The translations under genes were made by a program, and so were the position numbers. Positions 1-64,000 of a stretch of 64,000 nucleotides of DNA are shown here, piece by piece (within the stretch, counting starts at the first letter, position 1; every line of letters begins with the position of its first letter). The stretch comes from Candidatus Latescibacterota bacterium (GTDB taxonomy: Bacteria; Latescibacterota; UBA2968; GCA-2709665): contig OZ242358.1 in the NCBI GenBank assembly GCA_965208835.1, positions 1,472,001 through 1,536,000 of the forward strand. Reading direction: 5' to 3'. The notes beneath the pieces were generated by a model that was given only the letters and a program-made list of their open reading frames with translations, ran no database searches and was not told the DNA's origin.

Positions 1-28
1 GGAGCTGGAAAAAAGGAGACATACGGAA

Positions 29-1882
29 ATGAGCCGGACACTCAAAGACCTGATGAACGAGAGCTTCGCGGAACACGCGGATCGGACCGCCGTGCGCGTT
101 CTGAGGCAGTCCGATCAGCAGGGCGAACGGGGCTTGCGATACGTCCCGATGACCTATTCGCAGCTCCGGGAGCAGCGGGATCGTCTGGCGTCCGGACTGG
201 CCCGCGCCGGTTACGCAAAGGGCGACCGCGTGGGGATACTGACGGACGGCGGCCTCGAGCCTGTGCTGATTTTCCTGGCGGCGGATATGCTGGGGTTGTC
301 TTCCGTGCCGCTTTGCAACAAGCTGCCGGACGATATTCTCAAGTACATGATCGAGCATTCCGGCCTCGAGGTGCTCTTCCTGGACAGCAGGAGCCGCGAG
401 CAGGTGGATCGGATACTGCCGGATCTGGCCAAGTCCCCGAAACTGATCCTGACGGAAGGCCAGTCCGACGATATCCGGTCGTTTTTCGCCCTGGTTCAGG
501 ACGGAGGCGAGGCACCTCCTCCCGACGTGGAAATTTACCCGGACGACGAGTCGAAGGTGGTCTACACATCGGGTTCTTCCGGTCTGCCCAAGGGCGTCGT
601 GCAGACCCATCGCAACCTGGTGGACAACGTCAGGTCGGTATGGGACGGGATATCCAGCCGCGAACAGCCCGTTCTTTTCAAGTCAGCGCCGGACTACCAT
701 ACCATGGGCATCCTGAACATCTATTATCCCCTCCTGAAGGGATGGACGCTGGATCTCGCGCGTTCGCCGGACCGGGTGCTGGTGGACATTCGCTATTCCG
801 AGCCGCACGGCTTCCTGACCGTGCCGCTGATACTGGACAAGGTATATGGAAACGTGAGGAAGGAAATCGACGCGGGAGGCGTAAAGGGCCGGCTCGTGGA
901 GCGCGCGGTACGGGCCAAGCGGAACATCTCCAGAGGCACGTCGACGTTCGGGGACCGGGCCGTTTATGGCCTGATCGGGAAGAAGGTGGTCGCGGCGATA
1001 AAGGAAAAGCTTTCCCAGCGCGTGGGCGGACGGCTGGAACTTCTGATCGTGGGTTCAGCCAAGGCGGACCCCGAGGCGCTGGATTTCTTCCAGGACGTTT
1101 TGGATATTACTTCGCTCGAAGGGTACGGCACCACAGAGTGCTGTCCCCTCATCTCGGTCAATACGCTGGACGCGCAGAAGACGGGTACCGTGGGAAGGCC
1201 GCTGCAGGAGGTGAAGCTGGTGACCGAAGAGGGTGAGGAGATCGGGTCCGGCGATCCCGCCACGCACACGTACCGGGACACCAACGGGGAAGAGGGAGAA
1301 CTCTGGGTGCACGGGTCCCACGTGATGCGCAAATACCTGAACGATCCCGATCGTACCGCGGAAACGCTGGTGAAGGACGAAGCCGGCAAGACGTGGTATC
1401 GTACGGGGGACCTCTTCAGCATGGACGGTGACGGATACCTGACGTTTCGTGGTCGCCTGGGGCGGCAGTTCAAACTCAGCAACGGAGAGTTCGTGAATCC
1501 CGAAATGCTCGAACGACTGTACGCACGCGTATCGCTTGTGGAACACGTGATTATCTACGGCGATCAGAGCGGGTCCTTTCCCATGCCCGTTGTCACGGTA
1601 AACGTCGAGGAGGCGAGGACGTTATCCGATATCCAGGACCTGCCGGAGGACGATGACGCCGTGCGCAGGCATTCGGGCGTGGCGGATCGACTGCGGGAAC
1701 TCCTGCTGAACGAGGCGACGGCCGCCGGCTTGCCCGGACACGAGCGTCCCCAGAGGATTCTGGTGCTGCCCGACGCGCTCAGCGAGGAGGCGGGTACGCT
1801 GACGCGGGGCCTGAAGAAGGTGGTTCCGGGGGCGATTCTGGAACAGTACCGAGACAGTGTCGAGGCGGCGTATTCCAGTTGA
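29..1882 (+). CDS. Long-chain acyl-CoA synthetase (AMP-binding family)
   Basis: YTSGSSGLPKG P-loop, EGYGTTE and WYRTGD adenylation motifs; AAGGAG RBS upstream. Confidence 0.9.
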   Translation: MSRTLKDLMNESFAEHADRTAVRVLRQSDQQGERGLRYVPMTYSQLREQRDRLASGLARAGYAKGDRVGILTDGGLEPVLIFLAADMLGLSSVPLCNKLPDDILKYMIEHSGLEVLFLDSRSREQVDRILPDLAKSPKLILTEGQSDDIRSFFALVQDGGEAPPPDVEIYPDDESKVVYTSGSSGLPKGVVQTHRNLVDNVRSVWDGISSREQPVLFKSAPDYHTMGILNIYYPLLKGWTLDLARSPDRVLVDIRYSEPHGFLTVPLILDKVYGNVRKEIDAGGVKGRLVERAVRAKRNISRGTSTFGDRAVYGLIGKKVVAAIKEKLSQRVGGRLELLIVGSAKADPEALDFFQDVLDITSLEGYGTTECCPLISVNTLDAQKTGTVGRPLQEVKLVTEEGEEIGSGDPATHTYRDTNGEEGELWVHGSHVMRKYLNDPDRTAETLVKDEAGKTWYRTGDLFSMDGDGYLTFRGRLGRQFKLSNGEFVNPEMLERLYARVSLVEHVIIYGDQSGSFPMPVVTVNVEEARTLSDIQDLPEDDDAVRRHSGVADRLRELLLNEATAAGLPGHERPQRILVLPDALSEEAGTLTRGLKKVVPGAILEQYRDSVEAAYSS

Positions 1883-1939
1883 AGATGCTCGACAGAAGAG
1901 GCCTTCCGGTCAGTTAATGTCGTATTGAGGGATACAGGT

Positions 1940-2983
1940 ATGCCAGTTTTTTCCGCAGCCGAACTCCGTCGAATCGGGCGGGAGATCTACGAGCGCGCGG
2001 GCGCCACGCCCGAGGAAGCGGAAACGGTCGCGGGGCAGCTGGTGGAGTCCAGCCTGTCCGGCCACGACTCGCACGGTATACAGCGTCTGCCGCAGTACGT
2101 CGCGGGGGTGGAATCCGGACAGATCGTCCCCGGCGCCGTGGTCGAGGTGGAAAGGGAGTCGCCCGCAACGGCCGTGTTGAACGGGAACTGGGGGTTCGGT
2201 CACGTAACCGCCGTCGCCGCAATGGAGGCGGCCATCCGCAAGGCGCGCGAGGCCTCGCTGGGGCTGGTCACGGTCCACCGGTGCAACCACGTGGGCCGGC
2301 TGGGCGCTTTTTCGCCTCTGGCCGCCGAAGCGGACATGATCGGCATGCTGGCGAACAACGGTCACGGGGCCGATCTTGCGATGCCCCCGTCGGGCGGGAT
2401 CGGGAGAATACTCCCCGCGAACTGCCTCGCGGTGGCGTGTCCCTCCGCGGGGGAATTCCCGATCGCTCTGGATTTTACGACAGCGGTGGCGGCCGGAGGC
2501 AAGGTTCGTGTGACGCTGGCAAAGGGCGAACGGATGCCGGACGGATGGATGATCGACCACAAGGGTTATCCCACGAACGATCCGCGGGTGTATATGACGG
2601 AGCCGAAGGGTGCGCTGCTTCCATTCGGCGGCCCAGTGGCCCACAAGGGATACGGGCTGGCCTTCGTGATCGATATTCTCTCGGGCGCCCTGTCTCCGGC
2701 CGGGTGTTCGCGGGAGAATTCGAAGGAAACCGGCAACGCGCTTTTTGTGCAGGCAATAGACATCGAAGCGTTTCAGCCGCTTGAGGATTTCAAGGCCGAG
2801 GTAAAGCGGTTCGTCGACTACGTGAAGTCGGCCGAACCGGCGCCGGGGGCGGACGAGGTGCTGGTGCCTGGAGAGCGTTCGTGGCGCACCAGAAAGGAGC
2901 GATCGCAGTCCGGCATTCCCGTGCCCGACGCCACCTGGGCGCAAATTGTGGAAACGGGGCGAAAGGTGGGCCTCGAACTGTAG
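1940..2983 (+). CDS. Ldh_2 family oxidoreductase (malate/L-lactate/ureidoglycolate dehydrogenase type)
   Basis: GHDSHG, NHVGRLG, HKGYGL and VLVPGE motifs; ATG at 1940 preferred over TTG at 1925. Confidence 0.9.
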   Translation: MPVFSAAELRRIGREIYERAGATPEEAETVAGQLVESSLSGHDSHGIQRLPQYVAGVESGQIVPGAVVEVERESPATAVLNGNWGFGHVTAVAAMEAAIRKAREASLGLVTVHRCNHVGRLGAFSPLAAEADMIGMLANNGHGADLAMPPSGGIGRILPANCLAVACPSAGEFPIALDFTTAVAAGGKVRVTLAKGERMPDGWMIDHKGYPTNDPRVYMTEPKGALLPFGGPVAHKGYGLAFVIDILSGALSPAGCSRENSKETGNALFVQAIDIEAFQPLEDFKAEVKRFVDYVKSAEPAPGADEVLVPGERSWRTRKERSQSGIPVPDATWAQIVETGRKVGLEL

Positions 2984-3025
2984 GGGGCTCGGACTGTCGA
3001 ATCTGTCAGCCGGTAACGAAGGAGG

Positions 3026-4369
3026 ATGTTGGAAGTGTCAGACGAAATTCGATCAAGAGCCGAGGGCGCCCGGGCCGCTGCGCTGCAGTTGAGCCACGCG
3101 TCCGAGGGAGACCGTAACGCTGCCCTGGAAGCCATCGCACGGGGCCTTGAAGCCAATGCGGGCGCCATACTGGAGGCAAACCGGAGGGATCTGGAAGCCG
3201 CGGACGTCCTGCTGGCCGAAGGCAGGCTGACGGGCGCGCTGGTGGGGCGGCTGAAGGTGGATGAGGTCAAGCTGCGCAACGAAATCATCCCGGGCGTGCG
3301 TAGCGTGAAAGCACAGGAGGACCCCATTGGCCGGACGCTGGCAGCGACCGAGATGGACCAGGGTTTGAAAATGTACAAAGTATCTGTACCGATCGGTGTC
3401 CTGGGGATCGTTTTCGAATCGCGGCCTGACGCGCTCGTGCAGATCGCCACGCTTTGCCTGAAGTCGGGCAATGCTGTACTGCTCAAGGGCGGCAGCGAGG
3501 CGTTTCATACCAACCGCGCGCTGGCGAGCGTCCTCATCGGTTCCACGCGCGGCCTGCCCGGCATTCCTGACGGCTGGATGCATCTGATGGAGGCGCGTGA
3601 GGACGTGCAGGCAATTCTGGACCTGCACCATCTGATCGATCTCATCATCCCAAGGGGCGGCAACGAATTGGTTCAGTACATTATGCGGAATACCCGGATT
3701 CCGGTGATGGGGCACGCCGACGGCATCTGCCACGTGTACGTGCATGCGGCGGCGGACCTCGAGAAGGCGAAGCGGATCTGTCTGGATGCCAAAACCCAGA
3801 ATCCCTCGGGCTGCAACGCGGCTGAAACCCTGCTTGTTGACAGAGATATCGCGGGTGAATTCCTGCCGGAGATGGTCGGGATCTACCAGCGGAACGGCGT
3901 CGATGTGCGGGGCGACGATCTGACGCGAACGCTGGCGGGAGATGATCTACCACGGGCGACGGAAGAGGACTGGGGAACGGAATATCTCGACATGGTGATT
4001 TCCGTTAAAGTGGTGAACGGCGTTCGGGAAGCGGTCGATCATATCAACCGCTACAGCAGCAATCACACCGATACGATCGTCACGGAGGACAGGGCTGCGG
4101 CGGCCCGGTTTCTGCGCGAGGTGGATTCCGCGTCCACGCTGCACAACGCGTCGACCCGGTTTGCCGACGGTTACCGCTACGGCCTCGGCGCAGAGGTCGG
4201 GATCAGCACCAACAGGCTGCACAGCCGGGGGCCCGTAGGGCTTGAGGGCCTCGTAATCTATAAATACATCATTGAGGGGAACGGGCAGATTGCGGGCGAC
4301 TATATCGGAGAGGACGCGAGGGCGTTCACCCATCGACCCCTGTCCGAGACCTGGACTCCCGAAAGCTGA
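3026..4369 (+). CDS. proA: Glutamate-5-semialdehyde dehydrogenase (gamma-glutamyl phosphate reductase)
   Basis: FESRPD, KSGNAVLLKGGSEA, IPRGG, CNAAETLLV and NASTRFADG...GAEVGIST motifs. Confidence 0.95.
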   Translation: MLEVSDEIRSRAEGARAAALQLSHASEGDRNAALEAIARGLEANAGAILEANRRDLEAADVLLAEGRLTGALVGRLKVDEVKLRNEIIPGVRSVKAQEDPIGRTLAATEMDQGLKMYKVSVPIGVLGIVFESRPDALVQIATLCLKSGNAVLLKGGSEAFHTNRALASVLIGSTRGLPGIPDGWMHLMEAREDVQAILDLHHLIDLIIPRGGNELVQYIMRNTRIPVMGHADGICHVYVHAAADLEKAKRICLDAKTQNPSGCNAAETLLVDRDIAGEFLPEMVGIYQRNGVDVRGDDLTRTLAGDDLPRATEEDWGTEYLDMVISVKVVNGVREAVDHINRYSSNHTDTIVTEDRAAAARFLREVDSASTLHNASTRFADGYRYGLGAEVGISTNRLHSRGPVGLEGLVIYKYIIEGNGQIAGDYIGEDARAFTHRPLSETWTPES

Positions 4370-4378
4370 GGTCTTGAA

Positions 4379-7267
4379 ATGAAGTGTCTGCTGCGACTTT
4401 CCGTTCTGTCTTGTCTAATCCTGATCGGCGCGTGTGCGACGCCGCAAAAGGCCGCCCCTCCTCAGGCGCCAGAGCCGCCGCCTCCCCCGCCGAAGCTGCC
4501 GGTGGATCCCAATCTGAGGACCGGCGAATTGCAGAACGGCATCCGGTACATTATCCGAGAAAACAAACGGCCCGAGAACCGCGCCGAGCTGCGGCTGGTG
4601 GTGAATGCAGGTTCGATTCTGGAAGACGAGGACCAGCAGGGGCTGGCTCACTTCGTGGAGCACATGGCGTTCAACGGGACCCGGAATTTCCCAAAGCTGG
4701 ACCTGGTGAATTACCTGGAATCGATCGGCATGCGTTTCGGTCCCGACCTGAATGCGTACACGAGCTTCGACGAGACCGTGTACATGCTCCAGGTGCCCAC
4801 GGACAGCGCGCTGATTGTGACGCAGGCGTTCCAGATTCTGGAAGACTGGGCGTCGGGCATTTTGTTTGAAGCGGAGGAGATTGACAAGGAGCGAGGCGTG
4901 GTGATCGAGGAATGGCGATTGGGCCAGGGCGCGGGCGCCCGGTTGCGGGACAAGCAGTTCCCGATTCTGCTCAAGGGCTCCCGATACGCGGATAGGCTGC
5001 CGATAGGTAAAAAAGCCGTTCTCGATACATTCAGGCACGAGGCCGCGAAGCGGTTCTATCGGGACTGGTACCGCCCGGACCTGATGTCCGTCATTGCGGT
5101 GGGCGATTTCGAAACGGACTGGATCGAGGGGTTGGTTCAGACCCATTTCGGGCGGATTCCCGCGGCGAGCCGGCCCAGAGAGCGGACATTGCATCCGGTT
5201 CCCGGGCACGAGGAAACCCTGTTCGCGATCGCCACCGATACGGAGGCGACGCGGACGAACGTAAACATCTACTATAAGCAGCCCGTCCGGGAGCAGGACT
5301 CCGCAGAGGCGTATCGCCAGAACATCGTCGAGTCCCTGTACAACCGGATGCTGAACGCGCGGCTGCGGGAACTGACGAAAAAGCCCGATGCGCCTTTTCT
5401 GTTCGCGTACTCGAACCAGGGGCGCTTTATCAGGTCAAGCGAGTTTTACCTGCAGGGCGCCGTCGTCAGAGAAGGCGGGATTCAGAGGGGACTGGAGGCC
5501 GTACTCACGGAAGCCAGGCGGGTGCGCCTGCACGGGTTTACGGAGTCGGAACTCGAACGCGAGAAAACTGAGGCGCTCCGGGGGATGGAGCGTGCCTTCG
5601 CGGAGCGGGACAAGGTCCGGTCCCGCAGATATGCGTCCGAGTATATCCGTCATTTTCTGTCTGGCGAGCCGATTCCGGGGATAGAGCTTGAATACAGGAT
5701 GTTCCAGGAGATGGTTCCGGGGATCCGGCTTGCCGAGGTGAACCGCCTCGCCGGGGAATGGATCACCGAGCATAACCGCGTGGTTCTGGTCGATGGCCCG
5801 GAGAAGCAGGGCGTGACAATGCCAACGAGCGACGAGCTGGCCGCGGTTATCGCCGGTGTGAAACAGAAACAGATTGAGCCCTACGAAGACGCGGCCCTGG
5901 CCCGGCCGCTCGTCGAGTCTTCGCCAACGCCCGGCGAAATCGTCGCGGAGAAGAAGATAGCCGAACTGAACGTGACCGAATGGACGCTGTCGAACGGTGT
6001 GCGCGTTGTGCTGAAGCCGACCGATTTCAAGAACGACGAGGTAATGTTTTCGGCATTCAGCCCGGGCGGACACGGGCTGGTTTCGGACCAGGACTATCTC
6101 GCGGCCGCAACCGCGTCGGCCGTCGTCCAGGAAGGGGGCCTGGGGACCTTCAACGCGATCGGACTGGAGAAGAAACTGGCCGGAAAGGTGGTGAGCGTAT
6201 CCCCGTGGATCCAGGAACTGAGGGAGGGCATGAGCGGCAGCGCTTCCCTGAAGGACCTGGAAACGATGTTCCAGTTGATCTACCTGAGGTTTACGGCGCC
6301 CCGGAAAGATCCGGAAGCGTATCAGGCCTATGTGCAGCGCATCCGCGGATCGCTGGAAAACCGCAGCGCCAGCCCGGGGGCGGCGTTCGGCGATACAATC
6401 CAGGTAACGATGGCGCAGTACCATCACCGCGCGCGCGTCTGGACGGAAACGCTTCTCGATGAAATGAACCTGGAGCGTTCGTTCGAGATTTACAAGGACC
6501 GGTTCGCCGACGCGAGCGATTTCACGTTCTTCTTTGTCGGCAACATCGATCTGGAAGGCATCCGTCACCACGTAAAGACCTACCTGGGCGGGCTCCCCGC
6601 AACGCGGCGAAGCGAAACCTGGCGCGACGTGGGCGTACGGCCTCCCCGGGGCGTCATCGAAAAGACGATCCATAAGGGGCTCGAGCCGAAGAGCAGCAAC
6701 CGGATCGTCTTCACCGGGCCATTCGAATGGAGCCGGAAAAACAGCTACAACCTGGGGTCGGCAATCGACGTTCTCCGAATCAGGCTTCGCGAGGTCCTGC
6801 GGGAGGAGATGGGCGGGACCTACGGCGTGGGCGTGGGCGTTTCCACGTCTCGCTATCCCGAACAGCGGTACCGTATCCGGATCAGCTTCGGCTGCGCGCC
6901 CGACAGCGTCGAACAGCTGACGCGGGCGGTTTTCGCCCAGATCGACAGTCTCAAGCAGTTCGGCGCATCGGAAGCGAATATCGAGAAGGTACAGGAGGCG
7001 GACCGGCGCGCACGTGAAGCGGCGCTGAAGGAGAACGGGTTCTGGCGGAGGAGGCTTTCGTCCAGCTACTGGCTGGGACAGGACCCCGCCAACATCCTCA
7101 AGTACGACGATCTGGTCGACGGTCTGACGTCTGACATTGTCCGGGACGCCGCGCGGAAGCATTTCGATATGGAGAACTATGCGCGCTTCGTACTCTACCC
7201 TGAAAAGACGGAGGACGGTCCGACTGACGGAGACGGAAGTCCTCCGGAAAAAACCGACGGGTCCTGA
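4379..7267 (+). CDS. M16 family zinc peptidase (PqqL-like), probable lipoprotein
   Basis: GLAHFVEHM (HxxEH) and NAYTSFDETVY; LIGAC lipobox followed by a Pro-rich linker. Confidence 0.9.
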   Translation: MKCLLRLSVLSCLILIGACATPQKAAPPQAPEPPPPPPKLPVDPNLRTGELQNGIRYIIRENKRPENRAELRLVVNAGSILEDEDQQGLAHFVEHMAFNGTRNFPKLDLVNYLESIGMRFGPDLNAYTSFDETVYMLQVPTDSALIVTQAFQILEDWASGILFEAEEIDKERGVVIEEWRLGQGAGARLRDKQFPILLKGSRYADRLPIGKKAVLDTFRHEAAKRFYRDWYRPDLMSVIAVGDFETDWIEGLVQTHFGRIPAASRPRERTLHPVPGHEETLFAIATDTEATRTNVNIYYKQPVREQDSAEAYRQNIVESLYNRMLNARLRELTKKPDAPFLFAYSNQGRFIRSSEFYLQGAVVREGGIQRGLEAVLTEARRVRLHGFTESELEREKTEALRGMERAFAERDKVRSRRYASEYIRHFLSGEPIPGIELEYRMFQEMVPGIRLAEVNRLAGEWITEHNRVVLVDGPEKQGVTMPTSDELAAVIAGVKQKQIEPYEDAALARPLVESSPTPGEIVAEKKIAELNVTEWTLSNGVRVVLKPTDFKNDEVMFSAFSPGGHGLVSDQDYLAAATASAVVQEGGLGTFNAIGLEKKLAGKVVSVSPWIQELREGMSGSASLKDLETMFQLIYLRFTAPRKDPEAYQAYVQRIRGSLENRSASPGAAFGDTIQVTMAQYHHRARVWTETLLDEMNLERSFEIYKDRFADASDFTFFFVGNIDLEGIRHHVKTYLGGLPATRRSETWRDVGVRPPRGVIEKTIHKGLEPKSSNRIVFTGPFEWSRKNSYNLGSAIDVLRIRLREVLREEMGGTYGVGVGVSTSRYPEQRYRIRISFGCAPDSVEQLTRAVFAQIDSLKQFGASEANIEKVQEADRRAREAALKENGFWRRRLSSSYWLGQDPANILKYDDLVDGLTSDIVRDAARKHFDMENYARFVLYPEKTEDGPTDGDGSPPEKTDGS

Positions 7268-7337
7268 CGGCCTTCGGGACCTCTCCCACGGCCCCTTAAA
7301 AGCGGGGAGACGCAAGACGGAAGAGGGGGAGAAAACC

Positions 7338-7466
7338 GGGTAGACGGTAGACGGGAGACGGGAGAAGTTATCCTTGCCCGCTAGTGTATCCCTCCTTGCC
7401 TCCGGCAGGAAAAGAAGCCTCACAAGGCAGGTAATCTCTACCCTCTACCGGCTCCCGTCTCACCGC
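7338..7466 (-). repeat. ~130 bp dispersed repeat with inverted heptamer arms (family A, copy 1)
   Basis: (GGTAGAC/GGGAGAC)n left arm and (CTCTACC/GTCTCAC)-type right arm; reverse complement of the core matches the copies at 27107, 27429 and 29338. Confidence 0.8.
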
Positions 7467-7623
7467 TTTTGGTCTTCCCGCTACCCGCATTCAGGCTTTT
7501 AGTGGCCAATTTGCCTTGTTTCTTTTTTCCAATTGAGTTTTAAGTGCAGCGAAGTCCCGGCGTGTCCAGATGCCGGGACTCATCTTTGATGTCAGACCGG
7601 GTTTCCCGATTGAAAGGTAATCG

Positions 7624-8658
7624 ATGGCGAGATTCGCACGGGCCTCGGACGTGAGGACAGGGGTGGTCGGATACGGCGCGGCCTTCGATATGGGTCGGAG
7701 GCATCTGACCGATACGCGGAAAGCGGGCATGACGCCCTGCGCGGTCGCCGAGAAGGATCCGGAGCGTCTGGACGCGGCGGGACAGGATTTCCCCGGTGTC
7801 GAATTGTACCCCACCGTCGATGAGATGCTACGAGAGTCGGACGTGAATCTGGTGGTGCTGATTACGCCGCACAACACCCACGCGGAGCTGGCCCTGCAGT
7901 GCCTTCGTGCGGGACGTCACGTGATCAGCGAGAAGCCGTTTGCCATAACCACGGAAGAATGCGACGCCATGATTCGCGAGGCCGGGGAGCGGGACCTGCT
8001 GGTCACCGCGTACCACAACCGGCACTGGGACGGCTGCGTCCTGGAAGCGCTCAAGCATCTGCATGAAGAAAGGGCAATCGGCGAGATCTACCGCGTCGAC
8101 GCCAGGATTGGAGAATACGGTCACCCCGGAGACTGGTGGCGGAGCTGCCGGTCGATCTCCGGGGGGATCATGTACGACTGGGGGGTACACCTGCTGGAGT
8201 ACGGGCTCCAGATCATACCCTCGGACATTGTCGAGGTCTCCGGGTTCGCAAAGACGGGCTTCTGGGCCGGCGACACGCCGTGGAAGGACGATACGAACGA
8301 GGACGTGGCGTGCGCGGTGGTCAGGTTCGAAACCGGCGCATGGCTGAGTCTGACGGTGTCTTCTCTCGAGACGAATCCCAGGCCGGGACAACTGGAGATC
8401 TCGGGAACGGGCGGGAGCTATGTTTTCGACGGTCGCAAGTACGAGATGATACGCCGGGAAGGAAAGCGGCGGGTGGTGACGAAGGGCGCCAATATGCCCA
8501 GCCGGTGGGAAGCGTTCTACGGTAATATTTCCCGTCACCTGACCGAAGGCCAGACCCTGGTGATCACGCCCGAGTGGGCCAGGAGGCCCATTCACATTCT
8601 GGACCTCGCCGCGAAGAGCGCGAAGCAGGGCAGGGCGATAAAGGCCCTGTACAAGTAG
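7624..8658 (+). CDS. Gfo/Idh/MocA family oxidoreductase
   Basis: VVGYG Rossmann start; HVISEKP, YHNRHWD and DWGVH motifs. Confidence 0.9.
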   Translation: MARFARASDVRTGVVGYGAAFDMGRRHLTDTRKAGMTPCAVAEKDPERLDAAGQDFPGVELYPTVDEMLRESDVNLVVLITPHNTHAELALQCLRAGRHVISEKPFAITTEECDAMIREAGERDLLVTAYHNRHWDGCVLEALKHLHEERAIGEIYRVDARIGEYGHPGDWWRSCRSISGGIMYDWGVHLLEYGLQIIPSDIVEVSGFAKTGFWAGDTPWKDDTNEDVACAVVRFETGAWLSLTVSSLETNPRPGQLEISGTGGSYVFDGRKYEMIRREGKRRVVTKGANMPSRWEAFYGNISRHLTEGQTLVITPEWARRPIHILDLAAKSAKQGRAIKALYK

Positions 8659-8820
8659 ACAGTCCGCTGGAAAAGTCGCTCTGTAGGCGAGGGCGAGCAA
8701 TCGTGACCGAAGACAAGGCGCGCGACCGAGTCCCATCCTTCGATTCGGCGAGGGAGCGCAACGCAGTCCTTCGGCCGCGAGAGCCGGCCGCAGCCCGGAT
8801 GGGCTTTTTCAGCGGGCTGT
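8659..8820. mobile_element. MITE with IS5/IS1182-like terminal inverted repeats
   Basis: ACAGTCCGCTGGAAAAGTC ... GGCTTTTTCAGCGGGCTGT; internally deleted relative at 61688-61767. Confidence 0.7.
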
Positions 8821-8834
8821 TAAGGGGAACCGTG

Positions 8835-10157
8835 ATGAAGAAGGATGTGCGGAATTCGTACTGCACCGTTCCATCGGTGCATCCGCCTCCCGACGTGACC
8901 CGGATGCAGGGTTATGCCTCCCGACTGAGCGCGTCGCCGGACGACAACATTGCGTTTCGGATGACCACCGTAGCACGGAAATACGACGTGTCGTTCAGGC
9001 GTGTGGGCAAGACCGCCGCGGAGATCGGCGAGTTGAAGGGGATGCACGGGCGGCTGCAGGCCTGTCCCGACAGGGCCTGGGAGAACGGCTGCGACTGGGA
9101 GTCCGACTTCTTCTGGATTGTACCGGAAGAAACCCGCTCCTGGATCTACACGGCCGAATTCACGGACGGGAAAGGCGTGACGTTTCACGTTCCATTTGTC
9201 GTCAAACCCTATTTTCACCGGAAGGGTGACGTGGCGGTGCTGGCCTCCACCAATACGTGGAATGCATACAACGGGTGGGGGGGCAAGTCGGCCTATAGCG
9301 AGCCCCTGCCCAAAACGCTGAGCCTGGATCGGCCCATGCCCACGGAAGCGCCCGAAGGCACGGGCCGAAGCCACCTGCTGAGGGGCGAGATGTGGGTCCT
9401 GGACTGGATGGAGGAATGCGGTTACGCCGTGGACGTCTATTCGGACACGGATTTACATCGGGGATGGGACTGGTTGGCCGATTACAGGGTTCTGGTGATC
9501 AATACGCACAGCGAATACTGGTCCGAACCCATGCGGGATCATCTCGATGCGTGGCTGGATGCGGGCGGCTGTCTGCTGTATCTCTCCGGGAACGGGGTCT
9601 ACTGGAAAGTGACGTGGGACTCGACCTGCCGCACCATGGAGGTCCGGAAGGACGGCAAGCCGCATTACCAGAACGGCGAAGAGGGCGGGCTGTGGCGAAA
9701 CCTGGGCCGGTGCGAGCATGCGGCGCTGGGTGTGGGGTATGTGCGTCCGGGATATATGACGTTTGCGCCCTATAAGGTCGAAACAGCCTCACATTGGGTA
9801 TTCGAGGGCCTGGAGCTCACGAACGGCGATCTGATCGGCGAAAAAGGCATCTACGGCGGTGCGGCGAGCGGCTGGGAGGTGGACCAGGTTCGGGAAGAAT
9901 GGTCTCCCGGGAACGTCACCGTGCTGGCGCGGGGAATCAACCCGCTGGATTTCATGCCGCCAGGAGCATCGGCGGTCTACCCGGACGACGAGTACGATTG
10001 GGACGGGTCGGGAGGCGGCCACATGACGTATTACGACCATCCCGGCGGGGGCGGCGTCTTTTCGGTGGGGTCGATCGCCTTTGGGGGCAGCCTGGTCGTC
10101 GACCCGGTTCTGCAGAAAACCGTGAGAAACGTTCTCGACCGGTTTCTACGCCAATAA
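8835..10157 (+). CDS. N,N-dimethylformamidase beta-subunit-like protein
   Basis: NTWNAYNGWGG, HSEYWS, YLSGNGVYW and GGVFSVGSI motifs; the ORF-track extension to 8574 runs through a MITE, so start placed at 8835 after an AAGGGG RBS. Confidence 0.75.
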   Translation: MKKDVRNSYCTVPSVHPPPDVTRMQGYASRLSASPDDNIAFRMTTVARKYDVSFRRVGKTAAEIGELKGMHGRLQACPDRAWENGCDWESDFFWIVPEETRSWIYTAEFTDGKGVTFHVPFVVKPYFHRKGDVAVLASTNTWNAYNGWGGKSAYSEPLPKTLSLDRPMPTEAPEGTGRSHLLRGEMWVLDWMEECGYAVDVYSDTDLHRGWDWLADYRVLVINTHSEYWSEPMRDHLDAWLDAGGCLLYLSGNGVYWKVTWDSTCRTMEVRKDGKPHYQNGEEGGLWRNLGRCEHAALGVGYVRPGYMTFAPYKVETASHWVFEGLELTNGDLIGEKGIYGGAASGWEVDQVREEWSPGNVTVLARGINPLDFMPPGASAVYPDDEYDWDGSGGGHMTYYDHPGGGGVFSVGSIAFGGSLVVDPVLQKTVRNVLDRFLRQ

Positions 10158-10349
10158 ACCTTGATTCGTAAGTCTTCGGGGACGTTAATTCGAATCTATA
10201 CTTGTAAATAAAGGCGATTAGACGGCTGATTACCAGGATACACCAGGTCACTGGACGTGAAGGAAGAAAACGTCCTTCTTAACGTCGATAACGCCCCGTT
10301 TCGGAGGGTTTTATCGCGTCGCCGCGTTGCTGTTTTTTCGGATTGAGGT
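10158..10349 (+). mobile_element. ~190 bp MITE-like repeat (family B, copy 1)
   Basis: Imperfect TIRs ACCTTGATTCG / CGGATTGAGGT; aligns with 48664-48857 and, inverted, with 56781-56995. Confidence 0.8.
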
Positions 10350-10377
10350 AAATGGCGGGTCAATGGAGGATACAAAG

Positions 10378-11250
10378 ATGACGGCGCGATACGATCTTCA
10401 TCTGCACACGTACTGGAGCTACGATGCGCTCGCGCAGCCCGAGAGCCATTTCAGGCGCGCAAGGGAACTCGGGGTCGAGTGCTTCACCATTACGGACCAC
10501 CACGTTCTGGATTCGCTGCCGGAGGTGCTGGAGATTGCTTCGGGCTATCCGGACATACGGGTCGTACCCTCGGCTGAACTGACCATGACCACGTCGATCG
10601 GATCGGTCGACCTGCTGTGCTATGGCTTTCCGCCGGTCCTGCCCGCGGCGATGGTACAGGTACTCGAGGCGTATCACGACTGGCAGCGGGACTACGGCGC
10701 GGCGATTTCGGCGGGTTTGCAGGGGATCGGATTGGATTTCCCGGATGCGGATCGTCTCGAACTGTTGAAGTCGTATCGACCGTCGAAGACGATCGAGTTG
10801 CAGGGAAACACACACGTCAAGGGCGGTGTCATCCAGCGGTACTGCGTGGAGCGGGGGTTCATCGATCGGGTTGAAGACTACGCGGACCTGATGGCGCGAG
10901 CGGGCGCGGCGACCCGGTTTCCGCCGTATCCCCACGTACGGGATGCGATGCCGGCCGTCAAGGAGGCGGGCGCGCTGGTGGCGATCGCGCATCCGTTCGG
11001 CTATTTCAGAGAAGACGACGTGGAACGCATGGATGCGCTGCGTGTGGAATGTTCGCTGGACGGGATCGAGTGCGCGCACCCGAGCGTACCGCCCGGGTTC
11101 ACGGTGAAATACAGGGAATATTGCGAACGCCACGGGCTGTTCTCCACGGGCGGGTCCGATTGTCATACCGATGAGGACGTGGAGACCGGATTCGCCGGGC
11201 ACGGAGGCCCGGACGAATGGATGGACGAATTTCTGAATCGGCTGGATTGA
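10378..11250 (+). CDS. PHP-domain metal-dependent phosphoesterase
   Basis: DLHLHTYWSYD, ITDH, AHP and TGGSDCH motifs; GGAGGA RBS before the ATG at 10378. Confidence 0.88.
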   Translation: MTARYDLHLHTYWSYDALAQPESHFRRARELGVECFTITDHHVLDSLPEVLEIASGYPDIRVVPSAELTMTTSIGSVDLLCYGFPPVLPAAMVQVLEAYHDWQRDYGAAISAGLQGIGLDFPDADRLELLKSYRPSKTIELQGNTHVKGGVIQRYCVERGFIDRVEDYADLMARAGAATRFPPYPHVRDAMPAVKEAGALVAIAHPFGYFREDDVERMDALRVECSLDGIECAHPSVPPGFTVKYREYCERHGLFSTGGSDCHTDEDVETGFAGHGGPDEWMDEFLNRLD

Positions 11251-11380
11251 CGTTCGGCGATATACGTCCGGTTAAATGGCTCACCTGAGGTTTCTCTCCT
11301 CTGGGACGGAGGGCATCCTGCCCTCGAAAGCGCCTGTTGAAACGCGCGCATCTTGCCCTTTTTGCGCCTTCATTGCATTT

Positions 11381-11404
11381 GTAGGGGCGACCGGCCGGTC
11401 GCCC
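11381..11404 (+). repeat. GTAG-type REP palindrome
   Basis: GTAG-GGGCGACCGGCCGGTCGCCC; relatives at 13257-13281, 13901-13925, 27565-27587, 50826-50850 and 50904-50928. Confidence 0.75.
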
Positions 11405-11547
11405 TCCGGCGGCGCGGATATCGCTGATCCACATCGCGTGTTCATGTCGTTAACGGTCTGGTGCACGCGGAGAGGTTCTCTCCGGTCACCTCTTCCACTC
11501 ATCGGATTACTGGCAGCGAAAAGACTAAAGCAAACTGAAGAACTACC

Positions 11548-13194
11548 GTGAGCAATAAGACGATGAAAGCCTCGGATCTCTTCGCAAAAGCCCTCGAGGC
11601 CGAGGGCGTGGAGTACATATTCGCCATCCCCGGCGAAGAGAACCTGGATCTGCTCGAGTCGTTGCGCGATTCGAGTATCCGCGTCATTCTCAACCGGCAC
11701 GAACAGGCGGCGGGTTTCATGGCTGCCACGTACGGGCGCCTGACCGGCAAGACCGGGGTGTGCATGTCCACGCTCGGGCCCGGTGCGACGAATTTCGTCA
11801 CCGCGGCGGCGTACGCGCAGCTGGGCGGAATGCCGCTGCTGATGATCACGGGACAGAAGCCCATCAAGTCGAGCAAACAGGGCCACTTCCAGATCGTGGA
11901 CGTGGTAGAGATGATGCGGCCGCTGACCAAATACACCACCCGTATCGTCAGCGGCGCGACCATTCCGCCGCGCGTGCGGGAGGCGTTCCGCATTGCCGAG
12001 GAGGAGCGGCCGGGAGCCGTACACCTGGAGCTGCCCGAGGATATCGCGGCGGAAGAGGCGGCGGCGCACCTCTATCCGAGGGACCGCGTGCGGCGGCCAG
12101 TGGCGGAGGAAAAGGCGGTCGCGCGGGCCGTGTCGATGATCCAGGACGCTCGCCGGCCCCTGCTGCTGGTGGGCGCGGGGGCCAATCGCAAGCGTACGTC
12201 GAATATGCTGGTCCGGTTCATCGACAAGACGGGCATCCCCTGGTTCAACACGCAGATGGGCAAGGGCGTTGTGGACGAGCGCCACCCGTTGTACCTGGGG
12301 AACGCGGCCCTGTCATCCGGCGACGCCATCCACTGTGCCATCGAACGGGCCGACCTGATCATCAACGTGGGCCATGACGTGGTTGAAAAGCCGCCCTTCG
12401 TGATGCAGGACGGCGGCCTTCACGTCATCCACGTCAACTTTTCCTCGGCCGAGGTGGATCCGGTGTATTTCCCGCAGCTCGAGGTGATCGGCGACATCGG
12501 CAACAGTCTCTGGCAGATTTACCGGAAGATCGAGCCCCAGTCTCACTGGTCGTTTGAATATTTCCTCAGGGTGAAGGAATGGGCAGATGCGAAGCTTGCC
12601 GCCGGCGATGACGACGACCGCTTTCCGGTGCTGCCGCAGCGGCTCGTGGCGGACGTGAGGCGCGTGCTTCCGGACGACGGCCTGATTGCCCTCGACAACG
12701 GCGTCTACAAGATCTGGTTCGCGCTGAATTACCGGGCCCACCAGCCGAACACCGTGTTGCTGGACAACGCTCTGGCAACCATGGGCGCCGGTCTGCCTTC
12801 CGCAATGACGGCGAGCCTGCTCCACCCGGACCGCCACGTGGTGGCGATCTGCGGCGACGGCGGGTTTATGATGAACTCCCAGGAGCTGGAGACCGCGGTG
12901 CGGCTGGGCCTGAATCTTGTCACGCTGGTTCTGCGGGATAACGCCTACGGCATGATCAAATGGAAGCAGGCCGATATGGGACTGCCCGATTTCGGGCTGG
13001 ACTACGGGAATCCCGATTTCGTGCGCTATGCCGAGAGCTACGGCGCAACAGGGCACCGGCTGGAACGGACGGACGCGCTGGCTGGATTGTTGAAAGGCTG
13101 CCTCGGAGAAGGCGGCGTGCACCTGATCGACGTGCCCGTGGACTATTCCGGAAACCACAAGCTGCTGGACGGACAATTGGTTTGTCCGTTGTAA
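11548..13194 (+). CDS. Acetolactate synthase large subunit family (ThDP-dependent)
   Basis: IPGEENLD, RHEQAAGFMA, TLGPGATN and GDGGFMMNSQELET motifs; start GTG 11548 or ATG 11563. Confidence 0.92.
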   Translation: MSNKTMKASDLFAKALEAEGVEYIFAIPGEENLDLLESLRDSSIRVILNRHEQAAGFMAATYGRLTGKTGVCMSTLGPGATNFVTAAAYAQLGGMPLLMITGQKPIKSSKQGHFQIVDVVEMMRPLTKYTTRIVSGATIPPRVREAFRIAEEERPGAVHLELPEDIAAEEAAAHLYPRDRVRRPVAEEKAVARAVSMIQDARRPLLLVGAGANRKRTSNMLVRFIDKTGIPWFNTQMGKGVVDERHPLYLGNAALSSGDAIHCAIERADLIINVGHDVVEKPPFVMQDGGLHVIHVNFSSAEVDPVYFPQLEVIGDIGNSLWQIYRKIEPQSHWSFEYFLRVKEWADAKLAAGDDDDRFPVLPQRLVADVRRVLPDDGLIALDNGVYKIWFALNYRAHQPNTVLLDNALATMGAGLPSAMTASLLHPDRHVVAICGDGGFMMNSQELETAVRLGLNLVTLVLRDNAYGMIKWKQADMGLPDFGLDYGNPDFVRYAESYGATGHRLERTDALAGLLKGCLGEGGVHLIDVPVDYSGNHKLLDGQLVCPL

Positions 13195-13291
13195 TCAGAG
13201 CGAGGGCATCCTGCCCTAGAAGGCTGTCTCGCGACCGCGTTGCGTTTCAGAAATGCGGGCGACCACAAGAGTCGCCCCTACATATGAAATC

Positions 13292-13544
13292 AAACCTGTC
13301 CTAAAACGGGTTTGAGTCACTACGAGAGTCGCGAAAATACGCGAAATAAACGGATGGTAAAAACGTCCGCTGCCACTGGCGAAACGTGTCGGTCAGGAGT
13401 CGGCGAAAATTGTCAACCAGAGGAGGCCTGGATGCAACGTCGACGAAATGCATCGGTTTCACATGACACCAGACTGTCATCCAGGGGACTTGCCCTGAGC
13501 CTGTCGAAGGGGCACCCAGGCCGACGAAGGATCTACTGCAGCAT
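13292..13544 (+). repeat. Composite palindromic repeat (family C, copy 1)
   Basis: AAACCTG..CAAAACGGGT.TGAGTCA.TACGAGAGTCG start and TGTCATCCAG..GACTTGCCCTGAGCCTGTCGAAGGG...CCGACGAAGGATCTACTGCAGCAT end are shared with 47591-47934. Confidence 0.8.
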
Positions 13545-13980
13545 GAAATCATCCCCGTGCGACTCTCACATTACGATACCTGAGAGGCAGCACGTCCGCC
13601 CCCAACGCGGCACGGAAGCGGCGGGAGATGCTTCGACTCCGCTCAATATGACATGCGTTACAACAAACACGAACCGTTGGCAACCTGGTTTCCGTAATCC
13701 GGGTCAGGCCCGTATAAATTCGCCAATTGAAGCCGCTTTTCGAACATCATCTACAAGAATTTCACGGTTCCTGGACACCAGTGATACGAAACATGGCCGC
13801 GAGGTTTTGGGGATGGCTGGGTGGACTTCTCGATCTACCAGGAGCGAGGGCATCCTTCCCTCGATGGCCGTTTCACGACCCCGTTGCGCTGCCGACAGGC
13901 GGGCGACCACAAGGGTCGCCACTACAAAAGACAGCAACAGATATGTGGAAGTGCACGCGCGAGCCCGTTTAACGGTCCGA

Positions 13981-14065
13981 TTACTCCCCACTCGAGGTGG
14001 AGTCGCAGAAGCCAAGCCGGTCCCCTCAGCACTCGCCGATAGTTTGTCGAAGGGCCGGCGAAGGC
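13981..14065 (+). repeat. Palindromic repeat (family D)
   Basis: ACTCCCC...GGAGTCGCAGAAGCC.AGCCG.TCCCCT...TTGTCGAAGGGCCGGCGAAGG matches the reverse complement of 40735-40807. Confidence 0.7.
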
Positions 14066-14148
14066 TGATGCGGTGGGGGGTATATAGCGCCTGCCGTCCT
14101 CCGAGTCGCTGGAGACCCTTGATAGCCGTTCTGGTCCCACGTTCTGCC

Positions 14149-14275
14149 GTGACAGCAGAAGAACCGTTCGACATGCCCGACGGCGGCGGACGTTGTGAGC
14201 TTGTAAAAGGGGAGATCATTCGCCAGACGCCAAACGGAGCGGTACACGGCGTCGTCACGGCTCGCATAGGGTACC
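14149..14275 (+). pseudogene. Uma2 (DUF820) endonuclease N-terminal fragment
   Basis: VTAEE..DMPD...RCELVKGEII...P.G..HG pattern; cut at 14276 by an IS end. Confidence 0.7.
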
Positions 14276-14330
14276 TGTCAACACCGGTTCTGTTTTCACA
14301 AAAGCACCGGTTTAAATTTGGACACTATAG
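14276..14330 (+). mobile_element. IS21-family terminal repeat remnant
   Basis: Starts TGTCAAC, has an internally repeated CACCGGTT and a TTTGGACA motif; istA fragment lies downstream. Confidence 0.55.
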
Positions 14331-14491
14331 ACTGGATGGAGCGTGGATCAGGGATGGGATGAGAATGTCCTCCTACTAAAAATAGCTACTTGGATTTTTC
14401 AATATGATGACTACCCTACGTGCCAATATATAGTGAGACAACTCCCCCTCCGAGTTTAATGTCGTATAATGGGCGGAGAGGAGAGCACGAG

Positions 14492-14914
14492 ATGAGGTCA
14501 AGAATCGATGTTGGAGACAACGGCAGCACCAGGCCGGATCCGGAGGTGCCGGCGCGTGCGAAGCGTCGCCGGTTCACCGCACGGTACAAGCTTCGCATTC
14601 TGGAAGAGGCGGATGCTTGTCGGGCCCCTGGTGAAGTTGGTGCGCTACTGCGTCGCGAGGGGTTGTATTCCTCGCAGTTGACCCAGTGGCGTCGTGCGCG
14701 TCGTGACGGGACACTCAAGGCGCTATCCAAGCCACGGGGTCCCAAGGGGCGTCGTCGCGACGAGGTCGCCGCCGAGAACGAGCAGCTGCGCAAGGAGTAC
14801 GCAAAGTTGCGGCGACGACTGGAACAGGCGCAGACCCTCCTCGAGATACAAAAAAAAGCCTCGGAGATCCTGGGCATTCCCCTGAACCGGCCGCCGGCCG
14901 ACGACGACGTATGA
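14492..14914 (+). mobile_element. IS3-family transposase OrfA; OrfB truncated after ~45 codons (14911-15045); element end near 14420
   Basis: PDPEVPARAKRRRFTARYKLRIL and LLRREGLYSSQLTQWRR motifs; OrfB starts at an ATGA overlap. Confidence 0.85.
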
Positions 14915-15049
14915 TACGTGCAGCCGAACACCTCGCCCCGAGTGTGGGGTTGGCTGCCGAGTGCCGGGCCTGGGGTGTGGACCGATCCGCTGTATACCGT
15001 CGTCGCAAGCCACATCCAACGAGTCCGGGTCGATCGCACCGTGTCCTGT

Positions 15050-15330
15050 CAATGACCTTCCTAATGCGGCCACTTCAGGATCGCCTGAATCAGGCCAGTT
15101 GAAGATCGTCCCAATCAGGCCACGCGCTATGTGGTTGAGATTTCGGACCTTCCGGCAGCGTTTCTGCCTTCAGAGTGTCTCGCCAACAGTGTTGGACTTC
15201 GATCCAGGCGACGTGGGGCAGGTCGACATTGGGTGGGGCCAACGATAAAGGATGTCTTTACAGAACAGACCAATGCGACGTGGATCTTCGTGGCGGTGCT
15301 GCCAGTGCTTTAGTGTCGCACCCAGGGTCT
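15050..15330 (+). pseudogene. istA: IS21-family istA transposase fragment (frameshifted)
   Basis: VLDFDPGDVGQVDIG, then in another frame GPTIKDVFTEQTNATWIFVAVL. Confidence 0.65.
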
Positions 15331-15360
15331 GCCCGTGGGCAATTTTCAAGGAGGATAGTG

Positions 15361-15513
15361 ATGGAAGGTATTGCCGTAACACATGGTGTGGTTGAAATAA
15401 TTGCTTCACTGATCATACCCGCAGCCGCGATTTATTTTCTTCTGTTGATGTGGCGGCTGGTCAGCGCGGTGGAGAAGATTGCTCGTTCAGATCGCAAGGT
15501 GATCAAAACTTAA
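15361..15513 (+). CDS. Small single-pass membrane protein (50 aa)
   Basis: AGGAGGA RBS; hydrophobic IIASLIIPAAAIYFLLLMW followed by RLVSAVEKIA. Confidence 0.45.
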   Translation: MEGIAVTHGVVEIIASLIIPAAAIYFLLLMWRLVSAVEKIARSDRKVIKT

Positions 15514-16510
15514 ATCCATCATCGTGGAGTGCCCTTCTGGCCTCGTCCTTTTGTGATTTGGGAAGATAGGCGATCACATTCTCCCGTTTATGCCACTGAC
15601 AGCGTTGAATGGCCACACATCCGTATAGGGCCTTGGTCAGCGCGGCGCGCAATCCCTTGGAGCCGTCGATGAGGCACAGCAACCCCTGGTGATACTGCAA
15701 TCCACGATCGATGAGGGCATCCACGAACTGGCGGCACACGCGCTCATTTTCGCTGACGGCTTGCACGAAGCCCAGCGGGACCTTGTGCCCATCGATTGTC
15801 ACGCCGAGGGCGATGATCATCTCCTGATCGGCAAAGGTCTTGCCATCCATAAACAGACCCACCAGGTCATAGTCCGAAAGCGACCGTTCCTGAAACTGTC
15901 TCAGCTTGGCCGCCGATGCCTTAATGACCCGCCTGGAGATGGTCGAAGAAGACAAGCCAAATGCCTCGGGTACGGCTTCCGCGCAACTTTCGTAGGAACG
16001 CGTGGCAATGCCGCCCACGCCGCGCAGCAGCAACCCTTCGTCCAGGTGTCTGGGGCGCTGCAAGTGGTGATACGCCTGTAGAGGGACTTCCTCATTGGCT
16101 TCTACGTCACGCACCCTGGGCACCGTAACAGGCACTTTATAGTCCGACAGATACACCGATCCCGGTTGCGCGCCCCAACGGCGATTCGAGGTCTTGCCCT
16201 CTTTGCGACTGTATCTCTGGCCCGTCAAAGCGGCGACCTCATCCTGCAAGATCTCTTCCACGGCGTCCAGACCCAGCGGGATCAGCGACTGGATCAAGGC
16301 CACACGGACGTCAAATTCCTCCAGCGAACCTGGGGGGACCGCCTTGGACGTCATTCCACCTTCCGCGCTCAACTTGACTTCACGGGACTTCGATGTTACT
16401 TTGCACATAACAGGCTCCTTTCGTATGAGGATACAGTAATTCTTCGCGGGACTACCGTATCCAATTTACATCGGAGCCTCTTCTATTTCAACTAAGGTAG
16501 GCACATTCCC
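15503..16510 (-). mobile_element. IS256-family element, transposase (16408-15503) 3'-truncated
   Basis: VPRVRD, FMDGK, LIDGSKGL and QRCQWHKREN motifs; end GGGAATGTGCC..TTAGTTGAAAT at 16510; only ~300 aa. Confidence 0.85.
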
Positions 16511-16845
16511 GTTAGAAAACATCAATATCGATAAACTTATGGAAGCTCTCGATACCTGAAATTGTCCGACGATAGGGGGTCATATACAAATGCATAGTTT
16601 TAGGAGCGGAAAATAAAGGGAGACACACGGGAGTTTGATTGAACTTCTCACAATTTGAAGGTCACAAAGAATCTTAGTCATGACTCCTTCGGAGATGATG
16701 TGACTTTAGGTCAGGTGCCACTATTTTGCGGAGAACCCGGAATTTGGGGTTGAAACCCCCGCTCGATCTTACGAAACCATCGGCGAGCGCGATTGTTTCC
16801 GCGGTTCGGTTGTTTACGCTGTATATGCCGGAAAATTAACCCTCA

Positions 16846-19350
16846 ATGCCTTCAATGTATCGCGCGAATGTTTCAAGAATCCACCGGATTTTGCGATTTC
16901 CAACCACGCAACGGGGCGCTTCTCCGGCGGCCAGGGCGTGGCTCCCGGCAATTCGCGTCATCTTTCCGGTTCTCTTACTTGCTACAACCTCCGATGCCCA
17001 CGCCGAACCCCCGTCGGAATACACGATCAGCGGTTACGTCACGGATGCCTCGAACGGCGAGAAGCTGATCGGCGCCTCATTGTATGAACCCACCCTGCGA
17101 CTGGGCGCCACGACGAATCGCTACGGCTTCTTCAGCCTTACGCTGCCTGCGGACTCGCTTCGGATCGTCGTGTCCTTCATCGGGTTTCGCAGCGACACCC
17201 TGTCAATCCGCCTGGAACGCGACATCCACGTGGGCTTCGCCCTAAAGCCACTTCCCCTGGAGATGCAGGCTATAGAAGTGGAGGCCGCGCCGGTGGATCC
17301 GATCCAGGAACAGACACGGATGGGTGTTGTGGATGTGCCCGTCAGCCAGATCGAGAATGCTCCCGCCCTGATGGGTGAAGTCGACCTGATGAAGACGGTG
17401 CAGCTTCTTCCAGGAGTCCAGTCCGGCGCCGAGGGGATGAGCGGCCTTTACGTTCGCGGCGGCGGTCCGGATCAGAACCTGATCCTGCTCGACGACGCAC
17501 CGGTGTACAACGCGTCGCACCTCTTCGGCTTTTTCTCGGTCTTCAACGCCAGCGCCGTCAAGAACGTACAGCTCACAAAAGCCGGGTTTCCGGCGCGCTT
17601 CGGCGGCCGCCTCTCATCTGTTCTGGAGGTTGCCATGAAGGACGGCAACATGCAGGCGTTCGAAGTCGAAGGCAGCATCGGTCTTGTTGCTTCTCAGGTG
17701 ACGTTGCAGGGGCCTATACGCAAGGACCGGACGTCCTTCATCGTTTCGGCGCGACGGACGTATATCGATCTGCTGATCCGTCCATTTCTGAATCCCGACG
17801 AGCGGGGCGGCTATTTTTTCTATGATATCAATGCCAAGGTGAACCACATCCTGTCGCCCCGAAACCGTGTTTTTCTGAGCCTGTACGGCGGTGACGACCG
17901 ATTCTGGAGTGACATACAGGACGAGTACGCCTCCGGCACCTATCGTAGCGAAGAGTCGACGTCGGCGGATTTCGGCTGGGGCAATTTCACCTCGACACTG
18001 CGCTGGAACATCCTCTTCAGCAACCGGCTCTTCAGCAATCTCACCGCGATCTTCAGCCGCTATAAACTTACCTCGAACATCGACGATCACTCCGCGACGA
18101 GTGACAAAGACGCCCACGAGACCGAGACGCTCAGTCTTCGCTACCATTCTGGCATCCGCGACTTCGGCCTCAAGCTGGATCTCGACTACATTCCCAATCC
18201 GGCCCACTATATCCGATTCGGCGGCAGCGGTACCTACCACACCTATAGCCCCGGAGCGACGCAGTACAGATTCAACCCGGCCAGTGGCGCACCGGAAGAT
18301 ACGACTCTTGGCGCTGCCCAGGCGACGGACGCTCTGGAGTTCGGACTATACCTGGAGGACGAAGTCCGCCTGTCAAAGCGGCTGAGCGCCAACGTCGGGC
18401 TGCACGCTTCCGGATTCTCTGTGGGCAACTCGCATTTCGGATCCCTACAACCCAGAGTATCGACGCGTTATCTACTAAATCCGCGTTGGGCCGTCAAAGC
18501 GTCCTACGCCCGTATGCGCCAGTATATTCATCTTCTTTCCAACAGCACCATTGGGCTTCCGACGGACCTGTGGCTCCCGGCCACCGACCGTGCGCGGCCG
18601 GAGGGGTCGCGCCAGTTCGGCCTCGGCCTGGCGGGCACGCTGAAACAGGGACAGTACGAGTTCAACCTTGAGGCCTATCACAAGACGATGACCGGCCTGA
18701 TCGAGTACCGGGAAGGCGCGACGTTTCTGGCGGGGTTCGGGGAACACCAGGACTGGCAGGACAAGGTGGAAACGGGGCGTGGTTGGTCCTACGGCGTCGA
18801 AGCGTTTGTGCAGAAGAAACGTGGCCGCACCACAGGCTGGATCGGGTACACCCTTTCCTGGACGAGACGCCGCTTCTCCCAACTGAATGAGGGGCGGGTT
18901 TTTCCCTTTCGGTACGACCGCCGGCACGACTTCGCGCTGGTTCTAAACCATCGGCTGACGCGGATAACGAGCGCTTCGCTAAACTGGGTGTACGGGACCG
19001 GAAACGCGATTACCATCCCCGTCGCACGTTACTACGATGAGTACGTCCGAGGATCGATTGGCGGGCACGAATTGTGGACGCCGCGCGTGCTGCCCGACGA
19101 AACAAGGATATTCGAAGAACGCAACGCCTTCCGGATGGCCGCCTACCATCGCGTTGATTTGGGGTTCAACTTCGACTGGGGCCGGCACGGATTCCGCGTG
19201 GGCGCCTACAATGCCTACAACCGCAAGAACCCATTTTTCATCTATTTCGACGATTACTATGACGCCGTGACGGGTGACAGGGAGTACCGGGCGAAACAGG
19301 TGACCCTGTTTCCGGTTCTGCCGTGGCTCAGTTACCGGTTCAAATTTTAA
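16846..19350 (+). CDS. TonB-dependent receptor with N-terminal carboxypeptidase-regulatory-like domain
   Basis: ISGYVTDASNGEKLIGA; plug LLPGVQSGAEG..GLYVRGGGPDQNL; C-terminal YRFKF; true start uncertain. Confidence 0.9.
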   Translation: MPSMYRANVSRIHRILRFPTTQRGASPAARAWLPAIRVIFPVLLLATTSDAHAEPPSEYTISGYVTDASNGEKLIGASLYEPTLRLGATTNRYGFFSLTLPADSLRIVVSFIGFRSDTLSIRLERDIHVGFALKPLPLEMQAIEVEAAPVDPIQEQTRMGVVDVPVSQIENAPALMGEVDLMKTVQLLPGVQSGAEGMSGLYVRGGGPDQNLILLDDAPVYNASHLFGFFSVFNASAVKNVQLTKAGFPARFGGRLSSVLEVAMKDGNMQAFEVEGSIGLVASQVTLQGPIRKDRTSFIVSARRTYIDLLIRPFLNPDERGGYFFYDINAKVNHILSPRNRVFLSLYGGDDRFWSDIQDEYASGTYRSEESTSADFGWGNFTSTLRWNILFSNRLFSNLTAIFSRYKLTSNIDDHSATSDKDAHETETLSLRYHSGIRDFGLKLDLDYIPNPAHYIRFGGSGTYHTYSPGATQYRFNPASGAPEDTTLGAAQATDALEFGLYLEDEVRLSKRLSANVGLHASGFSVGNSHFGSLQPRVSTRYLLNPRWAVKASYARMRQYIHLLSNSTIGLPTDLWLPATDRARPEGSRQFGLGLAGTLKQGQYEFNLEAYHKTMTGLIEYREGATFLAGFGEHQDWQDKVETGRGWSYGVEAFVQKKRGRTTGWIGYTLSWTRRRFSQLNEGRVFPFRYDRRHDFALVLNHRLTRITSASLNWVYGTGNAITIPVARYYDEYVRGSIGGHELWTPRVLPDETRIFEERNAFRMAAYHRVDLGFNFDWGRHGFRVGAYNAYNRKNPFFIYFDDYYDAVTGDREYRAKQVTLFPVLPWLSYRFKF

Positions 19351-19366
19351 ACATCGGCGCGCCTCG

Positions 19367-20281
19367 ATGAAAAAACTACGCATCACGGTTACGATCTTCG
19401 TTCTCGCTTTCACCGCGTGCGAGTTGATCATTGAACCGGACCTACCACAACACACGCCCCGACTGGTGATAAAGGCCTTCTTCACGCCGGACGGAGGATG
19501 GGGGGCATCCGTCAGTCGGTCCGTAGGCATTCTGGACCCCGCGCCCGGGCCCGAGCGACTGGTTACCGCTGCAAGTGTGGAACTGCTTTCAGGCGGCCTC
19601 ATCATCGACCGCCTGCCTTTTCTCCAGCGAGAAAGGGTATATGCAAGCGAAATACCCCTGCAAGCCGGCAAGTCCTACTCGTTGCGGGTGTCAGCGCCGG
19701 GATTCGAGACCGTTCATGCAACGGACAGCGCACCCCCACCCGTACCGACGTCCATCGAATCGTATCGCATAGAAACCTCCGACCCTGCTCCCGAAGACCA
19801 GGAGTTTATGAAGATCACGGACTTACGGATCACCCTTAAGATTCAGGATCCGCCCGGCCAGGAAAACCGATATCAAATTCGCGTGTTTGCCCCGGAACGG
19901 TCGGAAACGTACGATATGCATTTTTCCACAAGGGATCCTTCCATCATCTCCGCCAACAGAATCGAGGATCCCGTCCTCGACGACGGAGTAGAGCCGTTTG
20001 TCGGTTCCGAGCCGTTTTTCAGCGATGCCCTTTTTGACGGCGAAACCCATGAGATCGAGCTGACGTCCTCTAACCTTTACGTGGAGGCAGGTCCGGAGCG
20101 GATATTCTGTCAGGTTCGCTACGTGAGCGAGACCTATTTCAGGCATCTCGAAAGCGCTCTCCTCCATGAACACACGCGGGACAACCCGTTTGCCGAACCG
20201 GCGAGTGTCTATAGCAATGTCCAGAACGGGTACGGTATATTCGCCGGGTACAGCTCAATGACGTTTGAGCTCAAGTTTTAG
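19367..20281 (+). CDS. DUF4249-like lipoprotein partner of the TonB receptor
   Basis: AFTAC lipobox; C-terminal FAEPASVYSNVQNGYGIFAG. Confidence 0.8.
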   Translation: MKKLRITVTIFVLAFTACELIIEPDLPQHTPRLVIKAFFTPDGGWGASVSRSVGILDPAPGPERLVTAASVELLSGGLIIDRLPFLQRERVYASEIPLQAGKSYSLRVSAPGFETVHATDSAPPPVPTSIESYRIETSDPAPEDQEFMKITDLRITLKIQDPPGQENRYQIRVFAPERSETYDMHFSTRDPSIISANRIEDPVLDDGVEPFVGSEPFFSDALFDGETHEIELTSSNLYVEAGPERIFCQVRYVSETYFRHLESALLHEHTRDNPFAEPASVYSNVQNGYGIFAGYSSMTFELKF

Positions 20282-20292
20282 AGAGCCCCATC

Positions 20293-20530
20293 TACGTGCC
20301 GATATAGAGTGAGACAACTCCCCCTCCGAGTTTAATGTCATATATTGGGCTGTGAGGAGAGTACGAGAAGAATTCAAGATTCGATGCCGGATCCGGAGGT
20401 GCCGGTGCGGGCGTCGGTATACCGTCAACGCACGCCAAATCCAACGTGTCCGGGTCGGTCGGGCCGTTTCCTTTCAATGATCGCCCTGATGCGACCACAG
20501 CAAGATCGGCACAATCAGGCCACTGCAGGG
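20293..20530 (+). mobile_element. Internally deleted second copy of the IS3-end/istA chimeric scar
   Basis: TACGTGCC.ATATA.AGTGAGACAACTCCCCCTCCGAGTTTAATGTC matches 14417-14463; downstream part matches ~14993-15100. Confidence 0.8.
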
Positions 20531-20624
20531 TCGCCTTAATCGGGCCAGCGGACCTTATTGGCAAGACTCCATGCCCACGCTCTTAAAAATCACCTGAATA
20601 AACGCCCTGAAGCCCTGACGTTGA

Positions 20625-20708
20625 AAACGCCCAGGAAGGTGAAATCCTCCTGGGCGTTTATACATAAAGCTCATGGGAACTGCCGGAGCCGATTACGTTT
20701 GGAGGCAT
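20625..20708. repeat. ~84 bp direct repeat, copy 1, with a 12-bp hairpin (possible terminator for the TA pair)
   Basis: AAACGCCCAGGA...TCCTGGGCGTTT; aligns with 22001-22083. Confidence 0.8.
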
Positions 20709-20768
20709 TGACGAGGAGGGGAACGAACCCAGCCGCCAGAACTCACGAACCATTAAACGGGAACCGGT

Positions 20769-21182
20769 TCAATCCTTCGTCTCAGTTGACTCTCTATACA
20801 AATCCAGAACTTCAGGAGGCGTATGAGGAGATTCTTCCAGACCCTTTAAAACACGTTCAAATACATCTGGCCTGAGTTTCTCCGCCCTCGCATTCGTTGC
20901 AAACAGCTTTTCGACATCTCTCATTCTAACGAGCGTTGCATTCTCATAATAGACAATCGAAGGTTCTTTTATTCGAGAGTGCTCTCCCTTTTTCAAAACA
21001 GTCGTCGAATCTTGCCAACGCTTCCGATAAGTGATCACATTTACCAAAATCACCTTGTCATCCAACCCGACAGGTTCGCAAAGCACAATGTTAAGGTGAC
21101 CTCCACTCTTCGATCCATCTGGCAAAATCGCAGTATCGCCAGGACCTACAGGCCCAACAACCGCTCCCTGTACCCCGTGCAT
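20769..21182 (-). CDS. Putative toxin (PemK/MazF-like fold suspected)
   Basis: Overlaps the 3' end of a Panacea antitoxin gene; HLNIVL...VILVNVIT...D.TTVLKKGEH..I..PS.V.Y pattern; AT-richer than its flanks. Confidence 0.55.
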   Translation of the reverse strand: MHGVQGAVVGPVGPGDTAILPDGSKSGGHLNIVLCEPVGLDDKVILVNVITYRKRWQDSTTVLKKGEHSRIKEPSIVYYENATLVRMRDVEKLFATNARAEKLRPDVFERVLKGLEESPHTPPEVLDLYRESTETKD

Positions 21183-21697
21183 CGAATGTCCTCAAGAATT
21201 ACCTCGATATCCTCCGGACAGTAATCCACAGCCTTCAAAATGTCTCTAAGATTGATAGGTACCCTACCCTTCTTTATTTCCGAATACTCAGGAAATTCAT
21301 GCGTATAATCCTTCAATTTTTGAAATGACCAACTCCCAAACCCCCCGTAAAGTCCATCCATGATCTCCCTATCCGACCGAGAAAGACGACCATAATACGG
21401 CAGCTCCCCAGATAAAGAGACACCATATCCATGAGTCACAAAATAAGAATCCCACTCTCTTTCTCTCTTTTTCCCATTTATCAAATCTAACGTATTGCTC
21501 AATATAGGCCCATTCGCCATTGAAAAGTAGCTGTCATACGTAACAGCATAACCACGCTGACGAAGTGACTCCCGATCCAACATGTACAAAAACTTCATAA
21601 GCCTGAACTTATCCCAAACACCCCCTGCTAAATTGAGATAATACGCTGTAGCCTGGACCGTTCTGTCTAAACGAAATTTCGGCGGCGTCCAGTTCAT
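21146..21697 (-). CDS. Panacea-domain (DUF4065/SocA-like) antitoxin
   Basis: LMKFLYMLDRESL..G..VT.D.Y.SM.NGPI.S and L..YTH.FPE motifs; GGAGGA RBS before the ATG at 21697. Confidence 0.85.
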   Translation of the reverse strand: MNWTPPKFRLDRTVQATAYYLNLAGGVWDKFRLMKFLYMLDRESLRQRGYAVTYDSYFSMANGPILSNTLDLINGKKREREWDSYFVTHGYGVSLSGELPYYGRLSRSDREIMDGLYGGFGSWSFQKLKDYTHEFPEYSEIKKGRVPINLRDILKAVDYCPEDIEVILEDIRCTGYRERLLGL

Positions 21698-22000
21698 GTC
21701 GGTTATCCTCCACAGCCGGCTCTTCTGCATCCCTGCCGTCGATCACTTCCTGAATCATCTCGCTTGCAATTTTGTGCCGCATAACCTGCCTACAGAAAAA
21801 GAAGAAGTAAATCTCGCTTCTTGTCAACTACAAATATACCATTCTACTGTTCACGTTTTTTCTGCACATTGTATGTCGGACGGCCTGCCCAATACAGTAG
21901 CCACGAGCCAGAGAATTTCGATAGCTCCCCGACCCTCGGCGAATGAGCAGGCACCATCCCGCATCTGTTGCGCGAACGTACATACCAGACCTGAAATCGT

Positions 22001-22083
22001 AAACGCCCAGGGGGTGAAATCCTCCTGGGCTCTTGTACATAGGGCTTGTGGGAACAGACGAAGCCGATTACCTTTGAAGACAT
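22001..22083. repeat. ~84 bp direct repeat, copy 2
   Basis: AAACGCCCAGGGGGTGAAATCCTCCTGGGC...GGGAAC...AGCCGATTAC.TTTG. Confidence 0.8.
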
Positions 22084-22139
22084 GAAACGCACCGTTGCTG
22101 TGCCCTTTAACCAGGTAAATTCAACCTTGGAGTCCACGA

Positions 22140-24008
22140 ATGAAACCCTTCTCTGAAGATCTGCTCGCGAAGCTGGCGAATGCGACGGTGGCCCCGTACG
22201 AGACGCGGCCGAGAGTGCTGCTGGGTGCTGACGAGGTGAACGGGGTCCGGGAACGGGCGAGGGGGATACCGGGGTTTGTCGACAAGCATGCGGAGGCGGC
22301 GCGAGAGGCGTCGGCAAGCGAGGACCTGTTCGGCGCCGATCCGGAGCTTCCATATTTCTGCCAGACACCGCTCCGCGCCTTGGCGAACGCCGCTTTCATC
22401 CTGGAGGACGAGGCGTTCGCCACCAGAGCGCTCCAGGGCGTGGAGGTGATGTTCTCGTTTCCGCCGGAGGAGTGGGTGGCGCGCCCACACCGGCCCATGC
22501 GATGCGATCACGCCATGCTGAACGTGGCGTCGGCGATCGGTATTTCGACGGACCTGTGCGCTTCGCTCTGGCCGGCTGATGCGGCCGCGTCGATTTCAGG
22601 ACGGATCAATGCTTACACGGTCGCACGGTTTCTCGAAACCTGGGAAAAACAGGATGCGCACTGGTCGAGCCCGAGCTACCATTGGAACTGGAAGATCATG
22701 TGCTGTGGCGAGATGGGAACGGCGGCGATTTCGTGCGCGGAGGCGATTTCGGATCTCGACGCGGTGCTGGGGGCGGCGCTCGAAGGGTGTCTGGACATCC
22801 TTGATTTCGTTCCGCCGGAGGGAGATTGGGCGGAGGGCCCGGGATACTGGCTTGGCACACTGGGGCACGGCGTGAAATTCGGAGTGGGATTACGCCGGGC
22901 GACGGGCGGAGCGGTGGACCTGTTCGAGCATCCGGCGTTGCGGAAAACCGGCGACTATATCGTACACGTGACCGAGCCGGACGGACAGGTCTACAACTTC
23001 AACGATAACGGCATTGCCCTCGGTCCCAGTCTCGACTATCTGTTGCTGCTGGCCAGGCTGCGCCGCCGGGGAGACTGGGCCAGAACCGCGCGCGCAAGCG
23101 ACCACGCGACCGTGGAACGCCTGATCTGGGACGATCCGTCGCTGGTGGATGCGATCCCCGAAGAGAACTCGGGAAGTTATCCGACGACCGGCGTGGTGAC
23201 GATGCGCAGCGGGTGGGATGACCAGGCCACGTTCGTGGGCCTGAAGTCCGGTTCAAGCGCCGTCGGCCATTCGCAGCTGGACGCGAACTCATTCGTCGTC
23301 TCCTCGCGCGGAGAACGGCTGCTGATCGACGAGGGGATCTGGCCCTACGGCCACGACCTGGGATTCTTCGACAGCGGTGGTGGGAAGCGGTGGAATTTCG
23401 ACGGTAACGGAACGATCGGTCACAATACGCTGATGGTGGACGGCGAGGGCCAGCGCTACGGCGCCGAATATCCCGGAAGGATCGTCTCTTTCGACGGGGG
23501 GGAGGAGGTGGACCTGGCGGCCGGTGACGCCACCGCGGCATACGGCGGCAGGTTGAAACGGTATCTGCGGACCCTGGCCTTCTTGAAGCCCGACGTGCTC
23601 CTGGTTTACGACCGGGTCTCGTCGGAGGAGCCCCGGCTCTTCGAGTGGCTGTTTCATCACCGGGCGGACGTGTCAGGTGACGAGCGGCTGACCCGGTTCA
23701 CGCGAAACGGCGTGACGTTGTCTCTGTCCAGAGTGATTCCGGAACACATGGAGTGCTGGCGGATGAGCGACGTAAGGCGCACCAGTACATATACCGAGTC
23801 CAACCAGTTTCGACCGAAGCGGGTCAGCGTCGAATACCGGAGTTACGGGCCGTTTCATCCGTGCCGGGAAATCGAGGTGTTGTGGGCGATCCATGTGGGA
23901 GACGCATCTGATCGGCCGGAAGTCGAGGCATCGGTGGGGGATGGAGCGGCGACGGTCCGGGTGGCATTCCGTAACGGGAACGAGCGAATTGTGACGCTGG
24001 CGAGATAA
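22140..24008 (+). CDS. Heparinase II/III-like protein
   Basis: WNW, WAEGPGYW, MRSGWD, GHSQLDANSF and GHNTLMVDG motifs; no signal peptide evident. Confidence 0.8.
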   Translation: MKPFSEDLLAKLANATVAPYETRPRVLLGADEVNGVRERARGIPGFVDKHAEAAREASASEDLFGADPELPYFCQTPLRALANAAFILEDEAFATRALQGVEVMFSFPPEEWVARPHRPMRCDHAMLNVASAIGISTDLCASLWPADAAASISGRINAYTVARFLETWEKQDAHWSSPSYHWNWKIMCCGEMGTAAISCAEAISDLDAVLGAALEGCLDILDFVPPEGDWAEGPGYWLGTLGHGVKFGVGLRRATGGAVDLFEHPALRKTGDYIVHVTEPDGQVYNFNDNGIALGPSLDYLLLLARLRRRGDWARTARASDHATVERLIWDDPSLVDAIPEENSGSYPTTGVVTMRSGWDDQATFVGLKSGSSAVGHSQLDANSFVVSSRGERLLIDEGIWPYGHDLGFFDSGGGKRWNFDGNGTIGHNTLMVDGEGQRYGAEYPGRIVSFDGGEEVDLAAGDATAAYGGRLKRYLRTLAFLKPDVLLVYDRVSSEEPRLFEWLFHHRADVSGDERLTRFTRNGVTLSLSRVIPEHMECWRMSDVRRTSTYTESNQFRPKRVSVEYRSYGPFHPCREIEVLWAIHVGDASDRPEVEASVGDGAATVRVAFRNGNERIVTLAR

Positions 24009-24023
24009 ACCGCCGAGTCGCGT

Positions 24024-26237
24024 TCAGTTCGACAGCTGCCGCGCACCCTGCGTCGACTGTCTCTCTCTTTCGCGCCGGGCGCTCCGTTCCGCTCGCGTCT
24101 TCTCGTGCATCAGCCAGCCGTACCTCTGGAGCGTCGTGTCTTGCATCTTTTTCGCCGCTGTAAGTTTTCTATATCTGGCCAGATACTGCGCACCCTGCGT
24201 CGTCAGGCCCGCGTGCATCAGACCCACGTAGATCCCCGCCGTAACCCCGGAATCGACGAGTTTGCGAAGTTCCCTCTTCGCGTCGGCGATCCTGCCCTCA
24301 GCAAGATATACTTCTCGCAGCAGGAGACGTCCCAGCGCGAATTCCGGCTTTACGTCCAGGCTGCGCTTGAACGCATTCTCGGCCTGCCTCCAGGCCCTGC
24401 GATGGTAGGCATTCACGCCCTCACTGACGTACCTGTCAGGTAGCGCAGGATCACTTCGGATTTCTGCTATCCACTTTTCCAGGATGTCTTCCACATACTC
24501 ATTTGTCCGCCGATAGACCGTGACCGTGGGGTGATCGAACGCGGTCGTGGTCGGTTCGGCATCCGCTTCGGTATAGGTAAATCCCAGGATTTCCGGGGCC
24601 AGGTTGAACCGCGCGACCCGCTCGAATCCCAGGCTTTCCTCGGCCAGGCGTCGGTAGTAGGTGTGAGCGATCGGGAATCGTCGCGGCACCTTCATGAACG
24701 GCCGCATCCGATTCTCCTCGATCAGGACGATCCAATTGACGTCTGCCAGCCGGTTCTGGATAAACTCGACGTGCGCCTCGAAGGGCAGGTTGCCCTTGGC
24801 ATGCAAGAACCAGGCCGCTTCGTCCTGCTTTCGCCTGTATCGGTCGGCGGGCGCCATCCAGGACGTGGGATATCCGCCTCGCTCCGTCAGCACACCAGCC
24901 CCTTCGGGGATATGCCGCTTAATCCATTCTGCGGCCTCGAAGCGGCTGCTGGAACGGTAGACCCGGGACGTGGCGATGCCGTAGGCGGCCGTCGGAACGA
25001 CCACAAGCGCCACGGGCAACACGTAAACCCAGGCCCTGTTCACGCGCGAGCGGATCCATCCCGCGGCCTCCATGCAGGCCCACGCGCCCATCACCGACAT
25101 AAGGGGTTGCATGGGCGTGGTATACCTCAGGGGTTTGGTGTGTAATCCGCCGACCATAATGAAATGGGGGACCAGCCACGCCAGCAGAATCCACCAGCCT
25201 CTTTCCCTTCTCCAGATTGCAAGCGCGACCCCGGCCAGGGCTGCAATTTCCAGGGGCGTTCCGAATGCATAGCGGAACAAATGCGTGATGAAGAACAGAT
25301 AGGGTGTTGTGGAAAAATCGTATAGCCCCCAGATGCGGATCGTCTCTCCCCTCGCAACCTTCATGCTGGGCAGGAAATTCCGCATGTCTTTCGAGCTCAG
25401 GAATTCGCCGGGCTTCAGAAGGAGGGGTTCGCAGATCACCGCGACCCCGACCACGACCCCGGCGCAAAGCAGCGCTCTCAATGTAAACCCCTGCTTCAAA
25501 CGATTCCAGACCCAGAGGACCCCAGCCGCCATCCAATGCGACCTGCGCTTCCGTTTCCCGCGATGATCTTTGGCGGACTCCATCGGCGCCTCGGGTTTCC
25601 ACACGTGCGCCAGCAGAAAAGGCAGGCACAGCATTCCCGCCATCAGCCGTGTGCCTGCCGCCATTCCGCAGACCAGCCCGCACACCAGGTAGGGACGGGT
25701 GCGGTCCGAAGGCAGTTTCAGGATCATGTAGACGCCCAGCGCGGTCCAGAACGCCAGCGTAACGTCCACGGTATAGAAATGGCACTGCTGAATGTGCCCG
25801 GCGCAAAAGGCCAGAAAGGCCGCGCTCAGGACCCCGGTCCAGATCCCCGCCAGATGCCGGCCGATTGCAAATGCAACCCATACGGTAAGTGTCCCCAGCG
25901 TTGCGGAGATACCCCGGCCGACCAGGTGGGTGAATTTCACCGACCGATTGTCGCTCTTGTCGAACGGTTCGATGTCCGCAACGAAACCGGCGCCCCAGGC
26001 CAGGGCCCACAGAAGATAGGCCGGGCCCTTGGCATAGGCCGTTACCGCTCTCGTTACCTCCTCGCCCACCAACCCGGCGCTCTCGACAACCGTGCGTTCG
26101 TCCGGATGAAAGGCGTGAAACCTGCCGGTTTCGGGATCGGTTCCCCAGCCTATTCCGTAGAACCTCAGAAGCGCCGATGCGGCCAGTACCAGCACAAGGA
26201 GTGCGTATGCGTTCCGGTTTTTTTTAATGATGGACAT
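24024..26237 (-). CDS. GT39/PMT-like polytopic glycosyltransferase with a C-terminal TPR-like segment
   Basis: LLRFYGIGWG, FHPDE, GRGISA and HFYTVD motifs; many TM helices. Confidence 0.8.
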   Translation of the reverse strand: MSIIKKNRNAYALLVLVLAASALLRFYGIGWGTDPETGRFHAFHPDERTVVESAGLVGEEVTRAVTAYAKGPAYLLWALAWGAGFVADIEPFDKSDNRSVKFTHLVGRGISATLGTLTVWVAFAIGRHLAGIWTGVLSAAFLAFCAGHIQQCHFYTVDVTLAFWTALGVYMILKLPSDRTRPYLVCGLVCGMAAGTRLMAGMLCLPFLLAHVWKPEAPMESAKDHRGKRKRRSHWMAAGVLWVWNRLKQGFTLRALLCAGVVVGVAVICEPLLLKPGEFLSSKDMRNFLPSMKVARGETIRIWGLYDFSTTPYLFFITHLFRYAFGTPLEIAALAGVALAIWRRERGWWILLAWLVPHFIMVGGLHTKPLRYTTPMQPLMSVMGAWACMEAAGWIRSRVNRAWVYVLPVALVVVPTAAYGIATSRVYRSSSRFEAAEWIKRHIPEGAGVLTERGGYPTSWMAPADRYRRKQDEAAWFLHAKGNLPFEAHVEFIQNRLADVNWIVLIEENRMRPFMKVPRRFPIAHTYYRRLAEESLGFERVARFNLAPEILGFTYTEADAEPTTTAFDHPTVTVYRRTNEYVEDILEKWIAEIRSDPALPDRYVSEGVNAYHRRAWRQAENAFKRSLDVKPEFALGRLLLREVYLAEGRIADAKRELRKLVDSGVTAGIYVGLMHAGLTTQGAQYLARYRKLTAAKKMQDTTLQRYGWLMHEKTRAERSARRERERQSTQGARQLSN

Positions 26238-26259
26238 ACTCTCAGTATAAATTATGTAA

Positions 26260-27003
26260 TTATCGATATTTACGGACAATATCAACCATGCCGAAGGTGG
26301 CGATGACGAAATCGCGAATTCTTATTTTGGACCCCGCCTCGTCCCTCCATTCCGAGAGCGGGACTTCGTACACAATGTCCCGCACCTGCGGTCGCTCGGT
26401 GCCCGTTCTGGCGCGCATCAGTCTCGCGATGATTTCAACGTCGAAAATCCATCGGTTGGCGAAGGGTTCCCGAAAGAGGACGGGCAGGTCCGGCGTTACC
26501 CTGAAGAGTTTCGCGCCGCATTGCGTGTCGTAGACATCCACGCGGAGAAACAGGGAAGCCGTAATTGCGAACAGCCTCCCCAGCAGGTGCCTCAGCCGAT
26601 TGCGCCGGATTGCCCTGCCCAGGAGGCGCACCCTCGCGCCGAAGGCCATTTCGATTTCCGGCCTGCCGTCCAGGACGCCGCGGAACTCCCGGATGGCTTC
26701 CAGGGGTGTGGCGAGATCGGCGTCCCAGAAACCGACGTAATCGGGATCGGAATCGAGTGCTGCGAGGAAGCCGTGCCTTACCGCTTCGCCCTTGCCCGAG
26801 TTCACCGCAAGCGAATGTACGCCGAAGGACTCGGGGTCCGACGCGCTCAAGCCACGCAGGACGTCCCCCGTGGCGTCCGTGCTTCCGTCATCGACGAACA
26901 GAAACCTGATGCCGTGCGTCTGCCCGACGAACCCCTTGAACGACTCGACGGGAAGACGCTCTGCTTCGTTAAAGCACGGGACGACGATGACGGTTTCCGA
27001 CAT
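26260..27003 (-). CDS. GT2 polyprenyl-phosphate glycosyltransferase
   Basis: VVPCFNE, VDDGSTD, GKGEAVR, DADLATP, DTQCGAK and FDVE motifs. Confidence 0.92.
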   Translation of the reverse strand: MSETVIVVPCFNEAERLPVESFKGFVGQTHGIRFLFVDDGSTDATGDVLRGLSASDPESFGVHSLAVNSGKGEAVRHGFLAALDSDPDYVGFWDADLATPLEAIREFRGVLDGRPEIEMAFGARVRLLGRAIRRNRLRHLLGRLFAITASLFLRVDVYDTQCGAKLFRVTPDLPVLFREPFANRWIFDVEIIARLMRARTGTERPQVRDIVYEVPLSEWRDEAGSKIRIRDFVIATFGMVDIVRKYR

Positions 27004-27106
27004 GCGATTTCACACGTGACGACGAAATGAGGACAGCAGAAAATACAACGCTTAACTCACACAGAGACACAAAGACACAAAGGGAAAAACAAGCGATCAG
27101 CAAAAA

Positions 27107-27236
27107 GCGGGTAGACGTAAGACGTTAGACGGGAGAGATTTCTTGCCTTGTAAGGTCTCTTCTCGTGCCGGAGGCAAGAAGGAAAAAAATCCGGGCAAGG
27201 ACTTCCTCTACCGGCTCACCTCTACCGTCTACCCGC
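27107..27236 (+). repeat. Heptamer-arm repeat family A, copy 2
   Basis: GCGGGTAGAC...GTCTACCCGC terminal IR; core TGCCTTGT.AGG...TGCCGGAGGCAAG...GGGCAAGGA. Confidence 0.8.
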
Positions 27237-27428
27237 ATTTTGGCGACCTCTCCCCCCAGCCCCCTCTCCTGTGAGGAGAGGGGGAGCAAAGGCCGGCGTT
27301 GCTTGCCGGTCATCCAGAAGGACTCTGTTCGATGGTACAACGCTGTTCCGGCAACATTGCATACCCTGTACATCCACCCATCACCGTTCCCCCTTCCTCT
27401 CAGGAACGGGGTAAGGGGGAAGGTCTCG

Positions 27429-27559
27429 TGACGCGAGAAGGAAGACGGGAGAGGGAAGAGACTGCCTGTCTTGTGAGGTTTCTTCTCATGCCGCAGGCAA
27501 GTCGGAGGAACAAATCGGCAAGGGCTTCTTCTCCCGTCTCACCTCTACGGTCTAACCGC
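27429..27559 (+). repeat. Heptamer-arm repeat family A, copy 3
   Basis: Same core (TGCCGCAGGCAAG) between purine-rich and pyrimidine-rich heptamer arms. Confidence 0.75.
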
Positions 27560-27889
27560 TTTTCGGCGACCGGCCGGTCGCCCCTGCTCGTTGCGGACCC
27601 CTCCCTTGTCCATTTGGGGCGCGGGGGTCTGTTCGCGGCAAGAAAATTAAAAACGTGAGTAAGGGACGGGACCTGACAGGCAAGGATCAATGTCTCGTCG
27701 GCATCCTGTCCCCTTGTACGGGCAATATAGCGTAACCAAATTAGCGTGTCAATGCAATCACCTGACGCGAAAGCCAATCGACGTAAGTCCGCCCACCCGC
27801 TTCAGCGGGCAGGATTCGACCCGCCCGGCATGCCCTCAACCGGTATGTGCGCGCCGCCGCCGTCCGGGGTTCAGGACCGCCTGCCGGGC

Positions 27890-27918
27890 TTGACAAAGGT
27901 TTGTGGAGGACGTAGATT
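27890..27918 (+). promoter_or_regulatory. Sigma70-like promoter for the larA-family gene
   Basis: TTGACA-17 nt-TAGATT, ~60 nt upstream of the ATG at 27977. Confidence 0.55.
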
Positions 27919-27976
27919 TCGCGGCGACGTGAGGCGCCAGGCGAAGGACCTGGAGCCTTCGGATCCGGAGGTCACG

Positions 27977-29254
27977 ATGGTAACGGATGAACATCGGGTC
28001 GACGTGGCGTTCGGCCACGGCAGCGTATCCGTCTATGCCGATCCGGAACTGGCGGATTGGGAGGTGATCCGGCCTGCCTTCGAGGCGGCCCTGCCGGACC
28101 CGAAGCGTCGCTTCATGCATGCGATTGATGAACCGGTGGAATGCGATCCGCTTCACGAGATCGTCTCGCCCGGTGACAGGGTGGTCATCGTAACCTCGGA
28201 CGGTACGCGCGCGGTGCCCAACCGGCAGTTGATACCGTGGATTGTCAAGGCCCTGCCGGTCCCCGAAGCAAACGTCACGGTGTTGCTGGGAAACGGAACG
28301 CATCGGGCAAATACGGATGAAGAAATCGCCGGAATGTTCGGCGCTGAGGTTGCCGGCCGGTTGAGGATACAGAATCACGACGCATACGACAGATCGGAAA
28401 ACGTGTACCTGGGAAAATCCGGCTGTGGCACGGACGTGTGGCTGGACAGGGCGTATGTGGAAGCGGACATACGGATTGTGGTCGGATTCATAGAGCCCCA
28501 TTTCTTCGCGGGTTTCTCGGGCGGTCCGAAGGGCGTGGCGCCGGGTGTTGCGGGAATCGAGACGATCTATCGGCTGCATCGGTCCCAACTGATCGCGGAC
28601 CCGATGAGCACGTGGGGTGTGCTCGACGGGAACCCCCTGCAGCGGGAGGTGCGCGAAGCCGTGGCGCTTTGCCCGCCCGATTTCCTGGTGAACGTGACGC
28701 TGAACGGGGAAAAGGAGATTTCGGGGCTTTACGTCGGAGACTGTCTGGAAGCGCATCGACGGGGGTGCGGCGCGGCGCGGGCGGCCTCGATGGCCCCTGT
28801 TGAGAAGCCGTTCCAGGTCGTGCTGACGTCGAATAGCGGATATCCGCTGGATCAGAACCTCTACCAGGCCGTCAAGGGCATGTCGGCGGCCGCCCGCATC
28901 GCTGAAGACGGCGGAAACGTGCTCGTCGCCAGCGAGTGCAGCGATGGCGTTCCGGATCACGGCAACTTCGCCGAGTTGATGCGGGCCGGTGAGGGTCCGG
29001 AGGACGTCCTGCAGGCGGTGCACGACCGGGAGCCCATACTCGACCAGTGGCAGGCGCAGACGCTGGCCGCCATCCTGGAGCGGGTTGAAGTCGGGGTTTA
29101 TTCCAACATGGCGCGAGCCGATATAGAGGCGTGCAAGCTGGCCGCCGTGGACGACCTGAATGCAGCCCTACGCGAGAGGGTTCTTGCGATCGGCCGCGGC
29201 GCGCGGGTGGCGGTGCTGCCGGACGGCCCGCTGACCATCCCGTATCTGGCGTAA
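27977..29254 (+). CDS. larA: LarA-family nickel-pincer-dependent 2-hydroxyacid racemase/epimerase
   Basis: SDGTR, GTHR, IEPHFFAGFSGGPK and DQNLYQAVKG motifs; GGAGG RBS. Confidence 0.88.
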   Translation: MVTDEHRVDVAFGHGSVSVYADPELADWEVIRPAFEAALPDPKRRFMHAIDEPVECDPLHEIVSPGDRVVIVTSDGTRAVPNRQLIPWIVKALPVPEANVTVLLGNGTHRANTDEEIAGMFGAEVAGRLRIQNHDAYDRSENVYLGKSGCGTDVWLDRAYVEADIRIVVGFIEPHFFAGFSGGPKGVAPGVAGIETIYRLHRSQLIADPMSTWGVLDGNPLQREVREAVALCPPDFLVNVTLNGEKEISGLYVGDCLEAHRRGCGAARAASMAPVEKPFQVVLTSNSGYPLDQNLYQAVKGMSAAARIAEDGGNVLVASECSDGVPDHGNFAELMRAGEGPEDVLQAVHDREPILDQWQAQTLAAILERVEVGVYSNMARADIEACKLAAVDDLNAALRERVLAIGRGARVAVLPDGPLTIPYLA

Positions 29255-29337
29255 ACACATAAAGATCAGCGGGATCAGGGGCTGTATACGTCAGGTCACT
29301 GTACGTGAACGGGACCTCTCCCTGTGGCCCTTCAGTA

Positions 29338-29461
29338 GCGGGTAGACGGGAGACGTGAGAGATTGCCTGCCTTGTGACGACTCTTTTCGTGCCGAAGGCA
29401 AGGAGTAAGAATAGATCGGGCAAGGATTTCTTCTAACGTCTTACCTCTTCCCTCTACCCGC
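29338..29461 (+). repeat. Heptamer-arm repeat family A, copy 4
   Basis: GCGGGTAGACGGGAGAC...TGCCGAAGGCAAGG...CTCTACCCGC. Confidence 0.8.
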
Positions 29462-29553
29462 ATTCAGGTTCTTTGTGGCCAATTAAACGTCCTTCTCGCG
29501 TTTATCGATAAATCTTGGTTCAAGCAGAAAATTCAAGGAGCAAGGATTTAAAC

Positions 29554-32091
29554 ATGCAGGATCCGATGGAAATCAGGCTGCAGGTGGTGGAATCCGCGGG
29601 CGTCGCGAGGCGCGGTTGGCCCGTGACGAGAGGAGTCCCGCTTCCCGCGGGCACGATCTCTGATTCGTCCCTGCTGGGGGTGAAAGATGCGGACGGCCGC
29701 GCTGTAACCGCACAGTTCCGCGTGTTGAGTCGATGGCCTGACGGGAGTCTGAAGTGGGTCCTGACGGATTTTCGGGCGGATGTGCCGGCTGGCGGCGAGT
29801 CGACTTATACGGTGTGTCAGAACAACGTCGGGGCCAGGCAAGGCGACCAGGTCCATGTTCGCGAAGATGACGATAGATTTGTCGTATCGACGGGTCCCCT
29901 CCGGTTCGCCGTGAATCGCAGGAGGTTCTCTCTTGTGGAAACGGCGGCGCTGGGGCGGACAGAACCGGACGGGACATTTGTGCCGGAAGTGGAAGTCGCA
30001 GGCCCGGGCGGCGACGCCTGGGTGCGTATCCGCGAGTCGTTTCTGGGCGATGAAGGAAAGCGATACATCTACGGGATGGGCGGCGACTGCCTGGCATCCC
30101 TCGCGGAGGCCGTGTACGACGTGAGCGTGGAGGAGGCCGGTCCGCTCAGGGCCGTGATCCGGTGTGAGGGCGCATTCGAGGCCGATCTGCCGATGCACCA
30201 TTACGCGGGGTATCGGCCGTTTCGTTTCGTGACGCGCATCTACGCCTACGCGGGCCGGACTGAACTGCGCGTGCTGCTCACCGTGATTGCGGCATGCAAT
30301 CCGAGAGAGACAGAAATCGAGGAAATCGGCCTGCGCGTGCCCGCCGTACTGTCCGGTTCCGTGAATTACCGGGTCGCGGCGAGTCGGGAGATCGCCGGTA
30401 CGGCTGCCGCCGGTGAATCGCTGCTGCTTTCCCAGCGGCTTCACAATCACTTTCGTCTGGACCGTCGTCAGGACCGGCACAGTGTTACGCTCGCCGAAGG
30501 AGACCGGACGGAGGGCTGGATTGCCTGCGACGACGGCCGGGTGGGCGTTGGCGTTGGCCTGCGCTATATGCCGGAGGAATATCCGAAAGCGCTCGGGCTC
30601 TCCGGATCGGGCGGCGGGATCGACGTGTATTGCTGGAAGGATCCCGACGGTAAATGCCTTTCGCTGAAGCGGTATTCGGAGGCCGTGGCGTGGGATGAGG
30701 GCGAAGGCGTCTATTCGGATGGCACGGGTACATCCAAGACCACGGAGTTCTTCCTCAGTTTCTACCGGGCATCCCACAGCGCCGGCGTCCGGGAACGCCT
30801 GAGAGGCTGGCTGCGGGCGCCGCACGTATCCGTGGATCCGGCGTGGATGGCGGCCTGCGAGGCGACGGGAGGTTTTCAACCCGTCGACGAGGCACGTTTT
30901 CCGAAATCAGAGCGGATGATGTCGGGCTTTATCGACTGGCTGCGTCGCAATATCGAGATAGGCGCATGGTACGGTTATCACGACTGGGGCGACGCGCTGG
31001 TGGCCTGGGACCAGGGCACGGACGACTGGCGATTCTACGGCCGATGGGGCTGGTGCAACAGCGAATGGGATCCGAGGCACGGCGTATGGGTGCAGTATAT
31101 GCGTACCGGTCGCGCGGGTGACTTCCTGCTCGGCGAAGCGATGACCCGTCATTCGACGGACGTGGATACCTGCCATTATCACCCGTTCAGGCCCTATATG
31201 GTGGGTGGGTGTTTCCGGCACAGCGTGGACCATTTCGGTGATGAGAGTTGCGCGTCACACACGTTTCTTGACGGATGGATGGACCATTTCTACCTGACCG
31301 GGGACCTGCGGACGCTGGAGGTGATCCGCGAGGCCGGCGAGTTTCTGCTGCGTTACCGGTGGACCGAAGACCCGGCATACAGTTTCAGCCTGCGCAGCAT
31401 TGCGAATGCGCTGCGAGGCCTGCTCTACGTATATGAAGCCACGGGCGAGGAGCGGTTCAAGACGCGTGCGCTTGCCGTGTACGAGGTGATTGCGCGAGGT
31501 CAGAACGACGATGGAAGCTGGCACAAGCGGTTCCAGGTCTCCACGGCGGAACGGCTGTCGGACCAGAGGCCGTATGGCATGGCCACCGAGGGCACGACGC
31601 TGGCCGTGGAAATGGGTACGGCGGCGCCGTTTACCGACGCCGAGTTTCGCAAGTTGAGAGGCGAAGCAAAGACCACGCATCGGGTCTTGCCGGTCTCGGA
31701 GCAGAAGGGTTACCAGACGCATTACCTGATGGTCGGGCTGGAATTGCTTCACCGCCTCACGAACCGGGAAGACGTGGCGAAAGTCTACCTTCGGGCAGTC
31801 GACTGGTTCTGCGGCCGTCCGGACGGGCCGGATGCGCAGAAGGCCATCCAGGAGCGATACGGCGGCGTTCTGTGCCGGCACCTTGGCTATGCGTACCGGA
31901 TGACGGGGGACCGGAATTACCTGGTGATCGGTCAGGCGGTCTTGAAGGCCCTGATCGAGAGCCAGGACTGGGGAGACGATCCGAAACGCCGCGGGGCGGT
32001 GGAGATGAGTCCCATGCACATCAGTCTGCTGTTTTTCGGCGTTCCCTATTTTCTCGGCGCGTTGTCCCACGCGGGAATGGGAGAGGATTAA
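29554..32091 (+). CDS. PcRGLX/YetA-like (exo-rhamnogalacturonan lyase-like) protein
   Basis: WPVTRGVPLP, LSRWPDGSLKW, WYGYHDWGD, WCNSE and RHSTDVD motifs. Confidence 0.65.
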   Translation: MQDPMEIRLQVVESAGVARRGWPVTRGVPLPAGTISDSSLLGVKDADGRAVTAQFRVLSRWPDGSLKWVLTDFRADVPAGGESTYTVCQNNVGARQGDQVHVREDDDRFVVSTGPLRFAVNRRRFSLVETAALGRTEPDGTFVPEVEVAGPGGDAWVRIRESFLGDEGKRYIYGMGGDCLASLAEAVYDVSVEEAGPLRAVIRCEGAFEADLPMHHYAGYRPFRFVTRIYAYAGRTELRVLLTVIAACNPRETEIEEIGLRVPAVLSGSVNYRVAASREIAGTAAAGESLLLSQRLHNHFRLDRRQDRHSVTLAEGDRTEGWIACDDGRVGVGVGLRYMPEEYPKALGLSGSGGGIDVYCWKDPDGKCLSLKRYSEAVAWDEGEGVYSDGTGTSKTTEFFLSFYRASHSAGVRERLRGWLRAPHVSVDPAWMAACEATGGFQPVDEARFPKSERMMSGFIDWLRRNIEIGAWYGYHDWGDALVAWDQGTDDWRFYGRWGWCNSEWDPRHGVWVQYMRTGRAGDFLLGEAMTRHSTDVDTCHYHPFRPYMVGGCFRHSVDHFGDESCASHTFLDGWMDHFYLTGDLRTLEVIREAGEFLLRYRWTEDPAYSFSLRSIANALRGLLYVYEATGEERFKTRALAVYEVIARGQNDDGSWHKRFQVSTAERLSDQRPYGMATEGTTLAVEMGTAAPFTDAEFRKLRGEAKTTHRVLPVSEQKGYQTHYLMVGLELLHRLTNREDVAKVYLRAVDWFCGRPDGPDAQKAIQERYGGVLCRHLGYAYRMTGDRNYLVIGQAVLKALIESQDWGDDPKRRGAVEMSPMHISLLFFGVPYFLGALSHAGMGED

Positions 32092-32178
32092 CGAAGACCG
32101 CGGTGTCGTCCATGCGGGTACGTATCGCGGGAGACGCTCAGGCGGGCAGACGATAACCAGCGAATGGAGGTCGTAGAA

Positions 32179-33267
32179 ATGGCCGGTACGGGACGTGTCC
32201 GGGTGGGCATTCTGGGTCAGGGGCGCAGCGGCCGCGATATTCACGCGGAATGGCTGTGCCGCTGCCCTGAGAAATATACCATAGCAGCCGTGTCGGATCT
32301 GCTGCGAGACCGCCGCGACCGCGCGGTACGCGAGTTCGGGTGCGACGCATACGCGGACTATAAGGACGTGCTGGCGCGGGAGGACGTCGACCTTGTCGTC
32401 AATGCATTGCCCAGCCATCTGCATACGCAAAGTACCGTGGAAGCGTTCCGGGCCGGCCGTCACGTTGTCTGCGAAAAACCCGTGGCGCCAAGCACAGGCG
32501 ACTTTCGCCGCATGGTGGCCGCGTCCCGGCGGTCGGACAGAATCCTGGCGCCGTTTCAGCAATCCAGATACGCGCCGCATTTTCAGCAAATACGCAGGGT
32601 GATCGATTCAGGCATTCTGGGCCGGATCGTGCAGATCCGCATCGCGTTCAACGGATTCGCACGCCGGTGGGACTGGCAGACGTTGCAGGAATTCAAGGGC
32701 GGCAACCTACTGAATACCGGGCCGCACCCGATGGACCAGGCGCTCTGTCTGCTGGATTGGAAGAAGCCCGCCGTACAGTGCATCATGGACCGGACGAACA
32801 CGTATGGAGACGCGGAGGACCACGTAAAGGTGCTGCTGCGGCGGAAGGGGTCTCCCACGATCGATCTGGAGATATCCTCGTGTGACGCCTGGTCCGGAGA
32901 CATGTACCACGTCTGCGGGACCCGCGGCGGGCTGGCCGGCGGCGCTGACGGCGTCAGGTGGCGGTTCTACGACCCCGGGGCATCGCCGAAGCAGCGGCTG
33001 ACTCGAACGCCGCTTCCGGGTCCGAGCTATTGCAGGGAGGAGTTGGCGTGGACCGAGGCGTCGTGGGCGCCCGATGAAGCGGAGAAGGATGCGTTTACGT
33101 ACATGTCAAGAGCCTTTTATGATCATCTGTATAACGTCTTGAAGGACGGTGCGCAATTGTTCATCACGCCGGAACAGGTTGCCGTGCAGGTGGCGGTGAT
33201 GGAAGAATGCCACCGGCAGAACCCGCTATCCAGACGGAAGCCAAGAGGCTGGGAAAACGAAAGTTAA
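32179..33267 (+). CDS. Gfo/Idh/MocA family oxidoreductase
   Basis: GQGRSGRDIH, CEKP, RRWDWQT and NTGPH motifs. Confidence 0.9.
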   Translation: MAGTGRVRVGILGQGRSGRDIHAEWLCRCPEKYTIAAVSDLLRDRRDRAVREFGCDAYADYKDVLAREDVDLVVNALPSHLHTQSTVEAFRAGRHVVCEKPVAPSTGDFRRMVAASRRSDRILAPFQQSRYAPHFQQIRRVIDSGILGRIVQIRIAFNGFARRWDWQTLQEFKGGNLLNTGPHPMDQALCLLDWKKPAVQCIMDRTNTYGDAEDHVKVLLRRKGSPTIDLEISSCDAWSGDMYHVCGTRGGLAGGADGVRWRFYDPGASPKQRLTRTPLPGPSYCREELAWTEASWAPDEAEKDAFTYMSRAFYDHLYNVLKDGAQLFITPEQVAVQVAVMEECHRQNPLSRRKPRGWENES

Positions 33268-33290
33268 GCGCAAAGCACAGAGGATACGGT

Positions 33291-34409
33291 ATGGCGAATT
33301 CCAGTCGGACGGTTCTGGTCGGTTGCGGTGGTATGGGCCGCCAGCATCTGAAAGTCATCCGTGGGCTGCCCGACTTCGAGGTTGCAGCGATCTGCGACGT
33401 GTTCGACGGCGCCCTGAGGGAAGCCGGTGACGCATTCGATGTGGAGCTGCGGTACACGGACTTCGAGCGAATGTACGACGAGACGCGGCCCGATCTCGTC
33501 GTCGTTGCCACCCAGACCCGGGGGCATCGCGCGCCCGCGGTGGCGGCGCTGGAGCGGGGCATATCCGTACTCTGCGAGAAACCGATCGCCATCGATCCCG
33601 CCGAGGCGGACGAGATGGTCGCGGCGGCGGCCGCATCGGGCGCGAAGCTGGCGGTCAACCATCAGAGCCACGTAAGTTTAGCCATATTGACGGCGCGCGA
33701 TATGGTTCGCAGAGGGGATATCGGTCAGGTCGTGCTCGTGCGCGGACGGAACAAATCCGGGCGCCAAAGCGGAAACGAGTTTACGGAAATGGGAACCCAC
33801 GTCACCGATATGATGATGCGCTTCGGCGGCGTGCCCGGGTGGTGTTCCGGCAGCGTCTGGTATCAGGGACGCCTGGCGGGCGTCAACGACGTCATGGAGG
33901 CAAAGGAGATGTCACCGCGGGACCGCGATTCCGGCCCTGTAGCGGGCGACCGGGCGACGGCCCAGTACGGATTCGAGGACGGTATTCTGGGAGAAATTCA
34001 CTTCCTGAGATTCAAGAGCGCCATGAGCGAGAACTACGGCGTGGACGTTATTGGAACCGAAGGACAACTCTCGGTCCGTGCTTCGGGCCGGGTTGCGCAC
34101 GCCCTCTGGCACCTTCCCAGGCCCATGGAAGGGTTACCAGGGGGACACGGGGACTGGACGCCGGTTGCGTCGGGCGACTCCGGGGCCGAGGACTCGATTG
34201 CCAGGATGTACCGCCGGGTGGCCGAAGCGATCGAGTCGGGGACGGATCCGCCCTCGAACGGAGTCGACGCCCGGACGGCGTTCGAGATGATTCTCGGCAT
34301 CTACCAGTCCCACAGGGAAGGCGGGCGGCGGGTTGAATTACCGCTTTCAGACCGCCGGCATCCGCTGGAAGCGTGGCGGGATGAAACTTCAGGTTCGATT
34401 CGGAAATAA
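33291..34409 (+). CDS. Gfo/Idh/MocA family oxidoreductase
   Basis: GCGGMG, CEKP and GTH motifs. Confidence 0.9.
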   Translation: MANSSRTVLVGCGGMGRQHLKVIRGLPDFEVAAICDVFDGALREAGDAFDVELRYTDFERMYDETRPDLVVVATQTRGHRAPAVAALERGISVLCEKPIAIDPAEADEMVAAAAASGAKLAVNHQSHVSLAILTARDMVRRGDIGQVVLVRGRNKSGRQSGNEFTEMGTHVTDMMMRFGGVPGWCSGSVWYQGRLAGVNDVMEAKEMSPRDRDSGPVAGDRATAQYGFEDGILGEIHFLRFKSAMSENYGVDVIGTEGQLSVRASGRVAHALWHLPRPMEGLPGGHGDWTPVASGDSGAEDSIARMYRRVAEAIESGTDPPSNGVDARTAFEMILGIYQSHREGGRRVELPLSDRRHPLEAWRDETSGSIRK

Positions 34410-34411
34410 AT

Positions 34412-35485
34412 ATGTCGATTGCAGGACGTGTCAAAACGGCGAGAGACGAACTGGATGCCCACGTCAGGGAAACAGTTGACTGGCATTTCAGTCCGGACAC
34501 GGGGTGCCCGTTCTGGCTGGAATTCGCCGCAGGTCTGGATTTCGATCCGCGGCGGGAGATCGGCGGTTATGCGGACTTGAAGATCCTCGGTCATTTTCAG
34601 GACGACTGGCTGCGCGGCGGTCCGGTGCGCCGGTGGATTCCCGGGGGGAGCGCAGGGAAACGGACGTACGTCTTCGAAACCGGTGGATCAACAGGAGTGC
34701 CGAAGTATCGGATCAGCCAGGAAGACTTCCACGTCGACTACGAGATGTTCAGCAGGCACCTTTCGGACGAGACGTTTCCAAGGGGCGCCGACTGGCTGAT
34801 GCTGGGGCCCACGGGCCCGAGGCGGCTGCGGCTGGCGGTTGAATACCTCTGCCAGATTCGCGGCGGCATCTGTTTCCTTGTGGACCTGGACCCCAGATGG
34901 GTCAACAAGCTGATCGCGCGCGGCGCCCTACAGGAGCTGGATCTCTATAAGGCCCACGTGATCGATCAGGCGTTGACCATTCTGCGTGCGAACGACAATG
35001 TGAAGTGCATGTTTACGACGCCGAAGCTTCTGGAAGCGATCTGTGAAAAGATCTCATTGAAAAAGGCCGGCATTTCGGGGATATTTTGCGGGGGGACCGA
35101 GATGGATGCGCAGTTCAACCGTTTCGCCAGGGAGGAACTGATTCCCGGAATCGACTTCGTGCCGACGTATGGAAATACGTTGATGGGACTGGCCTGTTCC
35201 AAGCCCCTGGAACCTTCGGACAACTTCGCCATTACCTATTATCCGCCCCTCCCGCGTGCCGTGATCGAACTCGTGGACCCCGACGATCCTGACGTACCGG
35301 TGGAATACGGCGCCGTCGGGCGGGTGATGCTGACGACCCTCACCCGGGAGTTCTTCATGCCGCGGTTCCTGGAAAGGGACGAGGGCGAGCGGGCGGAACC
35401 GATCGAGGCATTTCCCTGGGACGGGGTGAGGAATCTGGGTCTGTTCTCGGAAATGCAGGAGTCGGTCGTGGTCGGCGTATATTAG
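34412..35485 (+). CDS. GriC/EhpF-like short adenylate-forming enzyme (aryl-carboxylate reductase component)
   Basis: WHFSPDTGCPFWL...LDFDP, VFETGGSTGVPK, GGTEM, YGNTL and ERD motifs; lacks the C-terminal domain of full CoA ligases. Confidence 0.7.
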   Translation: MSIAGRVKTARDELDAHVRETVDWHFSPDTGCPFWLEFAAGLDFDPRREIGGYADLKILGHFQDDWLRGGPVRRWIPGGSAGKRTYVFETGGSTGVPKYRISQEDFHVDYEMFSRHLSDETFPRGADWLMLGPTGPRRLRLAVEYLCQIRGGICFLVDLDPRWVNKLIARGALQELDLYKAHVIDQALTILRANDNVKCMFTTPKLLEAICEKISLKKAGISGIFCGGTEMDAQFNRFAREELIPGIDFVPTYGNTLMGLACSKPLEPSDNFAITYYPPLPRAVIELVDPDDPDVPVEYGAVGRVMLTTLTREFFMPRFLERDEGERAEPIEAFPWDGVRNLGLFSEMQESVVVGVY

Positions 35486-35496
35486 CGGGAAGGTAT

Positions 35497-36939
35497 ATGA
35501 TCCGGGAGGATCGCGTGACCCATATCCCGGTTTTACGTGCAGGGAATCCATACACGAGTCTGGACGTCCAGGAAGTTCCGCACGTTCAGACCGGAGAACC
35601 GCTGGTGCGGGTCAGCCAGGCGAATCCGGGTCTGATCGCGAAAGACCTCAACGCCGCGGACGCGAATAAGCGAGCTCTGGAAGCGCTGAGCGTTTCCGAT
35701 CTTGCAGCCATCACGCGAAGGGCAGGCCGGCTGTTCGCAGAGGCGGAGCTTCCGCTTGATGGCCTGTCGCAATCGCCAGGGGACTATGTCCGCCAGGTCT
35801 CGGGGACAACGGGAATTCCTGAAACCCTTTGCCGGGAGAATCTGGAAAAAATCCGGTTGGCCTGCAGCCAGATCGACGACGTGCTCGCCGGTCTGACGCG
35901 TGAGCTGGATCTGTCGGTGCTGGACAGGGGGTGGGCTTCGGAAAACGGCAGGCCGTTGAGCTATGTCTGCCAGACCGACGCGCTTGGCGCGGTATTGCCG
36001 AGCAATTCGCCGGGCGTGCATTCGCTCTGGGTCCCGGCAACGGCACTGAAGGTGCCTCTCGTGCTGAAACCCGGCAGGGAGGACCCGTGGACGCCGTACC
36101 GGATTGCACAGGCGTTTAACGCCGCGGGATGTCCGGGCGAAGCGTTTGGCATTTATCCCACAGGGCACGCGGGCGCGAACGAAATCCTCCTGCGTTGCGG
36201 GCGCTCTCTCTTGTTCGGAGGCGGCGCCACGGTCGCGCCGTGGCTGCACGATCCGCGGGTATCGATCCATGGTCCGGGCCGCAGCAAGGTGGTTCTGGGA
36301 GAAGACCTGGTCGACCGCTGGGAGGACTTCCTGGATGTGATCGTGGTTTCCATCGCGGCCAACGGAGGGCGTTCGTGCATCAATGCGTCCGGCGTCTGGA
36401 CGCCCGCGTACGGACGCGAGATTGCCGATGCGATTGCGCAGCGCCTCGCACAGATCGAGGCGCGGCCGCTGAGCGACCCGGAAGCCCGGATTGCCGCGTT
36501 TGCCAATCCGGCCGCGGCTACCGGGCTTTCCAATATCATCGACGTCCATCTGAAGCGCGGCGGCGCGGAGGACCTGACCGCGGGCCTGCGCGGGAGCCGG
36601 CTTGTCGAACTGGACGGCCTGACGTTCCTGAACGCGACCCTTGTATGGTGTGGCTCCCCCGAACACCCCCTGGCGAATACCGAATTCCTGTTCCCCTTCG
36701 CGAGCGTGGTCGAGGCGCCGCAGGCGGAGGTGGTCCAGGGGATCGGGCCCAGCCTGGTGGTCACGGTGTTGACAGAGGATGAAGACCTCGTCGGAGACTT
36801 GCTGAATTCACCCCACGTGGATCGACTGAACGCGGGGCCGATTCCCACGAACCGGATTTCATGGGACCAGCCGCACGAAGGCAATTTGTTCGATCACCTC
36901 TACCGTCAGCGGGCGTTTCAGTTCGCGCACGGCGCTTAG
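35497..36939 (+). CDS. Aldehyde dehydrogenase-fold protein (GriD/LuxC-like acyl reductase)
   Basis: LPSNSPGVHSLW, LKPG, HGPGRSK, NGGRSCINAS (catalytic Cys), EFLFP and PHEG motifs. Confidence 0.8.
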   Translation: MIREDRVTHIPVLRAGNPYTSLDVQEVPHVQTGEPLVRVSQANPGLIAKDLNAADANKRALEALSVSDLAAITRRAGRLFAEAELPLDGLSQSPGDYVRQVSGTTGIPETLCRENLEKIRLACSQIDDVLAGLTRELDLSVLDRGWASENGRPLSYVCQTDALGAVLPSNSPGVHSLWVPATALKVPLVLKPGREDPWTPYRIAQAFNAAGCPGEAFGIYPTGHAGANEILLRCGRSLLFGGGATVAPWLHDPRVSIHGPGRSKVVLGEDLVDRWEDFLDVIVVSIAANGGRSCINASGVWTPAYGREIADAIAQRLAQIEARPLSDPEARIAAFANPAAATGLSNIIDVHLKRGGAEDLTAGLRGSRLVELDGLTFLNATLVWCGSPEHPLANTEFLFPFASVVEAPQAEVVQGIGPSLVVTVLTEDEDLVGDLLNSPHVDRLNAGPIPTNRISWDQPHEGNLFDHLYRQRAFQFAHGA

Positions 36940-36949
36940 GGTTCCGTGA

Positions 36950-38065
36950 ATGGAGCCTTTCGACCACCATCCTTCGCCCCGGGTGATCTTCGGGGCGGGC
37001 ACGCTGGCGCGGCTCGCGGACCTGGCGGGTGGACTGGGAGGCGGGCGAATCCTGCTCGTGACCGATCCGGGCATCGTCAACGCCGGGATCGCTGACAGGG
37101 CGCTGTCCCTGCTGCGGGGAGCGGAACGAGATGTCTGTCTGTTCGACGGCGTGGACGAGAACCCGACGACGGCCCACGTGGACGCGGGGGTGGAGGCGGC
37201 TGCGGCGCACGGCGGGATCGGTCTCATCGTGGGCCTGGGCGGCGGCAGCGCAATGGATTGCGCCAAGGGGATCAATTTCATCCTCACCAACGGCGGACGG
37301 ATGGAGGCCTACTGTGGGATGGGCAGGGCGCGCCGGCCGATGCTGCCGTCGATAGGCGTTCCGACGACCGCGGGGACAGGCAGCGAAGCCCAGTCCTACG
37401 CGTTGATCTCAAGGCCGGATACGCACGAAAAGATGGCCTGCGGCGACCTCAAGGCGCGTTTTCGCGGCGTCATTCTGGATCCCGATCTCACCGCGAGCGC
37501 ACCGGGACATGTGGCCGCCGCGGCGGGGATCGACGCCATCGCCCATGCCGTGGAAAGCTGTGTGTGTACGCGTCGGAACCCGGTTTCGCGCATGTACGCG
37601 CTGGAGGCGTGGCGTCTGCTCGCATCGGGATTCGAAGAGGCGCTGGCGCCGGCGGCCGGCGGGGAAGCCAGGTCGGCCATGCTCCTGGGCGCGCATTTCG
37701 CTGGAGCGGCGATCGAGAATGCCATGCTGGGCGCCGCCCACGCCTGCGCCAACCCGCTTACGGCCCGTTACGGAATCCCACACGGCGTCGCGGTGGGCTT
37801 AATGCTTCCGTCGGTGATCCGGTTCAATGGAGAAACAGATGGCGCGCTCTACGGAGGCTTCGGGTTGACCGCGGGTGCGCTGGCGGAACGGATCGAAGGG
37901 TTCAGGCGGACGGCGGATCTGCCCGGCTGCCTCGGCGATCTCGGGGTTGAACGGGATCGGCTTCCGGAATTGGCGGCCGAGGCGGCGACCCAGTGGACCG
38001 GGACGTTCAATCCGCGGCCGGCCCGCGAAGCCGACTTTCTGGCGTTATATGAAGAGGCATATTGA
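36950..38065 (+). CDS. Iron-containing alcohol dehydrogenase
   Basis: GGGSAMDCAK, PTTAGTGSE, DAIAHAVE, HACA and PHG motifs. Confidence 0.92.
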   Translation: MEPFDHHPSPRVIFGAGTLARLADLAGGLGGGRILLVTDPGIVNAGIADRALSLLRGAERDVCLFDGVDENPTTAHVDAGVEAAAAHGGIGLIVGLGGGSAMDCAKGINFILTNGGRMEAYCGMGRARRPMLPSIGVPTTAGTGSEAQSYALISRPDTHEKMACGDLKARFRGVILDPDLTASAPGHVAAAAGIDAIAHAVESCVCTRRNPVSRMYALEAWRLLASGFEEALAPAAGGEARSAMLLGAHFAGAAIENAMLGAAHACANPLTARYGIPHGVAVGLMLPSVIRFNGETDGALYGGFGLTAGALAERIEGFRRTADLPGCLGDLGVERDRLPELAAEAATQWTGTFNPRPAREADFLALYEEAY

Positions 38066-39206
38066 GGTTCGCGCGAGGCAAAGAGCAGGGTGCATATGGA
38101 ACATTTTGCTCCCTTTGTGCATCTTGTACGTACCGGTTTCCGTCTGCGTCGCCGGGGAGACGTCATGGCCGCAGTTCAGAGGCGACGCGCAATCCACGGG
38201 ACACGCGCGGGATTCGCTGCCCGACAGCCTGGTTGTCCTGTGGGCTGCCCGGGTGCCGGAAGGCATCGAGTCCACCGCGGCGATCCGTTATGGAATGGTT
38301 TTCGTTGGCGGGCTGGACGGAAACCTCTATGCATTTGATTTTGTAACCGGGGCGTTGAAATGGAAGTATTCCGCCGGCGGAGAAATAAAGGCTTCTCCGC
38401 TGGTGGCGGGTGACCGGGTTTTCTTCGGAGACGGTAACGGCGGCTTTCACGCCGTGGACGCGTCAACCGGGAAGGGGTTGTGGACGTACCGGACCGAAGG
38501 GGAGATCATCTCTTCCGCCGCGTCGTACGAAGGCCGGGTGATCTTCGGGTCCTACGATCAGTTCCTCTACTGCCTCACGATGGAGGGCGGGAGCCTGGTG
38601 TGGAAGGTGGAGACGGAGGGATACGTTCATGGGTCCCCGGCCCTTTGGGGCGGACGCGTACTCGTCGCCGGTTGCGACGGTCTGCTGCGCATGGTGAACG
38701 CGGCTGCAGGAGACGAAGTCTCACGGGTGGAACTGTCCGACTACGTGGCGGCCAGTGTTGCCGTGCGCGGCGGACGGGCCTACGCGGGTACGTTCGGTAA
38801 CCAGGTCATGGGTCTGGACCTGTCGGCGGAGAAGGTCCTGTGGCGGTACGAGCACCCCAGCCGCAAGTTTCCATTTTACGCGTCCCCGGCGGTCACGGAA
38901 GAACACGTGATCGTCGCCGGGCGTGACAGGATGGTGCGAGCGCTTCGCCCCGGCAGCGGCGGTGTGTTGTGGATTCGTGCGTTTCGTTCCCGGCTGGACT
39001 CGTCGCCGGTGGTTGCGGGCGACCGGGTGTTCGTGGGCACGACCGGCGGGAGGATTCTGGCGCTGGATCTGAAGACGGGCGAACCGGGATGGGAATTCCC
39101 GACCGGTTCGGCGGTGCTGGCTTCGCCGAGCGTGGCCGGCGGCAGGCTCGTAATCGGAACGGCTGACGGGACTTTGTACTGTTTTGGCAGTGAGGCGGGA
39201 GAATGA
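38049..39206 (+). CDS. Secreted PQQ-like beta-propeller repeat protein
   Basis: Hydrophobic N-terminus, WPQFRG, and repeated SP...G.....D..TG...W units; overlaps the ADH stop. Confidence 0.85.
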   Translation: MKRHIEVRARQRAGCIWNILLPLCILYVPVSVCVAGETSWPQFRGDAQSTGHARDSLPDSLVVLWAARVPEGIESTAAIRYGMVFVGGLDGNLYAFDFVTGALKWKYSAGGEIKASPLVAGDRVFFGDGNGGFHAVDASTGKGLWTYRTEGEIISSAASYEGRVIFGSYDQFLYCLTMEGGSLVWKVETEGYVHGSPALWGGRVLVAGCDGLLRMVNAAAGDEVSRVELSDYVAASVAVRGGRAYAGTFGNQVMGLDLSAEKVLWRYEHPSRKFPFYASPAVTEEHVIVAGRDRMVRALRPGSGGVLWIRAFRSRLDSSPVVAGDRVFVGTTGGRILALDLKTGEPGWEFPTGSAVLASPSVAGGRLVIGTADGTLYCFGSEAGE

Positions 39207-40549
39207 GTACCCAGGTTCACATACCGGAACCCGCGACCTCCAGGAAAGCGTGGAAAGAAACGGCGGTCGGCAGCGTCTTCGTGTCCAACTACCCTCCGTA
39301 TTCGTTCTGGCGGGATGAGCACAATTCCCGCGTCGAGGCGATGCTGGAGGCTTCGGAACCTTCGGCGGGGGCGGTTCCGCTCGGGTTGTATCTTCATGTC
39401 CCGTTCTGCCGGAAACGCTGCAAGTTCTGTTATTTTCGCGTGTATACCGATCGCAACAGTTCCGAGATCCAGGTCTATCTGGATGCGCTGGCCAGGGAGG
39501 TGGAAAACTACGCCACGCTGCCCAGGATCGACGGACGCAGCCTGCAATTCGTCTACTTCGGCGGGGGGACGCCGTCGTATATCAGCGTGAAACACCTGGA
39601 GGCGCTGGTGGATCGGCTGAAGGCCGTGTTGCCGTGGGACGCCGCGGAGGAGGTCGCGTTCGAGTGCGAACCGGGCACGCTCACACAGCCGAAGGTAGCA
39701 GCCATTCGCGAAATCGGGGTCACGCGATTGAGCCTGGGCCTGGAGAATCTGAATGACGAAATCCTGAAGGAGAACGGCCGGGCGCACGTCGGCAAAGAGA
39801 TCTACCGGGCCATGGACTGGGTGAAGAAGCAGGCGTTCGAACAGGTGAACGTAGACCTGATTTCGGGGATGGTGGGCGAAACGTGGACGACGTGGAAGGA
39901 GACCGTTCAGGGGACGATCGATCTGGACCCCGACAGCGTGACGATCTATCAGATGGAACTGCCGTTCAATACGACGTATTCGAAGGCGCTTCTGGATGGT
40001 AACGGTGTGCCAGTTGCAGACTGGGAGACGAAGCGCGCGTGGCACGCCCATGCGATCGACGCGTTCGGCGAGGCCGGCTACGAGATCTCGAGCGCCTATA
40101 CGATGGTCAGGAAGGGTCGTCCGAAGCGGTTCGTCTACCGGGACGCGCTGTGGCGGAGCGCCGACCTCATCGGCGCCGGCGTCGCGTCGTTCTCGCACGT
40201 GGGCGGTATACACTTTCAGAATCACACACAGTGGGACTCCTACGTCGATGCCTGCATGCACGGGCGGCTGCCGTTGAACAGGTCTTTCGTTCCTACTGAC
40301 GAGGAACGCCTCGTGCGCGAGATGATCCTGCAACTCAAGCTGGGCAGGATCGAGACCGGTTATTTCAAGGACAGATTCAACGTGAATATCCTGGAGCGGT
40401 TTGGCGAGGCCTACGGAAGACTCAGGGATTTCGGCATGCTGGAATTCGATTCGCAGAGTATCACTCTGAGCCGGGATGGACTCTTGCGCGTCGATCAATT
40501 GCTCCCCGAATTTTACGACGAGAAATATCGCAATTCGCGCTATACATGA
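39203..40549 (+). CDS. HemN-like radical SAM enzyme
   Basis: LYLHVPFCRKRCKFC (CxxxCxxC), YFGGGTPS, RLSLG and VNVDLI motifs; ATGA-coupled to the upstream gene. Confidence 0.9.
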   Translation: MSTQVHIPEPATSRKAWKETAVGSVFVSNYPPYSFWRDEHNSRVEAMLEASEPSAGAVPLGLYLHVPFCRKRCKFCYFRVYTDRNSSEIQVYLDALAREVENYATLPRIDGRSLQFVYFGGGTPSYISVKHLEALVDRLKAVLPWDAAEEVAFECEPGTLTQPKVAAIREIGVTRLSLGLENLNDEILKENGRAHVGKEIYRAMDWVKKQAFEQVNVDLISGMVGETWTTWKETVQGTIDLDPDSVTIYQMELPFNTTYSKALLDGNGVPVADWETKRAWHAHAIDAFGEAGYEISSAYTMVRKGRPKRFVYRDALWRSADLIGAGVASFSHVGGIHFQNHTQWDSYVDACMHGRLPLNRSFVPTDEERLVREMILQLKLGRIETGYFKDRFNVNILERFGEAYGRLRDFGMLEFDSQSITLSRDGLLRVDQLLPEFYDEKYRNSRYT

Positions 40550-40734
40550 GGCATGCCGAATTTCACGCCTTTCCTGGACAGAAACCGACCTGGGACCGGA
40601 GTGGTTGGCGTTTCCTGGAGCGAGGGCATCCAGGTTATGGGTCTCCTGACAGCGGTTTAATGACGTCCAATGAACCATATAACGCGTGGTCATTGAGCTT
40701 GTCGAAATGCCCGCTATTCAAAAGCAATTCGATC

Positions 40735-40807
40735 CTTCGCCGGCCCTTCGACAAGCTCAGGGGACGGCTCGGCTTCTGCGACTCCTCCTTGTCAAGGGGG
40801 AGTGATT
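40735..40807 (-). repeat. Palindromic repeat family D with a nested CTTCGACAAGCTCAG hairpin
   Basis: Inverted match to 13981-14065; a second TGAGCTTGTCGAA lies at ~40694. Confidence 0.7.
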
Positions 40808-40921
40808 GGTCCATCAAGCCGGCGCGGGCGTTTCGTGCCACCCATTTGATTGCGGCTGAGCATAGCGAAGCCGCGCAAGGTACGCCATTACTGTAGTTTC
40901 ACTTTCTTGCGGAGTCAGTCT

Positions 40922-42136
40922 ATGAAATACAGGTTTTATTTGGTGTTCGCATTTGTGCTGTGCTTTTCTCCCGCTCACGCGGATTGGCCTCAATGGCTGG
41001 GCCCGAACCGAACGGGCATTTCGACCGAAACGGAATTCCTGAAGGTCTGGCCGAAGGACGGTCCTGCGGTTATGTGGAAGAGGAACCTCGGCAAGGGGTT
41101 TTCAGGGATCTCGGTGGCGGATGGTCGTGTGTTCACCATGTTTGCGGAGGGTGACGACGAGTTCGTCGTCTGTCTGAATGAGGAATCGGGAGACGAAATC
41201 TGGCGGTTCAGGACGGGAGGCATGTTCGAAGAATGGCAGGGGGGCGACGGACCCCGGTCGCAGCCGACGGTGGACGGAGAGCGGGTATACGTCCTCGGCG
41301 CTGAGGGTCGGCTGTACGCGCTGAAGGCGGCAAACGGCGATACGATCTGGACCGTGGACCTTGTCGACGGCCTGGGCGGCCGGTTTCCCAGGTTCGGGTT
41401 TTCGACTTCGCCGCTGGTGGAAGGCGACTTTCTGTTCCTGGAGGCGGCGACGCGTAATGGTACGTTTCTGGCGCTGCGCAGGAAAGACGGTAAAGTCGCC
41501 TGGGCTTCCCAGAACGACGTGGCTTCCTATTCCTCGCCCATCGCCCTGGATCTCGCCGGTGCGCGTCAGGTGGTCTATTTTTCCGGAGACGCCGTCGTCG
41601 GGCTTTCTCCGGTCGACGGCTCCCTGTTCTGGCGGTTCCCCTGGAAGACGTCGTACGACCTGAATATTGCAACGCCGATCTTCGTACCGCCGGACCAGAT
41701 CTTCATTTCCTCGGGTTATGATCACGGCGCGGCTTTGCTGCGGATCGAGTCAGACGGCGACGGGTTCTCGGCGACCCGGGTCTGGCAGAGCCGGCGGATG
41801 AAGAACCATTTCGGCACGTCCGTGTTGGTCGGGGACTATATCTACGGATTCGATAACGCCATCCTGAAGTGTATCGAAGCACGGACCGGAAAAGAGCAGT
41901 GGAAACATCGCGGGTACGGCAAGGGGGCTTTGATCTACGCCGACGGGCACCTCGTCCTGTTGAGTGACAACGGGAGACTGGCCCTGGCGCAGGCAACGCC
42001 CGACGGATTCAGGGAAAAGGCCGGCGTGCAGGTGCTCGACGGCCGCAGCTGGACGATGCCGACCCTGGCCAACGGCCGCGTGTTCGTCAGGGATATGCGG
42101 AAAATCGTCTGTCTGGATCTCCGGGCCGGTGGTTAG
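40922..42136 (+). CDS. Secreted PQQ-like beta-propeller repeat protein
   Basis: Signal peptide ending AHA, WPQWLGPNRTG, YSSP and Trp-docking repeats. Confidence 0.88.
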   Translation: MKYRFYLVFAFVLCFSPAHADWPQWLGPNRTGISTETEFLKVWPKDGPAVMWKRNLGKGFSGISVADGRVFTMFAEGDDEFVVCLNEESGDEIWRFRTGGMFEEWQGGDGPRSQPTVDGERVYVLGAEGRLYALKAANGDTIWTVDLVDGLGGRFPRFGFSTSPLVEGDFLFLEAATRNGTFLALRRKDGKVAWASQNDVASYSSPIALDLAGARQVVYFSGDAVVGLSPVDGSLFWRFPWKTSYDLNIATPIFVPPDQIFISSGYDHGAALLRIESDGDGFSATRVWQSRRMKNHFGTSVLVGDYIYGFDNAILKCIEARTGKEQWKHRGYGKGALIYADGHLVLLSDNGRLALAQATPDGFREKAGVQVLDGRSWTMPTLANGRVFVRDMRKIVCLDLRAGG

Positions 42137-42155
42137 CGTCTAACGTTGGGACTTC

Positions 42156-42860
42156 GAGGAGAGAGGAAAGAGGAGTGAAGAGCGAGGAGAGAGGAAAGAG
42201 GAGTGAGGAGTGAGTAACGACAAAAAGCAGATCGGGAATCGCGAAAGGAAAGAGGAGTGAAGAGCGAGGAGAGAGGAAAGAGGAGTGAGGAGTGAGTAAC
42301 GACAAAAAGCAGATCGGGAATCGCGAAAGGAAAGAGGAGTGAAGAGCGAGGAGAGAGGAAAGAGGAGTGAGGAGTGAGTAACGACAAAAAGCAGATCGGG
42401 AATCGCGAAAGGAAAGAGGAGTGAAGAGCGAGGAGAGAGAAAAGAGGAGCGAGGAGAGAGTAACGGCAAAAAGCAGATCGGGAATCGCGAAAGGAAACAG
42501 GAGTGAAGAGCGAGGAGAGAGAAAAGAGGAGTGAGGAGAGAGTATCGACAAAAAGCAGATCGGGAATCGCGAAAGGAAAGAGGAGTGAAGAGCGAGGAGA
42601 GAGAAAAGAGGAGCGAGGAGAGAGAAAAGAGGAGCGAGGAGAGAGAAAAGAGGAGCGAGGAGAGAGTAACGGCAAAAAGCAGATCGGGAATCGCGAAAGG
42701 AAACAAGAGTGAAGAGCGAGGAGAGAGAAAAGAGGAGTGAGGAGAGTATCGACAAAAAGCAGATCGGGAAACGCGAAAGGAAAGTGGAGTGAGAGGCCTT
42801 TGACTCGTTTTCTCTCTTTTCTCACTTCTCTCCGCTCTCTCCTCGACTCGTTTCCCTTGT
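42156..42860 (+). repeat. Purine-rich tandem array, 7 units of ~82 bp built from heptamers, followed by a pyrimidine-rich arm
   Basis: CAAAAAGCAGATCGGGAA recurs at 42221, 42303, 42385, 42467, 42549, 42673 and 42753; filler GAGGAGT/GAAGAGC/GAGGAGA/GAGGAAA; pyrimidine arm 42804-42860. Confidence 0.95.
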
Positions 42861-42906
42861 TCCTGCGACGCAAGGTCGTCAGGACGTCCTGGTGAAAGGA
42901 ATTTGA

Positions 42907-45024
42907 ATGTTGTTGTTTTTGCGAACGGGTTTGCTGGCCGTCATTTTTGTGGGGCTAATTTCGAGCACCTTGTTTGCCGCGGAGGATAAGGCCGACGAGG
43001 AAGCCGGGGATGACCTTCCCGTCTATGCGGGCGAAGAGATCGTGGTCACGGAGAGCAAGGAAAAAGTCGCCACGATCAGTTCCGTCGCCAGCAAGATCCC
43101 GGTCCCGTTGAATGCAACGCCCGCCAGCGTCAGCGTGGTCAACCGCGGCCTGATCGAACATCAGAGCGGCGTGGTCCTTGGCGATGCGCTTCGAAACGTG
43201 AGCGGCGTCAATGTGCAGACGGTGTTCGGCGTGACGGATTTCTTCGTGATTCGCGGATTCGACTCGCTGTCCAGCGGGCTGGTGCTGACGGACGGCGCTT
43301 CCGAGCCGGAGGCCACGTTCTACAATCTCTACAACCTGGATCGCGTGGAGGTGCTGAAGGGACCGGGTGCGTTTCTATATGGCGGCAATCCGCTGTCCGG
43401 ATCGGTGAATCTGAACCGGAAGCAGCCCGTCTTCAAGCGCATGTTCCAGGCCAGGGGCGCTTACGGGCCGTACGGGAACGTCCGCGGCAGCGTCGACGCG
43501 GGATGGGGGGACCCCGCGCGGGGCGTGGCCATGCGTTTCAACGGCCTCCGGCAGGTTGCGGACAACTACCGTGACGACAAGAGCAGCGGTATCTGGGCGT
43601 TGAACCCCGCCGTCACCGGGCGAAACGAAAGGACGACGGCCACGGCGAATTTCGAATACGTGACCAGCGAGTACAAGTCCGATTCGGGGCTGCCCGTGAC
43701 CGGAGGGCAACTGGTTGACGTGCCGCGGACCCGTTCCTATCAGTCTCCATTCGACGTTTCAGACCAGGAGATCTACCGCGTGCGGATGGATGTACAGACC
43801 CGGTTGTCTCCGCGGGTCACGCTGCGAAACAAACTGTATTATACGGATTTTTCCTGGATCTCCAACGGTACGCTTTTCAACGGTGTGTTTCCCAACGCCA
43901 CGGGCAGCCTGGACCTGTTCAGGACGCTATTGCTCCTCGACGACCGGCAGAAGGTGCTGGGCAATCAATTCGAGCTCGTGTTCTCCTTTTCCACTGGCCG
44001 GGCCAGGCATACGCTGCTGGCGGGTCTGGAACTGATGCGGTGGCAGGACAGGTTTACGCTGGACGTCGCGGTCCTTCCGAATATTGACCTGCATGTACCC
44101 GTCGAAACGGCCGCGCTGCCGTATTACGTCGTTCCCGGCCAGTCCCGCGCGGCCGATGCGTCGAGCGGCGTTGTTGCGCCCTTTGTCGTCGACCGGATCG
44201 TGTTTTCAGACTTTTTCCATGCGTTTGTTGGCGGCCGCTTCGACCGGATACGCTACGACGACCCGGTCACGTCGACGTCGAGGGCGTTCAACGAGCTCAG
44301 TCCGATGGCGGGCGTGGCGCTGAATCCCGCGGAGGACCTGACGTTCTATGCCAGCGCGGGCAAGGCTTTCGCCCCGCCATCGAGCCTCGTCGCGGGACCA
44401 CGGGACGTCGAGTCGGCCACGCAGTTCGAAGCTGGCGCGAAGAAATATCTCGTCGACAACCGCCTTCACGCGTCACTGGCCGTCTTCGATCTGCGGAAGT
44501 ACGACATCGGCATTCCGGATGAGACGGGTGTGACTCAACAGGACGGCGACCAGCGGTCGCGGGGTGTGGAGCTGGAGATGATGGCGCGTCCGGGGAGCGG
44601 GTGCCACGTCTTTCTGACGTACGCGTATTCCAACGCGGAACTGACGCGGTTTTCCGAAATGCTGACCGTACCCACGCCCACCGGGATGCAGTTCCGGCAC
44701 CTGGACAGGTCCGGCAACAGGCCGGCCTTTTCGCCGCGTCATATCCTGAATGTCTGGAGCGCGCTGGGCCTGGAAAACGGCATCGAACTGGGAATGGGCG
44801 CCAGGTACGTTGCCAGCCAGTTCATCGCCGAGGACAATCAGTTCAGTATCGGCGGCGTGCTGACGCTTGACGCTTCGGTATCGTACACGTACGGGCACGC
44901 GACAATCCGGTTGAATGCCCGGAACCTGACCGATCGCGAGTACGAGACCCGCGGATTCGGCGCGATGTCGGTGATTCCGGCGCCGCCTTTCGGTCTTTAC
45001 GGCGCCATTCAGGTCGACCTGTGA
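42907..45024 (+). CDS. TonB-dependent receptor (siderophore-receptor-like)
   Basis: Signal peptide, EEIVVT TonB box, TPASVSVV and RVEVLKGP..LYG motifs, NLTD near the C-terminus. Confidence 0.9.
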   Translation: MLLFLRTGLLAVIFVGLISSTLFAAEDKADEEAGDDLPVYAGEEIVVTESKEKVATISSVASKIPVPLNATPASVSVVNRGLIEHQSGVVLGDALRNVSGVNVQTVFGVTDFFVIRGFDSLSSGLVLTDGASEPEATFYNLYNLDRVEVLKGPGAFLYGGNPLSGSVNLNRKQPVFKRMFQARGAYGPYGNVRGSVDAGWGDPARGVAMRFNGLRQVADNYRDDKSSGIWALNPAVTGRNERTTATANFEYVTSEYKSDSGLPVTGGQLVDVPRTRSYQSPFDVSDQEIYRVRMDVQTRLSPRVTLRNKLYYTDFSWISNGTLFNGVFPNATGSLDLFRTLLLLDDRQKVLGNQFELVFSFSTGRARHTLLAGLELMRWQDRFTLDVAVLPNIDLHVPVETAALPYYVVPGQSRAADASSGVVAPFVVDRIVFSDFFHAFVGGRFDRIRYDDPVTSTSRAFNELSPMAGVALNPAEDLTFYASAGKAFAPPSSLVAGPRDVESATQFEAGAKKYLVDNRLHASLAVFDLRKYDIGIPDETGVTQQDGDQRSRGVELEMMARPGSGCHVFLTYAYSNAELTRFSEMLTVPTPTGMQFRHLDRSGNRPAFSPRHILNVWSALGLENGIELGMGARYVASQFIAEDNQFSIGGVLTLDASVSYTYGHATIRLNARNLTDREYETRGFGAMSVIPAPPFGLYGAIQVDL

Positions 45025-46298
45025 GTTCCTTCAACGCGGAGCCGGACAGGGACGAACTGGTCGAATCCCAGCTCCGTCGCCTGCGTGACATGCTTGTTCC
45101 TGTCTTGAGGGACAACGCGTTCTATAGAGAAAAGCTGACCGACGCCGGTCTTTCCGGCGCCGGAGACGTTCGGACCCTGGACGATTACCGGCGGCTACCC
45201 TTTACAACCAAGGCCGAACTGTCGGCCGACCAGGACGCGCACCCGCCGTACGGATCCAATCTGACGTATCGCCTTCGGGATTACGTCCGGGTCCATCAGA
45301 CGTCGGGCACGACGGGAAGGCCGCTGCGCTGGCTGGACACGCGTCAAAGCTGGGACTGGTTTGCCGGCTGCTGGCGGCGGGTTTTTGACGGTGCGGGAGT
45401 AACGCCCGATGACCGTCTGTTCTTCGCGTTCTCGTTCGGCCCGTTTATCGGGTTCTGGACGGCCCACGAAGCCGCGCGTCTGATCGGGGCGCTGGCCGTT
45501 ACGGGCGGATCGATGTCGTCGGTCCAGCGGCTTCAGGCCATGGATGAGCACCGGGCGACGGTTCTCATCTGCACGCCGACGTACGCGTTGCATCTGGCGG
45601 AGGTGGCCGAAACCGAAAGGATTGATATCGCGAACTCGAGTATTCGCGCCACGATCCACGCCGGGGAACCCGGGGCCGGTCTGCCGGCAACGAGGCGTCG
45701 GATCGAGGACGCCTGGGGCGCCACGTGTTACGACCACGCGGGCGCGACCGAGGTGGGGGCATGGGGGTACGAGTGCCGTGAACGGAACGGCATGCTCGTG
45801 AACGAGGCGGAGTTTATCTGCGAAGTGATCGATCCGGATTCAGGGGAACAGGCCGACGAGGGCGAGCTGGTGCTGACGAATCTGGGGCGCGTGGGGATGC
45901 CGGTGATCCGTTACCGCACCGGCGACCGCGTTAAGCGCGCAAAGGGGGCATGTCCATGCGGGTCCGGGTTTCTCCGGCTGGAAAACGGCGTGATCGGCCG
46001 CATCGACGGCGGGATCATCATCCGCGGGATCGTGATCTATCCGAGCGCCGTTGAAAACGTCGTCAGGACCTTTCCCGAAGTGACGGAGTTCGCGGTCGAC
46101 GTATACCGGCGGCGCTCCCTGGACGAAGTGGAGATCCGCCTGGAAGTCAGGGGAGAATCACCGGACTCCGTAGCCGGCGCCGTGGCGCGGGAGGCGAGAC
46201 GGAAGCTGGGGTTCCGTGTCGGGGTTCGTGCGGTAGACACGAACACGTTGCCCAGGTTCGAACTGAAGGCAAGACGGTTTACGGACCATCGGAGCTGA
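45021..46298 (+). CDS. Phenylacetate-CoA ligase family protein (PaaK-like)
   Basis: LPFTTK, HQTSGTTG, CTPTYALHL, AGEPG, GATE and IRYRTGD motifs; GTGA-coupled to the receptor gene. Confidence 0.9.
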   Translation: MSSFNAEPDRDELVESQLRRLRDMLVPVLRDNAFYREKLTDAGLSGAGDVRTLDDYRRLPFTTKAELSADQDAHPPYGSNLTYRLRDYVRVHQTSGTTGRPLRWLDTRQSWDWFAGCWRRVFDGAGVTPDDRLFFAFSFGPFIGFWTAHEAARLIGALAVTGGSMSSVQRLQAMDEHRATVLICTPTYALHLAEVAETERIDIANSSIRATIHAGEPGAGLPATRRRIEDAWGATCYDHAGATEVGAWGYECRERNGMLVNEAEFICEVIDPDSGEQADEGELVLTNLGRVGMPVIRYRTGDRVKRAKGACPCGSGFLRLENGVIGRIDGGIIIRGIVIYPSAVENVVRTFPEVTEFAVDVYRRRSLDEVEIRLEVRGESPDSVAGAVAREARRKLGFRVGVRAVDTNTLPRFELKARRFTDHRS

Positions 46299-46307
46299 GA
46301 AGATCAA

Positions 46308-47570
46308 ATGCGTTCAGACACCTACGACGTCATTGTGATCGGCGGCGGCCCCGCGGGGAGCACGACCGCGGCGCTGGTCGCCGAACACGGCCATCGCGTT
46401 CTGCTGCTCGAGCGGGCGAGGTTTCCCCGGTTTCAGATCGGCGAGTCGCTGATGCCGGGAACGTACTGGTCGTTCAAACGGCTGGGCGTTCTCGAAAAAC
46501 TGAAGAAGAGCGCGTACGTAAGGAAATACAGCGTGCAGTTCTTCGGCGCGTCGGGACGGGGGTCGGCGCCATTCTACTTCCATCGGCACGACCCGCACGA
46601 GAGCTCGGTCACGTGGCAGGTGCTCAGGAGTGAGTTCGACCGGATGATGCTGGAAAACGCCCGCGAGAAAGGGGCGTGCGTGAGGCAGGGAGCCGCTGTT
46701 CAGGAAGTCCTGTTCGACGGAGACCGGGCCTTCGGCGTCCGGACGAAATCCGGCGACGGCAACTTGCAGGATCTCCACGCCCGGGTGGTCGTGGATGCAA
46801 CGGGCCGCAGCGCGTTGATTTCCCGAAAGCTCGGGATCAAGACGGAGGAGCCCACGCTGAAGAAGGCGTCCCTGTTCACGCATTTCGAGCGCGGGTCCAG
46901 AGACGAGGGGATCGACGAAGGCGCAACCCTGATATTGCACACCCGGACGAAAGACGCGTGGTTCTGGTATATCCCGCTGGCCGGCGACGTCGTCAGCGTG
47001 GGGGTGGTTGGAGATATCGGCTATCTTGTGCAGAAACGGGAGGGAACGCCCCAGGAGATTTTCGAGGAGGAGCTGGACCGCTGCCCGCCGATGAAGGATC
47101 GGCTGGAGCGCGCTCGTCAGTTGTTTCCCATGAAGGTGACCAGTGATTTCTCCTATCGCGCCCGTTCGGTTTCGGGAGCGGGCTGGGTGCTGGTTGGCGA
47201 CGCCTACGGATTTCTCGATCCCGTCTATTCGTCCGGCGTGTTCCTTGCGCTTAAATCCGGCGAAATGGCGGCTGATGCGATTCATGAGGCAATTTTGAAC
47301 GACGATTTCTCCGCGAAACAACTCGGGAAGTGGGGTGACGTCTTTATTCCCGGAATGGAGGCCATACGAAAACTGGTTTATGCATTCTACACGAAGGAAT
47401 TCAGCTTCAGCCGGTTCCTGGAAGCCCATCCGGAGTGTCTTGACGGCATCGTGGATATTCTGAGCGGAAAGATCTACATCAACGACGTCACGCCAATCTT
47501 CGGACCGATGGGAAAGATGTGCGATCTCCCCGAAGACGTGGACGACTACGCAAAAGAAATTAAGAATTAA
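46308..47570 (+). CDS. FAD-dependent halogenase-family flavoprotein
   Basis: GGGPAG, FPRFQIGESL, RSEFD, WFWYIP (WxWxIP) and GDAYGFLDPVYSSG motifs. Confidence 0.85.
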   Translation: MRSDTYDVIVIGGGPAGSTTAALVAEHGHRVLLLERARFPRFQIGESLMPGTYWSFKRLGVLEKLKKSAYVRKYSVQFFGASGRGSAPFYFHRHDPHESSVTWQVLRSEFDRMMLENAREKGACVRQGAAVQEVLFDGDRAFGVRTKSGDGNLQDLHARVVVDATGRSALISRKLGIKTEEPTLKKASLFTHFERGSRDEGIDEGATLILHTRTKDAWFWYIPLAGDVVSVGVVGDIGYLVQKREGTPQEIFEEELDRCPPMKDRLERARQLFPMKVTSDFSYRARSVSGAGWVLVGDAYGFLDPVYSSGVFLALKSGEMAADAIHEAILNDDFSAKQLGKWGDVFIPGMEAIRKLVYAFYTKEFSFSRFLEAHPECLDGIVDILSGKIYINDVTPIFGPMGKMCDLPEDVDDYAKEIKN

Positions 47571-47590
47571 AAATTGAGAATTAAGAATTC
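47558..47590 (+). repeat. Heptamer arm (AATTAAG/AATTGAG)n, left arm of the four-helix-bundle locus
   Basis: AATTAAG AATTAAA AATTGAG AATTAAG AATTC; resumes at 47954-47978. Confidence 0.85.
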
Positions 47591-47934
47591 AAACCTGACC
47601 CCAAAACGGGTCTGAGTCATTACGAGAGTCGGGAAGATACGCGAAACAAACGGCTGAAAGAATCGTCCACAGCCATTGGCAAAACGCTGAGCCCACACCT
47701 TCGCCGATACTGTCATCCAGAGGAGGCCCCCAGGCAGTCGAAGTGTCCGCGCACATGTTCATCTACAACGGGCATGTACTACACGTACAATCGAGAATAC
47801 GGGAGATTCTTCGCTGCGCTCAGAATGACATGGTTTACCATTGTCATGCACCTGGCTTCCCGCTGTCATCCAGAGGACTTGCCCTGAGCCTGTCGAAGGG
47901 TGCCCTCAGGCCGACGAAGGATCTACTGCAGCAT
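47591..47934 (+). repeat. Composite palindromic repeat (family C, copy 2)
   Basis: Shares both ends with 13292-13544; contains GAGATTCTTCGCTGCGCTCAGAATGACA. Confidence 0.8.
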
Positions 47935-47975
47935 CGGATCATCATGAAAAAGCAATGGAGATTGAGAATTAAGAA

Positions 47976-48104
47976 TTGCGTTTGCTGAAAGATACCGGCT
48001 ATTTGTCGGAAAACGAGTTCGCCAGCATTCATTCCGATGCTGAAGAACAGTGTCGGCTTCTCGCAGCGATTCAGAAGACCTCGAAGGACAGACGCAGCGC
48101 CTGA
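47976..48104 (+). pseudogene. Detached 3' fragment of a four-helix-bundle gene between inverted heptamer arms
   Basis: Aligns ungapped with 48401-48529; right arm (CTCAATT/CTTAATT) at 48112-48138. Confidence 0.85.
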
Positions 48105-48166
48105 CTCTGGTTTTTAATTCTCAATTCTTAATTCCTAAGGTGACGGGGAGGGAATTGAGAGACGCA

Positions 48167-48535
48167 ATGAAGGATGGTAACATTGTTCAGGCAAAAGGCT
48201 ATGGATTTGCGGTTCGAATTGTAAGGCTCTATCAACACCTGTCAGCAGAAAAGAGAGAATTCGTACTTTCAAAGCAATTGTTACGCTCCGGAACCGGTAT
48301 TGGCGCGAACATTGAAGAGGCGATTGGTGGTCAGTCCCGAGCAGACTTTGTCAGCAAAATTGCCATCGCCTATAAAGAAGCTCGTGAAAGCAGCTATTGG
48401 TTGCGTTTACTGAAAGATACCGGCTATTTATCCGAAAACGAGTTCGCCAGCATCCACTCCGATGCTGAAGAACTCTGTCGGCTTCTCGCAGCGATTCAGA
48501 AGACCGCGAAGGACAGACGCAACGCCAGATCCTGA
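48167..48535 (+). CDS. Four-helix-bundle protein (TIGR02436 / 23S rRNA IVS-protein / Avd-like family)
   Basis: LSKQLLRSGTGIGANIEEA..QSRADF..K..IA.KEA.E..YWL.LL; followed by (TTCTTAA/TTCTCAA)n at 48536-48573. Confidence 0.92.
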   Translation: MKDGNIVQAKGYGFAVRIVRLYQHLSAEKREFVLSKQLLRSGTGIGANIEEAIGGQSRADFVSKIAIAYKEARESSYWLRLLKDTGYLSENEFASIHSDAEELCRLLAAIQKTAKDRRNARS

Positions 48536-48579
48536 TTCTTAATTCCTAATTCTTAATTCTCAATTCTTAATTGCTTACT

Positions 48580-48660
48580 TCCGATGCTGAAGAACTCTGT
48601 CGGCTTCTCGCAGCGATTCAGAAGACCGCGAAGGACAGACGCAGCGTCAGATCCTGATTC
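48580..48660 (+). pseudogene. Third copy of the four-helix-bundle gene 3' end
   Basis: Matches the last 26 codons (including the stop) with two substitutions; its right arm is split by MITE B and resumes at 48858-48877. Confidence 0.85.
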
Positions 48661-48663
48661 TTG

Positions 48664-48857
48664 ACCTTGATTCGTATGTTTTTCGGTGACGTTAATTCGA
48701 ATAAGTTCGAGTTAATAAAGGCGATTAGACGGCGGATTCACAGGATACACCAGGTCACGGGACGTGCACTGAATGAACGTCCTTCTGAACGACATTTTCG
48801 CCCCGTTTCAGGTGTTCTCGTAGCGTCGCCGCGTTGCTGTTTTTTTCGAATTGGGGT
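48664..48857 (+). mobile_element. MITE-like repeat family B, copy 2
   Basis: ACCTTGATTCG...CGAATTGGGGT; aligns with 10158-10349. Confidence 0.8.
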
Positions 48858-48885
48858 TAATTCTTAATTCGTAATTGTTATTTCC

Positions 48886-50178
48886 ATGCGAATTGCCTAT
48901 ATCGCCGCCGGCGCGGCGGGGATGTATTGCGGGAGTTGCATTAACGACAATACGCTGGCATCGGCGCTCAGGCTGAAGGGAGTTGATCTGGCGCTGATTC
49001 CAACGTACACGCCGCTGCGGACCGATGGTCCCGACGCGAGCATCGACCGGGTGTTCTACGGTGGAATCAACGTCTATCTGCAGCAGAAGCTGGCGTTTTT
49101 TCGCCACGCGCCGGAACTCGTAGACCGCCTGATGAACGCGCGTACGCTGCTGAATTCGCTTTCCTGGTTCAGCGGATCCACGCGCGCTGAAGGTTTGGGG
49201 GCGCTCACGGTCTCGATATTGAAGGGGGAAGAGGGCGCCCAGAGAAAGGAACTTGAAAAGCTGGTTCGATGGCTAGAAGACGACCTGCGGCCGGACCTTG
49301 TTCATCTCACGAACTCCATGTTTCTGGGCATGGTACGTGAGATGAAGCGCGAATTGGGCGTTCCTGTTCTGTGTTCCGTTCAGGGGGAGGAGGTCTTTCT
49401 CGACGGGTTGGTCGAACCGTATCGAAACGAGGCGTTGAATGCGATGCGCGACCGGGCGCGCGACGTCGACGCGTTTGTGGCAACGTGCGACTGGTACGCG
49501 GCGTCGATGGCCGCGTATCTGAATGCGCCGCGCGATCGCTTCCATGTGGTTCCACTGGGCATCAGCATGGAGGGACACGGCACCTGGGAGCGGGCGCTGC
49601 CGGAAACCCCATTCACCGTCGGCTATATGGCCCGCATCGCGCCGGAGAAGGGACTGCATCTTCTGGCGGATGCCATGGGGCGGCTGGCGGAACAGGTTGG
49701 AAGCAGGAACATCAGACTGTTGGCGGCGGGTTATCTGGGTGGGCGTGAGAAGGCTTATTTTCATGAGGTGGTGTCGCTGATTGAGTCCCGCGGGCTTTCC
49801 AGTGTCTTCGAGTACCGGGGCGAGGTGGACCGGAAACAGAAGATCGAATTCCTGAACAGCGTCCATGTCCTGTCTGTGCCGACGCCGTACGAGGAGCCGA
49901 AAGGGTTGTTCGTACTGGAGGCGCTGGCTAACGGAACGCCCGTGGTTCAGCCGCGTCACGGCGCATTTCCGGAGCTTATTGAGCGCACCGGAGGAGGCAT
50001 CCTGGTCGATCCGGATTCCCCGGGGGCGCTGGCGGACGGGTTGTCCCGAATGATGAGAGACAGGGAGGCCCGGGAAGCCATGGGGAGAAACGGCCGCGCG
50101 GCCGTGCACCGGACGGCCAGCGACGCGTGCATGGCCGACGCCATGCTGGACGTCTATCGACGTTTCGTCGCGGGATGA
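48886..50178 (+). CDS. Glycosyltransferase family 4 with an N-terminal MYCGSC motif
   Basis: RIAPEKG and EPKGLFVLEALANGTPVV (Ex7E) motifs. Confidence 0.88.
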   Translation: MRIAYIAAGAAGMYCGSCINDNTLASALRLKGVDLALIPTYTPLRTDGPDASIDRVFYGGINVYLQQKLAFFRHAPELVDRLMNARTLLNSLSWFSGSTRAEGLGALTVSILKGEEGAQRKELEKLVRWLEDDLRPDLVHLTNSMFLGMVREMKRELGVPVLCSVQGEEVFLDGLVEPYRNEALNAMRDRARDVDAFVATCDWYAASMAAYLNAPRDRFHVVPLGISMEGHGTWERALPETPFTVGYMARIAPEKGLHLLADAMGRLAEQVGSRNIRLLAAGYLGGREKAYFHEVVSLIESRGLSSVFEYRGEVDRKQKIEFLNSVHVLSVPTPYEEPKGLFVLEALANGTPVVQPRHGAFPELIERTGGGILVDPDSPGALADGLSRMMRDREAREAMGRNGRAAVHRTASDACMADAMLDVYRRFVAG

Positions 50179-50239
50179 TCGGCCCGTCGGGGGCGGTCGC
50201 CGCGGCGATTTAAAATCGTAGTACGAAGGAGGAGATTCT

Positions 50240-50740
50240 ATGCCGGCCGAACAGGCATCGACGCCAGGGCTGACGTGGCTGATATTCGCCGCCATGACGG
50301 TAGGATCGTGGGGACTGTACGGGATTTTTCTGCATACCGGGCAGATTGCAATGGCCGATCCCGTGAACGGACGGTACAAAGCGTTTCTGCTCGTGGGCGT
50401 GGCATATCTGTTGACCGCCGTAATCGGTTCAATGGTCGTTCTGTGGTTGAACGGCTCGGACTGGTCGTTTCCCGCGCGCGGGTTCACCTGGTCTCTGCTC
50501 GCCGGTACCGTGGGTGCGATCGGCGCATTCGGCGTCCTGCTCGCGTTCGGCGCCCGTGGCACGCCTGCCGTGGTGATGTCGATCGTATTCGCGGGCGCTC
50601 CCATTGTAAACGCCGTAGTGTCGATGGCGGTACACCCGCCCGCCGGTGGATGGGGCGCGTTGAACTGGCAGTTCGTGCTGGGTATCGTACTCGCGGCGAT
50701 GGGGGGGTGCCTCGTAACGCTCTTCAAGCCGGCGTCGTGA
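50240..50740 (+). CDS. Small polytopic membrane protein (DMT/EamA-like half-transporter)
   Basis: Five hydrophobic segments; SWGLYG and VFAGAPIVNA motifs; AAGGAGGAG RBS. Confidence 0.75.
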   Translation: MPAEQASTPGLTWLIFAAMTVGSWGLYGIFLHTGQIAMADPVNGRYKAFLLVGVAYLLTAVIGSMVVLWLNGSDWSFPARGFTWSLLAGTVGAIGAFGVLLAFGARGTPAVVMSIVFAGAPIVNAVVSMAVHPPAGGWGALNWQFVLGIVLAAMGGCLVTLFKPAS

Positions 50741-50752
50741 AGCAGCAGAGGC

Positions 50753-50785
50753 AGCGATCAGCCGTCAGCTCTCAGCAAACAGCAA
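50753..50785 (+). repeat. Heptamer run (nnTCAGC)n
   Basis: GATCAGC CGTCAGC TCTCAGC AAACAGC; complementary-type run at 59975-59998. Confidence 0.6.
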
Positions 50786-50823
50786 AAGGCGAAAACCGTA
50801 TCGCGTGACGTCAGCGCTATTGT

Positions 50824-50930
50824 CCGGGCGCCCACAAGGGACGCCCCTACCAATGCAACATCGGCTCGGAAACACGAGAGATCAATTCAAGGACCTTTGG
50901 TTTGTAGGGGCGTCCCTTGTGGGCGCCCGG
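50824..50930. repeat. Inverted REP doublet (REPIN-like)
   Basis: CCGGGCGCCCACAAGGGACGCCCCTAC ... GTAGGGGCGTCCCTTGTGGGCGCCCGG, a perfect 27-bp IR. Confidence 0.85.
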
Positions 50931-50968
50931 CCTCCGGCGGGTTGGAAGGGTCTCTGAGAGGAAGTAAT

Positions 50969-51415
50969 ATGCCGTGTGAATTCAATACCACGCGACGAGT
51001 GGAATTTTCGGATACGGATATGGCCGGGATCGTGCACTTTTCCCGGTTTTTCGTTTTCATGGAAGCGGCGGAGCACGCGTTCCTGCGTTCGCTCGGCACC
51101 AGCGTGGCTGGCACATTGGAAGGACGAAGGGTCGGGTGGCCCCGGGTGGGCGCGTCGTGCGACTATCTCCATCCCGCCCGGTTCGAAGACATGCTGGACG
51201 TGCATTTGAAGGTGATACGAAAAGGGACCAGTTCGATGACATACGGGATTGAATTCCGGCGCGGCGACGTCCTTATTGCCCGGGGCCGGTTGAGTACGGT
51301 GTTCTGTGAGTGCGTCCCGGGGCGTCCGTTCCGCTCCACACCCATCCCGGATTCTGTCGCGGATCAGATTGAGGAATCCCCTGAACAGGAGGGGGAGGAT
51401 GACGCTGAGGGCTGA
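50969..51415 (+). CDS. Hotdog-fold acyl-CoA thioesterase (4HBT/YbgC family)
   Basis: RVEFSDTDMAGIVHFSRFFVFMEAAE motif. Confidence 0.9.
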   Translation: MPCEFNTTRRVEFSDTDMAGIVHFSRFFVFMEAAEHAFLRSLGTSVAGTLEGRRVGWPRVGASCDYLHPARFEDMLDVHLKVIRKGTSSMTYGIEFRRGDVLIARGRLSTVFCECVPGRPFRSTPIPDSVADQIEESPEQEGEDDAEG

Positions 51416-52058
51416 GCGTGTCTCGAAGCGATACGGGGATGTGACGGTTCTCAGGGACGTCTCGATTGAAGTTTCGCGAGGCCAGTCCCTTGCGGTCGTC
51501 GGGCCCTCAGGATCGGGAAAGAGTACGCTGCTGCACGTATTCGGTACCCTGGACAGACCGACCTCCGGCCGTGTGACCGTCGACGGCCGGGACCCCTACG
51601 TCCTTCCTGAGAAGGACCTGGCGCGCTTCCGAAACCGCGTGATCGGATTCGTCTTCCAGGACCACCATCTGCTGCCCCAGTATTCGGTGCTCGAAAACGT
51701 GATGATGCCGACGCTGGCGTTCCGAGATGGAGGGGCGGACGCCGCTGAACGGGCGCGGGACCTGATCGAACGTGTCGGGCTCGGGCATCGAACCAACCAC
51801 CGCCCTTCCGCCCTTTCGGGCGGTGAACGCCAGCGCGTCGCGGTGGCTCGGGCGCTGGTCAACCGGCCGGCGCTGCTGCTTTGCGACGAGCCGACGGGCA
51901 GCCTGGACCGGGCCCGGGCCGATGAAGTCGGCGATCTGCTTTTTGAGCTGCACGCGGAACAGGAGACCATCCTCATCGGCGTCACGCACAGCCTGGAGCT
52001 GGCCGCGAGATTTGAGCGCCGGATGGCCTTGCAGGAGGGAACGTGCGTCGAAGCCTGA
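51399..52058 (+). CDS. ABC transporter ATP-binding protein (LolD/MacB-like)
   Basis: [27 protein letters not shown] and VTH motifs. Confidence 0.95.
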
Positions 52059-55000
52059 CGTTTTACTGGCGCATCCACCTGCTGGTGATGCTCGCGGTTG
52101 CCGCGGCGGCCGCCGTCCTCACCGGCGCCCTGCTGGTGGGCGATTCGGTGCGGGAAAGCCTGCGTGACCTGACCGTCGACCGGCTTGGCGACATTGACCA
52201 TGCGCTTGTTGCGGACCGCTTCTTCCGTGCGGGTCTGGCCCGGGATATCGAGGCGGCGGGGGAGGATGTGACGGTTGTTCCGGCGGTGACGCTCAGGGGC
52301 ACGGCAGTGCATGGTAGTGCAGGTACGCGGGCGACCCGCGTACGGATTCTGGGCGTCGATTCGCGATTCGGTGATCTCTTCCAGGCGTCGTTTCCCGACC
52401 TCGACCGCCGCGGGGTGTACACGCCGCTTGTCGTAAACGAGTCCCTTGGACGGGAACTGGATGCCAGGGTTGGCGACGCGATTCTGCTGTCCTTTGAGCT
52501 TCCCGACAATATTCATCGGGAGTCGCTCTTCGGCCGTGACGAGGTCTCGGAGTCGATATTGACCGTGCGTGTGCGGATTGCGGCCATGCTGCCCGACCGC
52601 GGGGTGGGTCGCTTCGGTTTGCGCTCGAGCCAGGATGTGCCGCTTAATGCGTTTGTTTCCCTGATCGAATTGCAGAACGCGATGGGACTTCCGGATCGGG
52701 TCAACACGCTTCTGGCGACGGTTCGGCCCGGCGCCGCGGCCGGATTGAGGTCCGCGCTTTCCCGCGCGGTCGTGCTGGACGACCTGGGACTGTCGATACG
52801 CGAAGGAAGGGGCTTTTTTTTTGTCGAGAGCACACAGTTCGTCCTCAAACCCCACCTGTCCCGGACGATTGTGGGCCTGGCGGAAGAAATGGGGATGCCG
52901 CGGCTTCCGATCCTGACCTACCTGGCGAACGCCATCGAAGCGGGGGACCGGACGTTGCCGTATTCAACGGTCGCGGCAATTGACCTCGGGAACTTTGGAC
53001 CCGCGCAGCTCCTGAACGGAAATCCGGCGCCGGCGCCCGGCGACGGGGAAATTCTGCTGAACGCCTGGGCGGCCGCGGACCTGAACGCCAGGACCGGCGA
53101 TCCGGTCACCATCGAATATCTCGAAGTCGGGCCTGGAGACGCGCTGATTCCAAGGCGCGAGACATTCAAACTTGCAGGCGTGGTCGCGATGACGGGATTG
53201 GGCGCCGATTCGCTGCTGGCGCCCAGGTTTCCGGGATTGCAGGATGCAGACGATATGCACGCGTGGGACCCTCCGTTTCCCATCGATCTCCAGCGCATCA
53301 GGCCCAAAGACGAAGCCTACTGGGACGCCCACCGGGCGGCGCCCAAAGCCCTGGTATCCGCCTCCACCGGCCAACGACTGTGGCGAAACCGGTTCGGCAA
53401 TCTGACGTCCGTCAGGATCGGGCCCGCGCACGGCATGGACGTCACGAGTTCGGCCCGGCGATTTCGCTCCGGAATGCGGGGCGCGCTTTCGCCCGAGTCC
53501 ACCGGCCTGGTATTCCGGCCGGTAAGGGAAGAGGGGATGGCCGCTTCGTCAGGCTCGACCGATTTCCGATGGCTCTTCGGCGGGTTCAGTCTGTTTCTGA
53601 TCGTCTCCGCCGCGTTGCTTGTGGGCCTTCTCTTCCTGCTCGGGGTGGATCAGCGCGCCGGAGAGGTGGGCGTGCTGACGGCGTCGGGATTCACCGCCAG
53701 GGCCATCCGCGGCCGGTTTATGGGCGAGGCGATCTGGCTGGCGGGTCTTGGCGGCCTGGTCGGGATTGCAGGAGGACTGGCGTACGGTTGGGTCATGCTG
53801 GCCGGTCTGCGTACGTGGTGGGTCCCGGCGGTTGGAACCACGGAACTCTATCTGCACGTGAACGGATCCAGCCTGGTGGCGGCATTCGCGGTCTCACAGG
53901 TTGTGGCACTGCTCGCAATCTGGATGACGGTCCGGCGATTGTCCCGCATGCCCGCGCGTGCCCTGCTGTCCGGCAGCGTTTGTGCGGCAACAGGCGATCA
54001 TGGAGGGCGGGTCCGGGTCTATGTCCTCGGAAGCCTGGCATTGGCCACGGCCTGTCTCGCGGCGGCCGCACAGGCGGACCGGCAAGCGGCGGCCGCGCTG
54101 TTTTTCGGGTGCGGGGCATTCCTTCTCACATCGGGTCTGGGCCTGCTTTCGATGTGGCTTCGCGGCCGGGGAAATGCGGCGGCGAGGGGCATCTCGAGCA
54201 TGGGCGTGCGGAACAGCGCGCGAAATCCCGGCCGGAGCATGCTGTGTGCGGGGTTGATCGCGAGCGCCTGTTTCGTGGTTGTGGCGGTTGGCGCCCATCG
54301 CCGCGCAGACGTCAACGGGGATGCGCTGAACAGCCGGACGTCGGGCGGCGGCGGGTTCCAGCTCGTTGTCGAAACGGATGCGCCGCTATATCACGATCTC
54401 AATTCGGAGGACGGCCGGTTCGAGCTGGGGTTTAACCCGGAGGATGCGCCAATTCTGGACAGGGCGAGGTTCATGCCGTTCCGTGTCCTGCCGGGCGAGG
54501 ACGTGAGTTGTCTGAATCTGTACAAGCCCAGCCATCCCCGGGTCCTGGGCGTGCCTGAAGCCCTGATGAGACGGGGCGGTTTCTCGTTTGACCGGCTGTT
54601 GGAGGAAGCGGATGAGCCATGGACTCTATTGGCGGGGGGCGCGGAACAGGACGTGATTCCCGCGTTCGGAGATGTAAACTCGGTGACCTGGATCCTGCAC
54701 AGGAAGCTGGGCGACGAAATCCCGATGCGATCCCATACAGGCGAGGTCGTCCGGCTGAGGCTTGTGGGTCTGCTGAAGAACAGTATCTTCCAGAGTGAAT
54801 TGCTGGTGTCCGAGGCGAATTTCACCGCCCATTTCCCCGATCGGAGCGGCTATGGCTATTTTCTGGTCGAGACCGACCGACCCCGCGAATTGGGTGCGCT
54901 CCTGGAGCGGAGGTTGCAGGACGCCGGTCCGGATGCGACGACGACGGCGGCCAGGCTGGCTGGCTTCCGAGCGGTGGAGAACACGTATCTGTCCACGTTT

Positions 55001-55363
55001 CAGACACTCGGCGGGTTGGGGGTGCTTCTGGGTACGTTCGGTCTTGGGATCGTGATGGTACGCAACGTCGTCGAACGCCGGGGCGAACTCGCGGCGCTTC
55101 GGGCGCTCGGGTTTCGCAGGTCGTCTCTATCGGGACTCCTGTTCATGGAAAACGGGTTCCTGATGGCAACGGGCATGGCCATCGGGGCAGCGGCCGCGAT
55201 CGTGACGACAGTGCCCCTCGCTTCGGGCGGCGAATTGCCCTGGCTTTCTCTTCTGGCAACGCTGGGTCTTATACTCATTACGGGCATGGCCGCGGGCGCC
55301 GCGGGGATTTTTGCCGCGCTGAGGACCCCGCTGTTGCCGGCATTGAAGCGGGACGGCGCGTAG
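52043..55363 (+). CDS. Large duplicated FtsX/MacB-type ABC permease
   Basis: Two TM clusters with R.GE...L.A.GF motifs and two large periplasmic domains; 1106 aa. Confidence 0.85.
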   Translation: MRRSLTFYWRIHLLVMLAVAAAAAVLTGALLVGDSVRESLRDLTVDRLGDIDHALVADRFFRAGLARDIEAAGEDVTVVPAVTLRGTAVHGSAGTRATRVRILGVDSRFGDLFQASFPDLDRRGVYTPLVVNESLGRELDARVGDAILLSFELPDNIHRESLFGRDEVSESILTVRVRIAAMLPDRGVGRFGLRSSQDVPLNAFVSLIELQNAMGLPDRVNTLLATVRPGAAAGLRSALSRAVVLDDLGLSIREGRGFFFVESTQFVLKPHLSRTIVGLAEEMGMPRLPILTYLANAIEAGDRTLPYSTVAAIDLGNFGPAQLLNGNPAPAPGDGEILLNAWAAADLNARTGDPVTIEYLEVGPGDALIPRRETFKLAGVVAMTGLGADSLLAPRFPGLQDADDMHAWDPPFPIDLQRIRPKDEAYWDAHRAAPKALVSASTGQRLWRNRFGNLTSVRIGPAHGMDVTSSARRFRSGMRGALSPESTGLVFRPVREEGMAASSGSTDFRWLFGGFSLFLIVSAALLVGLLFLLGVDQRAGEVGVLTASGFTARAIRGRFMGEAIWLAGLGGLVGIAGGLAYGWVMLAGLRTWWVPAVGTTELYLHVNGSSLVAAFAVSQVVALLAIWMTVRRLSRMPARALLSGSVCAATGDHGGRVRVYVLGSLALATACLAAAAQADRQAAAALFFGCGAFLLTSGLGLLSMWLRGRGNAAARGISSMGVRNSARNPGRSMLCAGLIASACFVVVAVGAHRRADVNGDALNSRTSGGGGFQLVVETDAPLYHDLNSEDGRFELGFNPEDAPILDRARFMPFRVLPGEDVSCLNLYKPSHPRVLGVPEALMRRGGFSFDRLLEEADEPWTLLAGGAEQDVIPAFGDVNSVTWILHRKLGDEIPMRSHTGEVVRLRLVGLLKNSIFQSELLVSEANFTAHFPDRSGYGYFLVETDRPRELGALLERRLQDAGPDATTTAARLAGFRAVENTYLSTFQTLGGLGVLLGTFGLGIVMVRNVVERRGELAALRALGFRRSSLSGLLFMENGFLMATGMAIGAAAAIVTTVPLASGGELPWLSLLATLGLILITGMAAGAAGIFAALRTPLLPALKRDGA

Positions 55364-55482
55364 CGGCCGATTCGAGAGTGCGGCGACAATAGGTTTTCAG
55401 ATTTGGAATCGCGCGTCGTATATTCAATTGAGGATACGCAGATCCGGCGTTCTCCGTCTTTCCAAGGCGAAAGGAGCCTGGA

Positions 55483-56781
55483 ATGAATCGAATGATTTTA
55501 TCCCTGACCGCATTCTGTCTGGTTGTCGCATCCGGACCGGCTGCGTCGAACTGGCCTCACTGGCGTGGACCGAACCGGAACGGGCTCGTCGACGGGAGTC
55601 CACCCGTACAGTGGAGCGAACAGAAGAATATCCGATGGAAGGCGCCCATTCCCGGCCTGGGTCACGCAACGCCGATTGTCTGGGGCGATCGTATCTTCGT
55701 GCAGACCGCGGTGAGGACTGACAAAGTCGTGGCGGATAACGGCAGGGGAAGGCGCCGTCCCCCGCCCAATCTGCTTCAGTACAAGGTCCTGGCGCTGGAC
55801 CGGCGGACCGGGGAAACCGTCTGGGAAAAGACGGTTCGGGAGGCCCGGCCTCACGAGGGGATGCACCGGACGGCGTCGTTTGCGTCCCCATCGGGCATTA
55901 CGGACGGAGAAAATCTCTTTGCGTATTTTGGATCACAAGGGCTCTATTGCCTCGATATGGACGGCAATCTGAAGTGGGAGAAAGACCTGGGCAAATACTG
56001 GAGCAGAGCCGCGTTCGGCGAGGGGGCTTCGCCAACGGTCCACGGCAACACCCTGGTGATCAACTGGGACCACGAAGGGGATTCGTTCATAGTCGCGCTG
56101 GACAAGAAAACGGGAAGGGAACTCTGGCGGAACGGCCGGGACGAGGTCACGTCGTGGTCCTCACCCGTCACGGTGGAATACGGCGGCCGGACCCAGGTGA
56201 TCGTCAGCGCTTCGCGCCGCACACGGAGCTACGACCTGGAGACCGGCGCGCTGATCTGGGAATGCGGCGGGCTGGGGACGAACGTGATCCCCACGCCGCT
56301 ACATGCGGACGGGGTGGTGTACGTGGCCAGCGGTCACAGGAGTCCCGCCATGCAGGCCATCTCGCTGGACCGCGCAAAGGGGGACATTTCGGGTTCGGAC
56401 TCGGTGTTGTGGTCCATCACCCGGGATACGCCCTATGTGTCTTCACCCCTGCTACACGCCGGCCGGTTGTTCATGCTGAAAGGCAGGGGCGCGTTCCTGT
56501 CCTGCTATAACGCGGGTACCGGCAAGCCGGTTTTCGGACCCAAACGCCTGGACGGGACGGGCTTCATCTACGCGTCGCTGGTCGGCGCGGACGACCGCGT
56601 GTATATTACCGATCTCGAAGGCAGGACGCTCGTCGTCAGGAACAGCCCTGAGTTCGAAATCCTTGCGACGAATACCCTGGATGAAGGGAGCGGGGCGTCT
56701 CCGGTGGTTGTCGGAGACGCGCTCTATCTGAGGGGACGCAGCCACCTCTACTGTATCGCTGAAGACCTGACGAACCGTTAG
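55483..56781 (+). CDS. Secreted PQQ-like beta-propeller repeat protein
   Basis: Signal peptide; NWPHWRGPNRNG, WSSP and PYVSSP motifs. Confidence 0.88.
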   Translation: MNRMILSLTAFCLVVASGPAASNWPHWRGPNRNGLVDGSPPVQWSEQKNIRWKAPIPGLGHATPIVWGDRIFVQTAVRTDKVVADNGRGRRRPPPNLLQYKVLALDRRTGETVWEKTVREARPHEGMHRTASFASPSGITDGENLFAYFGSQGLYCLDMDGNLKWEKDLGKYWSRAAFGEGASPTVHGNTLVINWDHEGDSFIVALDKKTGRELWRNGRDEVTSWSSPVTVEYGGRTQVIVSASRRTRSYDLETGALIWECGGLGTNVIPTPLHADGVVYVASGHRSPAMQAISLDRAKGDISGSDSVLWSITRDTPYVSSPLLHAGRLFMLKGRGAFLSCYNAGTGKPVFGPKRLDGTGFIYASLVGADDRVYITDLEGRTLVVRNSPEFEILATNTLDEGSGASPVVVGDALYLRGRSHLYCIAEDLTNR

Positions 56782-56995
56782 CCTCGATTCGAACAAAGAC
56801 GACAGTCGAATTGGCCACAAAAAGCACAAAAGGCACAGAAGGTACCGGTGCAAAACGGTGTGTTGAAGTCGACCGGAAGGACGTTCGTTCCGTTCACGTC
56901 CAGTGACCTGGTTTATCCTGGTAATCCGCCTTCTAATCGCCTTATTAACTAGCACTTATTCGAATTAACGTCCACGAAAACTTACGAATCAAGGT
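56781..56995 (-). mobile_element. MITE-like repeat family B, copy 3 (inverted, divergent in one half)
   Basis: GCCTCGATTCG...CGAATCAAGGT; 56877-56995 is the reverse complement of the first ~120 bp of copies 1 and 2. Confidence 0.75.
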
Positions 56996-57028
56996 TAGAC
57001 CTGGAACCGAATGGAGAGAGGAGTTTCG

Positions 57029-58027
57029 ATGAACCGATTTGCGGTCCTGAAACGGGCTTTCGTTGCGGTAATTGTTATCGTGCTGGGCGCGTTTGCGTGT
57101 GAGTCTCCGGAGAGTGAGCGTGAAACATCCGCTCCGGAACGGCGGTTTCTGAGCGTGGGCACGGCACCGCCCGGCGGGGCGTTTTTCGTGGTCGGCGGGG
57201 CGATCGCCCAGGTTGTGGACGACCATGGGGGAGACCTGTCGTGGGACGTGACCGCGGAGGCGACCAAGGGGACGCAGGAGAATATCCGCCGGCTCGTGCG
57301 CGGGGAACTGGATTTCGCCCTGGCCAATGCCGCGATTTCCTATTTCGCGGTGCGCGGCGAGGGCGCCTGGGGTGAAAGGCAGGAGATCAACGCCGTCATG
57401 ACGCTGGCGCCTAATATCGCCCTGTTCGTAACGCCGGAGGGAACAGGCATCCGCGCCATGGGCGATCTCAAGGGCAAACGGGTGGTCGTTGGCCCGGCGG
57501 GCGCCGGGTTCGAGTACTTTCTTGCGCCGATCCTGGAGGCGCACGGCGTCACCTATGACGACTTCAGCCCGCTGCACAATACGCAGGCGGGGGCCGTGGA
57601 TATGCTTGCTGACGGTTCCGCCGCTGCGGCGTTTCTGGGCGGCGCCGTGCCGACCGCGTCCATTACCCAGGCGAGCGCTTCACAGGACATCTATTTCATT
57701 CCGTTCGGCGAAACCGCAAGAGAGCGCCTCTTTAGGGACTATCCGTTCTTCAACGCGGCGAGTATTCCCCCGGAAACCTATCGCGGTCAGACCGAGACAT
57801 TCGAAGGCATGAACGTGGGTTCGATGCACCTGGTGACGCCGGCGGCCCTGGACGAGGAGACTGTCTACCGGTTCACGAGGATCCTTTACGAGAACCGCGC
57901 GGACGTGGTCAGCAAGCACCCCGCGGGCAAGGCCATCAACCCGGCGAACGTGATCAGGGATACGGGCACGCCCTTCCATCCCGGGGCGGTCAGATATTAC
58001 CGCGAAATCGGGATCTGGCCCAACTGA
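57029..58027 (+). CDS. TAXI-family TRAP transporter solute-binding lipoprotein
   Basis: AFAC lipobox; GTAPPGG, T.GTQEN and PFHPGAVRYY motifs. Confidence 0.92.
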   Translation: MNRFAVLKRAFVAVIVIVLGAFACESPESERETSAPERRFLSVGTAPPGGAFFVVGGAIAQVVDDHGGDLSWDVTAEATKGTQENIRRLVRGELDFALANAAISYFAVRGEGAWGERQEINAVMTLAPNIALFVTPEGTGIRAMGDLKGKRVVVGPAGAGFEYFLAPILEAHGVTYDDFSPLHNTQAGAVDMLADGSAAAAFLGGAVPTASITQASASQDIYFIPFGETARERLFRDYPFFNAASIPPETYRGQTETFEGMNVGSMHLVTPAALDEETVYRFTRILYENRADVVSKHPAGKAINPANVIRDTGTPFHPGAVRYYREIGIWPN

Positions 58028-58028
58028 A

Positions 58029-59939
58029 ATGCTCGAATCGTGGCACTTTCGCGTCCTGGCGACCCTGCTGAGTGTTTTCGTCCTGGCGGAGGTCAACTAT
58101 CCGGAACTGACGCCTCAAGCCCAACTGGCGGTTTTTGCCATGTTGGGCTTGAGTCTTGTTTTTTTGAAACACCCGATCCGCGCCGGCGCGGCCGGGGTCA
58201 TGTCAGTACGGGTGTTTGACTATTTCCTCGTCGCGGCTGTCTTCCTCTGTTTCGGATACGTGCTTGTCCAGACCGAGCCCGTCTTCAGGAACTGGTGGCT
58301 GGATGGCCGCAGCCTCGGCAACCGCGCGGGCTTGGAGCGTCCTCCGGACTGGACGGTCGGCCTGGTTGGCCTGGTTCTCGTTCTCGAGGCGACCCGCCGG
58401 GCGATCGGCCCCACCCTTCCGCTGCTTGCCCTCGCCTTCCTGGCATACGCCGCCTTCGGTCACGTCATGCCGGACTGGTTCTTCCCTCACCGGGGCTACG
58501 GCTGGGAGCGTATCGTCTCCCAGGCTTTTCTGCATTCGCAGGGTGTCTTCGGCATCGCGCTGAAAGTAATGTTCACCTATGTGTTTCTCTTCGTTCTGTT
58601 CGGCACGACGCTGGAAGGCACCGGTGCGACGGGCTACGTGCTGGATGCCGCGCGCCGGTTTTTCGGGAAGCGCACGGGCGGACCCGCGAAGGTCGCCGTT
58701 GTCGCTTCAGGCGTAATGGGTTCGCTTTCCGGCAGTGCGGTCGCCAACACGGCCACAACGGGTACGTTCACGATCCCGATGATGCGTTCGGCCGGATTCC
58801 GGCCCGTGGCGGCGGGGGGGATCGAGTCGGCGGCCAGCTCGGGCGGGGCGCTGGTGCCGCCGATCATGGGCGCGGGCGCCTATATGATGCTGGAAATGGT
58901 GGAACCGGCGGTTACCTATCTTGAGATCGTGAAAGCGGCGCTCATCCCGGCGGCATTCTACTATACGGCGCTTCTGCTGATCGTCCACTTCTACGCGCGG
59001 CGCATCCGGGTTGTCGCGGGCGATGAAGTGCCAAGGAGTCGTCCACCGGGCGCCCGGGGCCTCGTCTTTCTGGTGGCTCTCGTGAGCCTCGTCGCGCTGA
59101 TCATACTGGGGTATACGCCGTTCCGGGCGGTCAGCATCGCGCTGGCGTGCATGCTCCTGACCGCCGCATTGATGCCGTCGACGCGAATGGGGCCGCGCGC
59201 GCTGCTGCGCGCGGTGGAAAGCGCGGCTCACGGCGGGGTGTCTCTCATTGCGGCGGCCGCCTGCGTGGGAATTATCATCGGGGTCGTCACGCTAACGGGT
59301 ATCGGCGCCAAACTGCCCGGCGCCATTCTGCTGCTGGCGCAGAACAACCTGGTCCTGGCCCTCATTCTGCTGATGGTATCCACCATTATTCTGGGAATGG
59401 GCCTGCCTTCGGCCGTATGCTACCTCCTCATGGCCACGCTTGTCGGCCCCGTCCTGGGCGGGCTGGGCGTCGTTCCGTTGGCGGCGCATATGTTCATCTT
59501 CTATTTCGGGATGATGTCGATGGTGACGCCACCCGTTGCGCTCGCGGCCTATACCGCCGCGGCGATCGCCAGGGCGGACATCATGCGGACCGGGGTCGCC
59601 GCGTTTCGCTTCGCCCTGGTCGGCTTCGCCCTTCCCTACGCGTTCGTACTGCATCCCGAACTGCTTCTCGTCTCGCCCGACCTCGCGTCGACCCTCGTCA
59701 ACGTCCTCGTCGTCTTCGCCGGGATTCTTCCGCTGGCTGTCGCCATTTCGGGATACGGCTTCGGGCCCCTCAAAGCGTGGCAGCGCGCCATTCTCCTGAT
59801 TGCGGCGCTCGTCCTGTTTCTGACGCCCACCGGCGCATACCGGGTCTGGCTGCAGGGCTCCGCCATTCTGGTTTCCGGGATCATCGCCATTGCGAACCGG
59901 CGGTCTGCTCGTCGCGATTCCCCGTCATCGGCTTCCTGA
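58029..59939 (+). CDS. TRAP transporter fused permease (4TM/12TM)
   Basis: GGPAKVAV, SGSAVAN, PPIMGAGA, ILGMGLP and TPPVALA motifs. Confidence 0.92.
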   Translation: MLESWHFRVLATLLSVFVLAEVNYPELTPQAQLAVFAMLGLSLVFLKHPIRAGAAGVMSVRVFDYFLVAAVFLCFGYVLVQTEPVFRNWWLDGRSLGNRAGLERPPDWTVGLVGLVLVLEATRRAIGPTLPLLALAFLAYAAFGHVMPDWFFPHRGYGWERIVSQAFLHSQGVFGIALKVMFTYVFLFVLFGTTLEGTGATGYVLDAARRFFGKRTGGPAKVAVVASGVMGSLSGSAVANTATTGTFTIPMMRSAGFRPVAAGGIESAASSGGALVPPIMGAGAYMMLEMVEPAVTYLEIVKAALIPAAFYYTALLLIVHFYARRIRVVAGDEVPRSRPPGARGLVFLVALVSLVALIILGYTPFRAVSIALACMLLTAALMPSTRMGPRALLRAVESAAHGGVSLIAAAACVGIIIGVVTLTGIGAKLPGAILLLAQNNLVLALILLMVSTIILGMGLPSAVCYLLMATLVGPVLGGLGVVPLAAHMFIFYFGMMSMVTPPVALAAYTAAAIARADIMRTGVAAFRFALVGFALPYAFVLHPELLLVSPDLASTLVNVLVVFAGILPLAVAISGYGFGPLKAWQRAILLIAALVLFLTPTGAYRVWLQGSAILVSGIIAIANRRSARRDSPSSAS

Positions 59940-59974
59940 GCGCTGACGTGGACTGATTCGGTTTTTTGGTTTTA

Positions 59975-59998
59975 GCTGACCGCTGATGGCTGATCGCC
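59975..59998 (+). repeat. Heptamer run (GCTGAnn)n between convergent genes
   Basis: GCTGACC GCTGATG GCTGATC. Confidence 0.55.
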
Positions 59999-60035
59999 AG
60001 GTCGGGGGCGGCGCCTGGGCTGTTGTGCGAACCCG

Positions 60036-61601
60036 CTACGGCGAAACGCCTCTCTTGTCGGTGGGGCCGAGCAGGGCTTTGAGGCGATTGCGGGTGAGGG
60101 AAATGAAGTTGCAGAGAAAGGGGCGGGTTTCGCGCGGATCGATGATTTCCTCCACCGCGAAGGCTTCGGCGGAGCGAAACGGGGACGCGAATTGGCGAAG
60201 CTCCTCTTCGAGCTCCTTCTCGCGGGCCGCCGGGTCTTCGGAGTTGGCGATATCCCGACGGTAGGCGGCGGCAACCCCGCCTTCTATGGGCAGCGAGCCC
60301 CACTCACCGGAGGGCCAGGCGATCTTGAAGTCCAGTTCGTCCATGTCGCCCGCGGCCATTCCGGCCATGCCGTAACACTTCCGGATGACGAGGGTGAGGA
60401 TGGGCACCCGAACGCGGTGAATCGCGAACACAGCCTTCATCCCTTCGCGGAGGGTGGCCTCCTGTTCGGCGGCGGTGCCGATCATGAATCCGGGGATGTC
60501 CACAAGAAAGATCAGCGGGATGTGAAAGCAGTCGCACAGTTCGATGAAATGGGTCTGTTTCCTGGCCTCGCCGGCGCCCATCGCGCCGCCGGAAACCATG
60601 GGGTTGTTGGCGACGATCCCTACCGGGTGGCCGTTGAGCCGCGCGAGGCAGGTGATGAGCGCGCGTCCGAACGTCGGCTGGATTTCAAAGATGGAGCCCT
60701 TGTCCACCACCAGTTCGACCAGGCGATGCATCGAATAGGGGGAGGTGCGTTCCCGGGGGACGATGGACAACAGTTCTTCTTCGCACCGGTCGACCGGGTC
60801 GTCGCTGGACTCGGCGGGAGGCAGTTCCCACACGTTCTGCGGCATGTAGGACAGAAACCGCCGGATCATGTAAAAGCATTCGCGTTCGGTATCGACCGCG
60901 TTGTCCACCGTGCCGGCCGTGTCCACCGCGATGTGATGTCCGCCAAGATCATCCTTCGACACCTCTACCCCGAGCGCCCGCTTGACGAGGGGCGGGCCCC
61001 CTGAAAATATCTGGCTCGTGCGTCGTACCATGACGGACCAGTGCGAGAGGATGGCCCGTCCGGCGGGTCCGCCGGCCGCGCTGCCCAGGACGGCGGATAC
61101 GACCGGGACTTCGCCCAGGAGCTGGACGGAGCGGCCGAAACTGCTGACGCCGGGGAATACGGTGTAACCCCGTTTTACGGCGCCGCGGACCGAGCCGCCG
61201 GCCCCGTCGGAGAGGTTGATGAGCGGAATGAGATACTTGGACGCGAGGTCTTCGATAAACCCGCCCTGACCCCCCTTTCGCCGGTGCGTGCCGGGACTGC
61301 TGCCGCCCCGGACAGTAAAATCCTCTCCCCCGATGGCCACGGGTCTTCCGTTGATGCGGGCCACGCCCATAATGTAGGGGGCGGGCTGCACGCCGACGAC
61401 GTTGCCCGCGTCGTCGTACTCGCCTGTGCCGCTGAGGCTCCCGACTTCCGAGAACGAGCCTCCGTCCACCAGAGCGTCGATGCGTTCGCGAATGGTGAGC
61501 TTTCCCTGTCCGTGGTGGCGTTCGACGTTCTCGGAACCGCCCATCTCTCTGGACCAGGACCGACGCGCCTCGAGTTCTTCGCTCTCTTTCTGCCAGCTCA
61601 T
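60036..61601 (-). CDS. Acyl-CoA carboxylase carboxyltransferase (beta-subunit family)
   Basis: GKLTIRERI, DFTVRGGS, DIPGF, RKCYG and IIDPRETR motifs; GGAG RBS before the ATG at 61601. Confidence 0.92.
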   Translation of the reverse strand: MSWQKESEELEARRSWSREMGGSENVERHHGQGKLTIRERIDALVDGGSFSEVGSLSGTGEYDDAGNVVGVQPAPYIMGVARINGRPVAIGGEDFTVRGGSSPGTHRRKGGQGGFIEDLASKYLIPLINLSDGAGGSVRGAVKRGYTVFPGVSSFGRSVQLLGEVPVVSAVLGSAAGGPAGRAILSHWSVMVRRTSQIFSGGPPLVKRALGVEVSKDDLGGHHIAVDTAGTVDNAVDTERECFYMIRRFLSYMPQNVWELPPAESSDDPVDRCEEELLSIVPRERTSPYSMHRLVELVVDKGSIFEIQPTFGRALITCLARLNGHPVGIVANNPMVSGGAMGAGEARKQTHFIELCDCFHIPLIFLVDIPGFMIGTAAEQEATLREGMKAVFAIHRVRVPILTLVIRKCYGMAGMAAGDMDELDFKIAWPSGEWGSLPIEGGVAAAYRRDIANSEDPAAREKELEEELRQFASPFRSAEAFAVEEIIDPRETRPFLCNFISLTRNRLKALLGPTDKRGVSP

Positions 61602-61687
61602 CCGGATCTCCTGTACGACGGTTGGTACGCCTTCCGCTGTCTCCTTTGCAGCGTTTCCCGGCGCGTGCGTACGCCCGATTTCGCTTA

Positions 61688-61767
61688 TCATTACGCTGAC
61701 AAAGTGGCTTTGCAGACGAGGCCGCGAGAGTTGGCCGCGGCCCGGAGGGGCTTTTTCAACGGGCTGT
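61688..61767. mobile_element. Internally deleted copy of the IS5/IS1182-like MITE
   Basis: CGCTGACAAAGTGGCTTTGCAGACGAGG joined to GGCCGCGAGAG...GGGCTTTTTCAACGGGCTGT; both parts match 8659-8820. Confidence 0.6.
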
Positions 61768-62978
61768 CAGGCCTGGTAAACGGTTTCCTGACGGACCAGC
61801 GCGTCGATTTCGCCGGGTTCGAACTCAGCCACCCGTTCCAGTACGCCCCGGGTGTCAACGCCAACTTCCCGCCCGGCCCAGCGCACGGCGCCGGGCGTTT
61901 CCGAGAGAACGGGTACGACGCCCGGCAGCGTGACCGTACCCAGAACGTCGTCCGGCGTTTCGAGCAGCATATCCCGCGCCTTGTAGTGTTCATCACCGAA
62001 AATGTCCCGCAATGTAAATATCCGGGCGGCGGGTACGGCGCTCGCGTCCAACATCCGCTCCAGGTCCGGGAGCGGATGTACTGAAGTCCAGTCGGCGACG
62101 ATGTCGTCGATGTCGTCTTCGTGACCGGACCGCGCGGTGGGTGTCCGGAAGCGCTCGTCCACGGCCAGTTCCGGGGCGTCCATACAGGCCGCCAGGCGCT
62201 CGAAGGTCGCGTTGTTGCCGGCGGTGATGTGGATGAAGTCGCCGTCAGCCGTGGGATAGAGATTGTTGGGCGTGCTGTTCGGCAGCCGGGACCCGGTGCG
62301 GGTGGGCACCGACCCGAGCTCGGCGAACGCTGGAACATGGGGTTCCATAAAGCTGAACGCCCCCTCGTACAGCGCCGCGTCGACGACCTGGCCCGTGCCG
62401 GTCCGGGTCCGGGAAAAGAGCGCCATTACCGTGCCGAAAGCGGCGTACAGCCCGGTAATGCAGTCCGTTAGGGAGATGCTCACGCGGCTGGGCGGGCGAT
62501 CCGGTTCGCCCGTTATTTCCCTGAGGCCCCCCACGGCCTCGCTGGTGACGCCGTATCCGGGGCGATGGCGGTATGGGCCCGTTTGTCCGTACCCGCTGAT
62601 GCGTGCGAGGATCAACCCTGGATTGACTGCCGAGAGGGCGTCGTAGCCCAGATTCCACTCTTCCAGCTTTCCCGGCCGGAAATTCTCAACGATCACGTCG
62701 GAGGCTTTCGCCAGCCGCTTGATGACATCCTGTCCGGCGGGTGTTCTCAGGTCCACCGAAATGAGGTGTTTGTTGCGCAGAATGCTGGCCGCGTAGAGCG
62801 ACCGGCCCCGGCTGCGTTTGCCCATCTGGCGCACGGGGTCTCCGGACGGCGGCTCCACTTTGATGACTTCCGCGCCGAAATCAGCCAACAGGCGTCCGCA
62901 GAACGGACCGGAAACGGTGCTGCCCATTTCCAGCACCCGGCATCCGGCCAGGGGTCCGGCGTTGTTGGACGGCGCCAT
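61767..62978 (-). CDS. CaiB/BaiF family III CoA-transferase
   Basis: PLAGCRVLE, GAEVIKVEP, ENFRPG, ISGYGQTGPY and GQVVD motifs. Confidence 0.92.
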   Translation of the reverse strand: MAPSNNAGPLAGCRVLEMGSTVSGPFCGRLLADFGAEVIKVEPPSGDPVRQMGKRSRGRSLYAASILRNKHLISVDLRTPAGQDVIKRLAKASDVIVENFRPGKLEEWNLGYDALSAVNPGLILARISGYGQTGPYRHRPGYGVTSEAVGGLREITGEPDRPPSRVSISLTDCITGLYAAFGTVMALFSRTRTGTGQVVDAALYEGAFSFMEPHVPAFAELGSVPTRTGSRLPNSTPNNLYPTADGDFIHITAGNNATFERLAACMDAPELAVDERFRTPTARSGHEDDIDDIVADWTSVHPLPDLERMLDASAVPAARIFTLRDIFGDEHYKARDMLLETPDDVLGTVTLPGVVPVLSETPGAVRWAGREVGVDTRGVLERVAEFEPGEIDALVRQETVYQA

Positions 62979-62979
62979 A

Positions 62980-63999
62980 TTATCGGACGTTCGGGGATGG
63001 GATTTCGACACAGACGGCGCCCGGCACTTCAACAGGGCTGCCGACGGGCTCAAGGGCGCCGGTGTCGGGGACGATCCGGAAACATGAGACCGCGTTGCCG
63101 CGCTGATTGGCGGCCAGGAGGTAGTTGCCGGAGGGATCGAATTCCAGGTTCCACGGCCATGCCCCGCACGAAGGCTCGTGAGCCAGCGGCGTGAGTTCCC
63201 CCGTCGCCCCGTCGATCGACATCACCGCAATGCTGTCGTGGCCGCGGTTGGAGCCGTACAGAAAGCGGCCGGATGGATGGACCCGGATGTCGGCGCAGAA
63301 GTTCTCGCCGTCGTAGTCTCCGGGCAGGGCGGAAAGGGTCTGCCGTTCGGTGAGGGATCCGCATTCGGCATCGTAGTCGAAGACGGAAATCGTGCTGTCG
63401 AGTTCGTTGATCACGTATGCCCTGCTGCCGTCGGGATGGAAGGAGATGTGTCTGGGGCCTGCGCCCGCCCGGGTCGAAACCGACACCTGCCCGGTCGGCT
63501 CGATGGTCGCCGTGGGTGCGTCCAGTTCATAGCACATGACTTTGTCGATACCCAGGTCCGCGGAAAAAGCGAAACGATGATCTGGCGAGAGGACGATGGA
63601 GTGTACGTGAGGCGCCTCCTGCCGTCCTGCGTCGACGCCGGATCCCTCGTGCCGGACGACCTGGGCAACCGGTTCGATACGGCCTTCCTCATCGATCGGC
63701 AATGTGCTCACGCTGCCCGATTCGTAGTTTCCCGCGAGCAGACAGCGGCCGGTCCGGTCGACGCTGAGATAGCAGGGCAGGTCTCCGCCGGCATGTTGCT
63801 CATTGAGCAGCTCAAGGCCGCCGGATTCCGGATCGATGGAGAACGACTTGATGCTGCCTCCCGGTCTGCCGTCGAATTCATCCACGGCGCAGGCGGCATA
63901 GAGGAAACGCGCACCGGCGTCGGCGGCGAGGAAGAAGGGGTTGTGCACGTCCGGCACCTTCGAGACGGCTTCGAGTTCCCCGGACGCGGTATCCAGCTT
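62980..63999 (-). CDS. Lactonase family protein (6-phosphogluconolactonase Pgl-like), 5'-truncated by the window edge
   Basis: NYESG, RQEAPHVH, DLGID, GAGPRH, NELDST and SNRGHDS motifs; frame is open to the end of the window. Confidence 0.9.
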   Translation of the reverse strand, partial: KLDTASGELEAVSKVPDVHNPFFLAADAGARFLYAACAVDEFDGRPGGSIKSFSIDPESGGLELLNEQHAGGDLPCYLSVDRTGRCLLAGNYESGSVSTLPIDEEGRIEPVAQVVRHEGSGVDAGRQEAPHVHSIVLSPDHRFAFSADLGIDKVMCYELDAPTATIEPTGQVSVSTRAGAGPRHISFHPDGSRAYVINELDSTISVFDYDAECGSLTERQTLSALPGDYDGENFCADIRVHPSGRFLYGSNRGHDSIAVMSIDGATGELTPLAHEPSCGAWPWNLEFDPSGNYLLAANQRGNAVSCFRIVPDTGALEPVGSPVEVPGAVCVEIPSPNVR

Positions 64000-64000
64000 G

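Follow-up and report, generated by a model that had tools for sequence, protein, structure and literature searches.

What a 22 kb block of biosynthesis and transport genes does in Candidatus Latescibacterota, and whether it is one system at all, are the questions raised by the locus described here. The locus begins at position 34412 of the window, the whole stretch of 64,000 nucleotides that was analysed. The fifteen genes listed in the sequence-only reading are all located at their coordinates on the forward strand (open reading frame list, Pfam and NCBIfam), and the family assignments hold. The genes are closely spaced, with overlaps of 4–17 nt at five junctions, gaps of 9–11 nt at three and a gap of 1 nt at one. 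After the third propeller gene, the co-directional run continues through a TAXI-family TRAP solute-binding protein (57011–58027, NMT1_3 207.8 bits) and a fused TRAP permease of the DctM type (58029–59939, DctM 257.4 bits), its last gene. The strand switches only after 59939, so the 3′ boundary of the cluster should be placed there, taking in the importer. As that reading had stated, polyketide synthase, NRPS, terpene cyclase, phz and pqq families have no match among the scanned forward-strand reading frames (Pfam, NCBIfam). Within the cluster there is no gene for a flavin reductase or a carrier protein. A 116-residue reading frame (40546–40896) is conserved in no more than two of ten relatives, so no precursor peptide is evident.

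The block from 34412 to 59939 is a single conserved system, not a mosaic. The genes for the EhpF-like adenylase, the aldehyde dehydrogenase-like reductase, the iron-containing alcohol dehydrogenase, propeller 1, the HemN-like enzyme and the PaaK-like ligase occur in the same order in all ten fetched relatives, which belong to two families; the flavoprotein, GT4, orf166, LolD-like ATPase and permease genes are found in nine. The EhpF-like gene is present in 83 of 151 sampled genomes of the phylum. The permease gene accompanies it in 82 of these 83, whereas all 32 EhpF-negative genomes of that class lack it: the two genes are gained and lost together. Three genomes (G022, G024 and G034) carry them 1.0–2.3 Mb apart, with both retained, and in three Planctomycetota and two Poribacteria genomes both are present, unlinked from the flavoprotein locus. 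Among Poribacteria, 57 of 61 sampled genomes have the EhpF-like gene, at 69–77% identity. Joint inheritance of the cluster genes extends over whole phyla, the co-conservation that the sequence-only reading had proposed to test. Accessory genes differ between lineages, as seen in 80 flavoprotein-anchored loci that include 37 from Poribacteria, 18 of Latescibacterota type, 10 from Acidobacteriota and 8 from Planctomycetota.

The first gene (34412–35485) encodes a shortened ANL adenylating enzyme of 357 residues, EhpF/GriC-like, which matches PDB EhpF (entries 3l2k/3hgu) with an E-value of 2.5e-41 across 330 residues and contains the P-loop TGGSTGVPK. It has a match in 37 of 41 relatives, 36 of them full-length at 76–95% identity, and the protein retains about 74% identity across phyla. 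It is predicted to act as the first component of a carboxylic acid reductase made up of two proteins. Its EhpG/GriD-like partner of the ALDH superfamily (480 residues, 35497–36939, Pfam Aldedh 48.3 bits) matches ALDH structures with an E-value of 4e-8, and its C294, within the motif GGRSC, is invariant in 17 orthologues. An iron-containing alcohol dehydrogenase follows (36950–38065, Pfam Fe-ADH 146.6 bits, ADH_Fe_C 106.9 bits), which scores below every NCBIfam equivalog cut-off.

The flavoprotein (420 residues, 46308–47570) is firmly assigned, from its sequence, as a true member of the flavin-dependent halogenase family. Its 11 best PDB matches, at E-values of 1e-26 or lower, are named halogenases except for 3nix, an unassigned flavoprotein, and ChlB4, whose name is uninformative; they include 8zop (4.5e-66), CndH (3e1t), PltA, CmlS and Bmp2. 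Some of the closest solved halogenases act on carrier-bound substrates. The sequence contains GGGPAG (GxGxxG), IGES, K73 and WFWYIP (WxWxIP), invariant across 15 sequences. Assignment as a reductase was dropped: E-values against solved halogenases range from 4.5e-66 (8zop) to 1e-36, versus 1.9e-18 against geranylgeranyl reductase. The HemN-like radical SAM enzyme, of class C type (39203–40549, Radical_SAM 75.8 bits), has CxxxCxxC at residues 69–76 and GGGTP at 120; it matches HemN (1olt, 4.6e-30) and the methyltransferase NocN (5e-23) in the PDB and falls below the HemN, ChuW and HemW cut-offs of NCBIfam. The PaaK-family aryl/acyl-CoA ligase (45021–46298, AMP-binding_C_2; PDB PaaK 4r1l, 1.6e-58) misses the NCBIfam PaaK equivalog cut-off (202.6 versus 646.3). 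A GT4 glycosyltransferase (48886–50178, Glycos_transf_1 100.2 bits) has EX7E at residues 337–345 and meets no NCBIfam cut-off. The YbgC-like thioesterase of 4HBT fold (50969–51415, with 50969 the inferred start; 4HBT 47 bits) reaches 55.3 bits against TIGR00051, under the cut-off of 68.7, and its amino-terminus lacks a signal peptide. The ligase gene occurs in 51 of the 80 loci, with none in the 8 Planctomycetota and 10 Acidobacteriota loci, some of which have the thioesterase; a plain order of ligase, halogenase and thioesterase therefore cannot be the general scheme.

In six of the eight Planctomycetota loci, versus none of the other 72, the position of the ligase gene is taken by a gene for a 180-residue protein, immediately 5′ of the flavoprotein gene. 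The modelled protein adopts the chorismate-lyase/UTRA fold, matching DUF98 (2nwi, 5.7e-7) and E. coli UbiC (about 1e-3). This gene, together with the fact that no solved structure lies closer to the adenylase than EhpF, makes an aromatic acid the probable substrate. The pairing resembles planctomycete baaA (chorismate-lyase-like) and the adjoining baaB (halogenase-like), which one report proposes, without a mutant, for 3,5-dibromo-p-anisic acid (10.1101/723874); the likeness is one of gene pairs and not a sequence comparison. By analogy, the pair points to a substrate of 4-hydroxybenzoate type. The earlier statement that the cluster cannot be assigned to a characterised pathway is qualified by this proposed pair, and a 2026 preprint lists clusters of such make-up as orphan 'Halo_AMP' gene clusters (10.64898/2026.08.03.742642). 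In the genome of the window, no chorismate lyase is found in a PF04345 search for which the E. coli control was positive. Import or salvage of the acid is plausible here, since a TonB receptor, the TAXI-TRAP system and the ligase are present and no chorismate lyase was found.

The receptor (42907–45024) is TonB-dependent and exceeds the cut-off of the siderophore-receptor subfamily (TIGR01783, 251.4 versus 223.5 bits). Among Latescibacterota-type loci, 17 of 18 have it at this position, as do 6 of 10 from Acidobacteriota; all 37 Poribacteria loci and all 8 Planctomycetota loci lack it. The TAXI binding protein gene is syntenic in six of ten relatives, 32 of 37 Poribacteria loci have a homologue after the flavoprotein gene, and NMT1 is found in 42 of the 80 loci. 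SSF, MFS or TRAP importers are found even in loci carrying the chorismate-lyase-like gene, so they may serve something other than precursor supply.

On the export side, the LolD/YbbA-like ABC ATPase (51399–52058, ABC_tran 123.4 bits, with Walker A and LSGG) scores 257.4 bits against LolD, under the cut-off of 307.75, and 200.1 bits against YbbA; DevA is also matched (NCBIfam). The permease (1106 residues, 52043–55363, two FtsX domains and MacB_PCD) is of the duplicated-FtsX, type VII ABC kind, with about ten transmembrane segments and two large periplasmic domains (approximately residues 34–516 and 752–987). The best matches for the model of the first domain (pLDDT 83.3) are the periplasmic domains of LolE, LolC, MacB and YbbAP. 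In two other genomes ATPase and permease form one reading frame. From sequence and model, they are predicted to form a YbbAP/LolCDE-like type VII ABC machine. One paper describes such transporters as working on the periplasmic side together with partners instead of pumping from the cytoplasm; each of the four E. coli systems acts with a periplasmic partner (PMC12646458). A small polytopic membrane protein, orf166 (166 residues, 50240–50740), is half-size and DMT-like; its hydropathy profile, in which three of six hydrophobic stretches overlap, suggests about 4–5 transmembrane segments. It has no Pfam match and is 69–100% identical in nine of ten relatives; its Atlas neighbours are automatically named 'DMT superfamily permease', which serves as a lead only.

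Three exported beta-propellers are encoded within 22 kb, far over chance given about 20 propeller proteins in 5.18 Mb. Propeller 1 (38049–39206), of the eight-blade PQQ_2/PQQ_3 type, belongs to the core of the cluster. It matches Pfam Beta-prop_ACSF4 with 189.9 bits (cut-off 133) as well as PQQ_2, has a signal-peptide-like amino-terminus and is present in 45 of the 80 loci, and many of its polar residues are conserved in 50 orthologues, across phyla. Its gene is set between those of cytoplasmic enzymes, with stop and start overlapping. Propeller 2 (40922–42136, PQQ_2 146.3 bits, cleavable signal peptide) is accessory and found in 26 of the 80 loci at 40% identity or more; propeller 3 (55483–56781, PQQ_2 107.8 bits, signal peptide) is accessory and lineage-specific (7 of 10 relatives, 8 of 80 loci). 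The repeats are of the generic PQQ_2/BamB type, and no cofactor signature is found in the cluster propellers; the suggestion that the product serves as a cofactor of the propellers has no support so far, and assignment as PQQ dehydrogenases was rejected. The correlation between cluster and propeller number that the sequence-only reading proposed to test holds within the class: the median number of PQQ_2 candidates is 36 in EhpF-positive genomes (n = 83) versus 14 in EhpF-negative ones (n = 32), with the propellers of the cluster itself included in the counts and with non-independence among related genomes. All four within-genus contrasts, EhpF-negative versus EhpF-positive, agree (g8, 8 versus 20 and 22; g10, 7 versus 27 and 32; g15, 16 versus 45 and 48; g16, 12–25 versus 26–42). 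In other classes of the phylum, some propeller-rich genomes lack the EhpF-like gene (G041 with 48 candidates, G065 with 47, G044 and G114 with 38 each).

Most likely, judging by its gene families, the cluster would halogenate, methylate, reduce and sugar-tag a small aromatic acid and hand the product to the secreted propellers. To this putative conserved machine, part pathway and part envelope system, a probability of roughly 0.4 is assigned. The substrate, a small aromatic carboxylic acid and most likely one of 4-hydroxybenzoate type, would cross the outer membrane by the TonB receptor and the inner one by TAXI-TRAP, and be activated by the PaaK-family ligase. The halogenase would halogenate the ring and the HemN-like enzyme would modify it, probably by C-methylation. 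Using ATP and NAD(P)H, the EhpF/EhpG-type pair would reduce the carboxylate to an aldehyde, from which the alcohol dehydrogenase would yield the benzylic alcohol, and GT4 would then glycosylate this alcohol. Hand-over of the product on the periplasmic side would fall to the type VII ABC machine and the small DMT-like protein; there the exported propellers, above all propeller 1, may be the partners that bind or convert it. These steps are read from gene families, and their order within the cytoplasm, like the nature of the acid, is tentative. Against this reading stand the lack of a flavin reductase gene in the cluster, the carrier-bound substrates of some of the closest solved halogenases where no carrier protein is encoded, the generic propeller repeats, and terpenoid genes inside the operon of one Planctomycetota locus, L097.

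The same enzymes could instead make a conventional natural product: a halogenated aromatic allelochemical, comparable to 3,5-dibromo-p-anisic acid or to the brominated metabolites of sponges, that the ABC system secretes, with the propellers, TonB receptor and TRAP genes as neighbours with other jobs. The firm halogenase assignment favours this, as do the secreted dibrominated benzoate proposed for baaAB in that report (10.1101/723874) and the preprint's handling of such clusters as natural-product gene clusters (10.64898/2026.08.03.742642). We nevertheless consider it unlikely: the gene for propeller 1 sits among genes for cytoplasmic enzymes in all ten relatives and in 45 of the 80 loci, and the near-universality in Poribacteria, the completeness of the system even when dispersed and the 70–77% identity between phyla are unlike patchy, fast-evolving secondary metabolism. 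A machine working with partners at the periplasmic face, as described in PMC12646458, is also no cytoplasmic pump.

Export and import parts in one conserved set, recurrent importers (besides NMT1, an SSF gene lies in the flavoprotein–GT4 gap in 18 of 85 compared sequences, namely the 80 loci, four joined relatives and the window) and a receptor of siderophore type would also suit a secreted and recaptured shuttle acting as metallophore or redox mediator. A tailored phenolic glycoside or alcohol would be released, bind metal or be oxidised outside the cytoplasm, re-enter through the TonB receptor and the TRAP/SSF importers and be regenerated by the acid reductase and alcohol dehydrogenase. One KSB1 locus encodes a propeller–esterase fusion whose esterase domain gives a weak N-terminal match to enterochelin esterase. 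There is a fungal precedent: one study describes aryl aldehydes reduced intracellularly and oxidised outside by aryl-alcohol oxidase, one such oxidase favouring chlorinated anisyl alcohols (PMC8140971). This reading is nonetheless doubtful, as no NRPS or NIS synthetase and no catechol- or hydroxamate-forming enzyme is recognised in the cluster (Pfam, NCBIfam), the receptor is missing from the Poribacteria and Planctomycetota loci, and redox activity of the propellers is without support.

An envelope glycolipid pathway is improbable. Here a fatty or isoprenoid acid, modified by the flavoprotein and the radical SAM enzyme, would be reduced to an alcohol and glycosylated, and the Lol/Dev-like ABC machine would extract the lipid from the inner membrane for the outer one. 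In structure the permease domain is closest to LolE and LolC, the ATPase matches include DevA and LolD, and the preprint gives matches to BrtI, a glycolipid exporter cassette (10.64898/2026.08.03.742642); all this is in its favour, and the high conservation would be in keeping with an envelope component. Planctomycetota locus L097 carries polyprenyl synthase, squalene-hopene-cyclase-like and prenyltransferase-like genes inside the operon, which would fit a lipidic or prenylated product. However, the one relative of the adenylase with a solved structure uses an aromatic acid as substrate, the flavoprotein belongs to the halogenases and is no reductase, the chorismate-lyase-fold gene adjoins it in Planctomycetota, and the cluster of the window has no lipid-synthesis genes (Pfam).

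That two or three unrelated operons came to lie side by side by chance is scarcely credible: repeat-filled gaps split the block (42136–42907 and 47570–48886) and accessory genes vary by lineage, but order-wide synteny, joint retention in other phyla and, contradicting it outright, the joint presence or absence of the first and last modules (82/83 versus 0/32) stand against it.

Three large gaps contain repeats, as the sequence-only reading had it. The gap upstream of the TonB receptor is filled by a purine-rich array (42156–42783, family D1) of 5.6 tandem copies of 82 nt with 97% matches (Tandem Repeats Finder). Between the flavoprotein and GT4 genes lies an insertion (47976–48845) flanked by repeats (families D2, D3 and I2, direct repeats among them), inside which is a gene for a four-helix-bundle protein (23S rRNA IVP; 48050–48535, PF05635 94.6 bits); in other lineages this site holds an SSF symporter or an additional propeller. 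In the third gap, this intergenic element recurs in inverted orientation (56853–56996).

The fifteen genes that a sequence-only reading had listed between positions 34412 and 56781, from an EhpF-like adenylase to a third exported propeller, are all present on the + strand (ORF list, Pfam and NCBIfam). They form a real and coherent cluster, which is a member of a conserved, uncharacterised system. Packing is tight: at five junctions (Fe-ADH/propeller 1, propeller 1/HemN-like protein, TonB receptor/ligase, thioesterase/ATPase and ATPase/permease) the genes overlap by 4–17 nt, and at four more the intergenic spacing is 1–11 nt. The 3' end, first drawn at 56781, has to be moved, as the co-directional block runs on and the strand changes only after 59939. 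Beyond propeller 3 lies a TAXI-type TRAP binding protein (57011–58027, + strand), followed by a fused TRAP permease (58029–59939, + strand), the last gene before the strand change. Upstream, a PcRGLX-like gene and two GFO/IDH/MocA genes (29515–34409) are conserved within the genus only, which makes 34412 a sound 5' boundary. The absence of PKS, NRPS, terpene cyclase, phenazine and PQQ-synthesis families was borne out for the + strand genes by Pfam and NCBIfam. The genome is a single contig of 5.18 Mb.

Three large gaps interrupt this arrangement and, as had been noticed earlier, they are filled by repeats. Between propeller 2 and the TonB receptor a purine-rich tandem array (42156–42783) is located, made up of 5.6 copies of an 82-nt unit with 97% matches, the unit itself being built on a GAGGAGA sub-repeat. 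The second gap (47976–48845) contains a gene for a four-helix-bundle protein of the 23S rRNA IVP family, with 159-nt direct repeats on either side. In other lineages this site is occupied by an SSF symporter or a fourth propeller; no SSF orthologue was found in the genome of the window, where the best match has 27% identity. An intergenic element of about 160 nt is present in three copies that are 80–85% alike (10175–10338, 48682–48845 and, inverted and in the third gap, 56853–56996); in appearance a REP/MITE-type repeat, it marks the cluster's gaps. Rfam gave no family at gathering score in the whole window, and hence no riboswitch or other RNA clue to a ligand. Terminator-like sites between 40000 and 58000 are not enriched (21 versus 17.0 ± 4.3), and no operon break could be called from the promoter and terminator scan.

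The core genes co-occur elsewhere, a check proposed with the sequence-only reading, and they do so in ten relatives, in a phylum sample of 151 genomes and in other phyla. When 40 kb around the EhpF-like gene of the ten relatives, from two families of the order, were searched with the window proteins, all ten contained the EhpF-like, ALDH-like, Fe-ADH, propeller 1, HemN-like and PaaK-like genes in a common order. The flavoprotein, GT4, the small membrane protein orf166, the ATPase and the permease are present in nine; the exception is genome G022, in which the permease is located about 1 Mb from the EhpF-like gene, and similar splits are seen in G024 and G034. The thioesterase and the TonB receptor were each found in eight relatives, propeller 3 in seven and the TRAP pair in six. 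Across the phylum sample (thresholds of E ≤ 1e-30 for the EhpF-like protein and E ≤ 1e-40 for the permease), the EhpF-like gene is carried by 83 of 151 genomes, all in three families of one class, and by none of the 38 genomes of the other eleven families. The permease occurs in 88 of the 151, including 82 of the 83 EhpF-positive genomes, versus none of the 32 EhpF-negative genomes of the same class, so the first and last modules are gained and lost jointly. A permease homologue of 35–39% identity is present in 6 of 36 genomes of other classes. Most of the accessory genes that interrupt other loci are mobile or unrelated (UvrD-TPR, IS605 OrfB, DUF4143 and AAA).

Loci anchored on the flavoprotein (80 in total, grouped by title and synteny, with three loci titled Gemmatimonadota and one titled "uncultured" counted as Latescibacterota) come from Latescibacterota, Poribacteria, KSB1, Acidobacteriota (Vicinamibacteria and Thermoanaerobaculia), Planctomycetota and a few others. 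Within 10 kb on either side of the flavoprotein, and at an identity of at least 40%, the HemN-like protein is found in at least 53 of the 80 loci, the PaaK-like ligase in at least 51, propeller 1 in at least 45, the TAXI binding protein in at least 42, the Fe-ADH in at least 37, GT4 in at least 29, the thioesterase in at least 27, the TonB receptor in at least 25 and the permease in at least 22. These counts are lower bounds, because many loci reach contig edges and the EhpF-like gene is usually more than 10 kb from the flavoprotein. In three genomes of Planctomycetota and two of Poribacteria, the permease and the EhpF-like gene are both retained, but well away from the locus of the flavoprotein. 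The system is near a core trait of the Poribacteria (EhpF-like gene in 57 of 61 sampled, at 69–77% identity) and of one Latescibacterota class, and it also occurs in Acidobacteriota, KSB1 and Planctomycetota, with proteins about 70–77% identical between phyla. The EhpF-like protein has more than 8000 database matches, of which the best 120 are 73–89% identical; between records from Latescibacterota, Poribacteria, KSB1, Calditrichia and Acidobacteria the identity is 73–77%, unusually high for a tailoring enzyme. Broad vertical retention, dispersal without loss and strong sequence constraint are together unlike the pattern of a typical, patchy secondary-metabolite cluster.

The adenylase (34412–35485) has EhpF as its only match of solved structure (E 2.5e-41 over 330 residues), with its residues 15–344 aligned to residues 21–352 of EhpF and the ANL P-loop kept. 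The ALDH-like gene begins 11 nt downstream (Aldedh, 48.3 bits), and its Cys294, contained in the motif GGRSC, is invariant in 17 orthologues. An earlier label, GriC- and GriD-like, is right in kind. EhpF and EhpG belong to the D-alanylgriseoluteic acid (phenazine) pathway of Pantoea agglomerans, and GriC and GriD to a pathway of Streptomyces griseus; their chemistry is of the two-protein carboxylic acid reductase type. The window pair shares with both an ANL adenylase of about 360 amino acids lacking the C-terminal domain and an adjoining ALDH-superfamily protein with a conserved cysteine. Unlike them, it has no phenazine or aminohydroxybenzoate genes nearby, its adenylase is far more conserved (about 74% between phyla), and it is tied to a halogenase, a radical SAM protein, GT4, a type VII ABC system and exported propellers. 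From sequence, the pair would be expected to convert an aromatic carboxylate into its aldehyde and, together with the Fe-ADH, to lead from acid through aldehyde to alcohol. A reading as a LuxE/LuxC fatty-acid reductase was rejected: there is no Pfam LuxE or LuxC match even at E 10, and the solved relative is EhpF.

The ligase can be likened to PaaK at the family level only, with scores below the cut-offs of both the PaaK model (202.6 versus 646.3) and the haloarchaeal model (233.7 versus 700). The HemN-like protein contains CxxxCxxC at residues 69–76 and the second SAM motif, GGGTP, at 120, and matches both HemN and the methyltransferase NocN. By its scores it is placed in the radical SAM superfamily and in no named family: hemN 178 versus 324.95, ChuW/HutW 176 versus 400, HemW 160.8 versus 205.4 and STM4012 172 versus 380. 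We infer that it may carry out a C-methylation. A different Latescibacterota family has two extra genes between GT4 and orf166 (L039:15603-16202 and L036:16537-17424): one for a HAD hydrolase and one for a TehB/TPMT-like SAM methyltransferase, the latter being a candidate O-methyltransferase for the product.

The flavoprotein (46308–47570) finds its best solved matches among halogenases: 8zop (4.5e-66), CndH, PltA, Mpy16, CmlS, Bmp2 and RadH. Ten solved proteins, eight of them named halogenases, score between 226.7 and 129.7 bits, and geranylgeranyl reductase scores 69.8 bits (1.9e-18). In NCBIfam, CmlS (207.6), GG-red-SF (141.7) and QhpG (140.7) are each below cut-off. The sequence contains GGGPAG at residue 12, IGES at 44 and WFWYIP at 218, and Lys73 is aligned with the lysine of RKYG in 8zop; all four features are invariant in 15 diverse sequences. 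GxGxxG, WxWxIP and a conserved lysine are motifs of flavin-dependent halogenases. The protein is accordingly best classed as a halogenase-family member, sharing the nucleotide motif, the conserved lysine and glutamate and WxWxIP with CndH, PltA, Mpy16, Bmp2, CmlS and 8zop; readings as a geranylgeranyl reductase, a UbiH-type hydroxylase or a QhpG/LodB-type maturase are much weaker. It differs from the solved halogenases in its setting, with no carrier protein, NRPS or PKS nearby, and from CmlS in its length of 420 amino acids, without the C-terminal domain. No flavin reductase gene is present in the cluster, and no relevant paper was found under the PDB code 8zop.

A clue to the substrate comes from the Planctomycetota loci, none of the eight having the ligase. 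In six of them a 180-residue gene immediately precedes the flavoprotein, and of the two that lack it one is truncated at the flavoprotein itself. The gene is present in none of the 72 loci outside Planctomycetota. Its product has no Pfam match, and its model (pLDDT 75.8, from a three-sequence alignment) shows a chorismate-lyase/UTRA fold. The best fold match is the DUF98 protein 2nwi (E 5.7e-7), with E. coli chorismate lyase entries at about 1e-3; alignment to E. coli UbiC with hhalign is weak (probability 4.9%), the fold search being clearer. In the accessible part of a preprint on Planctomycetales strain 10988, baaA and baaB, the only two genes named there, are proposed, without a mutant, for 3,5-dibromo-p-anisic acid, the chorismate-lyase-like baaA lying next to the halogenase-like baaB on the same strand (bioRxiv 10.1101/723874). 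Six of the eight Planctomycetota loci share this arrangement, a likeness at the level of the gene pair. Together with the baaAB proposal, the lyase-fold gene beside the halogenase points to 4-hydroxybenzoate as the halogenase substrate of the Planctomycetota variant.

Unlike baaAB, the window has a PaaK-family ligase in the place of the lyase. No chorismate lyase was found in its genome with Pfam Chor_lyase (E. coli control positive) or with a profile of the 180-residue family (used without a positive control). What the genome does carry is the ligase together with a TAXI-TRAP system and a TonB receptor of the siderophore type, a combination that fits the earlier idea that an aromatic acid is imported or salvaged here. 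That idea is to be taken with caution, since SSF, MFS or TRAP carriers also adjoin the lyase-like gene elsewhere. A second caution is that Acidobacteriota loci have neither ligase (0 of 10) nor lyase (0 of 10), yet some contain the thioesterase. In one Planctomycetota operon (L097:1481-20899), the stretch from the HemN-like gene to the permease additionally encodes proteins that resemble GCV_H, squalene-hopene cyclase and prenyltransferase, along with a 4Fe-4S protein, a second radical SAM protein and a fusion of DUF116 with polyprenyl synthase, a set suggestive of a prenylated product at that locus.

The permease (52043–55363) has about ten transmembrane segments, two large periplasmic domains and two FtsX domains. 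A model of residues 34–516 (pLDDT 83.3) best matches the periplasmic domains of LolE, LolC, MacB and YbbAP, at E-values from 1e-9 (LolE, 5udf) to 1e-6 over about 215 aligned residues. On this modelled fold, the permease is classed as a type VII ABC transporter. The ATPase scores 257.4 bits with LolD and 200.1 with YbbA; orthology to LolCDE is not indicated, both LolD (257.4 versus 307.75) and lolCE (21.7 versus 362.45) being below cut-off. According to the accessible part of a published account, all four type VII ABC systems of E. coli act at the periplasmic face with a periplasmic partner, these partners being LolA, TolC/MacA, EnvC and TesA (PMC12646458). In common with LolCDE-LolA, MacAB-TolC, FtsEX-EnvC and YbbAP-TesA, the window system has an FtsX-type permease with a Porter/Sabre-like periplasmic domain and a LolD/YbbA-like ATPase, and, like YbbP, a single chain with duplicated FtsX. 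It is unlike them in the size of the permease (1106 residues), in its first periplasmic domain of 483 residues, of which just about 215 align with LolE, and in that the cluster has no LolA, MFP, EnvC or TesA homologue. Co-inheritance suggests the exported propellers as candidate partners of the permease, which would be unprecedented. A complex prediction for permease residues 34–516 and mature propeller 1 gave a score of 0.15 (mark 0.32), which argues neither for nor against binding. The small protein orf166 (50240–50740) belongs to no Pfam family; it contains six hydrophobic stretches, three of them overlapping, corresponding to four or five transmembrane segments, and its Atlas neighbours bear the automatic name DMT permease.

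All three propellers (38049–39206, 40922–42136 and 55483–56781) have signal peptides and generic PQQ_2/PQQ_3 repeats. They have PQQ_2-type beta-propeller repeats and periplasmic export in common with BamB (YfgL) and PQQ-dependent alcohol dehydrogenases, with BamB scores of 164.3, 68.7 and 39.9, respectively, below the cut-off of 285.2. Their best PQQ dehydrogenase score (TIGR03075/TIGR03074) is 84.9 versus 480.05 and, unlike quinoproteins, they have about 345 mature residues, which is too short. PqqC was not found in the genome, a search in which the control genomes gave no match either. Many polar residues of propeller 1 are kept across phyla, a pattern more in keeping with a specific site than with a plain scaffold, as far as can be judged from sequence. 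Sister genera have two propellers ahead of the EhpF-like gene; their orthologues are retained in the genome of the window but unlinked (G000:C1:1065030-1068673), one of 730 residues (53% identity) with a neighbour of 506 residues, about 440 kb from the cluster. In a KSB1 locus, an in-cluster gene (L075:5907-8306) encodes an exported protein of 800 residues in which a PQQ_2 propeller is joined to an esterase domain (PF00756), and which has a weak match to an enterochelin-esterase N-terminus. A search of other genomes for Rosetta-stone fusions gave, beside the EhpF-like and permease genes, long frames that proved to be an overlapping frame and ATPase-permease fusions, and no propeller fusion.

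We infer from these family assignments and from the co-inheritance a chemistry, an order of steps and a binding of partners to which, as a whole, we give a probability of about 40%. A small aromatic acid of the 4-hydroxybenzoate type would be imported and activated or, in Planctomycetota, made from chorismate; it would be halogenated and then modified by the radical SAM enzyme. Its carboxylate would be reduced to aldehyde and alcohol, followed by glycosylation. The DMT-like protein and the type VII ABC machine would pass the product to the periplasmic face, where the exported propellers would be its partners.

The check proposed earlier, whether propeller numbers follow the cluster, came out positive within the class. 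Of the 41 closest relatives, 37 carry the EhpF-like gene and have 12–38 PQQ_2 matches; the other four lack it and have 1, 3, 4 and 1. In the 151 genomes, first-look counts of PQQ_2 candidates have a median of 36 in EhpF-positive genomes (range 20–68, n=83), 14 in EhpF-negative genomes of the same class (range 2–38, n=32) and 11.5 in other classes (range 0–48, n=36), counts that include the cluster's own propellers (7 of 32 matches in the genome of the window) and come from related, non-independent genomes. In each of four mixed genera, every EhpF-negative genome is below every positive one: 8 versus 20 and 22 (g8), 7 versus 27 and 32 (g10), 16 versus 45 and 48 (g15) and 12–25 versus 26–42 (g16). 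Two of the negative genomes compared are large (5.7 and 6.0 Mb). Strict dependence is countered by propeller-rich, EhpF-negative genomes, with 48 (G041), 47 (G065), 38 (G044) and 38 (G114) candidates; G041 contains a distant permease homologue.

A plain secreted halogenated natural product, with the propellers incidental, is an unlikely alternative. Secretion and recapture of a metallophore or redox shuttle is rather improbable; in its favour, the TonB receptor, with plug and barrel domains, scores 251.4 with the siderophore-receptor model TIGR01783, above the cut-off of 223.5. An envelope glycolipid, in whose favour are the Lol-like fold of the permease domain and the terpenoid genes within the operon of one Planctomycetota locus, is more doubtful still. 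That the cluster is a chance mosaic is highly improbable beside its co-inheritance.

A more detailed form of the periplasmic-handover scheme is speculative, and we consider it improbable to much the same degree as the metallophore. In it, a halogenated, methylated glycoside of the hydroxybenzyl type would be handed to the PQQ_2 propellers in the manner of YbbAP, re-imported and re-reduced. The product might be the propellers' ligand, prosthetic group or recyclable redox substrate; its oxidised or spent form would be taken up again by the TonB receptor and by TRAP or SSF importers, and the EhpF/EhpG-like reductase and Fe-ADH would reduce it again. If true, bacteria would have an equivalent of the aryl-alcohol redox cycle of fungi, and a function would be found for the "PQQ-like" propellers, which form a very large family in Latescibacterota, Poribacteria, Planctomycetota and Acidobacteriota.

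Literature searches for EhpF/GriC with a halogenase and for GriD/EhpG with PQQ-like proteins found nothing on the cluster. An orphan pseudoclass of biosynthetic gene clusters from sponge metagenomes, Halo_AMP, combines a flavin-dependent halogenase with an AMP-binding enzyme, and PQQ-like domains, rSAM, GT, TE, TonB and ABC genes are frequent in it (Loureiro et al., 10.64898/2026.08.03.742642). In the accessible text of that preprint, Latescibacterota account for 9% of the families, Poribacteria for 8% and Acidobacteriota for 16%, the families have no MIBiG match and clusters of such make-up are assigned no product; the work is directed at brominated peptidic alkaloids and pursues an acidobacterial family that contains a P450 (10.64898/2026.08.03.742642). 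The window cluster has the halogenase-family flavoprotein and AMP-binding enzymes that define Halo_AMP in that text and likely belongs among its families. The acid reductase, the type VII ABC system and the tie to propellers are described here and not in the accessible account. Also new are the link through the chorismate-lyase-fold gene and baaAB, which by analogy points to a substrate of the 4-hydroxybenzoate type, the ligase-plus-uptake variant in the genome of the window, which fits as its complement, the type VII ABC fold suggested by the permease model, and the observation that, within genera, most PQQ_2 propellers are lost along with the cluster. The system may be one by which halogenated aromatics are widely produced among microbes, sponge symbionts included. 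It may also provide a first way into the function of the exported PQQ-like propellers, a very large family, and the periplasmic partners of type VII ABC transporters may thereby gain a new kind. As the Planctomycetota variant with the lyase fold offers 4-hydroxybenzoate as a candidate substrate, the question is directly testable in cultured carriers.

Elsewhere in the window, a low-GC stretch (14416–22083, with 49% GC at 20001–22000) is bracketed by 100-nt direct repeats (14416–14515 and 20292–20391) and by short repeats with a 25-nt period (15054–15123 and 20479–20548); it may be a mobile or foreign insert.
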